Source: Amoebophrya sp. A120 (lineage: Eukaryota; Protista; Dinoflagellata). From it: DNA of 64,000 nucleotides. The notes below the pieces were generated by a model. That model was given only the letters and a program-made list of their open reading frames with translations, made no database searches and was not told the DNA's origin. Positions 1 through 64,000 of this stretch are shown here, piece after piece. Location of the stretch: positions 6,488,828 through 6,552,827 of the forward strand of contig CAJINV010000004.1 in NCBI GenBank assembly GCA_905178155.1, written 5' to 3'. The first letter of the stretch is position 1; every line of letters begins with the position of its first letter. Made by a program: the position numbers and the translations under genes.

Positions 1-157
1 TTCTCATTGGTCACACTGCTCGTCATTCAAAGCTACAGTTGTGATTTGTACAACCGATTAGATGCAGTTTCAGAACTCAACCAGGGATGATGTAGTTCTT
101 ACCGGTTTTATTTGCCGTACAAAACTAACAATGATAAATGTAAATCCCATACCAAAG

Positions 158-819
158 GTCAACTGAGCTTCATGTTCCTCGTGGCGCAGTACATGCGAAG
201 TCAGTTGTTGAACCTGGGTTTAAAGCCGTACACGGGGATATGGAAGCGTCAGGATGGAAATCGTCAAAGTTGAAATAACTTGTAATGCATAAAATCGATA
301 CCAGTTGAAAGCCCAATTTCTAAGCGGTGCGTGACAAATTTTCAGAGCACCGGAATCCAATTTGCCATGCTGTTTGGGCACAGGCGACTGCTTTTGTCAT
401 GCTACTTTAGCAGCTCTATTTCAAACCCTAAACAGGCTGACAGTCGGCCTCACTTGCCAGCCCGGCAAGACAGGCATTTCATGCCTTGCATTTTATGCAT
501 GACAAATCATTTCAACTTTGTCGATTTTAAACCTGACGCGTCCATAGGGGATGCTGATCAAATACCGGTGCGACCGGGCCGTGGAACATTACCCGGAGTA
601 TCCTGTGCAAAAGTATCGTACTCGAACTAATTGCAAATATGTATAACAAATATCCCTTTTTAGGTGAATCAGCATTACAAAATCCATTTTTCCTTTTGAG
701 AAAATTTGTGATGCAATTCATACTAATACGATACTTTCGCAATGCATACGGAGTTTTCCGCGACAATTTTGACCGATTACGCAACCACGATCTCATGGGA
801 AGGACGACGGAGGAATTAA
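158..819 (+). CDS. 3' part of uncharacterised membrane protein (paralog of 6087-8081); 5' end upstream of window
   Basis: Exons 158-238, 552-598, 754-819 after removing two introners give GQLSFMFLVAQYMRSQLLNLGLKPYTGMLIKYRCDRAVEHYPEFSATILTDYATTISWEGRRRN*, colinear with the paralog's last exon; AG acceptor at 156-157 is at the same position as the paralog's canonical intron. Confidence 0.85.
239..546. mobile_element. Introner family A (non-canonical TIR intron)
   Basis: TIR tatggaagcgtcagg/cctgacgcgtccata; TSD gggga/gggga; empty site in paralog at 7895-7899. Confidence 0.93.
599..748. mobile_element. Introner family B
   Basis: TIR tat..tgcaaaagtatcgta/tacgatactttcgca..ata; TSD cggag/cggag; absent from paralog (~7942). 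Confidence 0.92.
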
Positions 820-1547
820 GCGAAGGATGGGCGGGTTTTGAATTCGATTTCGATGTAAGATTGGTAATACTTACCCCGGCGATTTTTAGAAATAAGTACC
901 ACCTGTATGATGATGTAGAAGAGTTCAGGATGGAAAATTCGTTTTCTAGATGAACACGAAAATGTTGTACCACGAGAAATAAACCAGGACTAGTTGCATT
1001 CGAACTTGTGTGTGTAAAAATGCAAACGCTCGCTATGAATTACTTATGTGATGAAGCAGGGCGAAGACGTAGACGCCTCTCCACTACCTCCTTTTTGCGC
1101 AATAAGAGAGTGCTGTGCTGTTTTTTTCGTGTCACGAAAAATTTTTGCAGGGCAAATGCAAGCAAAAACGTCTTAGGGAGAACCAGTATTATCGTCGGGA
1201 CAGCCAAAATGATCGTAGGGAGAACCGGAATTAGTTTCGTTTGCGTCGTAGGGAGGAAAAAAAAGTGTCGTCTGCTGAGCGTACAGATCAAAAGTTTCTC
1301 GTTCGTGATCCGGTACTAGTGGGTGAGTTGGCCGCTTTTCGTTGCAATCGCTTCGTCTTCGCTGCCTCTGGTTGATAGAATTTCATCGGGATATCTCGTT
1401 GTGAAGCTGTGATAAAATAGGTGCAACCACTTCATTGCGTACACAATTCGTTTTTTTGCGAAAGGCAGTATCAAAATAGTACAAAGTCTTCGAGTTGAGT
1501 ATATTTATCCACTGCAAGAAACTTGCGAAAAACAGTACCAGCAAATC

Positions 1548-4169
1548 ATGGCAAACGCCAGTGACGAGTCCTCCCCCTTCCGAAACCTGGTGCGTCTCCG
1601 CGGGACGAGGAAGGCTCCGATAATTATGGTCCGAGAGGAGGACTTTGAGGAGTTTCAAGCGCACAAGGACTTTAAGTCCGCGCTCGCGGCCTTCCTCGCG
1701 AAGGAAGCCCGGATCCGCACCGAGAACCGCAAAAAACGGGCCGAACTGAAACTGCAGGCGCGGCAACGCCGAGCCCAGGAGCGAGCGCAGCATCGTGAAG
1801 CGCGGCGACAAAGGCAGGCGGCAGCGGGCGAGCAGCCCGAGGAACGGGAGGACGAGAGTTCCTCTTCTTCAGAAAGTTTCTTATCCGACCCAGATAAACA
1901 CTTCGACGAACACATCGCGGTTGTGCGCGCGGAAGACGAACTAGTGGTCATTCCGCCCGTGGCGCCCTCCGACGAGAACGCGATGGCGGAGCGGTTGAAG
2001 GAAGCTGCGCAGGGCGTTTCCTCTACTGGGGAGAGCAGTGGTGCACTAGCAGACCAAGACGTACCGGTTATCTCTACCACGTCCGGTAGTTCCGAAGGCG
2101 AAAATGGTGAGCACTACTGCGAAGATAGCCAGGAATGGAGCGGGGGTTCTGCGGGAGAGAAGAAGTCCGACAACCTGAAAAAATGGGAGACTTTTCTCGA
2201 ACAATGCGAAAAAGCGGGGATGGACAAAGTGCCAGAAATGGCAAGCAGAATGCTGCGGGAGCAACACGACCATCATGAAACCAGACACAGAGCACTGTTC
2301 CGGATTGAAAGTATCTTTCAAGGCTACACGAGGAACGCTTCCGACTCAGATAGACACCGGTCGATCGCCATCGCCAAGGCGACGTTGAATGCCGTCCCCG
2401 AGGCGCCGCAGCAAAAGGGCGGGACTTCTAGTGGATTTACCACAACAGGTGGGCTGGTGGAGGACAGCTGGAATATCATGGACGAAGAGCTGCGCTTGCT
2501 ATCGCCAACTCGTGTGGACTTCGAAATTCTCTCCATGAGCGGTGAGGTCATCGCTCGCGGCGCAGCGCCGTGCTGCAATTTACGGCTGACACGCAACAAG
2601 CGCGATTTTTGCGAACTTCGCCCCGAACACATTTTCCGCAGCCTGGTGCAGAAACTCTACGCCGTCTCCGTTCTCCGCTACAGCTTGAGTTTTCAAGCCC
2701 CGCATGCACTGGCAAAATACGCCGTCGATGTCGGGAAACGTCTGGAAGCGGCGCTGAAACTCCCCAAAGGCACGTTTGACGAGACGGCGCTTGTGCACGA
2801 CGGAGAGGTGGGATCGGGTCCAACGGATCATGTTCCGTTTTGGACACCGGAGCGCCTCAAAGCACAAGAGGAATACATCGAGCGAGACGATTGCAGGATG
2901 CTCCTCGTGTTCAAGAAGCAGCACTGGATCTACAAGTCTCAAACGGATGAGAGCGGGGGGGACTGCGGTGAGTGGAAACGAGTCTCCTTCGGCGTGCAGG
3001 TTAGCGTGTGGCAGGGGCGGGTCATCGCTCGCGGCTTGATTACCCGCAGAAAGTCGGACGGGGCGATCATTTTGCCAACGACGTGGCGAAACCACACGGA
3101 GTTTTATTGCTTCGAAAACATGACGTTGTTCGACGACGATGACTACTATGAGGCGCCGGAAGCTGGCGGCGACGAGAGTGCGTTTTGCAGCGAATTCCAC
3201 GTGCTGCCGTCGCGCACATACGAAAGGAATAAATGTGGCCGCACAGCCGAGACCACCTGGTGCGACTCCGCCGCAGAGTGCGCGGAGCAAGAAGGGGCAA
3301 ACCGTGTTGGGATTTACGTGGAGAAAGAGGCGCAGCTGCGCGCAAAGGCGGGCAGTTCGGCCGGCTCCGCAACAAATGCGGAGGCGGCAAAGAACTGGGC
3401 GAGCCAGAGTAAAGTCTATCCGAGCGTCGTCATCCACGAGAACGTTGGCCTGGATGAAGGGGACTACGGGGACTACAGAGTTACCGTTCCGCACAAGAAG
3501 ACGTTCTTCCAGTGCGACTCGGACGAAAACGCGCAAGCGGTGTTTGACGATCTCAAAAGATTTGTCGACTTCATCCAGGGGGCCAGCAAGGAGAAAATTG
3601 CCGCGAAGCACTTTTCGCTTCGCAGCGTCGTGAAGGCCATACCGTGGTTTGACCAGAAGCCAGCGATTTCATCCGGTCCGGTGGGAAACTGGGAACGCGA
3701 CGTTATGGGACTTGACCAGATACGGAGCCACTACCCAATGCGAGATCGGATGCGTCGTGACGAGCCGGCGGCTGCATTGTCAGACGGCGTGTTTGCCATC
3801 TCGAAGGCGTCCGGTGGGGAATTGAATCCGGACCTGGAAAAACCGTCCTTCGGCAAGGCCACGTGGGCCGACCTGGTGCGCGCCGTCTCGCAGCATCGTG
3901 GCGTCGACGGGGAAACGAAGTTCGGCGAGCCGATCATGATCCACTGGGGACCTAAAGCAGTAGTGTCGGATGAACCTGCGGACGCGGAGGAAGATGCGTC
4001 GGATGAAGAGGACGACCGGTCTGACGGTGGCGAGTCGTTGCTATCGTACGGTAACGAAACGCCGCCCTCCGCCCGGGGAAGAGCGAGGCGAGCTAATGAT
4101 AACGTCAGGGCGGCGGGAGAACATATGGGCGACGCAGACTGGCTAGTAGGGTTACTTGGGCCTGGCTAG
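1548..4169 (+). CDS. Intronless hypothetical protein, 873 aa
   Basis: Long uninterrupted ORF with ATG, charged coiled-coil-like N-terminus and acidic tail; no family recognised. Confidence 0.7.
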   Translation: MANASDESSPFRNLVRLRGTRKAPIIMVREEDFEEFQAHKDFKSALAAFLAKEARIRTENRKKRAELKLQARQRRAQERAQHREARRQRQAAAGEQPEEREDESSSSSESFLSDPDKHFDEHIAVVRAEDELVVIPPVAPSDENAMAERLKEAAQGVSSTGESSGALADQDVPVISTTSGSSEGENGEHYCEDSQEWSGGSAGEKKSDNLKKWETFLEQCEKAGMDKVPEMASRMLREQHDHHETRHRALFRIESIFQGYTRNASDSDRHRSIAIAKATLNAVPEAPQQKGGTSSGFTTTGGLVEDSWNIMDEELRLLSPTRVDFEILSMSGEVIARGAAPCCNLRLTRNKRDFCELRPEHIFRSLVQKLYAVSVLRYSLSFQAPHALAKYAVDVGKRLEAALKLPKGTFDETALVHDGEVGSGPTDHVPFWTPERLKAQEEYIERDDCRMLLVFKKQHWIYKSQTDESGGDCGEWKRVSFGVQVSVWQGRVIARGLITRRKSDGAIILPTTWRNHTEFYCFENMTLFDDDDYYEAPEAGGDESAFCSEFHVLPSRTYERNKCGRTAETTWCDSAAECAEQEGANRVGIYVEKEAQLRAKAGSSAGSATNAEAAKNWASQSKVYPSVVIHENVGLDEGDYGDYRVTVPHKKTFFQCDSDENAQAVFDDLKRFVDFIQGASKEKIAAKHFSLRSVVKAIPWFDQKPAISSGPVGNWERDVMGLDQIRSHYPMRDRMRRDEPAAALSDGVFAISKASGGELNPDLEKPSFGKATWADLVRAVSQHRGVDGETKFGEPIMIHWGPKAVVSDEPADAEEDASDEEDDRSDGGESLLSYGNETPPSARGRARRANDNVRAAGEHMGDADWLVGLLGPG

Positions 4170-4689
4170 CAGGGTTACTTGGGTAGAGCGGTTCACTTTT
4201 GAGTACTGATGAAAAAGGGGTCTTCGGCTCGGCGGCGAGACTTTCCAGTAAGTAGGTCCCTTTACAGCTGTTCGAGCATGTATGATTTTTGTTTGAAAAT
4301 TATTCATCTTCTTTTGTGATCATTATTTGAGAGAAAAATAGTAGCAATGTAAGACCAACCGCCGCAATTTGACTTTTGTGTTTATATCGTTAATCTTTAT
4401 CTTGTTACGTTCTTCCCCAGAAGACTATGTGTGTCTAGAGTTTGGGTGCGATTCTCCGGTAAAAGTTTTAGAATTAGGTTCGCAGAATATATATACGTCG
4501 GATAAGAATAAATCAGAAGGAAAACCATTCGCATGACAGCAGAGTATGGTGAATCAGGTCCAGGAAGTTTTTGGGATCACGTCTGAGGATATTGAAATAT
4601 GACGCTCGGAAATCGGTTCGGGCTGAATCAATACCACGACGTGAAAGCTTGTTTATGAATCTCAGCACTCAAGCGAATCTTTGAAGCAC

Positions 4690-5110
4690 TAAAGCGACGC
4701 ACAAAGGACGGCGAAGTTAAGCGACGAACGACTTGAGTGGCGCACGACATAAGCGAAGCACGACTTAAGCGGCCCACGAGCACGACTTAACGGGGGCGCT
4801 GCTTGAGCAACGCACTACTTAAGCGACGCACGACTTAGGCGGCGCACGACTTAAGCGACGCACTACTTAAGCGACGCACTACTTAGGCGGCGCACTACTT
4901 AGGCGGCGCACTACTTAAGCGCCGCACGACTATACTCAACGCACGACTTAGGCGTCTCATGACTAAAGCGCCGCACTACTTTAGCGCCACACGACTCAAG
5001 CGGCGCACGAGTTATACGACGCATGACTCGAGCCAAGTACGATTGAAGCGCCGCACGACTTATGTGAGGCACGACTTGCGGAAAGCACTTACGTGAGGCA
5101 TTTAGGCAAA
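4690..5110. repeat. 16-bp minisatellite (aagcgacgcacgactt)n, ~25 degenerate units
   Basis: Units at 4821-4836, 4837-4852, 4853-4868 etc. Confidence 0.9.
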
Positions 5111-5214
5111 GTACTTAGGCGAAGTGCTTCGGAGGTGAAGCACTCGGGCGAAGCACCTCGTCCTGGATGCCTCTTCTGGAAATACTAGGCGGCTTCGGGG
5201 GGATCCGGCCCCGC

Positions 5215-5515
5215 GGGGGGCGAGTCGCGAGCGGCGGTTGTGCCGCTGTACAAGGCGGATTAGTGGGACCCGGCCTCGCGAGGGGGCGAGGCGCGAGCGG
5301 CGGTTGTGCCGCTGTACAAGGCGGATTAGCGGGACCCGGCCTCGCGGGGGGCGAGGCGCGAGCGGCGGTTGTGCCGCTGTACAAGGCGGATTAGCGGGAC
5401 CCGGCCTCGCNNNNNNNNNNNNNNNNNNNNNNNNNNNNNNNNNNNNNNNNNNNNNNNNGGGGGGGGGGGGGGCGAGGCGCGAGCGGCGGTTGTGCCGCTG
5501 TACAAGGCGGATTCG
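5215..5515. repeat. ~65-bp GC-rich tandem repeat spanning an assembly gap (N 5411-5458)
   Basis: gcggcggttgtgccgctgtacaaggcggatt recurs at ~5231, 5297, 5362 and after the gap. Confidence 0.9.
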
Positions 5516-6086
5516 GGGGACCTCGACGTGCGGGGAACTCGGCGTAGGGAACTCGGCGTGCGGAGGCAGCGAATTACTTAGACAGCTGTTCGCGGATTGC
5601 AAGTTCCGTTGCAAGCTTGTATTCGCATATCCAAGCACTTTTCTGCTCTCGGTTTTGAATTGAAGAAGCCCAGAACTGCTGTATCGGTTCTCGCCCAATG
5701 AATTTAAACCTCTCTGCTCTGTGAGCGCAAGCAGCTTCGGTTCTTTCTTTCCTCACGGAAAACGCCGCGCGGTTGTTTGTTGCCGATGTGCAGATTTTTT
5801 TCGGTTTGGTTTTCTGATTCGGTTGAATAACGAAACGCTGAGCCCAGGAGAACGCCACTCTTTCCGCTGATTTGCCGATGATTGATGCGTCATTCGTACT
5901 TCACTATGCATTTCTTGTGCACAGGGCAACATGGGAGTCCCTGTGAAGAAAAAATAAAATTAAGAAGCAACTACGATATTTATAAAAACTTTTGTTAGCC
6001 ACAAAGGAAAATTATTACCCGATTACCACTACCTTCATTTTCCCTAAAGTGGTCGCAATTTTTGTGCTTTCTGAAGCAACGCAGCC

Positions 6087-8081
6087 ATGCAGTCCCTGTT
6101 TCGAAATTTTACTTCGCGCGCTCCGCGATTAGAACACTCAAAGGCACTACTTCCCCGCACTTACCCCTCAATAGATTCAGCTTTTTCTTCCAAATCTTCC
6201 CCTGCACCATTGAATAGCAATTTTGTTTTCGCCGGCTCCGCACCGCAACAGCTTGTCGCAGCGACGTTCAGGTCTCAGCTGCGGTCGGTAACAACTACAG
6301 CCAATAGCGCCGTGCAGACACCGCCGCAGAACGGAGCCGCGCGCTCTCCTTCGCTCTGCCACAGGCCACCGCGACCTCGATGGTGTGAGTTTTCTAATTA
6401 CGCTGGCGCTTTTGGGGATCAATCCCTGATCATAAAGCAGCAGCAACACCCGTTCTACCGCAGTTTATTACGATCCGCATCACAACAACAGCTCCGGCAG
6501 TTCTCGAATTTTGCCAATGAGCAGCGGGACCACAACGCAATAAATTCTCCAGATCATCATGATAAAAAAGAGCTACAGCATGCCCGACCTAGTAAGAAAC
6601 AGCCGTTCCGCAAGCAGACGCGGCTCGGCGGCAAATTCCCGACCTTCGAGGAGGCGCAGCAGATGCCCCGGGATTGGCACGAGCTCGATAACGTGACCCT
6701 GTGGGTGCATTGCGGCCCGAAAGGCATCCACGACGCGAACGAAGAGCGCATGATCCGGGAGATTATGCGTGTGGACTGCATTGACTACTCCGAGGCGGTG
6801 CGGCGGCTGCTGGAGATGCAGGAGCACATTATCGGGGGGAAAACCATTTATCTATCAAAAGGAAAAATCCCCCCTCCCCATATCAAAACGAAATTTCTGA
6901 TGCTGGATTTGGGTACACAAATCAGCTTTGTATTGCAGGAAAGCATTGCGGTCAGATCCCCAGGCTAGGGAGGGGCGTATGCGTCTAGTTTTTCAGCATG
7001 GCAAGCGGCTCCGCTTTAGGCCCAGCAGCATGACAAATCGCTTCCACAATGGGGGGGAAGCTTCTGCCCTTGTCTTCTTGCAAAACAAATGTCATTTGTG
7101 ACCTCAAATCAGCAACAGAAATTTTCGGAAGCATGCCTTTTCAATATGGGGGGGGAGATTTTTCCTCTCAATATTATCGCCACTTGGGGCTGCTCCCGTA
7201 CAAGGGGGGGATGCTGTTGGCGGGCATGTTTGGCTTCAGCACGGTGCCGCTCATTTTCCACAAGGAAACGTATCATTTGTAAAACCGTCCCCACCTCCCC
7301 AGAGTTGTAATGCAAATCTGCATGCTGAAAATGTTTGTCGTGCGGAGTCCTATGGGAAGCAGTTTCTATTGGTGTTTCGCGATTTGTGATGCTCAGATCC
7401 GCATGGTATGCTAGATCTGTGATGCTGCTTGACTAGCTAAACACGACTACATTGCGAGCCCGAATTTCTCATGCGCAACTGCCAAAGCTGGTTGATTTGT
7501 GTAGCAGATTTGTCGTCTTGACTCTGGGGTGGGGACGTTTTTGCTCACCATAAAGCGGTGTTGTGGTTCAACGAGGTCTATGTCACGGCCGACGTTCCAG
7601 AGCCGAAGGATTTGGAGACCTGGCTGGAAGTCGGGAGCTTTGCGTGGCAGTGGATGGAACCGTTGATAGGTGAGATTTTTGTTTTCGAATGCAGATTCAG
7701 TTTGGAAGAACGCGAGTCATCAATTATATTTCAGAGAGTTCAACATCATCATCTTTCGAAACAGCTTGTTTCGAAAACCACAATCTGACCTATTCATGCC
7801 AAACAACTACTCACCCAGGCCAGCTCTCCTTCCTGATCCTTGTCGCCCAGTATATGCGAAATCAGTTGCTGAACCTGGGTCTCAAGCCGTACACGGGGAT
7901 GCTGATTAACTACCGGTGTTCGCGCGCCCGGGAGCGGTATCCCGAATATTCAGAGACCATTCTAACGGACTACGCCACAACGATCTCCTGGGAAGGACGC
8001 CGGCGCCCACACGACGTGCCGGGGAAGCAAATGGCCCGGCGACGGTCCGTGCGGCACTCTGCGGATGTCCGGCAGCATTGA
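6087..8081 (+). CDS. Uncharacterised membrane protein with long Ser/Arg-rich, possibly mitochondrial-targeting N-terminus
   Basis: Exons 6087-6852, 7179-7270, 7558-7669, 7819-8081; two introners plus one GT-AG intron (7670-7818); spliced ...GGKTIYRHLGLLPYKGGMLLAGMFGFSTVPLIFHKETVLWFNEVYVTADVPEPKDLETWLEVGSFAWQWMEPLIGQLSFL... Confidence 0.85.
6853..7173. mobile_element. Introner family D
   Basis: TIR tatcaaaaggaaaaatccccc..catat/atatggggg..gatttttcctctcaata; TSD ttatc/ttatc. Confidence 0.9.
7271..7552. mobile_element. Introner family J
   Basis: TIR tat..taaaaccgtccccacc/ggtggggacgttttt..ata; TSD aaacg/aagcg. Confidence 0.88.
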
Positions 8082-8545
8082 CGAGGCGAGAATAATTTTC
8101 CTTGAGAAGCTTTACGTGATAAGTGCAGTGGCACTTTTTCATCATGATGCGCAATTATTCCTAGAAAAGAGTGCGATGCTGAAAAGAAATCAGATTTTCC
8201 AACTGTTTCTGTTTATTCCCACACGCGTTTCAGACCCATCGGATTCGCCATTAAGTCCTTTGACGCAACAAGGCGAAATCATTTTCTAAACGTTGCAAGC
8301 AGGTTGACGAACTTTCTCTTCCCGCGCAAAACCATTGCCACAGTGTTCACAGTAGCTGTTTGCCGTGCCTGCGATGTGATTGAGTCGTGCGACGTTCAAG
8401 GACGATCTGTGATCGCGAGTGTCTGTTGCTGTCGAGTGATCATGTTGAGAGGGCAAGATAAATTACTTACTTCCTTCTATCTGGGCTTACTAGAATGAGA
8501 ATTCCGCCAAATAAGCTACAGCGTTAGCCAAGAGACGCATAAAGA

Positions 8546-8660
8546 ATGTCGGCACCTGCTTTCCTCCGGGCGTCGTCGCGGTCCGCGCCCCAGGAAGGTG
8601 GAGCATTAATATTCTCTACTTCCGGAGCATCGCCGTTCCAACTCGGTGAACGGAAAGGCG
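8546..8660 (+). pseudogene. Truncated duplicate of the 5' end of the LRR gene (9691), lacking the family A introner
   Basis: MSA...PQEG...STSGASPFQLGE matches MSA...PQEGAFCTSGASPFQLGE; similarity is lost downstream. Confidence 0.65.
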
Positions 8661-9690
8661 CTGACAGAGGGGGACTCCGCGACGGGGGAGACCAAAGCGC
8701 TCCTCTGGGACGTCAACGCTTGCGCATTGCGCGCCGAAGTGCCTGTTCTGAAGGGACCCTCGACCGATGAAGAGGCCAAGGTCCTCAGCAGCCGGGTTTG
8801 CGGGATGTCAGCCACGTTGATGCGGCCACTTTCCTCGCCGCTGCAGGTTTTTTTACCTCCGCGCCTGCAGAACGTGCTCCACTCTGCCGCCCCACTGGCA
8901 CAGGAGCTGGCGGGAAGGTTCTCGGAAGCGAGCGCGTGGAAGGCCACGCCGCCGATTAACGTCGCTGCTGTCCTGGGTAACATGGGGCGCGATGGTATGG
9001 CGCGCCAAAGTTTTTGGAGTTGCGCGCGACCGCCCCCGCGCAGCCCGACCGAGCCCCGACCCGCCCCTTGAGGGGGCGCCCTTGATCCGTCCCACTCTTT
9101 GCAGCGCCCTGGGGCTAATATTCCTCTCTGGCTCAAGAAGAAGGCTGTGAGCAGGAAAAAGAGTGGAACGGGGTCGCGGCCGTTGGGCCGCAGCCCCGTT
9201 TTCGCGCGCGGCCGCCGATATGCGCGTCGTCGCGGTTTTTGCTTCGCAAAACGCAGAACGCAGCGATTGATTACCGTATCGCCCGACCGGGCGCGGAATT
9301 CATACAAGACAGAGTGATGAAGCGACGAAGAATCATGCGGAGCGTTGTAAAGTCAAAAGGGAAAGCTTAGAGGCGGCCAGATGATAGGGCTCCAAGAGGG
9401 GCTCGTAGCTACAGCTCCGGCGTCCACCGGGCGCTGTTTTATTTGTCTTTTTAGTCAGTACCGAAGAAGCTTGTGCTAGATTGTCTTTCTAGCCAGTAGC
9501 GAGAGTCCATCGAGCAGCTGTGTGTTGAGGTCTGTGTCTGAGTGTCTCTCAAGTGGTGCCCACGCTATCAATTATCAAATCTTCCTAAATTATGCGTCCG
9601 CACGTCTAGTATGCGGCAGACCTGTGAAAAACAAGTTTCTATTGCTCTTCTACTCGGACGCGTCGGAGGAAGGTCAAAAGTAAGTATACC

Positions 9691-12600
9691 ATGTCGGCTG
9701 CATCCGTGCGGGCGTTGCGGGTGCCCCAGGAAGGAGCTTTCTGTACCTCCGGAGCATCGCCTATGGGAGTGTCAGGATCGAAATCGACCAAGTCGAAAAA
9801 TATGTAATGCATAAAATGCAGGGTACATAAGGCCTGTGTTGGAGAGGAGGCAAATGAGTCCGATTGCAAGCCTGTTTATCCCTAAACATGTACTGCCAGA
9901 GTAGCAGCGTGACAGATTGGATTTTGGTGCTCCCAAAATTTGTCATGCGCCAGTTGGAAACTGAGGCTCCAACTGGTATCGATTTTATGCATCACAAATT
10001 ATTTCGATTTTGTTGATTTCGATCCTGACGCTTCCATATCCCCGTTCCAACTCGGCGAGCTCGACGAGAACCAGCGGTATGACCGCAGTTGCGAACTCAA
10101 AACCGGCCGTATTACAATGAAAAATGCCCCCACCCCCAGCTTGGCAGCATTTGTAGTGCAGACCTTTCCAACAGAAACATTCCCCGTCTTGCATATCTCA
10201 GCATGACAAATTGTCCATGCTGAATAGGTCAAATTTGTGTTGCGAAGTAGCCTAACAGCAGCCGGATCTGTTATGCACAAGGCACCTTGATGCGCACCCA
10301 GATTCTGCATCAGAAACGCTCGCAATCCTTTCATGCATAGATAAAAAGTTCTTCATTTGAAAACCTTATGCGTGACAAACTTCTGCAAATTCCTGGGTGG
10401 GGGCATTTTTCATCGTAATAGGCCGGTTTCTGCGTCGCGGGCAGGCGGAGCTGGTGAGCTCGCAAGTCTGCTTCCGCCGGGACCTGGGGATTGCGACCTT
10501 CACCATGCTCTGCATCGCAAATATGTCTCGATCGGGAAAATATGGAATTTGTGATGCTAGCTTTCGATTATACAAAAACCTGTATTGCATGACCAGCAGA
10601 AGCTGTTCAGACCTTTTCCAAAGCTGTTCAGACCTTTTCTCATGCAGGACAGGCATGAGCAAGCCTTCGCGATGAAGCCTGTGATGCTAGAGCATGCATC
10701 AGTGACATTGCAGGCCCTGTAAAATCTGCATGAGAAACTCCCCGAATCTTCCAGACCCAGACATTTTTGCATTTGATACATGCCCGCGCCCTGTGCTCAC
10801 GTGTATGACCGGCTGCCGATAGAGGTATAATTTGTTGATGGGAAGTGTTGGTGTAAATTTGTCATGCTGGAATGCACAACAAGAGGTATTTGTCATGCCA
10901 AATTTGCACAACATCTAAGGTCCGCCCGGATTTCTTCAAGCTGTACCAGCGGATCAAAAACCCAGTGGAGTCTGCGCAGGCGTTATCCGGGGACAACTAT
11001 GTTGAACAACCTCACGACACCTTTTCCTCCGAGGTGATGGTGGCCATGCTGCTGATATGCTGTGCAAAAGTATCGTATTCGTATTGCAATCATGCATTAC
11101 ATATCTTTTTGTTAAGTCAAATCCGCATCACAAATTTCATTTTTCATCCTGCGGAAATTTGTAATGCATTTATACGAGTGCGATACTTTTTCAATGCATA
11201 GCTGACCAAGCGTCCCCCGGGGAAAGCCAGTACTTCGCACAGCGGGCGGGCGCGCGGGGGGAGTAGTGGTAGTGGTAGTGGTAGTGGAGGAGTGGTGCAG
11301 CAGGTTGCAAATATGTCGAATTCTTGTTCCACCAGTTGTACCAATGCATCCGGTATCAACTGCAAAAATGTCTAGGTCTGGAACGTTGCAAGACTTGTCA
11401 TGCAGATTTTCCATGACCTATGAGGTAGAGGTCTGGAATGCGAGACCCAGCATGACAGACTCTTTGAGGTCTCTGTCATGTCTTTCCTGCACGAGAAACT
11501 CCCTCTCAACTCGGTCAAAAGCGGACAGCTTTTGGTACTCACGCAACACAGATTTTTGCATGATTCAGATTTAGCATAACAGGTTTTATTCTTCCAGACC
11601 CAGACATATTTGCGATGCATATCCGGCAAGACGACCTCCTCGATGAAACCGCTGATCACCCTCCCGGCCCGGCAGTTGCAGCCGAACATGAAGCGGCTCT
11701 CGATTCAACTGGACTTATGGACCGCAAATATGTCTCGGTCTGGATGAATGGAAGGTTGGTCATGCACATTTTGCATGACCCATGATGTCTGTGATGTATG
11801 CTCGAGCATGACAGGTTTTGTGAGGGCTTCCTAATGTTGCCTATACCGCATGAGAAATGCACCCTCCGCGTAGCAGCTACTGGACTCCCCTCGCTGCCCA
11901 TGCAAAAATACAGGTTTTTTCTAGAATCGAAAGGCAGCATCACAAGTTGCATCCTTCCAGACATCCAGAGAGATTTGCACTCCATAGGACTCCCAGGCGT
12001 ACTACTCCTGTTGCAAAGTCGACAAAATCTGCCCGGAACTGGAATTGGCCAACTGGGTCGAGTATGCATTGCAAATATGTCTGGGTCTGGAAGAACGCAA
12101 CTTGTGATGCTAATTCTGGATAGTGCGAAAATCTGTGTTGCAATCTTACCAAAAGCTGTCCACTTCTGACCAAGCTGAGAGGGAGTTTCTCAGGCAGACG
12201 AGGCATGATAGAGGTCGGGGAGAATCTGTCATGCTGGGTCATGTATGACAGACCTCACGCGCCATGGAAAACCTGCATGACAAGTCTTCCAACCTTCCAG
12301 ACCCAGACATATTTGCAGTTGATATCGAGATTATCAAGACGTTCTCCGTCGAGCACGGCCGGTTCGGCAAGTCCGCAAGGCGGCAGGGCCCACACGTCAG
12401 GCGGATTTCCTTCGACGGACCGGACTTGGACAAAGTGACCACGGAGCAGCGGAGATTGTTGTCCACTGCGGACCACGAGGAAGCTCTCCGGCGCGACTGG
12501 ACCCGGATCTGCAACGGGAAGCTGATGCAGGTGCGGACGGAGAAAGCGGCAATTGCGCGGAAGAAAATTTTATGGATTGTAAAAATGTCTGGGTCTGGAA

Positions 12601-15600
12601 GAATGGAAGGTCTGTCATGCTGTGCTAGCATGACCCCAAAGTCTGTCATGCTCGTTACCCAAATGCCCCACTTTTCTGTCATGCATAAACGCGGTTTGTC
12701 ATGCAGAATACGCAACATCTAGCAAGGTAGAAACTTGTCATGCTGAGCAGTCACTTGTGGCGTCCTCAGGATTCGCCAACCAGCATCACAAGTTTCCAGA
12801 CCCAGACATTTTTGCAATGCATAAGTTTTTGGGGTCTCGCGCGACGAGGTGGAACAATTGGAAGCTGTAACTGTGGCAGAGATGAAGAAGAACTCAGCAA
12901 ATGACGATCACCGATTTTTTTCTGCCGGTGCCTCCAGCGGTTTTCGGTCGACCGCGCTCGCCAGCCAGCAGTCCACCAGAGGAGGAGGAGGATTACTGGG
13001 GGCAGGAAGCGGCACAAATACGTTTCCTCCATCTTCCTCTTTGCACGACCAGCTGGCCGCGGCGCTGTCGCTTTCCCCAACATCTAAATCCACTTCCACT
13101 CCGAAGATGATGAACTGGTTCTCATCCTCATCCGCGAATTTTTCAACAGCTTCTCCCACCACTGCAAAGAGATTTATTTCCCACCAGCAGCCTGCTATCA
13201 TCACCCCGCAGGACCCGCGTTGGATGGCGTGCGCTTGTCTAGTTCACCCTGCGATCGTATCAAATGCAAAAATGTCTGGGTCTGGGAGATTGCGAGATTT
13301 GTCATGCTAGTCTGGCATGACTCTGAATCCTGTGTTGCATGGCCGCGAAGAGCTCCTCCCCCCTGTCATGCAAAAACGCAGTTTGTCATGCGGAATACGC
13401 GACTCAGAACCACGAAAAAAACTTGTCATGCTTGGCAGCGCATCATAGTGAGTTCACTATTCCCTTTCTTGCATCACAAGTTTATTCAAGACCCAGACAT
13501 ATTTGCAATGCATAGATCGAAATCCTCGACTGTACGGGCGTGGCTCTGAAGAAGGACTATCGCATGCAAATGTGTCTGGGTCTGCAAACTTGTGATGCTA
13601 GTTTTTGAATTGCGGGCACATTGCAATACGCAGCTACGCATGACAAGTTTTTGAGCTACTAATATGTGTCTCGCTTTCCGCATGGCAAACTGCATTTTTT
13701 CGTGACAGGCAATAGAAGGGTAGTTCTTTCTTGCTTCATCTGCATTACAGATTTAAGGGGCATGTGAGACAAGCACGACAAATTTGCACTCTTTCAGACT
13801 CAGATGTACTTGCACTGGATAAGGACTCGCTGTGTTTGATTTCTGTCTTGAGACACCTACACACACTGATTTTGGACAAGAATCTATCCAGGAAAAAAAC
13901 TGTGTAAGTGTAACTTTGTAGGAAAAACAGCATCACAAGTTCGTTTTGCATTACAGGGAAAATCTGTCATGCGCAGCTAGCACGTGGAAACACGCATGAA
14001 AGTTGCCTGTGATGCACACCCACCATGACAAGCGTATGCCCTTTTGCATTTCCTGCATCACAGACTGACACTTACACGCTTTTTTTCTTGCATAGAATCC
14101 ACTCCTGGTTGCGGAAGACCTCCCCTGTCTGGCGGAGATTGAACAATTGGAAAAGCTCGAGGTCTCCTACTGCCACAATCTGACAACTTTGAACACCTTG
14201 AGTAAGTGCCCCATGCTGCGGGAGGTCGTGGCGCGGTGCTGCGACCGACTGGGTTGGGAGAGGAGAGCTGGTGGAAGTTTCGGGGGTGGTGCGTACGGTT
14301 CTTCGCAGTTGGGACGAGGGGGTGTTGGTGCGAGAAGTGGCGCTATGGCAAAAACGTTTGGGGACGGCTTTGGAGGTAGTGTTCGTTTTCTCATCTTGAA
14401 AATATTGTTGTGCTGTTGTGCATATTAAGCATAAGGTTGGCTACGAGAAACAGAATGAAAGTCACATGTTTATTTTCGATGAAATTCTCAACAGGCCGTG
14501 GTGGTCACCACCCGGGCGATTCAACATCCGTCTCGCACCGTCCGGAATCGGCCGCGTCGTCGGAGGAAGGCATGATTGACGTGGTCACGTTTAACCAGAA
14601 CGTATCCTACGCCGGATATCGCGAGGAAAAATGCCCCCACCCCCAAAGTTGCAAAAATTTGTGATGCAAAGTTTCCAAATGAAAACTTTTTTTCATGCAT
14701 GAAAGAAGTATGAACCTTTCTGATGCAGAGTCTAGGTGTGTGTTGTCGCATCGCTTGCATGACAAGCGCCGCTCTTGCTGGGATCTTTTGCAATACAAAT
14801 GTTTGCTATTCACGAGCGGAAAGCTGTGATGCTGATAGATGCAAGAGGGCGAGCGTTTCATTTGGAAAGGTTTCTTTGCAATACAAATGCTCCCAAGTTC
14901 GGGGGTGGGGGCATTTTTCATCGTAATACCGGAGGAAAATTGTCTATCGACACAGACCCGGAGAAGGAGAATGATGTACGGTTTGCGGACCAGTTATCGT
15001 CTAGTTTGAAGACGGGGAAGATAACTACTTCTTTTAATGGAAATAAAGGGGGTAAAATATTAAACGCGATCAGCAGCAAGCAGCATGATGCAAGCGAAGC
15101 CCATGTGGTCGGTCATCCTGCGACAAAAACTACAAGCGGACCAACACCATCTGTCCGCCTGGCGGAGAGCCCGATATCGTAAGGAAAAAATCCCCCCTCC
15201 CCATATCGAAAAGGCACACCGCAGAAAATTTGCCATGCTGATTGGTGACCACAAATCGTCTCTGTGTTGCAAGCAGGCAACCCCACAGGCCCCGCAGCAT
15301 TAGGTAGGCGGTTTGTGATGCTACTGGGCCTACAGCATGGACGTTTTTCATGCTAAGCACCTAGGCAAGCACGTCTCTCCTCGAGCTTGATATGGGCTTG
15401 CAGTCCCCTACTGCAAGAGTGATCCGATTTGTGTAAGCAAATCCAGCATCAGAAACTTCGTTTCGATATGGGGAGGGGGGGTTTTTCCTTTTGATACCCG
15501 AAAAAGAACAACCCCAGGCGGTGGTGGGATCAGGAGCTGAGCAAGGAGGCACAGGACCGCGCGCTATCACACAGAAAAAAGCCGGCAGGTCACATTTGTG

Positions 15601-18600
15601 ATGCAAAAGTAAATACACAAAAAAACCTGCATTGCATATCGTAAACAGCATGCTATGGGGCCGCCCATGACAGATTTATCTGTTTATTCATTTTTGCAGT
15701 ACAAATCTGCCCTGCTTGCTTTTTTCTGTGGGATACGCGCTGGTCGAAAAATATGTTCGCGGAGAAACGCTGTTAGAGCTTGCTGACAGTACTTCGAGCG
15801 CTGGTCAGTTTGGTGATGCAGTAGACCTCCATCAGCCGAGCGGAACAACTAAAACCTTGAGCAAGGGACTTTTCTCAACCGCATCGGACCTTCACATCCC
15901 GGACTCATCTTCCAATTTGGTCCAGCAGCAGCACAGCACGGCGTCGGCAGTGAGCATGAAGCAGCAGGTGGTGAAGGCGGTCAAAATCCAACCACCACTC
16001 TTATGGCGTTCTCAACTGTTACATTCTCAACTGTTACATGGGTTTGTGATGCAAGAGCCGCAACAGTGAAAGGGGTAAGCTTGCAACTCTCGCATCACAA
16101 ATTCGGCACAGATTTAGGCGCCGTTTAGCCCTTCGGGGATTTGTCATGCGAGGTAGCTTGATCGTCTGGTGGCTCATGGTAATTTTGCATGACAAACCAT
16201 GTAACAGTTGAGAATGTAACGTTTGAGAACGCCACCACTTTCCAGGTCGGAAAGCAAACTCGGAGCGAATGCGGCAGGGACGACGAATAATTTCAATTTT
16301 ATGGCGAATAATAACATGACAGGCAGCACATCAGCGACAGCACCGCACCAGGAAATAAACGAGCAGCACGAGAAACTTTTACTGGACAGCAAAACCGTGA
16401 AGATTCTGAATGTGGAAGACTGTCCGGAACTCGAAATCGTGCGGATGAACACGGTCGTCGAAACTCTCGACCTTTCGTATTTACCGAAAGTCCGGCAGCT
16501 CACCGCGAACTTCAAATGCCTCCGGCAACTGGATTTGAGTTTCTGTGGCGCTCTGAAGGAACTGAATTACACGACCGTTTTCGAGGCCGCGCCGTTACTG
16601 AAAATCGTCAACGCGGCGCACTGCGATAATCTCACGGCCGTGAACGTGCAGCAAGCACCGTGTTTGGAAGTTCTGCACTTGGCGCACTGCCAAAAGCTGC
16701 GGACCTTGGGGGAAAACTTGTTTCCGGCTGGATTGAAGTTCGTGGACTGCTACTGCTGTTTCGCCCTGCAAGAAACCGAGATCGCGAAGGTCTACGCGGA
16801 TATCGGCGCCGCGTTTTACAATTTCGGGGCCGGCGGTCGGGCGGGGTCCGCGCGAGGGGGAAGAGGAGCAGGAGGACAGCACGCACTGAAGGAAGGGTCC
16901 AAGGAAAGCAGCATGAGCCACGCGACGTCAGCCGGTACCAGCAATGTGCTGAATAAAGGCGCCGGGGGAAGTGTGGCGGGGAAGAAGACGTCGTCCAGCG
17001 CGGGGGGAAGCGAGGAGGACGATCACGCGGTGGATGTGTTGGGCAGCTTGGATGTGGTATTGCTGGAGGAAGTGCCGAGTCGGGCGCGGAAGGGCAGTAT
17101 CAAATGCAAAAATGTCTGGGTCGTTGGGAAGGAAGGAACTAGTGATGCGTCCCGTGGGTCTTACAAAAATCTGTGTTGCGTGATCACCAAAAGTTGTCCT
17201 TTTTTGACCAACATGAGCGGGAGTTTCTCCTGCAGGATAGGCATGATAGAGACTACTTCGCAGAATCAATCTGTCATGCTAGGTCCTGCGTTCCAGATGT
17301 CATGGGGCATGGAAAATATGCATGACAAGTCTGCATTCTTCCAGACCCAGACACTTTTGCATTTGATAGGCAGTTTGTGTCGGCTTTTGGACGCTTGGCA
17401 GGAATCCGATCTGCAAGGGCGTATCCTGTGCAAAAGTATCGTACCCGTATTGCAATCATGCATTACAAATCTTGTTTCCAAGGCAAATCTGCATTACAAA
17501 TTTTTATTTCTGATGCTGAGAAAATTTGTAATGCATTTATACAAGTGCGATACTTTTGCAGTTCATAGGGCGGAATTCGTGGCAGTAAGTATGGACTGAC
17601 GTTATTTTCAACATCTTGCGATAATTTGTGTAATATCTGTTTATCTGTTGTATGTTGCAACAACTTATAGGCACGGTCGAAAATGTGCTGTGCAAATGGA
17701 ATGCATGGATGCACCGAGTTGAGTAATATGACATACAGACCTAAACTTTACAAAATGTTTTCCCAGCTACCTGCTCCGCGTGACTTTCGTCCCGGGGACG
17801 TTTTCTAAGCGGTACCAACGGGGCGAAGAATTGATTGTCGCCGCTGACAAGCTCGGGTCTACATTCGAGTTTGTGAATTTCGAAGACCTCCGCCTCGGCG
17901 CCTTCCCCGGCGGCCACCACGCCAGCATTGCGGCGGACACAGCTTCTGTGTGCAGCGACCAAAGTTTACTGTTGCAAAGTAACAATCCGCTGGGAATCAA
18001 TCTACGCGAGCACCACCAGCCCATGTCCCCATTCGGGATTATGGCTGCTGCTGCAGTGCACAGTGGATTCGCGACCGCGTCTCCTTTGGGAGCCGGAGCG
18101 ACCAGTTCTTTCACACAGAATTACCTTGTCGGCGGAAATTCTTCCCCCGTGTCCTCCGTCGCCAGTTCCCGCGGGGCGAGCAGCTCGCGGTCGGCGAGTC
18201 CGCTACACGACAGCTCCTACATGTCGGGGCGGCGCGGGTCGGTGTTCGCGCGGTCGAGGGCTGCGCCATTGTTTGTTTGGCCAGGATCATCTTCAGGGAC
18301 ATCAACAGCAGCGGCCTTCACTGGTGGGACGAGGGGCAGCACAACAGCCTCCGTACAACAACTCCGGACACCGACTCCCCCAGCGGGTGTCAACACCGGA
18401 ACTACCTATCAAACTTCGGAGCTCACGACCCCGCAGGCGGCGCGGGCGAAATTTTGGAAGGCGTGTCAGAAGGCGGCCCAGTTGGCTATTCTAGTATGAA
18501 TTGCAAAAGTATCGTACTCGTATAAATGCATGACAAATAATTCCCTCGTATAAATGCATGACAAATTTTCGCGGTTCTGACCCTAGATCTCCTGCGTCCG

Positions 18601-21600
18601 AAGCTGCTTGCGGCGACGGTGCAAAGGTTTTTGATGTGGTGCAGTCGGGTATGCGTGACAAATAATTCCCTCCGCATGAAAAATAAAATTTGTCATGCGG
18701 ATTTACCTTGGGAAAAAAAATTTGCATGATTGCAATTGCTACGAGTACGATACTTTTGCCGAGGATAGTTAGAAGAGGACAGCAACTACGGGGGAAACAG
18801 GAACGACGTCCACGCGATCGCCCGCCACAGCAAGGACGTGGTGGAAGAGCTGCAGGATGCGTATGCGTTGCTGGAAAAGGTACTCACTATTGAAGTGATC
18901 TGGTTCCCTTGCAGTTGTGGACGGGAAAAGTCGGAGATTGATTTTCCGCATGGGTGGTTGCGATCGCTTTTTTTATGCGAAGTCGTGCGTGACGAAATTC
19001 AAAATTTTGATTTTCCCCAAAGGTTAAAGTCCGCGAGATCCCGCTTGTCCTGGCCGGTCTCAAGTACCTCCGCGACTGGGCCCCGGACACCGAAATCCTC
19101 GATCCACTCGGGTCGAGTCTGCGGTTGCGGGCACGGGACGTTGCGAAGCACTTGAAGGTATCAAATGCAAATATGTCTGGGTCTGGAACAGTGCAACGTT
19201 TGTCATGCACGTTTTGCATGACGCGTGAGGTCTGTGATGCATGCCCTAGCATCACAGATCATGTGAGAGCTTTACCATGCCTTTTCCGCATGAGAAACTG
19301 CCCTTCGGCCTTCTCAAAAGTGAACAGCTTCATTGGGAATCATGCAACACAGATTTTTGTATGATTCAGATCTAGCATGACAAGTTGTACTCTTCCAGAC
19401 CCAGACATATTTGCAATGCATAGAAGGAAAGTACTCGCCGGAGGTTGCTGCTGGCGAAGGAAATCCTCGGATTGCCGAAAGTGTCCGAGTATGAGTTGCA
19501 AATATGTCTGTGTCTGTCAGCTTGCGAGATTTGTCATGCTAGTCCAGCATGCCTCTGAGCTTTGTATTGCGTGGCCGCAAAGAGCTCCTCGTGCCTGTCA
19601 TGCAAAAACGCAGTTGTTCATGCGGAGTACGCAACTCCGAACCACGGAAAAACTTGCCTTGCGCGGCAGCGCATTAGAGTCTGCTCTCTATTTCCTCTCT
19701 TGCATCACAAGTTTCCAGACCCAGACATGTTTGCATTTGATACCGAGTTCGCCGGACGAGCGGATGCAGCAGTTGGTGATCATGAGGAGCTATCAGCATC
19801 CTCTCCACCGGGGGGACAAATGAGCCGCACGAAAACAAGAACATCAACCCTGTTCATCTCGTCCCAGGAGCTGCAAGCAAAGGCGCAACAAGAAGGCCAG
19901 CCTATCAGCCCGAAAATGAATCTCGGTTGTCTCCCGGTTCCCCAGTTCGGGCACAACAACAAACCCGGCTACAAACCGAACTTCATCCCGGTGTTCAAAG
20001 GGGTTAGGTGTGACGAGAAGCATCTGTTTGTTGAGACGTGCAAAGCAGTACAGGAAGCCCTGTGGCAGTCGATGGACCCGGACCGGATCAAGCAAGCTCT
20101 CACCCTATGAGAATGCACACCTCCTCCTCCCCCTCATTTGTCATGCAAAACCCAAATCCAAGTGCTTCCCTGTGGCACTGTTTGCATGACAAATTTTTCA
20201 CGAAGCCCAAACAGTACTACCCCAGGCGCATGAATTTGTCATGCACAGGCTCTATGTGTGCTGGTGTTTCTATTGCTGTTCATGCAATACAAATGAGGGG
20301 GAGGGGGGCTTGTGCACTGTCATAGACCCGTGCCTGCGGTCCGAAAAACCCGAGGTTTGTCTTGAAGGCGGACAAGAGATATCACAGAAAAAAGTGTTAA
20401 CGTTAACGGTTTTCACAGATTGCAGTCATGCATCACAAATGTAGCCCAATATGCATGCTATGCATGACAAATTCTGACACGTCTTGTGATGCATTTCTGC
20501 ATCACAAATTCCGTTGACGTTAACACTTTTTCTTGTGACAAGAGAGAAGGATGTTGTTTATCGGAGTTCGTTATCCACAGTGAATTTGTTCCCGTACACG
20601 TACAAATGGGGCTTCTGCATCACAAACTTGTCTTTCAAGCTTCCTCAGCATGACACCTGGCTTCTTCTTCTAAGTTGGTGAAATTTGTGATGCATTTTGC
20701 ACATGTGCGGGACGAAATTTGTATTGCATATTCGTGTTGAAAAAGTGCGAGCGGTATCTCGCGCATTTGGAGCACCGCATTGACTACTGGAAGGCACAGT
20801 TGACGAGCAAGGCCGTGATGAGCGGGAACCGACAATCAACGAAGTCTTCGACGGGATCGCAGGTGGCGCAGGTTGCTGCAGCGGGTGGGAACTCCAACAA
20901 CAGCAACGGGGGGAACAACAAGACCACGGAAATAAACAAAGAAAACCAAAACAGTAAAAATACCACGACCAACGCTGCTGTTTCAAAAACCACCAGCAAC
21001 GCCCCACTGTTTTACCAGGAGCTGATTTCCCTCGAGGAACTGTCTGAATCTCGCTTCCTGCTGAAGCAAACCGCGTTCCGTATCGAATGCAAATATGTCT
21101 GGGTCCTCTGGAAATAACTTGTGATGCGGATTGGACATTCATGCGGACGACGCTTCAATTGACGGCCAACCATGACAAGTTTTTCAATCGCTAGGCATTT
21201 CCTAATATTCTGCATGGCAAACTGCGTTTCTACATGACAGCACACTGGGGCCGCGCTTGGATAACGTGCATGACAGACTTCAAAGTCATGGCAGACACGC
21301 ATGACAAATCTTGGACTCTCCCAGAGGACCCAGACATATTTGCAATGCATACTCCGTTTCTTCGAGCAAAGGGATTTCCAGGCGAACGATAGCCCGGCCG
21401 CCGTGCCGAAGCGCGCGCACGTGCTGAAGGAGCTCTGTCAGTTTTTTCGAAAGACATTTTTGGACAAGTTGTGGTGGAAATTTAAGATCGTCGTTTGTTT
21501 GCCGTTACCCCCAAACACGAATAGTAACTCCGCACAAGCCACGTGGCTGCGGGATTTTGCGCGGAATCAGGCGAGGTTTTTCTACGTATGAGAGTGCACA

Positions 21601-22078
21601 CCTCCCCCTCCCCCTCATTTGTCATGCAAAATACCAAATCCAGGCTGCGCCTCGTGGCACTGTTTGCATGACAAAGTTTATACAGGGACGCCCTGCCGTC
21701 AGTTTCCCAACATGACAAGTTTTGGTAGCCCAAATAGCCCTACACTCCTCTGCAAATTTGTCATGCAAAACCGGCACTCTTGCTGACGCTTGTATTTCCG
21801 TTGATGCTATGCAAATGAGGGGGAGGGGGGGTTGTGCAGTCTCATAGTACGTGCAAATGGTGCAAAACGACCGGGGGGAGACGGATGAAAGGTTTGTGAG
21901 ACTCCTGGATTACGATGGGGAAGTGGAACAGCTGCAGACGGGTGCGACGGATAATAATAACTATCCGAAAATCTACATCCAGCGCATCGTTCCGGAAGAG
22001 TGCGAATGGCAGTATGAGGAGAGGAAGAGAAGCGGGGGCTCGAGTGGTGCGGAGAACGGGGGAGCGGACGTGCAGTAG
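9691..22078 (+). CDS. Large leucine-rich-repeat protein (Cys-containing LRR type) with low-complexity linkers
   Basis: Continuous frame after removing 25 introners and 4 GT-AG introns (10825-10919, 14376-14494, 17585-17766, 18880-19022); LRR motifs LHTLILDKN, LEKLEVSYCHNL, LRQLDLSFCGAL, LEVLHLAHCQKL; stop TAG 22076-22078. Confidence 0.82.
9762..10038. mobile_element. Introner family A (opposite orientation to 239-546)
   Basis: TIR tatgggagtgtcaggatcg/cgatcctgacgcttccata; TSD tcgcc/tcccc; empty site at 8630-8634. Confidence 0.92.
10110..10420. mobile_element. Introner family C
   Basis: TIR tattacaatgaaaaatgcccccaccc/gggtgggggcatttttcatcgtaata; TSD ggccg. Confidence 0.92.
10509..10778. mobile_element. 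Introner family K (dominant; core tgcaaaWatgtctgggtctgg)
   Basis: TSD catgc; left terminus mutated TA>TC. Confidence 0.85.
11056..11200. mobile_element. Introner family B
   Basis: TSD gctga; tgcaaaagtatcg-type TIR. Confidence 0.9.
11354..11621. mobile_element. Introner family K
   Basis: TSD tccgg. Confidence 0.9.
11716..11986. mobile_element. Introner family K (diverged)
   Basis: TSD ggact; tatgga/tccata termini. Confidence 0.88.
12063..12324. mobile_element. Introner family K
   Basis: TSD tcgag. Confidence 0.9.
12571..12823. mobile_element. Introner family K
   Basis: TSD aattt/agttt. Confidence 0.88.
13258..13514. mobile_element. Introner family K
   Basis: TSD gatcg. Confidence 0.9.
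13558..13821. mobile_element. Introner family K (diverged)
   Basis: TSD aggac. Confidence 0.88.
13885..14094. mobile_element. Introner family L
   Basis: TIR tatccaggaaaaaaactgtgtaagtg/cacttacacgcttttttt..gcata; TSD gaatc. Confidence 0.9.
14617..14928. mobile_element. Introner family C
   Basis: TSD ccgga; gaaaaatgcccccaccccc TIR. Confidence 0.9.
15175..15496. mobile_element. Introner family D
   Basis: TSD cccga. Confidence 0.9.
15565..15735. mobile_element. Introner family E
   Basis: TIR tatcacacagaaaaaagc/gcttttttctgtgggata; TSD cgcgc. Confidence 0.9.
16002..16236. mobile_element. Introner family F
   Basis: TIR tatggcgttctcaactgttaca/tgtaacgtttgagaacgcca(cc); TSD actct/acttt. Confidence 0.82.
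17098..17368. mobile_element. Introner family K
   Basis: TSD ggcag. Confidence 0.9.
17422..17567. mobile_element. Introner family B
   Basis: TSD gggcg. Confidence 0.9.
18495..18767. mobile_element. Introner family B (long variant with internal duplication)
   Basis: TIR gcaaaagtatcgtactcgta/tacgagtacgatacttttgc; TSD tctag/gttag. Confidence 0.86.
19159..19422. mobile_element. Introner family K
   Basis: TSD gaagg. Confidence 0.9.
19490..19742. mobile_element. Introner family K
   Basis: TSD ccgag. Confidence 0.9.
20106..20324. mobile_element. Introner family G
   Basis: TIR tatgagaatgcaca..ccctcatttg/caaatgaggg..tgtgcactgtcata; TSD caccc/gaccc. Confidence 0.88.
20380..20540. mobile_element. 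Introner family M
   Basis: TIR tatcacagaaaaaagtgttaacgttaacgg/ccgttgacgttaacactttttcttgtgaca; TSD agaga. Confidence 0.88.
20572..20730. mobile_element. Introner family H
   Basis: TIR tat..gaatttgttcccgtaca/tgtgcgggacgaaatt..ata; TSD ttcgt. Confidence 0.85.
21081..21351. mobile_element. Introner family K
   Basis: TSD ttccg/ctccg; both TIRs carry the same 2-nt insertion (gggtcctctgg/ccagaggaccc). Confidence 0.88.
21587..21846. mobile_element. Introner family G
   Basis: TSD ctacg/gtacg. Confidence 0.88.
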
Positions 22079-22776
22079 CGAAGAAAACGCACTGGGGGTG
22101 TTATCTATGTATGATTTTGATGTCCATATTTATCAGTGCTTAATATCTACATGAGTGTATCTGTTTAAAGTGAATAAAAACACAGGTGAAAAACCGCCGA
22201 ATCATGCTTCCATGGAGAGTGAGGATACGTGAACTTCGTAATTGCTTCCTGACACGTTTCATATGTACGAACACGAAGCGCTCCCCTAGCGAGTGGAAAA
22301 TTACTATTCAGTACTTATGATGTATGAAAGAAAACAGGAAAAAGCGAATTGGACCTAGATCAACCTTCGTTGCAGTTGAAAGACAAAGACTAGTTAAAGT
22401 TCGAAGGGCAATAAACGCGAACTCGTTTATTCTATGCAGCGGCGTCGGCAGCGTTCTTTTGGTTTTTGAGAACGGATGTCCACCTGCGCGACATTTTTGA
22501 ACGCAAGAAAAACTTTGACAATTTGAGGAATTTGGTCGCTACGACCGGTTTTTTTGAGATCCAGTTTTTAATGTCGTTTACCAAGATCTTTCTCTTCCCC
22601 GGTTGTACTGTTTCCAGTAGAAGGAACGCAAGAGAACGATGATAAGTATGGACGTTTCTTTCCGGAGAGGCGTAATGAGCGGGCGGCCAGCCAACTGTTT
22701 GGGTTTTTGGTTTATTTTGCTACTTCTAGAGGTACAACAAATTATCTTTTCGATGTTTTCGGTTCCTACCATCACC

Positions 22777-25704
22777 ATGGCTTCCCCTTTCGTCGGCGGT
22801 GCGCAGCTTCCGCTGCCCAGCTCGACGCGCTTTGTACAACATCAAACGCGGCCTTCGTCCGTCAGTGGCCAAAGCGTCGCCGGCAGCAGTTGTTCTACTT
22901 GTACTGCCACGAGGGCCACACCGGCAATAAACTACTACCTCGAAGATCATGATCCTGTCGCCTACAGCTCCCAGGACAAGCGGCAACAGAGTGCGAACGC
23001 GTTGTTTCAGTACCGGCCGCCCGCGAGACAGCCGCCCAACCCGCTTCTCTCTCGGTCGATCCCCTCCGTGAGCGGCGCAGCGGAGGCCCAGAGCTTGCAG
23101 GACTGGAAGACCTCTTTGCGGCCACTGAGTCGGGCGAGGAACCTGGCACCCACGCACGAAGTTTCGCGGCTGCTGGTATTAAGAGGAAATATCTGCCCTC
23201 CCCATACTGGAATCGAGATTTGTGTAGCATGATTTGTGACCACAAATCATGTTGTCATGCTAGAAGGGAAGAGATGCGGATTGTAGTGCTGGCTGGCGTG
23301 GGAAAGCCGTGCGTCTGCAGCATGACAGGAAGCAACTGGAAACGGGAAACAGCATGACAAATCGCCTGCAATTAATGCCGCAGCTGCGTCTTTCGGCCTT
23401 CTAGCAATACAAGTCGACTTCGATGTACTGAAATACAGCTGCATCACAAATTTCGGGTGTCGATATGGGGAGGGGGGATTTTTCCTTTTGATAGCTGGTG
23501 AGTCATACTTCCATTTTTTCCACCACGTCGAGTCAAGTCTCGGCGATGGAGAGAGTATGGATTGCAAAAATGTCTGGGTCTGGAAGAATGCAGGAGTTTG
23601 TCATGCAGATTTTGCATGACCCATGAGGTCTGTGATGCATACCTTAGCATCAGAGATCATGCGAGGGCTTTCTGATGCTCATACTGCATGAGAAATGCCC
23701 TCTCCGCGTAGCACAAATTACACCTCTTTTGCTGTTCATGCAATACAGATTTTATGTAGAGTCCAAAGGTAGCATCACAAGTTGCATCCTTCCACACCCA
23801 GACATTTTTACATTTGATAGAGAGAGGATTTGTACAACTGTGGTCCAAGAACACCAAGCGAGGACAGGCATTTTCTCAAAAAGCACACAGGTCGCGACTG
23901 CAGTACTTGCGCGGGAAACCGCGACCGCAGATGCACGACCTCAGTCAACGTCTTCCCAGCTTGCTCGTCGAGAGGAAACAGGGCCGATCATGATCATGCC
24001 AGGTCACAGAGTCGTGCTCCAGACCCAAAGGAGGCGAGCGGCTGTAGTTCCGGCGCTTCCGATGAACCATTTGCAGGTCCTGATTACAACGCGACGGGCC
24101 GCAACGTAATGCTTTCTGAATTATGTGCCGAAGATCACAATAATTCCGCGCCACGTCGCAGTAGAAGTTACTCGCACTGGGAAGATGAAGGAGGGGGCAG
24201 TAGAGAGGAGTGGGAACAACATCAACTACGCGGACCACGACTGGATGATAGCAGCTCCTCCTCGTGGCAGGAGCTACCATATGATGAAGAAGGAGGGCAT
24301 CGTCCTCACGACCGTGTAGAGCGCAATCTCAACCGCCGGTCACCGCAAGGGCGTCATTCGTTTTCTAAGAAACGCAGCGCGGAGCGGTTCAGCCGTAGTA
24401 CGTTTGCTGAAGTTTATCAAGACAGCACCAGCGACGACGCAGCACCAATTGGAGGAGGAGAAGAGACCACGGAAGTGATAGAAGAGCGTTACATCCCGCA
24501 CCTGTCGCCGGCGCTGCGCAAAGTGTACTGTGCCGAGCCTCCGCAGTTCTTTGACCGGCTACGACAATATAACGATTTCACAGAAGGTGCGCGGCGGGAG
24601 CTGCGCCGACTCGTGCTGAACGAAGAGAATAAACCGATTTTACTTCCTGGTTGTGCTCAGAGGAGCGACGCGCAGTTTATTAGCTCCAGAAGTTCTGACC
24701 AAGATCTGTCTGAGGACGACGAAGAGCAAGATATCGATTTACTTACGCTCTCCCCCACCACGCGCGCTCCGTCGCAATCCGACGTGCTGACGCAGTGTGA
24801 CGAACAATCACCGGTGCGAGGAGGCTTTTCACAAAATAGAACTCCTTCCAGTTTTCTGCTTTCGGGGGAGCACCGACGACTGGCCGCGGAGAGCGCGGCT
24901 GCTGGGACGAGACTTCTGACGGAGGTTGAAGGAATTGACGACTTTTCATCTCCGTCCGGGCAACCAGCGGAAGATTTTGCGCACGTGGAATCGCTGCGAC
25001 AGTTCTTCGAGCGTTTCCGGCTGGAGTGCAAAGAGCGAGGACTTGCGAATTTTGGTGTCGATTTGGATTCCGCAGACGAGGCGGCGGGGAGCAAAAGCGG
25101 GGAGCGCGGCGATTTTGCGGGCGACGGCGCGCAGGAACTTTTGCCTACGCTCACAGAAGTGGTGGAAGACATCATTGAAGAGCAAGATGCGTTACAGGAG
25201 GATCTTGCCGGGAAATTCGGCATAGCACCAGCTTCCCTTGACATCAGAAAACCGGGAGCTAGACGCAGCAGCGGACGAACGACCGCAGCTGCGGGCGGCT
25301 ACAGCTGCGACACACACGCTTTCACAGTGGAGAAGCTGAAACGGAAGGCGTTGCACATACAGCGGGAATTGGAGGCGCAGCGCGAGCGCGACCGGGGCAT
25401 ACGGCTGCCGAAGAACGCGGACGGCCTGTTCGGCGTCGCGCCGGCGTACCGGAAAAAGCCGTTCAACAAAACCGCGGGTGTTTGCAAGTTGCACGGCGTG
25501 CAGGCCTGTTCGGAATGCATCGCGGAGTACAACACCGAGAAGCGCGTGCACAAGTGGTGCGAGGCTTGTTGGCATCTTGATCAAGCACGGGCGGAATTTT
25601 GTTGTGCGTACCCGGAACGACCGGTGCCTGCCTTTTTGCAGTCGTACCGCGAGCGGCATTACGTGGAAGGATGTGTTGAAAGGAGGAGGAGAAGGGGACA
25701 CTGA
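22777..25704 (+). CDS. Hypothetical protein with C-terminal Cys/His cluster (possible Zn-binding)
   Basis: Exons ~22777-23176, 23499-23555, 23825-25704; C-terminus CKLHGVQACSEC...HKWCEACWH...CC; start codon uncertain. Confidence 0.72.
23177..23493. mobile_element. Introner family D
   Basis: TSD gctgg. Confidence 0.9.
23556..23819. mobile_element. Introner family K
   Basis: TSD gagag. Confidence 0.9.
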
Positions 25705-28210
25705 AGCGATTAGACCTACTACTTACTGCCTTGACACGAGGTGCGGCCGTGATTGCCGTTTCGACATGCTACTGCATTGAACATTGCGAAGACTAGCAAG
25801 TGCGCGGCCACTGCGTATACGGCAGTCTAGCGTGAGGGGCCTCTCAGTCGGATTTTTCACTACACGTTTGCGAAAGAGTATTCAGACTTAAGCTGTCCGT
25901 TCTATTCGGGCAGGTGCGCGTCACTATGTTGACCAGGGTGTTCGCAATATTTAATCTTGCTTGTTGACCAGGAGGGCGCTACACTGCACTCGAGAAAGGA
26001 ATGCAGCTTCTGAGCGTGCGGCGCCTAACAAACGCCACCGACTGCCGGCGCGGTGCTCTGGATCCCAGTGGAGCACAGGGGCGGCGCCTGCCTGCCCTTC
26101 GCGGTTGGATCCGGCCGGCCTGGCCTACGCGCATGCGCACTCCGTTGGATCAAGAGGCCAGCAACGTCTCCGAGCTCGAGCGGGGCGGCCAGCTTTGGCA
26201 ACTGCTACGACGCGGCGCCGCGAATCGCAGTCCGGACCAGGTTGAAGCACGTCGCGCGCTGCCCGCGCCGCATAGGCAGCGCGGCCGGCGCGCCTCTTCG
26301 GCCGGCGCCACGCTGACCAAGCCCAGGCGTCCGCCCTCGGGGCCGGCGTGCTGTCTCTTGCGGCGGCTTTGGTTGCCAGAGTAACCCGCGCGGGCGGCTT
26401 GACCGTCGGGAACGCCTCCGGGCTGTGTATCAATGGTGGCCGGCGGGGACGGGGATGCGTCGGTCTTCGCGGGACAGGGCCCGCGCGCCGCGCCGTGAAC
26501 TTCGTGCCCAGGCCACCGAGGGCCAACTGCGCCGCTCGGCTTCCCCTACATGCCGCCGCGTGCAGTAGGCGCGACCCTTTACGCGGACACCGTAAGAGAC
26601 CGAACTTCGGGCGGTGGCGCCGTGGACGGCTCTCAACTTCTTTCATGCGGGTGTTGGTGGCTCCAGCGGGGCTGTTTTGCGGAGTTACCAAAAGCGAAGT
26701 CCGCGAGAGCGCCAGGCGCAGCCTCTGGAGTTTTTGGCACATCGATGCAGCCCGGCAAGAGTTGCGGCGCCTATTGCGCGTTGGGGTGCCTTTGCTTCGA
26801 AAAAAAGGCGCCAGCGATAGGCGAGGCGAACGGGCCCCCGAACGAGGGAAGGCGCGGGGGCCCCTGCGGGTCTTCAATGCGACAGTGGTGAAATTGATGA
26901 AATGACGAGCCTGATCCCCTTCATGGTCTGGCTCGGGCACTTCGGGACCAATCACGGGGCCCATCCGTGAACGGGGCGTGATTTATCTCGGTCGCCTTTC
27001 TGCCTACGACGCCCTCTTCGACAGTCGCCAAAAAGGACAGCGCTACGACTGCACTAGTGCCGACTGCGAGGGCCGCGAGCGAAGTCATCCGGGGCGACAA
27101 CTTTCGCAAGACGTGCCCGGCCCGCATTTCGCTCCCCCAGATGTCCGGGGATGTCTCTCGAGGGGGTCTGGCGAAGGCGGTCCGCCGTCGCGGTCCAGGT
27201 TCGCGCGGCGCGCGAAGCTGGGCCACCCTGTGCCGGGCGCCTGCCCGGGGTGGGCTGCCGCGGCACGGCGGCACCCAAGGCCCGCGCAAGCCCTGGCCAG
27301 GCGGCGGGCGCGCGGGGCGCCGACAGGAACATTGCGGCGCGCTGCGCCTTGGCTTTTGTCGCCGCCGCACGGCCCGGCGCCTTATGGGCGCAGGGCACTC
27401 GCGCCGGGCCTTGCAGGAAGCTAGCGGAACGCATGCGGGAAAAAATTTTCGCCGTGTGCGTGGTGGTAGAGGAGTCGCGGCGGAAAGGCGCGCAGCCGCC
27501 AAGCACGGCAGAGAGAAAAAGCGGAGGCGTACTTCCTGAAGGCGATCACGAGCATCCACCTGCAGGGGGGCGACGCCGCGAGGCCGTAGTCGCACGCGCC
27601 CCAGCTGCTTCAAACGCGGGACGCGTGCAGGTGTTCAGAAGTGCCTCACCAATGGCAACGGCACGGACGGGGGCGCCAGGGCTAGCCCGGCTGCGCGCCC
27701 GGGGCCGGGCGGCGCCATGGCGTCGGGCCAACGCGCGCGCGGCTCGCGGGATGTGGCGCCGCGAGCCGGGTCCGGGCGTCGCGGCGTGTGGAAGCCCCTT
27801 GCCGCCGCCGGCGCTCGTGCGAGCGGGGCGGCCGCCGCGACAGCGCGGCGCCAGCTTCTCTTATCGTGCGTGGCCGCCCCGGCCGGTCCTCCTCCGTCGC
27901 AAGGTGCGCGCGCGCACATTATTCGAGGTTGGCTCGCTCTTGGACTTTGTTCGCGGAGTTTGGCTCTGCGTAAAGCACACCAGCGGCCTGTGCTGCAGCG
28001 AATCCGGAGCCAGCGTGTTCGGTCGGCTTTGTTCTTTTGTGTATTGGAACTCGTCCATGCAGGCGCTGTCGTCTGTTGGCTATTGGCTCTTGTCCTCCGT
28101 AATTTTTTTTTCGCGCTTCTCTTCACGATACTACAGACGCCGACTGTAGCAAGCGGCGCCTGGTGCTTACATTTCTCTTGCCATTCAAATTGCACAGCAG
28201 CCTCAAGAGC

Positions 28211-31200
28211 ATGTCCCCTCGCCATCGACGTACAAAGCAGCGTCACAAGCGGCGTCCAGTGGCACGTCCCTGCGCCACGAAGTCGACCCTGGAACGCCGC
28301 ACCGCTACCGTGGTTCGCCACTCTCTCTACTGCTGCAACCGCATTCCTCACCTCGCCAAAGCTTCCTTACTTGCCGCCACTCTTGCTGCCGACAGTCTTC
28401 TCCCCGCCCTCGCCGAGTGGAGTTTCGCGGGCTCCGACCCGGAGTGGCGCCCGACTTTTCCGGACTGGGATTGCAACGAAAATGAGTACTGGAACGGGTT
28501 CTACGGGGAGCTGAACAACAATGGGCTGCTGATCCGGAACGCGGACGAACTGTACCAGAACCCAAAACTCGAGTTTGACCCGGGAATCATGGACACTTCC
28601 ATGCAACACCTGAAAGAGGTCCTGGACATGTTCTGGCCGCTGTTCGTCAAGGCGACGAGCAGTAGTACGGATAGTACAGCCCCCCTCGATGAAAATTCTG
28701 TGGCGGACGAACAAACAGGAGGCGGCGCTGTGGATCAGTCCCTCTTCCGACTCGAATCCTGTCCGCTGGGTGTGCTGTCCTACCAGCTTTTCCGCATACT
28801 GCACCTAGTGATCACGGAGAAGGGGAAGAAAGTGAATTTAATATCGGGTAAGAAAACTTCTACTCCTTCGACGACGATGAAAATGGAACCAGACCAAGAC
28901 CAGGAAAGCATCGCCTTTTCTGCCGATGGCGAAGCTGAAATAAATCCTGACTTCGACCCTAGTCCTCCTTCCAGCAAAAGCGCCCCTGCGTCTACTACGC
29001 TGCAAGAAAGCCAGAAAGTAGAAACAGACAGGACCCCTCTCTCCTCCAACTCCGCCGTCTTTCGGGACAAGTGCCGCCGCATTCTCGAGGCCATCGTAGA
29101 GGCGACCAACACGTTTTTTATGCAGGACGGCGAAGACACCAGTGATCAGTTCACCCGAACAGACTTTGCCGCCGCCCGCCGGTGGGCGGACCAGGTCTAC
29201 TACCTGTTTCAGTCCGAAATTCTTTCCCAGCAAGCGCTGCGGGCCAGCGCAGCCGAATTCGACCGTTTGACCGCGAAAATTCTGCGGCAGAATCGACTGC
29301 TGGAGCAGGGAAGTAGTGATGGAACAAGTGGATCAGGAAAGGGCGAGCAGCAGGCCGAAACGACTGACGAGGAGGTATACTCCACGCGACTGCACACAGC
29401 ACACGAGGAGGTGACCTGGCCAACGGTTGCGTACCACACGAAGGTTGAGCATTTGCGGGCAGATTTGCACCTGTCGGTGCACGAAATCCTTTTCGTTTTC
29501 CTCCGCTCCTTGAAGGAATTATTCGGCACCGAGTACCTGAAAGTGGAGCTGCTACTCGGCACCCGATGGCCGGTGTTGGAGCTGCTTGGGGCGCTGGAAC
29601 GGATTCCGAAAATTATGGGCGAACGAGAGGGTGAGGAGGCAGTTACTGCAAAAGGACCTGCTCAGGAGGGCTTCGCAGTTATGTCCTCGAGTAGTGATAA
29701 AGATCTCCAAGTACAACTAGCAGCCTCTCCTCCCCCTTGCCCAGTCGACTACGTCTTAAATTGGCCAAAACTCCGAGAGTCCTTATCCGAGCTCTCGCCT
29801 TTGCTCTACCCGGAAGTCTTGACGCGGAGCGAGCGGGGCGGGCTCGGCAGCTGGGCTTTCGCGAAGCAGCTGGAAGAGAAAGATTTTCCGACTTTACCGG
29901 AAAACTCTAAGCGTCACCTGGTGCAGAACTTGCTGCGCTTTTACGAGGATTCGTTCGGAGGAACCTTCGGAGGGGAAGCAGAAGAACAAGACCCTGGTCA
30001 ACAACATGACTCAGAACTACCTGATCATCATCGTTTTCTGCCTCCGGAAGTGCAGTTTTTCTTCCTGACCGACGCGCTTTGCGACGTTCCGGTGCTGCTT
30101 CCCAAAATGATCCTGTCCGCCATGCAGGTGGCCCCGACTTCAGAACCTTCGGACGCCGTCGCCAACAGGGTGGGCATCCAGTGGCTTGCCGAGATGAGGG
30201 AGGCGTTGTTCCTTTTCGGTGATATAGTACCGGAAGGAGGTGGTGGTCCAAATGCGACCACGTCCGCTACCTTTTCTTCTTGCCCAGCAGACCTAGCCCA
30301 GTTGATCGAGCGCGCGAAAGCGCTAGCTGCGGCGCGGGATGAACGAACGGAAGAGCACCCGGCCACTTCTTCCGCAGCGCAGCAGGAGGAATTCTCCCGA
30401 GCCTTGCAGTTCGAGATGTACCGCAAACACATCCTGGCGACCAAACTCACGGCGCCTGATGGTGAGAATCATCCTGAGGGAAATTATGTCGAGGGTGGAA
30501 ATGATAATGATGGACATGATCAGGTTATATCACCATCAAAAAAGGTTCATGTCATCCATGATAGCGCTATCTATTGCAATGAAAAATGCCCCCACCCCAT
30601 ATCAAAACGCAAATCTGTATTTGTGATGCAGATTTGTGGTCACAAATCAGCTTTATCATGCTACAAGGGAAAAGATGCGGACCGTAGTACTGGGTTGCGT
30701 GGGAAAGCTTTGCATCTTCAGCATGAGAGGAGGCACCTGGAAGTGAAAAACAGCATGACAAATCGCCTGCAAACGAGGCCAAAACTGCGGCCCTTGGCCT
30801 TCTAGCAACACAAGTCAATTTGTGTACTCAAATCCAGCATCACAGATTTCCTTTTCGATATGGGGAGGGGGGATTTTATCTTTTGATACTATCAGTTTTC
30901 TGTTCACGGACTTCTTCGGCCGCGGCTGGGAGATGGCAGAGCTGATCTGCCTCCACGGGACACTTATCCTGTGCAAAAGTATCGTACTCGTATAAATGCA
31001 TTACAAATTCCCCCAGCATGAGAAATAAAATCTGTCATGCGGATTTACCATAAGAAAAAAATTTTGTAATGCATGAATGCAATTACTACGAGTACGATAA
31101 TTTTTCACAGGATATTACTCCTGCTCGATGTCTACAAGTACCAGGTGTGCGCCCGGCAGGCGTCGCAGTGTCTGGAACACTACCAGAAGCACTTGGAGCT

Positions 31201-34200
31201 GGCGCTGTTCGAGAATTTTCAGTGGGAGCAGCATTTGAGGGGGAATCCCTTCCCGGTCTTCACCTTTTTGGACCGGTTGCGGCCGGCGCTGATTCGCCAC
31301 GATTTCAAGGATGTGGATTTCAGTTGGAAGGAGCTGGACCCCAGAGGGGTGCAACTACTCAGTGAGGATCTTCCGACTGCTGATGTTGCATCTACTTCGC
31401 AGGAGCTCGCGTTGTCCGAGCCGCTTTCTCAGCTGCTCGCAGCCTGGAAAAACAAGCAGACCAGCGAGGTAAGAGGAGCTACAACTAAAGCCGGAACTTC
31501 TACAACAACTGCAGGTTCATCGAAAAAAGCCGTTGTCTATGCGACCATGGTCTTCGGAAGTTTCTTCAATCAATGGATCTCCGCCTTCGTGTACATGTCA
31601 GCCTACGCGAAGATGCAAACCCTCGTGTTGCTGTGCTTGGATGAAGAAGCGCACAAAAAATGCGTCACAACCGGTAGCGACGTGAAAAAAGAGCACAACT
31701 TTGACCTGCTCTGCCTCCAGGGACGGAAAAAAACCATTCTGCACAAATTCACGCTCCCGCTGATTCTCTTGAATTGGCTACCTGCAGGGATAGACGTTTT
31801 TTGGCTGGACTTTGACGTGTTCGTGATGCAGAACCCGCTGAAAAGTTTGGAAAACCGGGTAGAACAGCTGGAAGTAGATGATACAAATGATCAAGACAAG
31901 AAACCGGTCGAGCTCCTGGTGTCCGCCAGTTTCGGGGACGACTGCATCTGCACGGGCCTCGTGTTTATCAAATGCAAAAATGTCTGGGTCTGGAAAGTTG
32001 TGATGCAAGAAAGGGAGTAGTGAACTCACTCTAATGCGCTGCCAAGCATGGCAAGTTTTTTCCATGGTTCTGAGTTGCGTACTCTGCATGAGAAACTGCG
32101 TCTTTGCATGACAGGGAGGAGGAGCTCTTCGCGGCCATGCAACACAGAGTTCAGAGTCATGCCAGACAAGCATGACAAATCTCGCAATCTCCCAGACCCA
32201 GACATTTTTGCATTTGATAGTGTTCTTCCGCAACACAAAGACCGTGAAGAACTGGCTGTGGTTTCTATTAGGTTACTATCAAATGCAAATATGTTTGGGT
32301 CGGGAAGGTTGGAAGGCTTGTCATGCAGGTCTTCCAAGACGCGTGAGGTCTGTCATGCATGGCCCAGCATGACAGATTTTGTCCGACCCCTATCATGCCC
32401 CGTCTGTATGAGAAACTCCCTCTCAGCTGTGGTCGAAAGTGAGCAGCTTTTGGCAATCATGCAACACAGATTTTTGCACTATCCAGAATTAGCATGACAA
32501 GTTGCAATCTTCCAGACCTCCCAGACATATTTGCAATGCATAGTGACCTCTACGAGCACGTTCACTTGCACGACCAGCAGTTCTTCAGCATGTTCCTCTC
32601 CCCGAGGGAAGTATGCAAGAAAAAAACTGTGTAAGCGTAAATCTGTGATGCAGAAAATGCAAAACAGTTACACTTGTCATGCTCGACATGCATGATCGGC
32701 TCGCTCCCTATGTGTTTTCCTTTCCTATCTGCGCATAACAAGTTTTTCCTGTCATGGCAGACAAACTTGTGATGCTGTTTTCCCAAAAGACTTTACACTA
32801 ACACAGTTTTTTTCTCGGATAGGAAGACGTGGAGAAGCTGGTGGGCTTCGAAAAAGCGTCCGCGGACAAGCTGCTCGTGAAATACCTTTTACCTAGGCTA
32901 GAAGTTCTATGAAAGTGCAGAACTCCCCCTCCCCCTCATTTGCATAGCATGACCGGCAATACAAGCATCATCAAAAGTGCCGGTTTTGCATGACAAATTT
33001 GCACTGGAGTGTAGTGCTACTTGGGCTACCAGAACTTGTCATGCAAACAGTGCCAAGAGGCAAAGGGTGGATTGGGAATTTTGCATGACAAATGAGGGGG
33101 AGGGGGAGTTGTGCACTCTCATAAGTTCCGAAGTGGGGCATCTTGGATCCGGTTACGGAGTTCGCCACCGCAGCGGAACTGGAGTCGACCGGGTGGAGCG
33201 GGGAGTTGAAAAACGTCGTCATGTTTCACTTCCTGCAGGGCGACATACGCATTACAAATATGTCTGGGTCTGGTTAAGAAGGTAAGCTTGTGATGCGCAC
33301 TTCAGATCACGCGAAAATCTCTCATGCATGGACACTAGCAAAAGTTGCCCACTTCTTCTCACCAAAACACGCGATCTATCATGCGGATTAGGCATTGAGA
33401 AACCCCCTACTTCTCAAAATTTGTGATGCTGAGCCCCGTGATGTTCCAGGCCGTTTTGGCCATGCAAAACCTGCATGACAAACTTCTGCACTCTTCTTGA
33501 ATGAGACATATTTGCCATGCATACCACAGCGAAATCAACGAGAGCCACGGGGAACGGGAGTACGTGGCGAAAGCGAGGTATCCCACGAAAAAAGTTTTTC
33601 AGTTACACATTTGTTGTCAATTCAGCAACACAAATTTCTCTGCATGAAAGGGAAGACTTGCAATGCAGAAATACTACGGGAAAATACCTATGAAACGAGG
33701 CTACTATGCATATCCGGAATGACAGAGCTTGTGTGTCTTGCTTGGCCTGCAACACAATGTTATAACTGTAACACTTTTTTCTTGCGATACGAGGCTGGAG
33801 GAGAAGAAAAAGTCGCCCATGGAAGAATTCTTCGGGCCGGGGAGTTTCGATCCTGTGTCCAAAACGTTCAATTGGACACGGTATGCAATGCAAATATTTC
33901 TGGGCGGTCTGGACGAAAGGTGCAAACTTGTGATGCTCTTTTTCTCTTACACAAAAATCTGTCATGCACGAGAGACTGAGGATTTCAATTTCTCATGCTG
34001 TCTAGGCATTCTTTCTATCTGTACAAAGCCGCGGTCACATCATTATAACCTGTGATGCTAGAGGACCTAGACAACTGTACAGTCCTGACCTTCTGAGGCA
34101 TGGAAAAAAACCTGCATCGCAAACTCTTCGCTTTTCCAGACCCAGACTTGTTCGCAATTCATATGAGAGTCGAGGAGCTGATTTTGAAGTCACGCCGGGA

Positions 34201-34760
34201 GAAGCGGCCCGAAACGCTTATAACCCACTCAGGTGTGACAATCTCAAGCGTTACAATAGAATTTGAGATTTGTCGTGCATGATGAGCATGACAGACTCGC
34301 AGCGCGTTCCACTGTCTGCAATGCAAATTTCGCCAGATTGTAGTGGGGTTTGGAGCTCCGGAACTTGTCATGCGCAATCCTATGAGAATTTGCTAGATCA
34401 TGCACTCTTGCATCACAGATTTCCATATTCTATTGAGACGTTGGTTTGAGATTGTAACAGCTGAGCGCGTCATAATGCTGCTCCACTGCGGGTCTCTGCC
34501 CGAGGACTCCTTGGAAGGCGCGGCTGGTGGGGTTATGCAAGAAAAAAACTGTGTGAGTGTAACTCTGTATTGCAGAAAATGCAAAACTGTTACACTTGTC
34601 ATGCTGGACATGCAGCAGAGGCAATTTTCGTGCGTGTTTTCACGTACTAGCTACGCATGACAGGTTTTCTGTGTCATGCAGAGCAAACTTGTGATGCTAT
34701 TCCTCCAAGAGATTTACACTTACACAGTTTTTTTCGTGGATAGGTGTGGAGGTCGTGTGA
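28211..34760 (+). CDS. Nucleotide-diphospho-sugar transferase (GT77/Nucleotid_trans-like) with long N-terminal region
   Basis: Frame restored by removing 11 introners; motifs LVLLCLDEEAHKKC, LHKFTLPL, VFWLDFDVFVMQNP (DxD), CTGLVFFRNT, HDQQFF, VVMFHF; hydrophobic segment near N-terminus; stop TGA 34758-34760. Confidence 0.82.
30572..30888. mobile_element. Introner, chimeric C-type left end and D-type body/right end
   Basis: Left tattgcaatgaaaaatgcccccacccc, right ggggagggggg..attttatcttttgata; TSD ctatc. Confidence 0.86.
30965..31114. mobile_element. Introner family B (reverse orientation to 11056)
   Basis: TIR tatcctgtg/cacaggata; TSD acact/ttact. Confidence 0.86.
31966..32219. mobile_element. 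Introner family K
   Basis: TSD gtgtt; sits inside the GLVFFRN motif. Confidence 0.92.
32277..32542. mobile_element. Introner family K
   Basis: TSD gttac/gtgac. Confidence 0.88.
32612..32821. mobile_element. Introner family L (reverse orientation to 13885)
   Basis: TSD ggaag. Confidence 0.9.
32908..33123. mobile_element. Introner family G (reverse orientation to 21587)
   Basis: TSD agttc. Confidence 0.9.
33246..33523. mobile_element. Introner family K (diverged)
   Basis: TSD cgaca/ccaca. Confidence 0.84.
33579..33789. mobile_element. Introner family N (L/M-related termini)
   Basis: TIR tatcccacgaaaaaagtttttcagtta/taactgtaacactttttcttgcgata; TSD cgagg. Confidence 0.87.
33882..34163. mobile_element. 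Introner family K (old; TSD eroded)
   Basis: K-type TIRs; flanks cacgg/tgaga no longer match, but removing element + 5 nt keeps the frame. Confidence 0.78.
34219..34474. mobile_element. Introner family I
   Basis: TIR tataacccactcaggtgtgacaatctcaa/ttgagattgtaacagctgagcgcgtcata; TSD acgct/atgct. Confidence 0.85.
34534..34742. mobile_element. Introner family L
   Basis: TSD ggggt/ggtgt. Confidence 0.88.
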
Positions 34761-36191
34761 GCAGTAGCTGTTGTATGTACACGTTGGAGAAGTAAGTAGA
34801 ACAAGGCGTGTGCTATAATGCTTCTCTGTTTATTTACTCCTGTTTAATACTTCCAAAACCTTTCGGGGACCACGTAAAGCGCGTGTAGCGTGACCTGCGT
34901 CCTGGCGGACCTACAATCTATCACAAATGTACTTTGGGGCTTCAACTTTCTAGTTCTTAAATGCACGAACGGCGACCGGTACTAATAGATACTGGAATTG
35001 CTATTTCTTCAAATGAACCACAGAGCGGCACCATGTGAAGAAAATTTTGAATGGAAAAGCAATTTGCACTCGGTCTTTTGTTTCTCGCGAAGATGTTAGT
35101 GTTACTTCATTGCAAATATGCAGCCTGGAGTTCGCAAAAAATTATAGCATGGAAATGCAGCATTATTTCGGATCTTCGGAAGATAAATTTGGATCGGTTT
35201 TTCGAATTTCGTTATTCACGGTACTAGTAGAGATCACCAAAATCATGATCGAGTTTTGTTTGCTCCTTTGTCTTTGAGTTGTAAAAAATAATCGTCGCAC
35301 TGGTGAAAACCGCCTGGCAGCAAACGATTGGAGTTATTCTCCCACCTGGTAAGCATTCTCCACAAAAACCGCACTGAGTCGTTTTTTGATGTGAAAAATA
35401 CGCAACTCTTGTCTACTTCGTATTGACCCCGCGCTTGTTTCGCTTGTTCTACCCTGATGTGATATTATTCAGCGTTAAACTACATCCCTGCGTTTTCATA
35501 TGTATCATTCTTGATTATACTCGAACCACCCATTATAAAAAACCCTGATCGACGACGGTTGTGACAACTCTATTTCCTGTTTCTCAAAAGCATGGTGCTC
35601 TTCAGCGACCAAAATTTTCCGGACGTGACGAGAAGAAAACGAAACCTCCCTCTCATGCCCGCGCTAAAGAACAAACCTGAAGAAGAAGCTACTTCGCCTC
35701 GTCCGAGAAAAGATCAAGACTTGTCAGCAGCAGCAGCGGAGGAAGCCGATCGTTTTTTTCTTGCAGGAGCCGTCGAAGCTGAAAAATATACGCACAACAA
35801 GGGTTCTCTGGATAATTTTACCGCGATGACTCACGACCGGTGTTGTTGGATCCAAAGGACCAGTAGACCAACATCGTCAGCCAGTATTTTTACAGCCGGA
35901 GCAGAAGTTGTGATTTGCTGATGAAAATAGCGGATATTGGAATTACACCACACGACACGACCTCAAGGCGACGCCCAGATTCTTGGAGCAGCTTTTGACC
36001 AGTATACCGAGGACAACCTCGAAAGCAGCGACGACTAAGTACAACCCAACGCGCAATTGTGTAAGATAATACTTTACTACCCTGTGGTATTTCCAGCGTG
36101 CTGCCTGTTCTCCAGTCAGAAGTGTATCAGCCAAGGACGGAAAAAGCGCCGTCAACAAGGAGTTTTTCCATACACGATTTTTTCCAGAACA

Positions 36192-39184
36192 ATGGTGTCC
36201 AGCATCGACCATGACGGACTTTCCGCGCTGCAGCGCCAGATTTCCCACGTCGACGTGGGGGAGAGAATTCTCAGCGGGCGGGTGCAGCTGTTCCATTTGG
36301 GTAGGAATATCCCCTCCTTCCAGTCCTTCGCCGGATCGACGAACGACGTCAGTGAGGAGGTGTTTCACAGATTCAAGCACCACTCACCCCTCGGACCGCT
36401 GAACAACCCCGCGAATAAGGCGCTGCTGAATCATTTCATACAGGTATTTAGAGCCTATGATATATACCTACACAGGAGGCTCCTGTGTTTGAGTACCTAC
36501 AAAGGACCACGAGGCTGTGTTTTATTTTGCTGATTCTCGATAATTGGAGTAGTTTTGCATGGAAATGATCCTTGCTGCGCATGATGCATGCACAACATGA
36601 ACATTCCGCAGTAAAACTGTTTATGGAATGAAATTTCATACATCAAAACCAAACCAGGTTCTCGGCATCGTCTTCCCCGAATACGACTACACCTCCCTCG
36701 CCCCCGACCGTTTCGAACCCCAGGACGACGGCTTGTACGTCGTGAACCAAATCAACTGCAACTGTTTCTCACTAGCAGAGAGACAACAAGCGGGATTCAT
36801 TAACCGCTTTTGGCAGGTGATAAGAGACGTTATCGACATCGGGAAGTGCAAGGTGTTTCTGTACAAACCGGAGTCCCTCGACGAGATCCCGCACACGCCG
36901 CTGTTCTCCTTCTTTTACTTCTTTCTGGACCAGAAAGACAAGAAGCTGCTGTTTCTGTTCGGGTCAACTAGGTCCAAGTACCAGGGGGTCTTGCGGAACG
37001 ACGATTTGTCCGACATTTCCGACGGTGTTGGATCCTCTTCCCAAGGAATGATGTCAGATGACTACGCAAGTAGCAGCGGATTGAGTACGAACGGAGGTGG
37101 CGGATCTTCTACCTCTGGTTTAAACCACCAGAACAGGTCCAGGTATCGACAAAGTAGACGCATATGCATTGCAAATATGTCTGGGTCTGGAAAGTTGGAA
37201 CTTGTAATGCTGGCCTTACATTCCTATAAAATCTGTATTGCATGACTAACAAAAGTCGTAGCCTCTCTTGTCATACAAAAACGCAATTTGTCATGCGGAG
37301 GGCGGATGAGAAAGCGTCCTGCAAACTTGTCATGCTCTGCTACATAAGGAAGTGTGTTCCTTATGCACATTTTAGCATCACAAATTGCCAGACCCAGACA
37401 TATTTGCATTTGATAGCGCAGCAGCTACAGCAAAAGAGGGAGTAGAAACAACGCGAACAGCTCGTCGGGAGGCGGATTCGGTGGAAACAACAGCAGTAGT
37501 GCGCAAGAACAGTTGATGTCTTCGTCCGCTGGCGTCTATCAAATGCAACAATGTCTCGATCTAGAACAGTGGAACTTGTGATGCGTTTCTTGTATTCCCG
37601 GAAAATCTGTGTTGCATGATGAGCAGCAAAAGTAAAAGAGGGGCTTGCTTTGTCGTGCAAAAACGCAATTTGTGATGCGTGGTAGGCATCAGCAGGCGTC
37701 TCTAAAACTTGTCAGGTTGCTTGGCTGCCATTGCAAGCGCTTCAATCATGCTTAATTCAGCATCGCAGACTTCCAGACCCAGACATATTTGCAATCCATA
37801 GCGTGAGTAGATACGGCTTTGTGCACACGACCTCGACCTCGAGCACCGGCGCGTCGGGGGGCGCGGGGAGTGATCTGAACCACAACTCGGAGAGGACGAA
37901 TACTTCTGCCAGAGCAGCTACGAGAGGACGTGCCGCCGGCCGGGGCGCAGGAACAAGCGCGAGTGCGAATAATTTCGCTGGTGTACTAGCCGCAGCCGAG
38001 TGTAGTAGTCACATCGCGGAAACGTATCCTGAGTAAAAACGTCCCCACCCCATAGTTGTCATGCAGTTCTGCATGCTGAAAATGTTTCTCATGCGGAGCC
38101 CCATGAGAAGCATTTTCTAGTCGTGTTGTGGAATTTGTGATGCTAGAATCAGCATGATGTGCTAGATCTGTGATGCTGCTGAACTAGCTAAAGAGGATCA
38201 GGCTACGAGGATAAACTTGTCATGCATAACTCCCAAAACTTGGAGATTTGTATTGCAGATCTGCCTACTTGACTATGGTGTGGGGACGTTTTTTCTCATA
38301 ATAAAACCGGCTCTTTGTATAACCACCACCACCGAGGACTTCAGCATCTGAACGCGCCGATCATACCCGCCATTCTGGGCCACGATCACTACCCGAACCG
38401 GCTCGCGTATGGGGGTGCCAGGATTTGGAATTGACAAAGTTGAAAATAAATTTGTGATGCATAAAACCGATACCTCCAGTTGGAAGCCCAATTTCCAAGC
38501 GGTATGCATGACAAATTTCGGCACCGTCTAAATCCACTTCGTCATGTTGTTTGCGGACAGAGGGCGTCTTTTGTCATGCTACTTTCGCAGCTCTATCGCA
38601 GACCCCAAACAGGCTGACCGTCGGCCTCGCTTGCCATCCCTGCAAGAGAGGCTCTTCTTGCATTGCAATTTACGCATGAGGAATTGTTGCAAGTTTGTCG
38701 ACTTCAATCCTGACGCTAGTATATCGCGTCGCAGTCCGAAGACATGATCTCGGACTCCTCCAACATGTCCATGCGGAGCTCCCCCAACTCCTCCGGCGGG
38801 TTCCAGGGCGATTTATTCTGCGTAAAAACGCCCCCACCCCACAGTCAAGATGGGAAATGTGCTAGACAAATCAACAAGCTTTCGTTGTTTCGCATGACAA
38901 GTTTGTCCGCATAGTGTGATCCTGTTTAGCTAGTTCCATTAGCATCACAGATCTAGCATATCATGCTGATCCGAGCATCACAAATTACGAAACACGACTA
39001 GGAAAGGCTTTTCATGGGGCTCCGCATGAGAAATATTTTCAGCATGCAGATTTGCATTACAACTATGGGCTGGGGACGTTTTTACAGAGGATGGGATTAC
39101 GGCTTCCAGTACGTTTCGGACGACAGCGAAGGCAGCGCCGGGGAAGACGCCAGCGGCCAGAGGAGCGGCCAGTTGAAAGGATGA
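36192..39184 (+). CDS. MAF1: Repressor of RNA polymerase III transcription Maf1 with long low-complexity C-terminal tail
   Basis: Maf1 boxes: SPLGPL...LIQVL-like FIQVLGIVFPEYDYT (PDYDFS box), FWQVIRDVIDIGKCKVFLYKP, LFSFFYFFLDQKDKKLLFL; GT-AG intron 36444-36657 plus 5 introners; stop TGA 39182-39184. Confidence 0.88.
37163..37415. mobile_element. Introner family K
   Basis: TSD acgca/gcgca. Confidence 0.88.
37537..37800. mobile_element. Introner family K
   Basis: TSD gcgtc/gcgtg. Confidence 0.88.
38025..38303. mobile_element. Introner family J
   Basis: TSD aaacg/aaacc; aaaaacgtcccca TIR. Confidence 0.88.
38408..38723. mobile_element. Introner family A
   Basis: TSD tcgcg; body homologous to 239-546. 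Confidence 0.9.
38814..39093. mobile_element. Introner family J (reverse orientation to 38025)
   Basis: TSD cgatt/ggatt; right terminus TA>TG. Confidence 0.85.
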
Positions 39185-39565
39185 TTATAAAGCGCGGTGC
39201 TTTATTTACATTTTATTTGATGCTTGCGCGTTAGGCTCTTGTTTGAAATTGTGTTCTTGGCCGGGTGGCACTGTATAGTTCTAGTTTCGGCCTGCCATGA
39301 TGTGGCCGCTTGATGGCGGATTTCGAGCTGCTGCGTGAATGGCAGACACTGAAAATTTCAAATAGATTCTCAAAAAAAAAAAGTATGAAAAAAGTAGACG
39401 TACTATCTTACAACAGCGAATTTCTTTACACGCCAGATGTTGGCCGCTGCGACACGTCCAAGCGATTTTATGTGCGCGGTATCTTCACACGGAAATCCCC
39501 GCCCCATAGCAGTGTTCGTGAAGGCCAGTTCCAGACTTGATGTCAACTACTATAATTCGGTTTGA

Positions 39566-39803
39566 TGTCAACAAAGGTCCTATCGTTCGGTCATTTCGTG
39601 GTCCAGGTCGTCATGTAGTACTTCAAAAGAAAAACTCTTCCACAAAACTTTTGTACCGCCGCACCAACTGAGTGCAGCGAGCGTACCAAACGGTAGGGAC
39701 AAGTTCAAGTAGTTCCCGCGATCAAAGACCACAAGCTCAAGCCCCGCCGCGTCAGATTGGCATCGCACAGCAGGAGGTTTTTGTTTCTGGTAATATCGGA
39801 GAA
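39566..39803 (+). repeat. Diverged non-coding duplicate of the region just upstream of the PFK-like gene (43101-43260)
   Basis: Shared blocks atgtcaa.aaag.tccta...ttcggtcatttc, gatcaaa.accaca, gccgcgtcagattg, ggaggtttttgtttct. Confidence 0.7.
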
Positions 39804-40780
39804 GTTGTTCTTGTTTCTTTTCATAGTATGGATCCGGCAGTAATGCCAATGAATGAAAATTCAAGGAGCTCGGTGGACTGGTAGTATCCTCAAAGTGAAA
39901 ACGAAAAACCGGATGTATCGTTTGCAAAGAAGATGCTTACTCACACGATATTGGGGCTTCGAAAGATCTCCCTCTGCAATCTCTCATGAAAATTGATAGA
40001 TGATCGATGAAAGTGAGTGAATATCCACACTGATCCGAACCCCTGTTGTCGCTTGCTCTCTCGGTCGGTCCGCAAAATTCATAAGTACAAAACAAACGTA
40101 AACACTCACCCAATTCTCTCGTCTTTGGCTTTACCCACCGCTCCGCAAAAATTTTGATCCCGCAAAATGAAAATCAAAACTGGATCGCTAGAGCCAGATG
40201 GTCTTCATCTCGAGCAGGTTGAATTCGATCGTGGGGGACTTCTATAGAAGGCGTGCGATTGATGCCTACTGCTCTCTGCCGAGCAGGGTAGAAAATTGAA
40301 ATCTGCGCGCTGATTTCCGAGCTTTCTGCTCACCCGCCGAAGGGCCAAGCATCAAAGAAAGGGGACAACCTACTTACAAACTTTCGAAATAACCACAGCG
40401 ACATTCTTTTTTGGAGCGTAGTTTCGCAGAACGCGACCTGCATTCGAATTGGAAATAAAAGCGAAGGAGCATTCGCATTTTGCTTGCTGTAAGTAAAACG
40501 AAAAACTGTGATTGCTAATAAACAAGACTACAAAGCTCGCCTGTAACAATAGGGGGATCTTCTTCCTCACTTCTTTCTCAAGCATTTTGCTACTTACACA
40601 AATAAGCCCCTGCTGGGAAAGATTGGAGAACAAACTTGGAAAACCTACAGCAAAATCGGAGTAGTGCTTACATTTTTACTCCTACATCCAGCCCACGAAT
40701 AACACACTGCTCCCTGTGTTGAGCCGTTTCTCCTCTCGCGATCGATCTCAAGGTCGCGCGAGTAAGTGTTTCAGAACATC

Positions 40781-41734
40781 ATGGCGCCCCTCTTTCGTCG
40801 CGTACTTGCCGCTGTTGGTGCTGCCATGTCTCTCCACTTGCGCGGAGAATTACTATTCGGCGCGCTCCTGCTGGGCGGACGTGGTGCTTTTGAAGCTTCT
40901 TGGATGAATGCCAGCCACTCTGTTCACCCGTTCGTGGTCGCTGTCCGGGTGCGGTTAACATCTCGGCCGGGAAGCAGCAATGATGGCACCCCCCTCGGGA
41001 GGAAGGCAGCTGGATCTCCCGAGTCAGAAGTTGGTGGGGGGCGCCGCAGCTTGCGTGGCGAAATAGGCAAAAATCTGCCCTCCGTTACGCCAGGGAATGC
41101 TGGAGCTGTGGGAAGGAGCGCTCCTCGTGCTGACGGAGGTCAGGGAAGTCGCCTACTGAAAGAGTCCGCGAAGGCCGCCTACAGGGGGCTACTAGACGAG
41201 TGCAGGAGAAAAGGCGACACGAAAGGCGCGAGACAGGTGTTGCAAGATATGGAGGCTGCGAATATCGTGCCGGATGTCGCCTGCTACAACTCTTTACTGG
41301 CCGCCTACGGCAACAGCAAAAACACGGCTGGCGCGCGACGGGTATTGAAAGATATGAAGGCCGCGAATGTCGTTCCGGATGTCGTCACGTACAACAGGTT
41401 AGTCAACGCGTACAGAAAAAGAGGCGACCTGGACGGCGCGCGGCGGGCGTTTGGGGAAATGGAGGACGCGGGCCTCGTGCCAAACGCCGTCACCTATCGG
41501 CACATGATGGGAGCGCACATAGCTAAACATAAACGAGACGGCAGCGATGCCTGCGAGGATATCGAACAGGTCTTGGATTTGATGGAGGTGGCCCGCGTGG
41601 AGCCTGATCGCGCCATATTCACTGCGATGATTGACTATTATGTTTCTTCCGGCAGAAAAGAGCAGGCCAAACTATTACGGGAGGTGTATGACAGATGGGA
41701 GGGCCAGACGAGCAACTTCACACCTACAGTTTGA
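40781..41734 (+). CDS. Pentatricopeptide repeat (PPR) protein, intronless, with hydrophobic N-terminal leader
   Basis: About 5 35-aa P-type repeats: PDVACYNSLLAAYGNSKNTAGARRVLKDMKAANVVPDVVTYNRLVNAYRKRGDLDGARRAFGEMEDAGLVPNAVTY. Confidence 0.9.
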   Translation: MAPLFRRVLAAVGAAMSLHLRGELLFGALLLGGRGAFEASWMNASHSVHPFVVAVRVRLTSRPGSSNDGTPLGRKAAGSPESEVGGGRRSLRGEIGKNLPSVTPGNAGAVGRSAPRADGGQGSRLLKESAKAAYRGLLDECRRKGDTKGARQVLQDMEAANIVPDVACYNSLLAAYGNSKNTAGARRVLKDMKAANVVPDVVTYNRLVNAYRKRGDLDGARRAFGEMEDAGLVPNAVTYRHMMGAHIAKHKRDGSDACEDIEQVLDLMEVARVEPDRAIFTAMIDYYVSSGRKEQAKLLREVYDRWEGQTSNFTPTV

Positions 41735-42254
41735 ATGCAAAGGAGCAAAACGCGGCCTCCAGCTGGTTTGGCTGCTTTGGTGCCGCCAAACGCCTTATGT
41801 CGACTTTCAGGGGGATTGCTCTACTTTTTTTTCCTTGTCTCTTCGCTCTTTTTTTTCTATCTTGTAGCTATAGGCAGCTTTTATTTTTTTCTTCTTCTAT
41901 TGCCATCGCGGATGGCGATGGTACCACTGTCAAGATGGCATGTTTAATTCTAGCAAAGCATCTACCTTTGCCGTACCATCCCGCTTCAGGAGTATTTTTA
42001 GCGAAAGCATATGTCTGATCTGCCTAAAGCTTAAGCGTCTGACAGCTTTTTTCATATGAAAATAAACGTAATCTTCATCAATTTCACACTTGCACTTACC
42101 ACGTTATTGTCCAGCTTTCTTGCTTGATGCGCTATTTCTGTCTCTTTATCTCCAAGAGCTGTAGATTGTAGAAAAAAAACTAAAACAGCGACTTCAAAGT
42201 TTTAAAAGGAAAAGGCTTTATAGTTCTGCTTTGTCTCTTCTGATTGTCGCTGTT

Positions 42255-42555
42255 TTCGTTGCTTTGCTTTTTTTCCTTGGCTATCTTCTCTTTTATCTAT
42301 CTTGTAGTTGTAGGCCACTATTATTTTTTTCCTCTTCCATATCCATTGCCATTGCCGTTTTTCACCGTTGCCATTGCTGATTTCGCGACCAGGCGGTCGT
42401 TTTCGACCGTCTGGTGTGACGGCGTGGAGCTGGAGCCTGATCGCGCCATGTTCAACGCGATGATTGACGACCATCTTGCTTCCGGCAGAGAATGGAAGGC
42501 CGACCTATTACAGCAGATGGCAGAGGCTTGCTTTGAGCCGGACGAGTCGCGCTAG
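42255..42555 (+). pseudogene. Rearranged fragment duplicate of the PPR gene 3' end and its downstream region
   Basis: 42424-42513 encodes VELEPDRAMFNAMIDDHLASGR, matching VEPDRAIFTAMIDYYVSSGR (41597-41680); 42255-42385 resembles 41815-41925. Confidence 0.7.
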
Positions 42556-43312
42556 TGGGCGCGTGTGTTGAAAGGATATAGTCAAGAAAAGTACAACCTA
42601 CAACTGCAGAGCCAAAGTCAACAAATTAATCAGTATTTTTGGAAGGCTCTACGGAAGGTAATATATAAATGATCTGTAGTCCAAGCACTAGTTTTGATAA
42701 GAGAAAAGATGAAGTTTATTTTGGGAGTTGTTTTGGTTTTCTATTTTGTGTAATTACATTGATGTACGTTGCATAAAAAAAAATGTAAAAGAACAAAGTA
42801 AGACGCAGCACATGAGGAGCCTTTGACTTAGATTGATTTCCAAAGCAAGAGATCCAATTTGAAAAGAAAGAAACTCCTTGTAGTTGTGTTGCACATCCCG
42901 AAAAAAATTCACAGAGAAGAGCTTTTTCCAGCAAGAGGTGTTGAAAAGCAAATGTATGTATGTTGGTGTTCAAACGCAAAAACAAACTTTTCTTCCGGTC
43001 GTACAAATTTTAGTTTGTCTTGCTATTCAAAAGCGAGAGCTCCTTCTGTTTGTCTTTACCCGTTTTAGTTCCAATCGTCGGCAAAGGTCTAGTTCCTATT
43101 ATGTCAATAAAGATCCTACCATTCGGTCATTTCCAGGGCGTTGTGTAGTAAAAAGAAAAACCAGCAATCCCGAGATCAAACACCACAGGCCCTGCCGCGT
43201 CAGATTGATTGGCGTCGCGAAGGAGGAGGTTTTTGTTTCTAGTCACTTATATATCGGAACAAAATAAAAAGTTTTTCTTGCTTGATTTTTGTTGAAACAA
43301 AAAACGCGAAGC

Positions 43313-46300
43313 ATGTCGGAACTGATTCGTCTTCGTTCTATGGAGCGGCCCGTGCTGCCACAAGTCTTGAAAGGCGCGGTCGTTCCGGTGGAAACGGGTA
43401 GTTCGTTTTCTTCCTCTAGTACAAGCTCCACAACATCACCGGCTAAACAGCAGAAAACAACTCCAGTAGCAACTGTATCATCCACCGCATGTGAAAGAAG
43501 CGGAGGTGCGAAGAACGCAGGTTCTAATTCCTCGCAAGTAGAAGTAGACCACGTTCAACATCAACATCTCTCCCAGCCAGACAAGCCGCCGCCCATCATC
43601 CAGCTGAAGTGCTCCCCATTTGGCGCGTATGAAAAGCAGAAGTGCTCGATCGGCGTCCTCCTCGCGTGCGACCGGTGTCCCGGGGCCGGGACGGAGAACG
43701 TGATTCTCGGCGTGCAGCAGCGCGTTGCCTCCTCGGTGACCAGAGGGATGTCCGGCCGGGCGGTTGGGTTTCTAGACGGATCGGTGGGGCTGATGAAGGG
43801 CAACTATATGAATCTAGAGAGTACTGGTGGAATTATAGGTGGTGGCACGAGCAGTAGTTCATCTGGCGGGGGGGCGTCTTCATCTTCATCAAGCCATTTT
43901 CCCTCGTCGTCTTCCACGAGTCAATATCTCAACTGCGGTATGCGTTGCAAATATGTCTGGGCCGGGAAGGATGCAACTTGTCATGCTACCTTTGGAATCT
44001 ACATAAAATCTGTATTGCATGAACAGCAAAAGAGGCGCAATTTGTGCTACGCGGAGAGGTGGGTATTTCTCATGCGGTATGAGCTGCATCAGAAAACCCT
44101 CACAGAATCTCTGACGCTCGGGCATGCATCACAGACTCCATGGGTCATGGAAAATCTGCATGACAAACTTCCAGACCCAGACATTTTTGCATTTCATATG
44201 CGGCGGTGCCCGCATGCTGGGTTTCAAGCCGTTCCGCGGCAGAATTTCCGACCGCGACATCGCGAAGATCGCGCAGCGGTGCCGGGAGCTGGACTTGCAG
44301 GGCTTAGTGATCGTCGGCGGGCTGGAAGAGGTGCTCGCGATGCAGGAAATCGCCGACAAAATCAACAACTTACCGCCGGAACTCATCGCGCAGGCAGCAG
44401 CATCAAGCTCAACATCTGGGGCGGCGGGTAATAATAGTAGTACGAGGGGCACTACAACTTTTACTACTGTCGGCACTACTAGCTCTTCCTCGTCGATGCG
44501 GAACAGCAGTAGTCCGGTAACCAACGCGTTCTCGCAGCCGCGAACGCCGAACACGGCGGGGTCGGCTTTCGCGAGCGGGAGGGAAAGCAAAACCACGACA
44601 CCCGGAGGACCTGCGGCACCGGGTTCGGCAGGCCCAAGTTCCGCCCAGGTTGTCGTAAACGACCAAGCGTTATGGATTGCAAATATGTCTGGGTCTGGAT
44701 GATTGCGAGACTCGTCATGCATATTTTCCATGGCCCATGATGTCTCTGACGCATGCCCTAGCATCACAGATTTAGAGGGCTTTGCGATTATGCCTCTGCC
44801 GCATGAGAAATGCCCTCTCGGCGTAGCCCAAACTAAAGTCCTCTTGCTGGTCATGCAATACAAACTTTTTTAGAATCCAGAGACAGCATCACAAGCTTAG
44901 AATCTTCCAGACCAAGACACTTTTGCACTTGATCAGCGTTCAATATGCCCATGAAAACCAGTCCGAACCAGGCGCAGACGCCAAACAGCAGCCAAGGCCT
45001 CGCGCAGCAACTGCAAAATGCAAATCCAAATCCGCCCACGACGCAGCCGCACCACGTCACAATCGTGGGGGTTCTCCAGTCCCCGAACCGCACTGTGAGA
45101 CTTCCCCCCTACGTGCCTGTCACGCTCGGGTTCGACTCCGCAAGGGGAGTTCTGTCTGAGGTCGCCGGGAACATTTCGGTCGACGCCCTTTCCAGCGGGA
45201 AGTTCTACCACTTTATCCGCTGCGGGTCGACGGCGGTCACCCTGGAGATCGCGCTGCAGGTGGAGCCGACCATCGTGATTGTGAACGAGGAGGTGAAGAA
45301 TGGGAAGCAGTCGCTGACCGAAATCGTGAAAAGCATCGCGGAGCAGATTTTGAAAAGAAGAGACGAATTTGGTTTGAATTCCGGGGTTATTTTACTATCC
45401 GACGGATTGGTCGAGAACGGGCTGGTGCAGACGGAGATTTTGAAATCCGAAATCGCACATCTGCGGAAAGCCTTCAAGGTCCGGACCGAAGCGGAATTGT
45501 TGCTCGGCGGCAGTAGTAGTAGTTCTACTGCGACAATTATATCCGGCTCGTCGACCAATTTGCTCGCAGACCGGACAACTTCCTCCGCGTCGCAATTGTC
45601 TTCCGACGCAGCAGGTAGTTCTGCTGGTGCAGCAGGTCCACCCGCACAGAACAAGAATCCCGGGCTCTCTCCCGCCTCGCGCGAGCTGTACGCCATGCTG
45701 CCGGCGGACTGCCGGCAGGCGCTGCTGTTTCGGGATGACGTGCGGGGGGAACCGCTGTTGCCGCAGGTGGACGCGGAGAAGTTGCTGGCTCGCCTCGTCC
45801 GGGAGGTATCCAGGAAAAAAATTGTGTAAGTGTAACTGTGTAGGAAGAACAGCATTACAAAGTAGCTTTGCATTACAGGGAAAATCTGTCATGCGCAGCT
45901 AATACGTGGAAACACGTATGAAAGTAGCGTATGACGCAGATCCAGCATGACAAGTGTAAACAGTTTTGCACTTTCTGCATCACAGATCCACACTCACATA
46001 GTTTTTTTCTTGCATAGGAGGCTTTGTCCCACGACTGGGCGGAATTTATCCCGCGGTACCACAACATCGCGGTCGAGGGAAGGTTATCAAATGCAAAAAT
46101 GTCTGGGTCTGGAAGATTGGTAAGTTTGTCATGCGGGTTTTCCATGACCCACACGGTCTGCCATGCACGGCCTAGCATGTTGACAGGTTCTGTGAGATCT
46201 CTATCATGCCGCTCCTGCATGAGAAACTTGAGTCTAAACTTGTTCAAAAGTGGACCTCTTTTGGTAATCATGCAACACAAATTTTTCCACGATCCAGATG

Positions 46301-49300
46301 TAGCATGACAAGTTACACTCTTGTTCCAGACGCAGACATGTTTGCAATGCATAAAGGTGTCCCGTCCCCACGCAGTTTGACGCGACGCTGGGCTGGGCGT
46401 TGGGGCACTGCGCGGCGGCCTTGGTGCAGAGACGACAAAACGGATACATCGCCTGCGTCACGGACTTGCTCGAGTCCCCGCGGATGTGGCAGGCCTACGG
46501 GTTGCCGATGAAGACCCTGATCGAGCAGTTCTTCCAGCCGCAACAGGCGGTCGGCGGGACCACAGCAGGTTCTTCGGTAGCTTCCACGATCGAGCGGAGC
46601 TCCTGGCGTGACTCTGCCGCGGGCAATACGCCATCCTTCTCTGTCTCCCTGGGAGCCAAGTCGGTGGAGGAGCTGCGGAATTCAAGAACGACCACAACGA
46701 CGACCCCGATTTTTAGTACGCTGAACAAAAGAGCAGATGTTGGCAGCGGCGTAGGCGCAGCAAGTACGGCATCGAGGTCGGTGAGCTTCTCGACAGAGGC
46801 GCGTGGTGGTACAACAACTTCTTCTACCGCTGGGCTGCAGTCCTCCAGCAAGGCGGGGGGTCATCAACAAGATCCAGCAGGAGGAAATCACACGAGAACT
46901 AGTACCAGCCCCACCAGTTCCGCGCTCGCGCAGCGCAACAGAAGCATGCTGGTGGCCAGCAGACCGCTAGCATTACAAACCTACCCGGTGTACACCGTGT
47001 ACAAGGAACTCGCGGACGAGTGGGCGGTCCGGTTGTCCGTCCGCCAGCCGGGCCCGACGCAATTCGGGATCAAGGGGGACGGGGTGTTTCGCGGGACCTT
47101 GATGTACGCGACGAACCTGGACTATTCGTATTCCATCTTGGCAGAATACGTCCCGTACGCGAAGCTACGGGAAGCCGCGGTCTCGCACAACAACTCCACT
47201 GTTCTTGCTGACCCGATGGAACAGCAGGGCTTGCTGAACCACAATAGCAGTTCCGCCCTTGCCGGTTTCTTCAACGCGTCTGCGGACAGTGTGCGAAGCT
47301 TAGTGCAGCAATCGCAAAGAGCATCCTCTTCGAACTGGGCTCAAATTGGCCAGTCGCAGCCAATTTTCCCGCCGCCGGAAGAACAATCTACTGCTCAAGA
47401 GCAACTTGCTCAACATCAAGAGAATTATGCTATAGCGCAACCGCCGAGCAGCATCAAACCGCCGGACCCAGCGGCGCCAAAGGTCCGGAATCTGCAGAGC
47501 TTCGAAAGCCGGAGCGACTTCTCCAGCGGCTCGGTTTCCAGGAGTTCTTCGTCCGTAAGCGACGACACGAAAGACGCGGCTATGCATACTGTGAGGAAAA
47601 ATCCCCCCTCCCCATACTGAAAAGGTATGTTCACTTAGAAATTTGTGATGCTGATTTGTGACCACAAATCCTGTCTCCCTTGCAAGAAGGCAAATCCAAA
47701 GAATCCCTCGCGTTATGGCGGCGATTTGTCATGCTGTCTCACCTTCATGGCAGGCCTCTGCTATGCTATGCGCCTACAACAAAACACCCCTCCGCAGGCT
47801 GAGGCTTTGATTGCCTGTAGTGCTTCACTGCAAGACAGGGCTGATTTGTGTACACAAATTCAGCAACAGAAGTTTCCGTTTCGATATGGAGGGGAGGGGG
47901 GATTTTTCATTTTGATAATGCAGGTGGTTTCGAAAACGTTGAAGAAGTCCAGCTCTTCGAGAAGCAATCAGAAGATGAACCAGGAGAATAACGAGCAGAC
48001 AAAGGGAACAAATGTAACAACAAGCAGTAACAACAAATTGCGGATCCAAACACAAGACGCCTTTCTCCCGCGCCTCCGCGAGCTCACGCGAATGTCCGAC
48101 ACGCAGCGGCGGCGGGTGCAGTACCGACCGCATCTGCCCCAAAGTCTGCTCCAGTACAGGCTAGTGGACCGCGACGGCTATGGGGTTTGTTCGGAACTGA
48201 AATTTTTGGAAAAACTCTTCCCGGCGACCCACAAGCTGAAAGCCATTCGCGTGGACGACCCGGTGGTGAAAAGGATGGAAAGTAGTGCGGCGGTGACGAG
48301 AGATGTGAGCGTCACGTCAAACGTGGGCGGCATCGTGGGAGCACCAGCAGCTGCAACGGCTTCTGGCGGTGCAGCTGGTGCTGGTTCAGCATCTTTGAAC
48401 CCGCAAGCAACGTTGAGTTCTTCATCTGGAGCTGCACCGAGTTCCTCGCAGCCTTTCCAGTTTTTGCCGCCGCCGCGAGAGTCGCAGGCTACGACAAACT
48501 ACAGCGGGGTCATGACGCATCCCGCGTCCTCGTCTTCCACAACCCGCGGCCCGCAGGGCCGGCGCACGAAACCGTTGAAGCTGGGGATCGTGTGCCTGTC
48601 CCGCGTATCAAGTGCAAAAATGTCTGGGTCTGGAAGAGGAAAAACATTTGTCATGCAGATTTCTCATGACCCATGATGCCTGTAATGCATGACCTAGCAT
48701 CGCAGACTTTCAGAGGGCTTCCTGATGCACCTTCCGCATGAGAAATGCCCTGGCCGTGTAGCACAAACTGCAGCCCTCTTGCTGGTCATGCAATACAAAT
48801 GTTTTTACAGTTCAAAAACAGCATGACAAGTTGCAGTCTTCCAGACCCAGACATTTTTGCAGTTGAGACCGCGAGGCCCCGGGGATTCACAACGCGGTCT
48901 GTATCAAATGCAAAAATGTCTGGCGGGTCTGGAAGACTGCGAGATTTGTCATGCTTGTCTGGGATGACCAAAAAGTTTGTGATGCGTGTCTAAGAAGAGA
49001 CCCCTGTTGCCTGTCATGCAAAAACGCAGCTTATCGTGAGAAAAACGCAACACAAAGAAGCGCAGATATTTCTCATGCTTGGCTGTGCATTACAGAGCAT
49101 TTCCTATTCCCAACGCAGCATCACAAGTTTCCAGACCCAGACATTTTTGCATGTGATAGTCTGGGGCGCGCTGCGGTTCGTGCAGGAGAACGCAAGGGAG
49201 GTCGCCGCGGCGCGGGAGCAAATGTTCGGCGGAGGAGCAGACATGCATTCTTCTGGAAGCATGAGCGACTTCGCACCCTCCCCGCCCTTCTCGACGAACG

Positions 49301-50053
49301 CAATTGCCGAAGCAGGAACAACAAGTGCGTCGAACGTAGCAAATTATAACCAAGAAGACCACAACTTTGGGCCGGGTGCAGCAAGCCCTTCGGCGCAGCC
49401 AACTGGGCACTTGTACGGATTCTTGGGCGGGGGACGGGGTCTGTGTGAACGGAACTTCATCGAGATCGACGAGCAAAGGTTGCTACCCTACTGCAACCAG
49501 GCGGGGCTGGATTTGTTGCAGCGGTCCGATTTCGCGGTGACAAGGACGGAAGCGAATCTGACGAAGGTTGTGGAAACAGTGTTGTCGTTGGAATTAGACG
49601 GGCTCTTGGTGATTGGAAACAGCCAGTCCCACCCGGAAACGGCATTTTTGGCCGAGTACTTTCTGGAGTTCCGGGTGCCCTGCGCAGTGGTGGGGATACC
49701 GGCCAGCTGCGAAAACGATCTACCCTTTGTGGAGCAGGTACAGATACTTACTACTTCAACATCCATGGTTTTGTTCTTTCTTATGCTGATGTTTATGTGT
49801 GCATTTCACCACCTTCATTTGTTTCAGTCGCTCAAACAGAAACCGTTCTTTCGTGTTCATCTTCGTCTAGAAATAATAAAAATAAGTACCTTGTCCAAAA
49901 AACCTCCACAGTCCCTTGGCCACGACACCGCCTGCAAAGTTTTCTCGTCCATCATCGGGAATCTCGGTGCGCATGCCGCCAGCACGAAGAAGCACTGGTA
50001 CTTTATCCGTGTGGCTGGCCGGTCCGTTAGTCGCATTGTGAACGAGTGCTGTC
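43313..50053 (+). CDS. PFK: Two-domain phosphofructokinase (PPi-PFK family)-like protein, catalytic motifs degenerate; 3' end not in window
   Basis: Spliced motifs NCGGARMLG, LDLQGLVIVGG, TLGFDSA, FYHFIRC, EGRCPVPTQFD, GIVCLSREAPGIHNAVWG, LDGLLVIG, VVGIPASCENDL, SLGHDTACK, WYFIRVAGRS; 7 complete introners, one GT-AG intron (49738-49911), then a split introner. Confidence 0.85.
43939..44198. mobile_element. Introner family K
   Basis: TSD tgcgg; inside the NxGG motif. Confidence 0.92.
44671..44934. mobile_element. Introner family K
   Basis: TSD agcgt; right terminus TA>TC. Confidence 0.86.
45807..46016. mobile_element. Introner family L
   Basis: TSD ggagg; close homolog of 13885-14094. Confidence 0.9.
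46085..46353. mobile_element. Introner family K
   Basis: TSD aaggt; inside the EGRC motif. Confidence 0.92.
47587..47917. mobile_element. Introner family D
   Basis: TSD atgca. Confidence 0.88.
48606..48868. mobile_element. Introner family K
   Basis: TSD ccgcg; right terminus TA>GA; followed by a ~28-nt microexon. Confidence 0.87.
48902..49158. mobile_element. Introner family K
   Basis: TSD gtctg. Confidence 0.9.
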
Positions 50054-50192
50054 TATGGCTTGTAAAAAGGTCTGGGTCTGGAAGATTCTGCGACTTGTGA
50101 TGCATGTTTTTCATGCGCCATCATGTCTGTGATGCATGCCCTAGCATCACAGATGTTTTGAGGGCATCTTGATGCGTATTCTGCATGACAAA
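50054..50192. mobile_element. Left half of a family K introner, interrupted
   Basis: Starts tatggcttgtaaaaaggtctgggtctgg after TSD ctgtc; colinear with 23556-23819 up to ctgcatgacaaa, then stops. Confidence 0.85.
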
Positions 50193-50479
50193 CAAGGTCC
50201 GAGCGTGGGGACAGGGTCCCCACGCGGGCCCTTGGCTTCGGTTTCGGCTTGAGGTTTCAGCCTGGGGCTTCGGCTTGGGGGTTTCATTCGGCCTGGGGTT
50301 TCGGCTTCAGGCGACGGCGGCAGACAGTCAGGCGATAGAGCTGGACGGCGGTGCGCTCTGTGGGTGCAGAAATGCCACCGCCCCAGAGGCGCGGAATGGG
50401 CTCTACGAAGTTCCCGCAACAAATCTGGGCGCGGGGCGTCGCTTCCTCGCATGAAAGCAAGGGCCGAGGCACGAAGTCA

Positions 50480-53400
50480 GGAGGGGGATAGCCGGAGAAG
50501 CAAGGCGCAGAGCCTGGCAGGGCTGCCCAGCTGGACGGCCTTGCGGCCTTGGGTTTTCGAAAAAGCTGGGCAGCCTTGCAGAAGTTTATCCAGTTTTTTC
50601 AAGATTCGCCACCCTCGCATTATGTTCCCTCGTCCAAAGTGTGGGCTAGGGGCTTCGCGCGATAGCCGGGGAAGCAAGGAACAGAGCGGGGCAAGGCTGG
50701 CGAGCTCGGCGGCTTTTTGGCCTTGGACTTACTTTCGGAAAAGCTGGCCAAACTTGAAAAAAATTCATAAGGTTGCCCAAGCTTCCCCAGTTGCGCACCA
50801 TCTGCGGCCAAAGTGCGGCCGTGGGGCGTCGCGCGATAGCCGGAGAGGCAAGGAACAGACAGAGCGCGGCAAGGCTGGCCAGCGAGCTTGGCGGCTTTGC
50901 GGCCTTGCGTTTTCGGAAAAGCTCGCCAAACTTGAAAAGTTTTGCCAGTTTTTTCATGATTCCCCGGCCCAGCATCACCGGCCTACGGCCAAAATGTGGC
51001 CTCGGGGCTTCGCGCGGTAGCCGGGGAAGCAAGGAACAGAGCGGGGCAAGCCTGGCCAGGCAGCCAGGCGGCCTTGTGGCCTCGGGTTTCTTTTCGCAAA
51101 AGAAAAGCTGGCCAAACCTGAAGAAGTGCGCGCTTCAAGTTTTTTCAAGATTCCCGCGCACGCTCGCATTGCCTACGGCCATGCTGAGTGTTGCCGTGGG
51201 GCTTCGCGCGATAGGCGGAGAAGCAAGGAGCAGAGCGGGGCAAGGCTGGCACGCTTGACGGCTTTGCGGCTTTGGATTTTCGAAAAAGCTGGCCGACCTT
51301 GATAAAGCTGCCCAAGCTTTTTGCAAAGTCCCCCCGCCTTCGCATTTATTACCTACGGCCAGGGCGAACGCGGCCGCGCCGCAGGGCTTCGCGCGGTAGC
51401 CGGAGAAGCAAGGAAGGAACAGAGCGGGGCAAGGCTTGCCACCTTGGCGGCTTTGCGGCCTTGGCTTTTCGGAAAACCTGGCCGACCTTGCAAAAGTTTT
51501 GCTCTCAGGCTTTTCGCTTTTCGAGATCATTCCCCGCGCTCGCACCACGTACGGCCAAGATGCGGCCGCGGGGCTTCGCGCGATAGCCGAAGAGGCAAGG
51601 ACCAGAGCGGGGCAAGACTGGCCAGCTTGGTGGCTTTGATTGCGGCCCTGGGTTTTCGGAGAAGCCGCCCGGCCAAACTTGAAAAGGCCTGCAAAACCTC
51701 CCCGGCCTCGCATTGCCGAGGGCCAAGATGTGGCGCCGGGGCTTCGCGCGGTGAGCAGAGAAGCATGGAACAGAGCGGGGCAAGGCTGGCACGCGGGGCG
51801 GCTTTGCGGCCTTGGGCTTTCGCCTTTTCAGGTTTTCAAGATTTCCAGCCATCGCACTACCTGCCTCCGGCCAAAATGTGGCCGCGGGGCTTCGCGCGGT
51901 AGCCGGAGAAGCAATGAAACGAGCGGGGCAAGGCTGGCAAGTTGGACGGCTTTGCGGCGTTGATTCTTCGAAAAAGCCGGCCAAACTTGCAAAAAGCTCC
52001 CCGGCTGTTCCGAGGCTTCCCGCGCTCGCATTACTTTCCTACGACGAAAATGCGGCCCCGGGGCTTCGCACGATAGCCACAGAAGCAAGGAACAGAGCGG
52101 GCGCGGGGCAAGTTTGGCGGGCCAGCTTGGCGGCTTTGTGGCCTCGGGTTTTCGGAGAAGCTGGCCAACTTTGAAGAAACTTGTCCAGCTTTTTAAGATT
52201 TCCCGCGTTCGCATTACGTACGGCCGAAATGCGGCGGGCCGCGGGGCTTCGCGCGGGCGATAGCCGGAGAAGCGAGGAACAGAGCGGGGCAAGGCTGGCC
52301 AGCCGGACGGCTCTGCGGCCTTGAGTTTCGGCGGGCGTTCGCTTGGAAAGGCTGGCCAAGTTTGAGAAAATTTTTCGAGTAAGTTACCCCAAGACTGACT
52401 CCCCGCCCCCGCATTGCATGCCTTTCTACGGCCAGAATGTTGCCGCGGGGCGTCGCGCGATAGCCGGAGAAGCAAGGGGCAGCGCTTGGGTTTTCGAAAA
52501 GGCTGGCCAAACCTGAAAAACAAAGGCGCGCTCCAAGGCTATTCCAAGATGTCCCGCCCTCGCATTACCTACGGCCAACGTGTGGCGTCGGGGCTTCGCG
52601 CGATAGCCGGAAAAGCAAGGGCGGGGCAGAGCGGGGCAACGCTGGCCGGCTGAAGTGGACGGCTTTGCCGCGGCCTTGGTGTTTCGGAAAAGCTGGCCAA
52701 ACCTGCGCAAGCTTTCGAGCCCCGCGCCCGCATTACCTACGGCCAGCGCGTGGCCTTGCCCTGGGGCTTCGCGCGATAGCCGGAGAAGCACGGAGCAGAG
52801 CGGGGCAAGGCTGGCCATCTGGGCGGCTTTGCCTGCGGCGTTGGGTTTTCGGAAAAACTGGCCAAACTGGCCAAACATCGCCGCAGGCCCTGCGGCCAAA
52901 GCTTGGCCGCGCGCGGGGGGGGGGCTTCGCACGCACGAGAACCGGAGAAGCAAGGAATGGGACGGGGCAAGGCTGGCCAGCTGGAAGGCTTTGCGGCCTT
53001 GGGTGTTGTGTTCGAAAAGCGGCCCAAACTTGAAAAAATTTCTCAAGTGTTTTCAAGGCTGCCCGCCTTCGCATTACCTCCGGCCAAGGTGCGGCCTCGG
53101 GGCTTCGCACGATAGCCGGAGAACGAACAGCAAAGAACAGACAGAGTGGGGCAAGGCTGGCTGGCCAGCTGGAAGGCTTTGCGTGCGACTTTGCGTCTTC
53201 GGAAAAGTTGGCCAAACTTTAAAAAATTTTTCAAGCTTTGCAAGGTTTCCCGCCTTCGCAACACCAGCGGCCCAAGAAGTGTGGCCGCGAGGGTCCGCGC
53301 GGTCGCCGGAGAAGCAAGGAACGGAGCGGGGCGAGGCGGGGCGGCCAGCGAGCTGGAACGCTTTGCGGCCTTGCGTTCTCGGAAAAGCTGGCCAGACTTG

Positions 53401-54480
53401 CAAAAGCTCCGCAAGCTTTTCCAAGGTTCCCCGCCCGCTTTCGCACTACCTGCGGCCAAGACGGGGCCTCGCGCGCGCGATAGCCGGAGAAGCAAGGAAA
53501 AGAGCGGGGCAAGGCTGGCCAGCTGGGCGGCTGTGCGGCCTTGGGCTTTCGGAAAACCTGGCCAAACTTGCCAGGGCTTTTTTCAGGGTTTCCCGCCTTC
53601 GCATTGCCTAGCTTTCTACGGCCAAAACGTGGCCGCGGGGCTTTGCGCGATAGCCGGAGACGCAAGGAACAGAGCGGGGCAAGCCAAGACTGGCCAGCTG
53701 GACAGCCTTGATCGCGGCCCCGGCTTTTCGGAAAAGCTGGCCAAACATGGCTAAGCTTTTGAAGCCTTCCAAAGGTGTCCCGCCTTCGCATTAGATTGCG
53801 CGCGGCCAAGTCGAGGCCCCGCGCGATGGCCGGGGAAGCAAAGGGCAGAGCGGGGCGAGGCCGGCCAGCTTGGCGGCTTTGCGACCTCGGGGGAGTTTCC
53901 GGAAGAGCTGGGCAAACCTGAAAAACATTCCCGAGCTTTTTCAAGGTTCCCCGGGTAGGTTCTCACTACCTACGGCCAACATTTGGCCGCGGGCTTTCGC
54001 ACGATAGCCGGGAAAGCAAGGGGCAGAGCGGGGCAAGGCTGGCCAGCAAGCTGGGAGGCCTTGTGGCCTTGGGTTTTCGGAAAAGCTGCCAACACTTGAC
54101 CGACCTGCTCAGGTTTTTCCTTTTCTCAAGATCCCCCGGCGGCCCTCAAATTACCTAGGTTGCGGCCAACATGTGGCCTCGGGGCTTCGCGCGATGGCCG
54201 GAGAAGCAAGGAACAGAGCGGGGCAAGGCCGGGCAGCTGGACGGCTTTGCCGCCTCGGGTTTCCGGAAAAGCCGGCCAAGCTTGCAACCTTCTCCAAGGT
54301 TCTTCAAGGTTGTCCGCGGTCGCACTACGTACGGCCAAGGTGTTGCCTCGGGCGGGGCTTCGCGCGATAGCCGGAGAAGCAAGGAGCAACACAGAGCGGG
54401 GCAAGGCTGGCCGGCTTTGCGGCCTTGGTTGGGTTTTCGGAGAAGCTGGCCAAACTTGAGGAAATTTTGAAAATTTTTCC
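50480..54480. repeat. ~176-bp tandem satellite, ~23 diverged monomers
   Basis: ggggcttcgcgcgatagccggagaagcaaggaacagagcggggcaaggctggcc recurs from ~50487 to ~54366. Confidence 0.93.
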
Positions 54481-54779
54481 AAGCCTGAAACCGTTCCCAT
54501 TTTGGAAATTTTCAAAATTCCCGGGAAGGGCGCCGTCGGCTCCGGCCCGGGCTTCGAACCAGGGGGGCGCGATGGTCCGTCGCATGAGCAGAAGGGGCGG
54601 CCTTTGCGTTGTAGCCCGGCGAAGGCCCCGCGGCGGGGCCCGTGCTGTTGTAGCAAACTGCGGGCGCGCCTTGCCGCGCGCGGGAGGACGCCGGGGCCCC
54701 CGATGCGCTCGCGACTCCCGCGGGGGGCGTGTGTGGTTCTTCGGGGTTGGGCGTTGTGCCACCCCGTTTGGACGGCCGG

Positions 54780-55012
54780 GGAATTTGTTATAGAGCGCGT
54801 TATGGGACGCGTTATGGGCAGCGACGCGAAATCTTTGTGGGATTTTGCTGGGGTCGCTTTATAACGCGCCCCACAACGAATCCCATAACACCCCGGGCCG
54901 GGGTGCTTGCCACGGTTTCTCAACGCCCCCATAACGCGTCCTACAACGCGTTCCACGACGCGTTCTATGCCGCGTCCTATAACGCCGCCCATAACGCCCC
55001 CCCATAACGCTT
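54780..55012. repeat. Inverted clusters of ~12-bp (cccataacgcgt-like) repeats within the spacer that interrupts the satellite
   Basis: gcgcgttatgggacgcgttatggg (54795-54818) faces cccataacgcgtcctacaacgcg...cccataacgc (54928-55010). Confidence 0.7.
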
Positions 55013-55189
55013 CCCAAGCAGCCCTGGCCTAGTGTTTTCGTCTCGCAAGGCGAGCGCCAAAATTGCCGGGGAAAAATTTCCGCAGAAAAATTGGCTCTGG
55101 GGGTTCCAATTTCAAAACTTCCGAAAACCGTAACACGCAGACAACGAAAGCCCCGCCCGGAAGTTTCCCGGCTAAATTTTCCCAAGCTT

Positions 55190-56010
55190 TTTCAAGCCTT
55201 CCCGCCTTCGTATTATCTTCCAACGGCCAACACCTGGCCGCGACGCGTCGCGCGGTCGCCGGAGATGCAAGGAACAGAGAGAGCGGGGAAGGGCTGGCCA
55301 GCTGGCCGGCTTTGTGGCCTTGGGTTTTCGGGAAGGCTTGCCAAACTTGCAAAAATTTTTTAGGTTTTTCCTTTTTGAAGATTCCCCGCCTTCGCATTAC
55401 GTACGAACGGCCAAGCTGTGGCCCCGGGGCTTCGCGCCATAACCGGAGAAGCAAGAGACGGCCGGAGCGGGGCACGGCTGGCCAACTCGACGACTTTCTT
55501 GGTGGCCTTGGGCTTTCGGGCGGGCCGGCTTTTTCAAAATTCCCCGCGGTCTCATTACCTGCGACCTCGGGGCTTCGCGCGATAGCCGGAGAGGCAAGGA
55601 ACAGCGCGTGGCAAGGTGGGCCAGCTGGACGGCTTTACGGCCTTGGGTTTTCGGAAAACAAACCGCGTCAAACCTGCAAAGGCTCGGCCTTTCTCGGAAA
55701 GCACAGAAACCCTTCACCCTTTTTCAAGATTTCCCGCGCTCGCTTTACCTGCGGCCAAAATTCGCGCGGCGCGCGAGAGCCGGAGAGGCGCGGGGCAGAG
55801 AGAGCGGGGCAGGGCTGGCCAGCTTGGTGGCTTTGCAACCTTGAGCCTCCGGAGAAGCTGGCCGGCCAAGCTTGCAAGGTTTTCGCCAGTTTTTCCAAGG
55901 TTGCCCACTCCCGCCTTCGCACTACCTGCGAGCGGCCGGCCGAGATTAATGTGGCCGCGGGGCTTCGCGCGATAGCCGGAGAAGCAAGGAACAGAGCGGG
56001 GCAAGGCTGT
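55190..56010. repeat. Continuation of the ~176-bp satellite, ~5 monomers
   Basis: Same monomer and orientation as 50480-54480. Confidence 0.9.
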
Positions 56011-56559
56011 TGAGCCCAAAAGACCCCTTCCTACATGCGCGCGAAATGAAGCGCAAAAGGAAGGCGAACAGCCGGCCAACTGCCGCCCCAATCGATCAGG
56101 TTGCCACCTGTCGCCCTACGCCAATAATGCTTCCCGATCCAAGTCGTCAGCCGTCGCGCTACGTCAATTGCCTGAGCTAGGTGCCAGCGAGCCAAAAGCC
56201 TGGCAATGTGTACTGTAGCCGAAGACGATGGCGATCCGTGTTGCGCCACGAAGGGGAGAGCGCGCGCCCCATCTGAGCCCGCAGAGGAAAAAAAAAGAAA
56301 ACCCCCGCGCCAAGAATCTGCCGACGGATTGCGCGGACTCTCCCGCGAAAGAGTTCGCAGAAACCCAACCCAAACGACCCTCCGAAAGGAACCTAACCGC
56401 GTGCGATTTTGGCAAGCGGGCGGGGCAACATCGAGAACAAACCGGGCGGGGGCGTGTGAATCTTCCCGAACATCCCTGGCGGGCCTTCTCGAATTATGCA
56501 GAGGGGGGCCCGAGCCTCCAGGCCTTGTCCTCTCGCATATTCCAAAAAGAATGCCGAAA

Positions 56560-57360
56560 ATTCAGGGCGTGCGTTCCCGAATATTCAGGGCGGCGCGCCG
56601 AATATTCAGGGAGGGCGCTCCTTCTCGAATATTCAAGAAGGAACGCCGAGCACTCAGGGCGAACGTTCCCGAATATTCGAGGGGGAGTGCCGAATATTCA
56701 GGGGAAACGCCCTCCATTATTCAAGAAGGGACGCCGAATATTCCGGGAGAATGCTCTCCAATATTCAAGAAGGAGCGCCGAATATTCAGGGCGGCCGTTC
56801 TCCAATATTCGAGAAGGCGCGCCGAATATTCAGGGAGGGCGTTCTCGAATACCCAAGGGGGCGCGCCGAATATTCGGCGGGAATATTTTCACTCCAAGAC
56901 CCGAGAAGGCGCGCCGAACATTCGGGGAGAATATTCTCGAACAGCCAAGGGGGAACGCCGAATATTCCAGAAGGCACGCCGACCGAATATGCATGCAGGG
57001 CAAAAAGCGCTCGCGAATATTCAAGGAGGAACGCCGAAAAGAATACTCCGCGCGAATATTCTTGCAGACAGAGTCAAGGGGGTGCGGCGAATATTCACGG
57101 CGGGCATTCTCGTATATTCACGGGCTAGATCGGGCCGAATATTCAGGGAGGACGTTTCCAGTTATTTCAGGGACGCTGCCGAATAGTCAGGGCGGGCATT
57201 CTCGAATATTCAGGGAGCAAGTTCCCCAATATTCCAGAAGGGGCGCCGAAGTTTCGGGGAGGATATTCTCGAATCAATAGCCGAGGGGGAGTGCCTGCCG
57301 AAGGAATAGTCGGCGAGAAAGTTCTCCAATATTCAAGAAGGGGCGCCGAATATTCAGGGA
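56560..57360. repeat. Minisatellite with GAATATTC palindromic core about every 20 bp (~41-bp dimeric unit)
   Basis: gcgccgaatattcaggg...ttctcgaatattcaagaagg repeated. Confidence 0.9.
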
Positions 57361-57384
57361 TAATGTTTCTCCAATGTGGCGCCA

Positions 57385-58255
57385 ACAGGTGAAGGCGACC
57401 GGTGGAGGTGACAGGCGACGGCGACAGTTGAAGGCGACAGGCAACGGCGACAGGTGAAGGCACAAACAGGCGACGGCGGCAGGTGAAGGCGACAGGCGAG
57501 GCGACAGGCGAAACGACAGGCGAAACGACAGGCGAAACGACAGGCGAAACGACAGGCGAATAAACGACAGGCCAAAGGCCGCAACTTTTCATGCGGTTCC
57601 ACACCAGCAGCAGCACCAAAAAAAAAAATGGGCTATGTACTTCCGCGAGCAAGACAGTAGCTCTGTTATTTTTTTCCACGTGCATAAAAATAATTCTGGT
57701 TTTTCGGATATCGATGCAGTCTGGTTATTTTTTGCAGATGAGTAAAAATAAAAGCGCCGGCTTTTTCTTCTCGGAAATAAGTGGCTCGCTGGCTTTTTTT
57801 TGTTGCTGCTGCTGGTGCGGAACCGCATGGGAAGTTGCCACTTTTGGCCTGTCGCCGTCGCCTGTCGCTTCGCCTCTCCTTTCGCCTGTCGTTTCGCCTC
57901 TCCTTTCGCCTGTCGTCTCACCTGTCGCCGTCGCCTCTCGTCCTCACCTGTCAGATCAATTTACTCACGCGCATGAAGTAGTTTTTTTTTCGGATAAGAA
58001 TAAAAAAAGATTAATTATTTTTTGCACGTGAATGAAAGTGAAAGAGTTGCTTTTTTCTTGTCGAAAGTCAGCAGCTCTTTTATTTATTTCTTTGCTTTGA
58101 ATGATGACGCTGCTTGCGCGGAACCGCATGAGAAGTTGCCACTTTTGGCCTGTCGTTGTCGCCTGTCGTTTCGCCTCTCGTTTCGCCTGTCGTTTCGCCT
58201 CTCCTTTCGCCTGTCGTTTCGCCTCTCGCCGTCACCTGTCGCCGTCACTTCTCGT
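57385..58255. repeat. Foldback structure: (ggcgaaacgaca)n arm with two inverted copies
   Basis: 57385-57630 is the reverse complement of 57795-57952 (including caacttttcatgcggttcc/ggaaccgcatgggaagttg); the right arm recurs at 58110-58255. Confidence 0.85.
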
Positions 58256-58302
58256 CTGGGGTATGTGATTACAGAGCCCGGAAGTCAAGCAATATAAATA
58301 TT

Positions 58303-58360
58303 AATGCCCTCTCCGCGTAGCAAAAATCGCATTCCCTTTGCTGCTCATGCAATACAGATT
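58303..58360. mobile_element. Internal continuation of the family K introner begun at 50054
   Basis: aatgccctctccgcgtagcaaaaatcgcattccctttgctgctcatgcaatacagatt matches 23694-23751, the segment expected next after 50192. Confidence 0.82.
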
Positions 58361-58401
58361 GGCTCAAGCAGAGTAGTCATTTTGGCTCAAGCAGAGTAGT
58401 C
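58359..58401 (+). other. Tandem dinoflagellate spliced-leader-like relics
   Basis: gtagtcattttggctcaag (58373-58391) matches 18 of the last 19 nt of DinoSL (DCCGTAGCCATTTTGGCTCAAG); a second ttggctcaag at 58359-58368; 23-bp period. Confidence 0.72.
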
Positions 58402-58623
58402 GAAGTAAGAAGAGTAGCTGTAAAAAAAAAAAAAAACACCACGTTGCCACAAGTAGTCAAATAGAGCAGTTCAGCTTGAGTAGTGTTAGCAGTGCAAACA
58501 GCGAAACAAGATCTCGTAGACCGGCAGTACAGAAACCTCCAGGTTCCCTCCAGGCGAGCGGATCATTACGGAGACAGGCAGCATATCACGACGTCGCAGT
58601 TACACGAAATCAGAGGATCAGAA

Positions 58624-60615
58624 ATGACGTCGTTGTTGATGCCGGATAACGACGAAAGCGCAAAGGAGACAGGAGCAGTGGGAATGCTGCAAATTGTCCT
58701 TGGCGAGCGGGCCCTGATCCTGGATGCAGAGGGTCTGAGCCAGTTTGTGGTGGCTTCTACTCTCATCAGAGAAATGGAATCCAACGCGGCGGAGGAATAC
58801 CCAATCAGGGTAACGCTACCAGTAGCCTGCGCGTCTCCGGGAAGAACGGACAAGGAAAACCGACACTACGACGACATTGTCCTGTCGAGGGTTCACGAAC
58901 TTGCAGGCGGGAACCTAGCAGGCACGCGCAGCGACCGCCGCCCGGACGGGAGAAAGGAACTGGCCAGCTACCACAGGATCAGGAACAAGGCGACGCAGGA
59001 CAAGGACACATCGACACTGAGACAACTAGGTTTTGCAGCGGTTGCGGCGGACTTTCTCGGCCTTATCTGCGTCCAGGAGCTAGGGCTGGACATATGGCAG
59101 ATAGCACGAGTAAACGGCCACATCAGTTTCGCCAACACCATCCTCCCGTATGTGGCGGAAGCCAGCCCAGCCCTCTTCCGCTGCTTTCTCCTAGGACCAG
59201 ATAGAGAGAGACGGGAAGTGAGGCAGGCGAGCCGCAAAGAAGTAATTTTCATGAAAAAGGCAGAAGCAGCAAAGCAGGACGAAGCACTGTACGTAGCAAC
59301 GCTTCTCGACTACGAATGCCGTTGTGGAAATCGCAGCGACAGCTTCCCCCGCCTAGCCGACAGCAGCTGCCTATACTGCACGCTACATGGTATCAAACTG
59401 CTGCTGGAACTCCACGTGCTGCTGCAAGTGGATTACGAAGATGCAGCCCACCTCGTGTCGGAGCGCGCATCTCGCCTAGCTACCTACAAAGTCGGCCGCC
59501 TCAACAACACACCAAGGCGTCAGGCCTCACACGTCATCATCCCGCAGGACTACCGGCACACCACGCGCCTAGAATTTGCACTCGAAACCCTGCTTACCGA
59601 AGACGGCCACATCAACCTAGGAAAAATCCCGGGGGCAGAGGGAGTGGGCCTCCCCTGGCCATTCCCGATAATCAAGACCTTCTCCGCTCAGAACGAGATC
59701 GGTTTCGCGTGGATAATGAGCCCGTCGAAGCCTTACAACATAATGGCTCCACGCATGTACGAGCTCCCCTTCTCCCCTCCCCCGCACCCGGCGAGCACCA
59801 CGCTACCAAAAATCAACCCGAAAGTGTTGCTCCCGATGGGGAAAAAGGAGCTCCGAGCACCGATAGCGGCGGACAGGATCTGCTTGCGACACATCGAGAA
59901 CTTGAATGTAGGAGAACTAGCGGAGCACCAAAAACTCCTGGACGAAGCAGAAGGAATCCGAATAAGTGGTGAGACAGTCGATGCCTACCCGTGCCTTCGG
60001 TTCCCAGGCCTGCTAAAAGAGGTGATGGCGTCCAGGATGATGGAAACCAGCATCAGCTGTGACCACGACAATGGCGCAACGGCATTCGGCCTTTGCGCAG
60101 AATGCCTGCACGAGGAGGCGATGACAGCTATGCGCTTCATCAGTGGCGAGGGACTATCGGCGGATATCATGTGTCAACTAGTCGATGACACCAATGCGGG
60201 TGCCTTCCTGCTACATGCGGAAAAACGACGCAAGGCGAGCCGCAACAAACTGCTGGAAGCCATCAGGTCGGGGAAAGACCGCCCGTACGAGGACTTCCTG
60301 AACTACCAGGCCACGATCTGGCAGCCGTACCTCCACCAAAGTATGACGATCACGAGAATGGGGCTAGGCCTGGTCTGGGCACATAGCCGCAGCGGGTACC
60401 CGACACTCGGGCTGAACGTACCGGACCGCTGGGTAAGGTCAACCCGGGAGAACGTGGAGAGCTTCATGATGAAGCACGACGAATATGGATTGAACGACAA
60501 GGACTCGGCGGTGCAGTACAGCATGTTCCTGGAGCGCTACCGGGAAGACGACAACTGGGAAGTTCAGGCGCAAAATAGAAGAGTGGATGAGATGAAACTG
60601 ATCAGGCTCGCATGA
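58624..60615 (+). CDS. Intronless hypothetical protein, putative SKP1/BTB-like N-terminus plus Cys motifs (paralog 1)
   Basis: Open frame 58483-60615 (710 aa; first ATG 58624); full-length similarity to 61088-63061. Confidence 0.8.
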   Translation: MTSLLMPDNDESAKETGAVGMLQIVLGERALILDAEGLSQFVVASTLIREMESNAAEEYPIRVTLPVACASPGRTDKENRHYDDIVLSRVHELAGGNLAGTRSDRRPDGRKELASYHRIRNKATQDKDTSTLRQLGFAAVAADFLGLICVQELGLDIWQIARVNGHISFANTILPYVAEASPALFRCFLLGPDRERREVRQASRKEVIFMKKAEAAKQDEALYVATLLDYECRCGNRSDSFPRLADSSCLYCTLHGIKLLLELHVLLQVDYEDAAHLVSERASRLATYKVGRLNNTPRRQASHVIIPQDYRHTTRLEFALETLLTEDGHINLGKIPGAEGVGLPWPFPIIKTFSAQNEIGFAWIMSPSKPYNIMAPRMYELPFSPPPHPASTTLPKINPKVLLPMGKKELRAPIAADRICLRHIENLNVGELAEHQKLLDEAEGIRISGETVDAYPCLRFPGLLKEVMASRMMETSISCDHDNGATAFGLCAECLHEEAMTAMRFISGEGLSADIMCQLVDDTNAGAFLLHAEKRRKASRNKLLEAIRSGKDRPYEDFLNYQATIWQPYLHQSMTITRMGLGLVWAHSRSGYPTLGLNVPDRWVRSTRENVESFMMKHDEYGLNDKDSAVQYSMFLERYREDDNWEVQAQNRRVDEMKLIRLA

Positions 60616-61087
60616 ATCGAATAAATTGTGCTTTTTCTGATATCGATGCTTCAACATTTTCCCGCGAGCAGCGCTAGTGTTGGTGATGATAACTCGTATC
60701 ACCCCCATTACAAATCTGGCTCCCACCCGCAGCGGTGGAGCAGGGGTAGTGCTGTGGTCGTGCAGTACAGTGAACGGTTCTGGTGCGTGGGTGCTCTCTC
60801 CGCACTCACAATTCCTCTTTGTCCGGCCTTTCTAGATCCGCATTGTGTCATGTTCTGTTCGCTCAGGCCGGAGCCGGGAGCTACTGCTCACAGCGGGCTG
60901 GCATGGACTAGTTAGACTAGTCTTCCCCGCAAAATTCCTGATCAGATCTGCAAAGAAACAGCGGTAAGTTAAACAGATACCACTATTTATAAGAAATCAC
61001 GAAGACAACAAATAGTGGCCCACTTTTCTATCTTGCACTGAGCCGAACCACCCACCAGCAGCGCCAGCACGATAAACAAGGAAGAAA

Positions 61088-63061
61088 ATGGAAGTGGTAG
61101 AAACGGGCTCCCCAGCATGCGGAGACGGCGACGGAGATAACCTGCGCCTAGTTCTGGGCACGCGGACAGCGATTTTTCAGGAGGAGGAGCTGGAGCTATT
61201 GGCATTGGCGTCGCCACACATATCAACGCTAATCGACATCGCGGATGGAGAGCGACCGGTGCAGGTTATCCTCCCTAACAACATCAGTGACGATCAAGAC
61301 GACGCCAACCTCGCCGCCATCCTGAGCCTCATCTTTGACATGGCGGGGGGCAATCTCAGCGGTTTCGGTGAGGAGAGGCTTCCAAACGGTGATCAGGAAG
61401 CGGAAAGGTGGAAACTAAGATTTGATAACGAAATGCACAAGCGACAGGATAGAAGACAGGCGGGGCTGGCCGTGCTAGCGAAGTCGCTCGCAGCGGCAGA
61501 CTTCCTCGGTCTAAAGTGCGTCCCCAACCTGGAGGAATTCCTATGGAGCGAGGCGATCCTCAACTCCCACCAAAAATACGCACACACGATATTCCCCCAT
61601 ATCTCGCGGACCAACGCATTCCTCCACGAAGCCATCCTCCTGGGCCCGGACAAGGAGTCACGGACCGCCCGCCAGTCCGATCGGAAAAAAGAGGTGTATG
61701 CTACGGCGGCCCCGGCTATCAACCAGGACGAAGCAATCTACAAAATGGTGGGTCTCGACAAAGAATGTAGTTGCACGGTGTATTCTAATCCGTTAGGCCG
61801 TCCACACCTGGCAGGAGGGAAATGTGTGCCCTGTGCAGTCTACGGCACCGCATCTATGCTGGAGTTAATGCTACTTCTGGATCAAGACTACGAGACGGTC
61901 GCCAACATGATTTCACGAGAAGCGGGGCGCATAGCATCATATAAAGCGGACCGACTGCACGGCACCTACCGGTGTTACCCGCTAGAGGAGCGGGATCCCC
62001 AAGAACCACGCTTGTACACGCAGGCGGAATACGCGCTGGATGCCCTTACCTCCTGCGAGGGTCACCTGGCAGTAGGAAAAGTCGAGGGATCACCCCTCAT
62101 TGGCCTGCAATGGCCACTCCCGATCATCCGCACCTGGAACAGGAATTCCTGCCGCGAATTCGGCTGGGCTAAAGGAAAGAACATGGCGTATCATGCGACG
62201 GCAGGTACCGACGGGGTGCCACTCGAGGCTCGCTTCCACAGCTCAACGGGGCGCCAGGCCACGGAGGGCTCGTCAAGGGACGTAGACCGCCTAGCCAGAT
62301 TCGGGAACTTCTGCCCCTTGATCCTCCTCCCGAAAATCACGCCATCCCCCAGCCCACTGCTAGTCACTCTTCAAGACCAGATGATGGGTGATTCACACGG
62401 AGCAGCGAGGATGGCACAGGCAGTTGCCACCCACCCGGCGCTTGGGCAGCCCGGATTAATCCAAGAACTGGTCCTGCAGCAACTACACATCCGAAACCCG
62501 ACGTGCGACCACGACACGTTCAAAACAAAATTCGGCCTCTGTCGCCAGTGCCTGGAAGACGGGGCAAGAGCAGCAATGAGCATGCTCAGCGGCGAAAGCA
62601 TGACAGCCGAAATCCTGTGCGAAGCGGTGGGAGATACGGTGGCTCCGGGAGTTCTGGCGCTGGCAAGATCAAACCGCAGGTCAACACGGCGTGCCCTCGT
62701 GGACGCAACCAGGAGCGGGTCCCAGGAAGCCTACAACTACTTCTTCGAGGAGCAGGAAAAACTCCCGCAATACCCGCTACAACCGGGGATGGGAATCACC
62801 CGCATGGGCCTAGGTTTAATCTGGGCGCACGGGCGCAGTGGCTACCCGATGGAGTGGCTCCTTGTAATGAACAAATGGCTCAGAGGAACAGAAGAAGACG
62901 TCGCAGAATTTCTACGGCAACATGAGGAGCTCGACCTCCGATACTCGGGGATAGAGCATCAATACAGCAGGCTAGTTAACCTCCACAGAGGACGGATCCA
63001 TGCAAACAGTCAGATTCAAGAAGAAAAAGTGGATGAATTAAAACTAATTACATGCCAGTGA
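61088..63061 (+). CDS. Intronless hypothetical protein, putative SKP1/BTB-like N-terminus plus Cys motifs (paralog 2), 657 aa
   Basis: Shared motifs AGGNL.G, AADFLGL, LLGPD, LD.EC.C...C..C, GL.WP.PII.T, CDHD...FGLC..CL, ITRMGLGL.WAH.RSGYP, VDE.KLI. Confidence 0.82.
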   Translation: MEVVETGSPACGDGDGDNLRLVLGTRTAIFQEEELELLALASPHISTLIDIADGERPVQVILPNNISDDQDDANLAAILSLIFDMAGGNLSGFGEERLPNGDQEAERWKLRFDNEMHKRQDRRQAGLAVLAKSLAAADFLGLKCVPNLEEFLWSEAILNSHQKYAHTIFPHISRTNAFLHEAILLGPDKESRTARQSDRKKEVYATAAPAINQDEAIYKMVGLDKECSCTVYSNPLGRPHLAGGKCVPCAVYGTASMLELMLLLDQDYETVANMISREAGRIASYKADRLHGTYRCYPLEERDPQEPRLYTQAEYALDALTSCEGHLAVGKVEGSPLIGLQWPLPIIRTWNRNSCREFGWAKGKNMAYHATAGTDGVPLEARFHSSTGRQATEGSSRDVDRLARFGNFCPLILLPKITPSPSPLLVTLQDQMMGDSHGAARMAQAVATHPALGQPGLIQELVLQQLHIRNPTCDHDTFKTKFGLCRQCLEDGARAAMSMLSGESMTAEILCEAVGDTVAPGVLALARSNRRSTRRALVDATRSGSQEAYNYFFEEQEKLPQYPLQPGMGITRMGLGLIWAHGRSGYPMEWLLVMNKWLRGTEEDVAEFLRQHEELDLRYSGIEHQYSRLVNLHRGRIHANSQIQEEKVDELKLITCQ

Positions 63062-64000
63062 AAGTTACGGGAGCCCTGTAGATACACAGCAAAGGCTCAG
63101 CAAAAAAACAGGGATAAAAGATAAACAGAAAGTTAGTCACGTGTCGCGCTGATGAAAAAAAGGAAGACGCGCAGCACAACACAAAGGACGTTCGCTGCGC
63201 AGCAATCTGTTCCAAGAAGCACACCTACTGCCCGATTAATGCTATCCCCCATTCCGCGGCCTGGAGGGTTTTTTGCATGTCTTCGTCCTGGGGCCGCCTG
63301 CACTTCTGCTGTCGGGTGATATCAGTGCCTCTGCCCTGCTGTCGTTGCGGGCAGTCTCGGGCACCCACGACGGTGTCCGGTCCCGGGCCGGCCCCGTGGG
63401 TAATCTTGTATGTCTTTGTGCTTCTTGCAAGCACGTTCCAGCTCCTCCAGCTGGCACCAGCCCGCCAGGTCGTCTCGTCCGTGTTTGCAGCTCGAATGAG
63501 CTCGGCGCTAGTGCGCAAGGTTTTGTAAATCAGGAGTGGGGGAACTAGCGGGGTGATCAGAGCCCGGAGTGGCGGTGGATCTTGTAATGCGGGTCTGGCA
63601 AGAAGAGCATCAACCAAACAAAATGAAATATATGGTGTGTAATGCAGGCCGGACAGGAGATGCACAAGCTAAGAGAATCAGTAGTGCGTCAAGGCTAGGA
63701 AAGCCAGCCGACTAAAACTAACGTGAGCTACGATCGCAATAGTTAGAAAAAAAAAAAAGAAAAAAAGCTCCCTGAAAAAAAATATATATGCAACACACAA
63801 GTAGTCCACTTTTTCTGATATGAATCGCTGAACTCGGGGCAGAAGCAGCCTAGGAGAAAAGGCAGATCGGAGTGCGCCGCGTTTCGCTACGGGCAGTAAG
63901 AGTGGCAGTGATATCGAAAGCAGGATCCCGAACTTCAGCCACATGCTGAAAATCCGACACGGTAGGAACGCGAACCAAGTCAGCGACCGTGACATCACAT

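Follow-up and report, generated by a model that had tools for sequence, protein, structure and literature searches.

The stretch of DNA analysed here (the window) spans 64,000 nucleotides of the genome of Amoebophrya sp. A120, a marine parasitic dinoflagellate. It harbors seven plus-strand genes, here designated A to G, which contain all copies of a population of short inserts, at 2, 2, 25, 2, 11, 5, and 7 copies per gene, respectively. A relaxed scan recovered 54 complete inserts of 145 to 331 bp between positions 239 and 49158, in addition to one split copy, matching an earlier sequence-only reading of this DNA, which had listed 54 complete inserts of approximately 145 to 330 bp and one split copy. 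When an outer 5-bp repeat without mismatches and a minimum of 10 of 20 inverted matches were required, 33 TAT..ATA pairs were observed, compared to 0 to 4 per shuffle across 30 shuffles. Long reading frames are open in all seven genes once each insert is removed together with one repeat, which confirms the continuous frames, with up to 25 inserts in a single gene, that the same reading had described.

Gene A (144..953), of which only the 3′ part is present, is a paralog of gene B and contains copies 1 (239..546) and 2 (599..748), both with a perfect (5/5) flanking repeat and both represented by empty sites in gene B. Gene B (6087..8081), the first exon of which matched no Pfam family, contains copies 3 (6853..7173) and 4 (7271..7552; repeat 4/5) and a GT-AG intron (7670-7818). 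A plus-strand duplicate of the start of gene C (8545..8670) carries the empty site, a single repeat, for copy 5. Gene C itself (9691..22078) corresponds to the annotated protein P0001 (1872 aa; weak LRR match) and contains copies 5 (9762..10038; repeat 4/5), 6 (10110..10420), 7 (10509..10778), 8 (11056..11200), 9 (11354..11621), 10 (11716..11986), 11 (12063..12324), 12 (12571..12823; repeat 4/5, the protein keeping the left repeat), 13 (13258..13514), 14 (13558..13821), 15 (13885..14094), 16 (14617..14928), 17 (15175..15496), 18 (15565..15735), 19 (16002..16236; repeat 4/5), 20 (17098..17368), 21 (17422..17567), 22 (18495..18767; repeat 3/5), 23 (19159..19422), 24 (19490..19742), 25 (20106..20324; repeat 4/5), 26 (20380..20540), 27 (20572..20730), 28 (21081..21351; repeat 4/5), and 29 (21587..21846; repeat 4/5). 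Copy 7, which starts with TCT, is nonetheless missing from P0001, as is copy 19, which ends in ACC. Four GT-AG introns (10825-10919, 14376-14494, 17585-17766, and 18880-19022) are present in this 25-insert gene, bearing out the claim that ordinary introns and inserts coexist.

Gene D (22777..25704) encodes 778 aa once copies 30 (23177..23493) and 31 (23556..23819) are removed, and its last exon matched no Pfam family. Gene E (28211..34760), corresponding to the annotated protein P0002, specifies a nucleotide-diphospho-sugar transferase domain and contains copies 32 (30572..30888), 33 (30965..31114; repeat 3/5), 34 (31966..32219; predicted 28-bp terminal stem, z −5.8), 35 (32277..32542; repeat base 3 mismatched, left repeat kept), 36 (32612..32821), 37 (32908..33123), 38 (33246..33523; start TAC, repeat 4/5), 39 (33579..33789), and 40 (33882..34163; repeat 1/5), the last of which encloses the annotated stop, while copies 41 (34219..34474) and 42 (34534..34742) lie past it. 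Gene F (36192..39184; Maf1 domain) contains a GT-AG intron (36444-36657) and copies 43 (37163..37415), 44 (37537..37800), 45 (38025..38303), 46 (38408..38723), and 47 (38814..39093; end ATG). Gene G (43313..50053), of the phosphofructokinase family, contains copies 48 (43939..44198), 49 (44671..44934; end ATC), 50 (45807..46016), 51 (46085..46353), 52 (47587..47917; start TAC), 53 (48606..48868; end AGA), and 54 (48902..49158), as well as a probable GT-AG intron (49738-49911), and continues into the split copy. The two parts of this 55th copy (50054..50192 and 58302..58359) are separated by a repeat-rich insert of approximately 8.1 kb, its right end lying outside the window.

The inserts start with TAT in 51 cases, TAC in two, and TCT in one, and end in ATA in 49 cases (copy 26, with ACA, being among the five variants), so the reported prevalence of TAT and ATA ends was upheld. 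The proposed 5-bp direct repeat outside the inserts was correct as to length, the sixth position showing no excess of matches (13/54 and 12/54), but the repeat is perfect in only 36 of the 54 copies. Terminal complementarity amounts to 12 to 22 of 22 positions per copy, and A occupies positions 11 to 13 in 46, 49, and 49 of the 54 copies. Folding gave z values below −2 for 51/54 copies, with predicted pair probabilities of 0.78 to 0.95 at positions 9 to 22. The estimate of some 13 TIR families was close, yet 14 to 16-17 were counted among the window copies, depending on the threshold. Relatives of the window copies, at 74 to 95% identity, are present in a second assembly. An Rfam search of the window returned no matches, and the main TIR motif did not occur in viral contigs.

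Judged by their sequence, the inserts are short, nonautonomous TIR (MITE-like) transposon copies with a 5-bp target-site duplication. The gaps at the empty paralogous sites in gene B measure 313 and 155, equal to the insert plus 5 for copies 1 and 2, and these sites identify the repeat as the target-site duplication. Both orientations are present in all 11 clusters (for example, 18/15, 9/7, and 11/7); copies 13 and 34, which are 91.6% identical and oppositely oriented, are both absent from the annotated proteins. Neighboring copies belonged to the same family in 7 of 28 cases, against 5.3 expected, providing no indication of local hopping. No autonomous partner with the same ends was recognised among ORFs inspected by eye in the window or in 487 kb of loci. 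Nine long candidates (457 to 1888 bp) from the 487 kb have ends that align to ordinary copies and interiors composed of unrelated inserted DNA.

Ginger/TDD and Transib elements have the termini TGT..ACA or CAC..GTG and duplications of 4 to 6 or 5 bp. Membership in either group was considered and rejected: the duplication length fits, but the termini of the inserts are TAT..ATA. A separate report (PMC12130899) notes, in A120, a TIR family that has integrase-like ORFs and lacks Ginger termini.

Comparison with gene models indicates how the inserts leave the coding sequence. In P0001 and P0002, the insert and one repeat are absent at 33 of the 34 junctions reached, which substantiates the mode of removal that had been read from the DNA. 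The A120 gene models were presumably built with the pipeline of Farhat et al., which is guided by transcripts. The lone exception is copy 40, into which P0002 reads before terminating; since it is the only window copy with a broken repeat, its retention fits a requirement for the repeat, and its flanks are in frame for removal of the insert plus 5. The left repeat is retained at all seven informative mismatched repeats in the annotated proteins, so bounded, the 5′ cut probably lies after repeat base 3 or later; the single base-5 mismatch compared with an ortholog is synonymous, and bases 3, 4, and 5 are therefore not told apart. Removal as annotated appears to be independent of orientation. 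Moreover, 44 of the 54 copies contain stops in all three sense frames and the genes are still open, from which it follows that removal must occur in the cell.

A frame test was applied to 29 copies with intact ends and a repeat of 3/5 or worse, 13 of which had confident flanking frames. Despite the poor repeats, 11 of these 13 imply removal of the insert plus 5 (p 0.0002 against an expectation of 1/3), two depart from this frame, and calibration of the test gave 160/169. These frames suggest that distance from the stem, rather than identity of the repeat, sets the cuts.

The statement that most inserts lack GT-AG ends was sustained, as sliding brings no more than 14 of the 251 copies with a perfect repeat to GT-AG. 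Eight copies offer such a pair one base outside the insert (G|TAT..ATA|G), and it is used in none (0/8), while the four true GT-AG introns of gene C are used. Given this, together with the orientation-independent removal, the gene models support removal along a path distinct from ordinary GT-AG splicing. Aligners shift ambiguous junctions to wherever they partially match GT-AG best. When junctions are slid within the repeat, six of the nine top published A120 motifs appear among the top 7 of 58 noncanonical types. Table S4 of Farhat et al. (PMC7789003), in which eight of the nine predominant A120 motifs read NT-AN, was rejected as evidence on cut position: similar motifs arise when each junction is simply moved to its best partial match with GT-AG. 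The junction positions show no base preference beyond a weak target bias.

Strand-specific constraint was assessed in 319 oriented copies, comprising the 54 window copies and about 265 from the second assembly. In transcript orientation, the first T of the insert is kept in 319/319 copies and the mirror A in 306/319 (p 0.0002), against a sense-strand background biased toward T>C (44, versus 28 A>G). As a point against, one old copy starts with GAT (locus L065, 945-1211, repeat 3/5). Being strand specific, the invariant U implies that recognition involves sequence in addition to structure. RNA-level G-U wobble was not favored, mismatches being G-U versus A-C in 201 versus 185 cases in the larger set and 38 versus 39 in a further count, which gives no evidence of selection on an RNA stem; an excess of G-U in the window (56 versus 36) did not replicate in the larger set. 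The idea of a second, structure-guided splicing route thus stands in part: a non-GT-AG route is supported and the ends are predicted to pair, but there is no G-U bias, and the invariant U means that sequence is read too. Guidance by structure and separation from the spliceosome are both inferred.

The inserts are the Amoebophrya introners that Farhat et al. described in 2021 (PMC7789003) and are as such already known, as the earlier reading had proposed. This identification follows from two exons that match annotated proteins of Amoebophrya sp. A120 at 100% identity, and the published A120 signature also matches. As described in the available parts of that report, A120 introners are about 240 nt long, with an inverted repeat of 8 to 20 nt joining the intron ends and direct repeats of 3 to 5 nt; the inverted repeat reads TAT, seven looser bases, and then at least three A residues; and many families, mixed with GT-AG introns, occur without a transposase. 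Organism label, inverted repeats, direct repeats, and families all agree, and there is no difference in kind. Whereas those parts describe variable repeats and broad splice motifs, nearly all copies here conform to one geometry, namely a 5-bp duplication and removal of the insert plus 5. MITE-type introners of Micromonas, Aureococcus, and Polarella share TIRs, target-site duplication, and a strong gene bias (PMC9860276, PMC12130899, PMC7789003), but those of Micromonas and Aureococcus carry or co-opt canonical splice motifs, which the window copies do not. Removal in either orientation, the +5 frame without matching repeats, the invariant first U, and the sliding explanation are apparently undescribed, although Farhat S19-S25 or the datasets of PMC12130899 may hold some of them. 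No paper was found on introner target-site duplication in conjunction with intron phase and nucleosomes.

Two systems of noncanonical removal invite comparison. The nonconventional introns of Euglena follow the code N3-CDG / CH'G-N5-6|R, the paired motif and fixed spacers having been tested and the excised product being a circular RNA (Nomura et al. 2025, PMC12501133). Paired terminal motifs, a fixed spacer to the cuts, slidable direct repeats, GT-AG introns alongside, and a proposed MITE-like origin are common to both, the fixed spacer being suggested here by the frames of the poor-repeat copies and the position of the 5′ cut. In contrast, the motif is TAT/ATA and the CDG / CH'G motif is absent, the total spacer is 5 rather than 8 to 9 nt, no purine rule is seen, and the copies form young repeated families. 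In C. elegans and human cells, mRNAs are freed of DNA transposons by SOS splicing, which is triggered by pairing of inverted terminal repeats, seldom uses GU-AG, dispenses with the interior, and involves AKAP17A, CAAP1, and RTCB (Zhao et al. 2025, PMC12779559). That process is imprecise and leaves indels, whereas removal here is frame exact, with a net change of zero at 33/34 junctions in gene models, which would not reveal minor imprecise isoforms. Zhao et al. do not mention Amoebophrya, the terms RTCB and AKAP17 are absent from the text of the Farhat supplement, and no paper was found that joins SOS splicing with introners.

With roughly even confidence, we propose that these TIR transposons are removed by a stem-and-ruler route resembling that of the Euglena nonconventional introns. 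A putative transposase would insert noncoding copies, whichever way they face, at cuts staggered by five bases, as reflected in the observed duplication and orientations. Pairing of the two ends in the pre-mRNA is predicted to involve a core of some 17 to 20 bp at positions 9 to 27, with a loose loop at positions 4 to 7 and a weak UAU/AUA cap. Recognition would rest on this predicted terminal stem and the U that opens the insert, from which a fixed five bases would be measured. The 5′ cut would then be made toward the end of the left repeat (following base 3, 4, or 5) and its 3′ counterpart equally many bases into the right repeat, consistent with the net result in gene models; matching offsets in both repeats would rebuild the original exon. 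Cuts would be placed by distance from the stem instead of repeat identity, and the halves would be joined outside ordinary GT-AG splicing, by analogy with Euglena or by SOS splicing in a precise version. We put forward, more tentatively, a precise spliceosome-independent system tuned to the 5-base stagger, in which a U-opening TAT..ATA stem and exactly five bases are cut out, probably with RtcB-type religation.

A modified, U1-less U2-type spliceosome, in which the stem replaces recognition by U1 and U2AF, is the main rival, though somewhat doubtful. The intron would open one base before the insert, placing U and A at +2 and +3, branching would take place at the A three bases from the insert end (7 to 8 nt ahead of the junction), and distance would determine the 3′ site. 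The invariant first U followed by A looks equally like the U at +2 in a spliceosomal donor; PMC7789003 reports A120 U1 snRNA as undetected, with U2, U4, U5, U6, and most proteins present; and tunicate genomes with 95% non-GT/AG introns are described as using an altered spliceosome (PMC13326754). The A at −3 is changed in two copies, against nine for its mirror base (p 0.065), but this asymmetry parallels the background T>C bias, and the remaining TIR positions of the main family lack strand-specific constraint of a comparable kind, save for more change at 3′-end position 15. The unused GT-AG pairs and the lack of base preference at the junctions likewise argue against such a machinery. That the inserts are instead spliceosomal NT-AN introns, consisting of the last left-repeat base, the insert, and the first right-repeat base, with one extra residue each, would keep the frame, yield GT-AG at 12/53 copies, and suit the predominant motifs of Table S4, most of which are, however, accounted for by sliding. 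The extra residue is found at 0/33 spliced junctions of P0001 and P0002, and an A25 ortholog is gapless across three junctions of locus L017, rendering this version highly improbable.

Other accounts dispense with splicing altogether. A hairpin flanked by a short direct repeat is the classic substrate for polymerase skipping and template switching, and either a polymerase that skips the hairpin through re-annealing of the repeats or a reverse transcriptase that switches template in cDNA libraries would need no splicing enzyme, in keeping with the retention of copy 40 in P0002. This appears unlikely: a first-strand switch should keep the right repeat instead of the left, +5 frames arise without matching repeats, most copies are stop laden within open genes, and repeat mismatches are evenly spread over the five positions (14, 15, 12, 16, and 10 in the larger set). 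Excision from DNA in some nuclei or at some life stage, as for the internal eliminated sequences of ciliates, is a very unlikely alternative; loss of the insert and one target-site copy is the outcome of precise excision, for which orientation is irrelevant, yet the constraint on the transcribed strand at the first U is unexpected for symmetric DNA ends, and the inserts are in place in two assemblies.

The elements themselves are published and number in the tens of thousands; for their exit from mRNA, the stem-and-ruler proposal would bring the disorderly set of reported splice motifs under a single rule: a stem, an opening U, and five bases. If removal is enzymatic and apart from the spliceosome, the inserts would offer an intron that is programmable and scarless, and Euglena would be joined by a second protist case. 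The precise spliceosome-independent system, if real, would amount to SOS splicing that is exact and operates genome-wide; convergent with Euglena, it would render harmless the insertion into exons of an entire transposon superfamily. Were a U1-less spliceosome responsible, structure and distance could substitute for both splice-site signals.

Several minor features of the repeats and stems were also recorded. The TIR core is less changed (1.9% versus 3.2%), and 11 compensatory pairs were found against 3 expected, both of which could equally stem from transposition. In the window, repeat mismatches were underrepresented at positions 4 and 5 (4/23, p 0.02), a pattern that was discarded after it failed to replicate in 252 other copies. 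Repeat mismatches, tried as a sign of a variable cut position, were synonymous in 27 of 48 cases, with p ranging from 0.08 to 0.01 according to the null chosen.

Strict scanning of the window (a TAT..ATA pair, an exact outer 5-bp direct repeat, and inverted matching at no fewer than 10 of 20 positions) returned 33 matches, against 0 to 4 per shuffle in 30 shuffles, and a relaxed scan yielded 54 complete copies, two of them re-bounded, of 145 to 331 bp each (13,642 bp in sum). The 54 inserts and one split copy which the sequence-only reading had placed in seven genes were thus confirmed, as was the existence of multiple terminal inverted repeat (TIR) families, with clustering giving 14 or 16-17 of these instead of the approximately 13 claimed. 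All 54 copies fall between the start and the stop of one of seven + strand genes, the ~12 kb of intergenic DNA containing none (p ~4e-10). TAT opens 51 of the 54, A occupies positions 11, 12 and 13 in 46, 49 and 49 copies, respectively, and an internal 8-base motif common to all families occurs 147 times across the 13.6 kb of inserts versus 5 in the 36.4 kb outside. The 5-bp repeat is perfect in 36 copies, matching at a sixth base being not above chance. Spacing is tight, with 27 of 46 gaps between inserts being ≤120 nt (14.9 expected) and none below 26 nt; no family sharing was found among clustered neighbouring inserts.

Exon 16247-17095 of gene C (9691..22078) and exon 28211-30571 of gene E (28211..34760) are 100% identical to proteins P0001 and P0002, respectively, both labelled Amoebophrya sp. 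A120. The available text of Farhat et al. (2021; PMC7789003) describes 29,850 A120 introners with direct repeats of 3-5 nt and inverted repeats that open with TAT, continue through seven loose bases and then enter a run of A; U1 snRNA is reported as undetected, and no transposase is reported. The window copies share the TAT start and the A at positions 11-13 and, given the exon identities, represent a sample of this published system; the inserts are real and were correctly described, and the earlier caution that the phenomenon is not new in Amoebophrya is upheld.

According to the same source (PMC7789003), the A120 gene models rest on transcript alignments in which GT-AG was not forced, and P0001 and P0002 appear to derive from these models. 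The annotated proteins lack the insert plus one repeat (insert + 5) at all 25 copies of gene C and the first eight of gene E, even where a copy opens with TCT or TAC or closes with ACA or ACC. Copy 40 (33882-34163; repeat 1/5) is read through in P0002, which stops inside it, so that copies 41-42 are not reached and the tally is 33 of 34 junctions. The proposed frame-restoring excision of the insert with one repeat therefore holds in the gene models, as does its coexistence with ordinary GT-AG introns, four of which are used in gene C. As G stands on both sides of eight removed copies, an intron with perfect GT-AG ends and three bases fewer is on offer there, and it is used in none of the eight. 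NT-AN introns adding one residue were ruled out by the insert + 5 removal and these unused alternatives. At all seven mismatched repeats that alter the encoded residue, it is the left copy that is retained, and the most informative of them places the crossover no earlier than after base 3.

Empty sites are present within the window. Gene B is a paralog without copies 1 and 2, the alignment gaps of 313 and 155 bases being exactly insert + 5, and a single repeat stands at the site of copy 5 in 8545-8670, where the far flank was not placed by the aligner and was read directly from the sequence. These paralogous sites establish the 5-bp repeat as a target-site duplication. The 8545-8670 segment duplicates part of the gene C start and is apparently a gene fragment.

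A second data set comprised 149 loci (487 kb) on metagenome contigs (accession prefix JACKZZ01; 15 of 64 parts scanned), which may or may not be A120 itself; one exon best matched Amoebophrya A25 (52%), with no A120 match among proteins of 451-2000 aa. These loci carry the same families as the window at 74-95% identity, and the main TIR motif was absent from viral contigs. Defining the ends by TIR positions 4-25 alone and requiring repeats to match at 4/5 or better recovered 320 copies; orientation was assigned by codon usage, which called + for 54/54 window copies, leaving 265 confidently oriented and 55 set aside.

Removal is independent of orientation: both orientations are present in 11/11 clusters, and copies 13 and 34 of the window, 91.6% identical head to tail, are both removed. 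Judging by reading frames, it would not follow repeat identity either. Among 29 copies with intact ends and a repeat of ≤3/5, the frame is confident on either side for 13, of which 11 imply insert + 5, as do 160/169 perfect-repeat controls and, by its frame, copy 40. Alignment of locus L017 with its A25 ortholog was gap-free at three junctions, among them those of copies that end ATG and ATC, and failed at the fourth. The first T of the insert (U in RNA) is invariant, being kept in 265/265 JACKZZ01 and 54/54 window copies versus 255/265 and 51/54 for its mirror A (combined p 0.0002); with repeats down to 3/5, the values are 338/339 versus 324/339. Sense-strand background changes in the TIR run opposite to this asymmetry (T>C 44, A>G 28). 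At three bases from the 3′ end, the A changed 2 times versus 9 for its mirror (p 0.065). Copies with intact ends whose flanks match at ≤2/5, or which have exact repeats of 7-8 bp, outnumber what would be expected had a 5-bp duplication undergone point mutation (L007 5323, L033 3379, L053 1804, L067 4892, L061 561, L063 4097, L149 294 and window 33882).

We infer RNA-level excision, together with its chemistry, its guidance by the terminal stem and a ruler which would set the cuts by distance from that stem rather than by repeat identity. That a dedicated route of this kind, outside ordinary splicing, removes the inserts is a proposition to which we give even weight for and against. In the available portions of the respective reports, Euglena nonconventional introns depend, through unknown factors, on a paired motif with spacers fixed at 3 and 5-6 nt (PMC12501133) and leave as circles (PMC11282704), and SOS splicing takes transposons out of animal mRNA through ITR pairing and RTCB (PMC12779559). 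The latter is described as imprecise, whereas the Amoebophrya inserts show net insert + 5 removal at 33/34 gene-model junctions; the accessible text does not mention Amoebophrya, and no paper combining the terms "SOS splicing" and "introner" was found.

A spliceosome acting without U1 is a tentative alternative, credited because the U then A at the insert start resembles +2 and +3 of a spliceosomal donor and because tunicates, in the part of the report available, show an adapted spliceosome of such kind (PMC13326754). Skipping by a polymerase or reverse transcriptase could also produce junctions but fits the evidence poorly and is improbable; excision from DNA, another poor fit, is more improbable still. 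The rule extracted here makes the mechanism of the published A120 introners directly testable.

Predicted folding gave z below -2 for 51/54 window copies, with modelled pair probabilities of 0.78-0.95 for positions 9-22, falling to 0.4-0.65 for positions 1-7. Singleton changes affect 1.3% of positions 1-3, 1.9% of 9-25, 2.0% of internal motifs and 3.2% elsewhere, the TIR figures being biased downward by detection, and compensatory changes number 11 versus 3 expected; transposition can also produce both patterns. The window excess of G-U over A-C did not replicate in the larger set, which speaks against a claim that an RNA stem is under selection; nor, in the second set, did the window shortage of mismatches at repeat positions 4-5.

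Aligners tend to slide ambiguous junctions to the best partial GT-AG match. A perfect-repeat copy has 6.6 equivalent junction placements on average, GT-AG being possible in only 14/251, and taking the best partial match for each copy gave 58 non-canonical motif types. The top seven include six of the nine predominant A120 splice motifs reported in the available text of PMC7789003, the other three ranking 19, 26 and 32; as sliding reproduces most of the published motifs, much of their variety is probably one architecture viewed through an ambiguous junction.

The combination of TIRs, a duplication of 5 bp, insertion in both orientations and internal motifs common to the families suggests that a single DNA transposase family acting in trans would mobilise the inserts. 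Nine long candidates in the JACKZZ01 loci have ends matching ordinary copies around unrelated DNA, with no recognised transposase ORF; integrase-like ORFs in a TIR family of A120 are reported in the accessible part of PMC12130899. The repeat begins at codon position 3 in 147/305 cases (p 2.5e-7), a bias for which a palindromic target preference accounts in part (residue p 0.004).

Copy lengths in the window and loci fall near 150, 210, 255-280 and 310-330 bp. At 149 bp, the largest cluster is near nucleosome core size, and copies crowd 26-120 nt apart. In gene E, the initial 2.36 kb (28211-30571) is insert-free and the final 1.5 kb of coding sequence holds 11 inserts. Positions 1-50053 contain nine genes, every one on the + strand, in agreement with the unidirectional clusters reported for Amoebophrya. 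Two + strand genes are without inserts or introns, one (1548-4169) specifying an 873-aa protein with no Pfam match and the other (40781-41734) a PPR protein, whose gene end is resembled by a decayed piece near 42420-42550.

Split copy 55 runs from 50054 to 50192, where it is interrupted, and continues at 58302-58359. The ~8.1 kb within it (50193-58301) holds tandem arrays of 174-, 44-, 13- and 12-bp units and splits a phosphofructokinase gene, whose 3′ part lies outside the window, representing a large nested element or an assembly join. Within a second insert 3′ of 58359 are two intronless ORFs, 58624-60612 (663 aa) and 61088-63058 (657 aa), which have no Pfam match and by eye look paralogous, with Cys/His clusters. 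Tandem arrays of 16 and 65 bp (4717-5563) flank a 48-N gap, and the 25900-28100 interval between genes D and E is GC-rich (70% at 26001-28000), unlike the remaining intergenic DNA.

Follow-up and report, generated by a model that had tools for sequence, protein, structure and literature searches.

Introners of Amoebophrya sp. A120 leave RNA exactly in either orientation and are cut at a fixed position with polar constraint

Short introns derived from DNA transposons, known as introners, have been described in Amoebophrya sp. A120 (Farhat et al. 2021, PMC7789003). According to the searchable text of that report, they carry a signature of TAT, seven variable bases and AAA, are flanked by 5-nt direct repeats, measure 145-331 nt, form many families with non-canonical ends and lie in co-oriented genes, and a hairpin was proposed for them. 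The same text reports no transposase in the A120 genome, calls the splice sites variable and their borders unknown, lists NT donors only in Table S4, and states as open how Amoebophrya removes its mostly non-canonical introns without detectable U1. Two-way insertion, a fixed 1/4-nt cut and a polar constraint are not stated in its searchable text, where 'orientation' is used of genes only (four places in the main text and three in the supplement). The searchable literature, with subscription papers and figures lying outside it, likewise holds no statement on the orientation or cut position of Amoebophrya introners.

Three other systems are close. The introner-like elements of Polarella glacialis and Aureococcus anophagefferens are also DNA transposons with target duplications that serve as introns either way, but the available text describes GT/GC/GA-AG sites supplied by the element or the duplication, a need for particular duplication sequences and a biased orientation (bioRxiv 10.1101/2020.10.14.339549), whereas in the Amoebophrya locus studied here the duplication is unconstrained, AG is unneeded and there is no significant orientation bias. 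The nonconventional introns of euglenids share non-GT-AG ends, inverted repeats, slidable direct repeats and a paired motif whose spacer to the cut is shorter at the 5' end than at the 3' end; as far as the consulted portions of these reports go, they differ in a purine preference at the first exon base, in pairing that was shown experimentally, in reported circles and in belonging to an unrelated lineage (PMC12501133; PMC11282704). Their motif is CAG/CTG with spacers of 3 and 5-6 nt (PMC12501133, in part), compared with TAT/ATA and spacers of 1 and 4 here; in place of the euglenid signature 5'-N3CDG...CHGN5-6 with R after the cut, our elements end N-TAT...ATA-N4, and their first exon base is at background. 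The introns of Fritillaria borealis are derived from MITEs and have non-canonical splice sites that are the terminal inverted repeats, but AG-AC and AG-AT ends dominate there and dependence on a U2-type spliceosome has been shown, according to the accessible text (PMC11282704; bioRxiv 10.1101/2025.08.15.670264).

The window, meaning the whole 64-kb stretch of DNA that was analysed, contains 54 TAT...ATA elements; all lie in plus-strand genes, and a target duplication of 5 nt borders each of them. Together with 272 copies from a related assembly they form a set of 326; the strand of the outside copies was assigned by a coding model, not by RNA, and 49 of 321 were discarded in that step. Clustering at the thresholds used gives 18 families, with 2-91 copies each, and 37 singletons. 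Positions 1-3 of the terminal repeat are TAT in 97-100% and positions 11-13 are A in 93-97% of the 326 copies, at both ends. The window elements thus show what defines A120 introners: TAT, seven variable bases and at least three A, a direct repeat of 3-5 nt where exon and intron meet, families and non-canonical removal from RNA. At the system level we see no difference from the published description, as far as its searchable text goes. They belong to the Amoebophrya A120 type of short introns that derive from DNA transposons; the elements, and introners inserted both ways, were already known, and the class is not new. The DNA-level transposition proposed in an earlier note on this sequence is supported by terminal inverted repeats of 30 nt, by 5-nt duplications whose composition resembles that of exons, by two paralogues within the window that have empty sites and by an orientation of about 50:50, which are also the features of MITEs, non-autonomous DNA transposons (inverted repeats, a duplication of fixed length, empty sites and random orientation). 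One paralogue (7829-8010) is the empty site for elements 239 and 599, and the other (near 8565-8650) for element 9762.

Removal of each element with one duplication copy yields long plus-strand ORFs, including 1318 codons across 11 elements and a stop-free 1115 aa from 9691 to 17580. The claim that all host genes lie on the plus strand stands, because element-free ORFs, Pfam matches and skipped GT-AG introns all read in that direction. The second host gene (6088..8081, +, 3' end approximate) holds introners 6853-7173 and 7271-7552 and canonical intron 7670-7818; its first exon has no Pfam match, and its spliced length of 1507 equals that of X1 record 1. A gene with weak LRR matches (9691..22078, +) carries 25 introners from 9762 to 21587, among them 10110, 10509, 14617, 15175, 15565, 18495, 20380, 20572 and 21081, with canonical introns at 10825-10919 and 14376-14494 and further ones inferred near 17590-17766 and 18890-19022. 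The gene at 22777..25704 (+) contains introners 23177-23493 and 23556-23819 and matches contig piece 22669-23171. A gene with a nucleotide-diphospho-sugar transferase domain (28211..34760, +) holds 11 introners from 30572 to 34534, including 33579 and 34219. The MAF1 gene (36192..39184, +; Pfam Maf1, E 3.5e-18; joints in 4/4 runs) has canonical intron 36444-36657 and five introners (37163, 37537, 38025, 38408 and 38814). The phosphofructokinase-like gene (43314..50050, +; Pfam PFK; homologues P0001 and P0002) has seven whole introners from 43939 to 48902, including 47587-47917, and a truncated one starting at 50054. The nearest named homologue is from Perkinsus.

The earlier note had listed families A, J, L, G and B as occurring in reverse complement, and all the named pairs hold; they still do once each terminal repeat has been trimmed by 35 nt. 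Scores after this trimming are given here as forward/reverse-complement/shuffle mean; signs give the orientation within the family, every element being read on the plus transcript. They are 16/172/-37 for family A (239..546, +, the reference orientation, duplication GGGGA, situated outside the note's interval 7271..46016, against 9762..10038, -), 2/269/-28 for family J (38025..38303, +, against 38814..39093, -, both in MAF1), -6/120/-23 and 0/162/-19 for family L (13885..14094, +, against 32612..32821, -; 45807..46016, +, in the PFK-like gene, against 34534..34742, -), -14/172/-40 for family G (21587..21846, +, against 32908..33123, -) and 4/91/-10 for family B (11056..11200, +, against 30965..31114, -). 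Further plus copies are 38408..38723 in MAF1 with a diverged 3' repeat (family A), 599..748 and 17422-17567 (family B, the latter oriented as 11056), 7271..7552 (family J) and 20106..20324 (family G).

Additional opposite pairs had been missed. In family F2, 13258..13514 (+) is opposed by 31966..32219 (-; 91.6% identity, interior identity 90%); 12571-12823, 19490-19742 and 48902-49158 lie as 13258 does, and 13558-13821 is reversed. In family F1, 32277..32542 (+) is opposed, by sequence comparison, by 12063..12324 (-; 86% interior identity); 11354, 11716, 19159, 23556, 44671, 46085 and 48606 share the orientation of 32277, and 17098-17368 and 43939-44198 are reversed. The other pairs are 6853 vs 15175 and 10110 vs 14617. 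The per-family orientation ratio, which the earlier note had asked for genome-wide, shows both orientations in 12 of 13 families among the 326 copies, near 50:50 and with no significant bias (chi-square 12.6, 11 df, p 0.32).

For splicing, two stretches covering 45 of the 54 elements were compared with contigs X1-X4, which are unstranded, come from one study and are presumed to be RNA, a presumption backed by skipped GT-AG introns. Among the joints listed, taken from the best 15 of 75 and 15 of 18 contig matches, all 22 skip exactly one element plus 5 nt, and at six further elements a contig piece ends right at the element boundary. The GT-AG introns 7670-7818 and 36444-36657 are missing from the same contigs as the elements. 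Exact joints occur in both orientations in families J (7268>7556 at 7271 and 38019>38304 at 38025, the latter in 4/4 runs; reversed 38809>39095, 4/4 runs), G (21582>21848 and 20101>20326; reversed 32901>33123, X4) and F2 (19484>19743; reversed 31960>32220, X4; contig piece 12826-13252 for 13258). In family L, RNA supports the reverse copies (32606>32822, X4; X4 record 16 resumes at 34746 after the copy at 34534, with a spliced length of 1699 equal to the record length), protein homology supports forward copy 45807, whose removal joins a stretch aligned with P0001, and the ORF supports 13885. Family A has joint 38402>38724 at 38408 (4/4 runs), and its copy 9762 is supported by the ORF 9691-17580, open once the element is removed, and by the empty-site paralogue. 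For family B the support is the ORF, of 1318 codons in the case of 30965. In family F1, joints 32274>32546 and 19153>19423 fall at 32277 and 19159, and removal of 43939 leaves a continuous stretch that aligns with P0001. The locus is not covered by raw-read runs X7 and X8, their 188 and 4 reads being partial fits at element positions.

These results show that the elements leave RNA exactly, whichever way they are inserted; splicing of one orientation only, which had been named beforehand as an adverse outcome, was not seen. Nor was the use of cryptic GT-AG sites, the other such outcome, since 18 of the 22 joints cannot be read as GT/GC/GA-AG; the remaining four can be read as GT-AG or GA-AG. 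Among all copies, 296 of 326 are unreadable in this way and 30 are readable. The elements do not have U2-type GT/GC-AG ends, of which only the U at +2 is retained.

Mismatches between the two duplication copies, found at 100 of 1630 sites (6.1%), fix the position of the cut within the duplication abcde. In all 16 informative copies the mRNA has a, b, c and d from the left copy and e from the right, and a single cut, at position 4, fits 16 of 16 (p 8e-4 against a uniformly random cut). At 7271 the mismatch is at c and the left copy is kept; at 38025 and at 37537..37800, a MAF1 introner with joint 37531>37801 in 4/4 runs, the mismatch is at e and the right copy is kept. The 22 listed joints by themselves give position 3 or 4, as does element 33882..34163, in which 4 of 5 duplication letters have diverged (joint 33879>34167, with GT-AG at 4). 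Contig pieces starting at 16241 (X1 and X4), behind element 16002..16236 (3' end ACC, mismatch at d), set the cut at 4, the lower bound of at least 4 coming from this one element as a contig piece. The intron is e-TAT...ATA-abcd, with 1 nt between the 5' cut and the 5' repeat and 4 nt between the 3' repeat and the 3' cut.

With the intron so defined, all 326 copies have U at +2 and A at -7, while the mirror positions show 9 and 7 changes; because the duplication mismatch of 6.1% indicates that the copies are old enough, 0 of 326 reflects constraint. The first intron base and the last four are unconstrained. In the sense-oriented copies, changes at the 5' versus the 3' end number 0 vs 9 at position 1, 2 vs 5 at position 2 and 7 vs 0 at position 3, and the 272 outside copies give 0 vs 6 and 5 vs 0 at positions 1 and 3 (p 0.03 and 0.06). 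These counts are small, position 1 having been spotted first in the window and position 3 later, and the within-family tests (p 0.007 and 0.03) do not survive correction for the 30 positions scanned. Splicing here is polar, with mirror positions of the repeat constrained differently. In the accessible part of Table S4, the nine commonest splice-site types of A120 all have T second (GT, CT, AT and TT), and those of A25 are all TT (PMC7789003). At the 3' cut there is no excess of AG (24 observed, 22.9 expected), and acceptor dinucleotides match the exon background (p 0.86). A preference for G at the first intron base appeared in the window (24/54, p 0.04) but not outside (89/272, p 0.43), and a drift of the right duplication copy towards AG, also suggested by the window, was not upheld among the 272 copies from outside the window. 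The first intron base does not covary with the last (p 0.77), and four canonical introns inspected by eye showed no branch motif in common at a constant distance.

The earlier note had taken the occurrence of both orientations as a sign that a symmetric terminal hairpin is recognised. This reasoning fails, because an inverted repeat offers the same linear signals at each end either way and because the two-way introners of Polarella and Aureococcus are reported to use ordinary polar splice sites. We lean slightly towards a modified spliceosome that measures from two fixed bases, a U close to the 5' end of the intron and an A close to its 3' end, and that is assisted by the fold-back. U+2 would stand in for the U of GU, and A-7 may be the branch nucleotide or another measuring point that sets the 3' cut without AG, which is the least secure step. 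With mirror-image ends, each end would bear both signals, so a flipped element would look unchanged to a polar machine. The fold-back may help bring the ends together but would not be the sole signal; the evidence for this helper role is mixed. The spliceosome as the machinery would be consistent with nearly all spliceosomal proteins and U2, U4, U5 and U6 being reported in A120 and with the removal of Fritillaria inverted-repeat non-canonical introns by the U2 spliceosome, whereas U1 snRNA was not found in Amoebophrya (PMC7789003 and bioRxiv 10.1101/2025.08.15.670264, as far as their accessible text goes). More tentatively, the palindromic transposon end could hold a two-letter polar code, U+2 and A-7, with a U1-less spliceosome branching at A-7 and cutting the 3' side seven bases on, without AG or G+1, so that any insertion, in any orientation or target, would be a perfect intron.

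A dedicated non-spliceosomal or heavily rebuilt machine, reading the paired stem, a short tag and fixed spacers and joining at the stem base as proposed for euglenid introns, would keep the hairpin of the earlier note in polar form, and we regard it as a real but doubtful possibility. Predicted folding far exceeds that of shuffles both ways (median z of -6.8 for sense strands and -6.4 for antisense strands; z < -2 in 51 and 52 of 54), with a mean predicted pairing probability of 0.7-0.9 at stem positions 8-25, but it falls to 0.5-0.6 at the terminal three pairs, and sense folding is not better than antisense (178 vs 148, p 0.18). Element 33246..33523, with 0.1 expected end-to-end pairs by prediction, is spliced exactly (joint 33242>33526), as are 20380, 38814 (3' end ATG, not ATA) and 16002 with a broken terminal pair; element 38408, with its diverged 3' repeat, has retained-intron contigs in one sample, a weak hint in the other direction. 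In the internal motif TGT.ATGC/GCAT.ACA, decay by wobble-forming transitions is weakly asymmetric (118 vs 78, p 0.005, post hoc) and decay by transversions is not (137 vs 130), but G-U pairs show no excess over A-C mismatches, either within the repeats (217 vs 220; within families 166 vs 157) or among the consensus pairs of the interior (277 vs 249, p 0.24). A G-U excess at repeat position 21 (28 vs 4) disappears within families (3 vs 1), and the bases just outside the repeats show no pairing preference. At 3' position 1, six of nine changes keep a U-G wobble and are thus also compatible with pairing; pairing alone is disfavoured at position 3, because U>C is tolerated there although it breaks the pair, and A>G, which would keep a wobble, does not occur. 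In favour of such a machine, AG and G+1 are both dispensable here, and the Euglena code, in which pairing is needed, likewise sets a paired motif off from the cuts by a spacer that is shorter on the 5' side than on the 3' side (PMC12501133, in part).

An ordinary spliceosome using cryptic or duplication-derived GT/GC/GA-AG sites, through which two-way introners elsewhere do work according to the available text (bioRxiv 10.1101/2020.10.14.339549), would account for the 4 joints and 30 copies readable so, but it is contradicted by the other 18 exact joints, the 296 remaining copies and the background acceptors, and is very improbable. Least credible of all is that there is no splicing and the contigs stem from an insertion-free strain or allele (DNA or RNA) or from DNA-level excision: X1-X4 are presumed RNA, but they leave out GT-AG introns, agree with the exons throughout (0 other letters), miss every element crossed and hold a left/right mosaic of duplication letters consistent with one cut, contigs that retain an intron agree with the window at >=99%, and tens of thousands of such introns were validated by RNA-seq in A120 (PMC7789003, searchable text).

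What this locus adds to the known introners is a concrete rule, of which we found no statement in print: the cut has a single position, neither the donor U nor the A that precedes the 3' cut by seven bases varies, and orientation and target sequence make no difference. The rule points to the site at which a branch point should be sought and to the bases worth mutating. If it is true, the mass invasion of coding exons would be explained, because every insertion would be spliceable.

Self-BLAST of the window and a scan for inverted ends flanked by direct repeats yielded 54 whole introners between 239 and 49158, plus one truncated copy at 50054. The 54 elements are 145-331 nt long, start with TAT and finish with ATA, and each has a 5-nt flanking duplication (letters abcde) and inverted ends some 30 nt in length; only 13 of 211 internal-motif matches in the window fall outside them. 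Amoebophrya introners are an already known system: the TAT, seven variable bases and AAA at the element ends are the signature published for strain A120, and the same paper (PMC7789003) already describes the elements with their repeats and puts forward the hairpin idea. In each of the 11 family majority sequences inspected, an 8-nt internal motif (TGT.ATGC) and its reverse complement turn up two to eight times, frequently around positions 42 and 74 as counted from the element ends; the motif is a candidate site for a transposase or a splicing factor.

The reverse-complement pairs claimed in the earlier note all align reversed after trimming of the repeats, with scores far above those of shuffles, and there are several further pairs in opposite orientation, of which 13258 vs 31966 is the closest (91.6%). 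Cutting out each element with one duplication copy leaves long open frames on the + strand, where Pfam places Maf1 and PFK, as had been claimed for the host genes. In the PFK-like gene, alignment with two homologues (P0001, P0002) shows that element removal reunites conserved motifs; the forward family L copy at 45807 is one such case. Only 17 of the 54 introns are a multiple of three in length and 44 carry stops in every frame, so most are incompatible with retention. For 239, 599 and 9762, the corresponding empty sites can be seen in two insert-free paralogous stretches of the window. Two duplicated gene fragments (144-953 vs 7829-8081; about 8565-8650 vs 9700-10060) each have one copy without introners, so that either the insertions postdate the duplications or introns were lost. 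The 873-codon ORF at 1548-4169 and the intronless pentatricopeptide-repeat gene at 40781-41734 (Pfam PPR_2, E 8e-29), which has a short degenerate duplicate near 42431-42519, contain no introner. In 50054-56010 the PFK-like gene stops within the truncated introner and gives way to a GC-rich tandem array of units roughly 175 nt long, after which further repeats extend to 58250; the break is a rearrangement or an assembly join.

Contigs of four runs (X1-X4), guessed to be RNA and coming from one study with two samples, were compared with 4300-24200 and 30400-39400, which hold 45 elements. The 30 joint rows listed comprise 22 that skip one element, two that skip GT-AG introns and six cross-matches between copies. 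The skip equals the element plus 5 nt in all 22 element joints listed, and the computed spliced length equals the record length for three contigs (1699, 2293 and 1507), a fourth being off by four slidable duplication letters at the contig start. Joints occur in both orientations for families J (7271 and 38025 vs 38814, the latter two both in MAF1), G (20106 and 21587 vs 32908) and F2 (19490 vs 31966), which contradicts splicing of one orientation only; for L, A and B, the contig rows listed give RNA support to one orientation or none, and the remainder have ORF or homology support. That introners act as introns in both orientations is a real and well-supported observation.

Retained-intron contigs from sample S1 cross both borders of the MAF1 introner at 38408-38723, which has a diverged 3' repeat. 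Their depths in X1 are 52 and 47 vs 75 for the spliced joint, contig depth being a weak measure, and are higher than those of retained contigs at 38814 (8-9) and 37163 (3-4); X4 has no such contig for 38408 among those listed. At 11535-11611, 188 raw RNA reads of run X7 (90-99% alike) join an F1-type element end to foreign flanks; they represent a related copy that stayed in the transcript of some other locus or strain.

The cut was located from copies whose two duplication letters differ, where the mRNA reveals the letter kept. In 16 of 16 informative copies the mRNA carries left a, b, c, d and right e, a fit with a chance of 8e-4 under a uniformly random cut; the listed joints alone place the cut at position 3 or 4, and element 16002 sets it at 4. 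The intron is therefore e-TAT...ATA-abcd; its overhangs are unequal, at 1 and 4 nt, and removal is thus polar even though the element itself has no polarity. PMC7789003 calls the intron borders unknown, and all donors listed in its Table S4 have T second in both strains (A120 and A25, the latter with repeats that begin TTA), which fits the deduced cut. In 33877-34168, where the intronic duplication letters have diverged at four of five positions, the intron ends can now be read as GT-AG, which may mark a move towards canonical splice sites. The GT-AG intron at 10825-10919 begins G-TAT and contains two copies of the introner internal motif; it is possibly an old introner eroded to a canonical intron.

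A terminal-motif scan of metagenomes led to one related assembly (accessions JACKZZ01; at least 132 loci, 395 kb), where window families recur with identity up to 95.7%. A boundary method that is blind to the first three positions, and that places all 54 window boundaries correctly, found 321 elements among the loci listed. With host strand called by a window-trained coding model, 38 copies in weak loci and 11 at odds with their own locus were dropped; the 272 kept were pooled with the 54 window copies (326). Of the families with at least three copies, 12 of 13 occur in both orientations; the five largest split 39:52, 25:19, 16:25, 9:20 and 13:11 (pooled test against 50:50, p 0.32), and the base composition of the duplication letters matches exons. 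Such near-even orientation and exon-like letters are as expected if a TIR DNA transposon inserts at random. The DNA-level transposition proposed earlier is upheld by the inverted ends, duplications, empty sites and two-way, roughly 50:50 orientation.

Symmetric pairing alone would constrain mirror repeat positions equally. Among the 326 copies, repeat positions 1 (the outermost base), 2 and 3 carry 0, 2 and 7 changes at the 5' end, against 9, 5 and 0 at the 3' end, and the first U of the 5' TAT (U+2) and the first A of the terminal ATA (A-7) are intact in 21 of 21 copies with altered TAT or ATA. These counts are low and in part post hoc, and they do not reach significance once corrected for 30 positions. 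The outside set alone gives the same pattern (0 of 11 changes at the U+2 and A-7 positions, p 0.001). At the 5' end of the transcript, a perfect seed motif is commoner (57 vs 33, p 0.015). Mirror positions are thus unequally constrained, and symmetric pairing is not the only thing that matters.

Spliceosomal catalysis depends centrally on the U of GU and on a branch A. The most likely reading, which we favour by a modest degree of confidence, is a modified spliceosome that would read U+2 as a remnant of GU and set the 3' cut by its distance from A-7, the fold-back serving as a helper. Each palindrome end would carry both signals, so that orientation would be irrelevant.

The main rival, a structure-guided route as in Euglena, is a serious but less probable candidate. 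The Euglena route has a spacer geometry like that of the introners, and pairing is required there according to PMC12501133; one introner copy without predicted end pairing is exactly spliced. The elements are predicted to fold strongly in both orientations, and wobble-forming changes in the internal motif outnumber mirror changes (118 vs 78). No wobble excess was found in the repeats or interior pairs, and the sense strand folds no better than the antisense strand. The earlier interpretation was half right: transposition stands, but recognition of a symmetric hairpin does not follow from the two orientations, since inverted ends offer identical linear signals whichever way round they lie; the evidence for a hairpin role points both ways. 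Cryptic GT-AG use, named earlier as a possible refutation, is nearly excluded, as only 4 of the 22 listed joints slide to GT/GC/GA-AG. That the elements are not spliced at all is also nearly excluded.

Two-way introners with polar sites are reported for Polarella and Aureococcus in a preprint (bioRxiv 10.1101/2020.10.14.339549), and PMC9860276 describes an introner search that permitted opposite-orientation copies. For Amoebophrya, the literature searched (figures, bioRxiv supplements and subscription papers aside) yielded nothing on two-way insertion, on a fixed cut or on a polar constraint. The sharper rule of a fixed cut, U+2 and A-7 renders the splicing mechanism of these introners testable.
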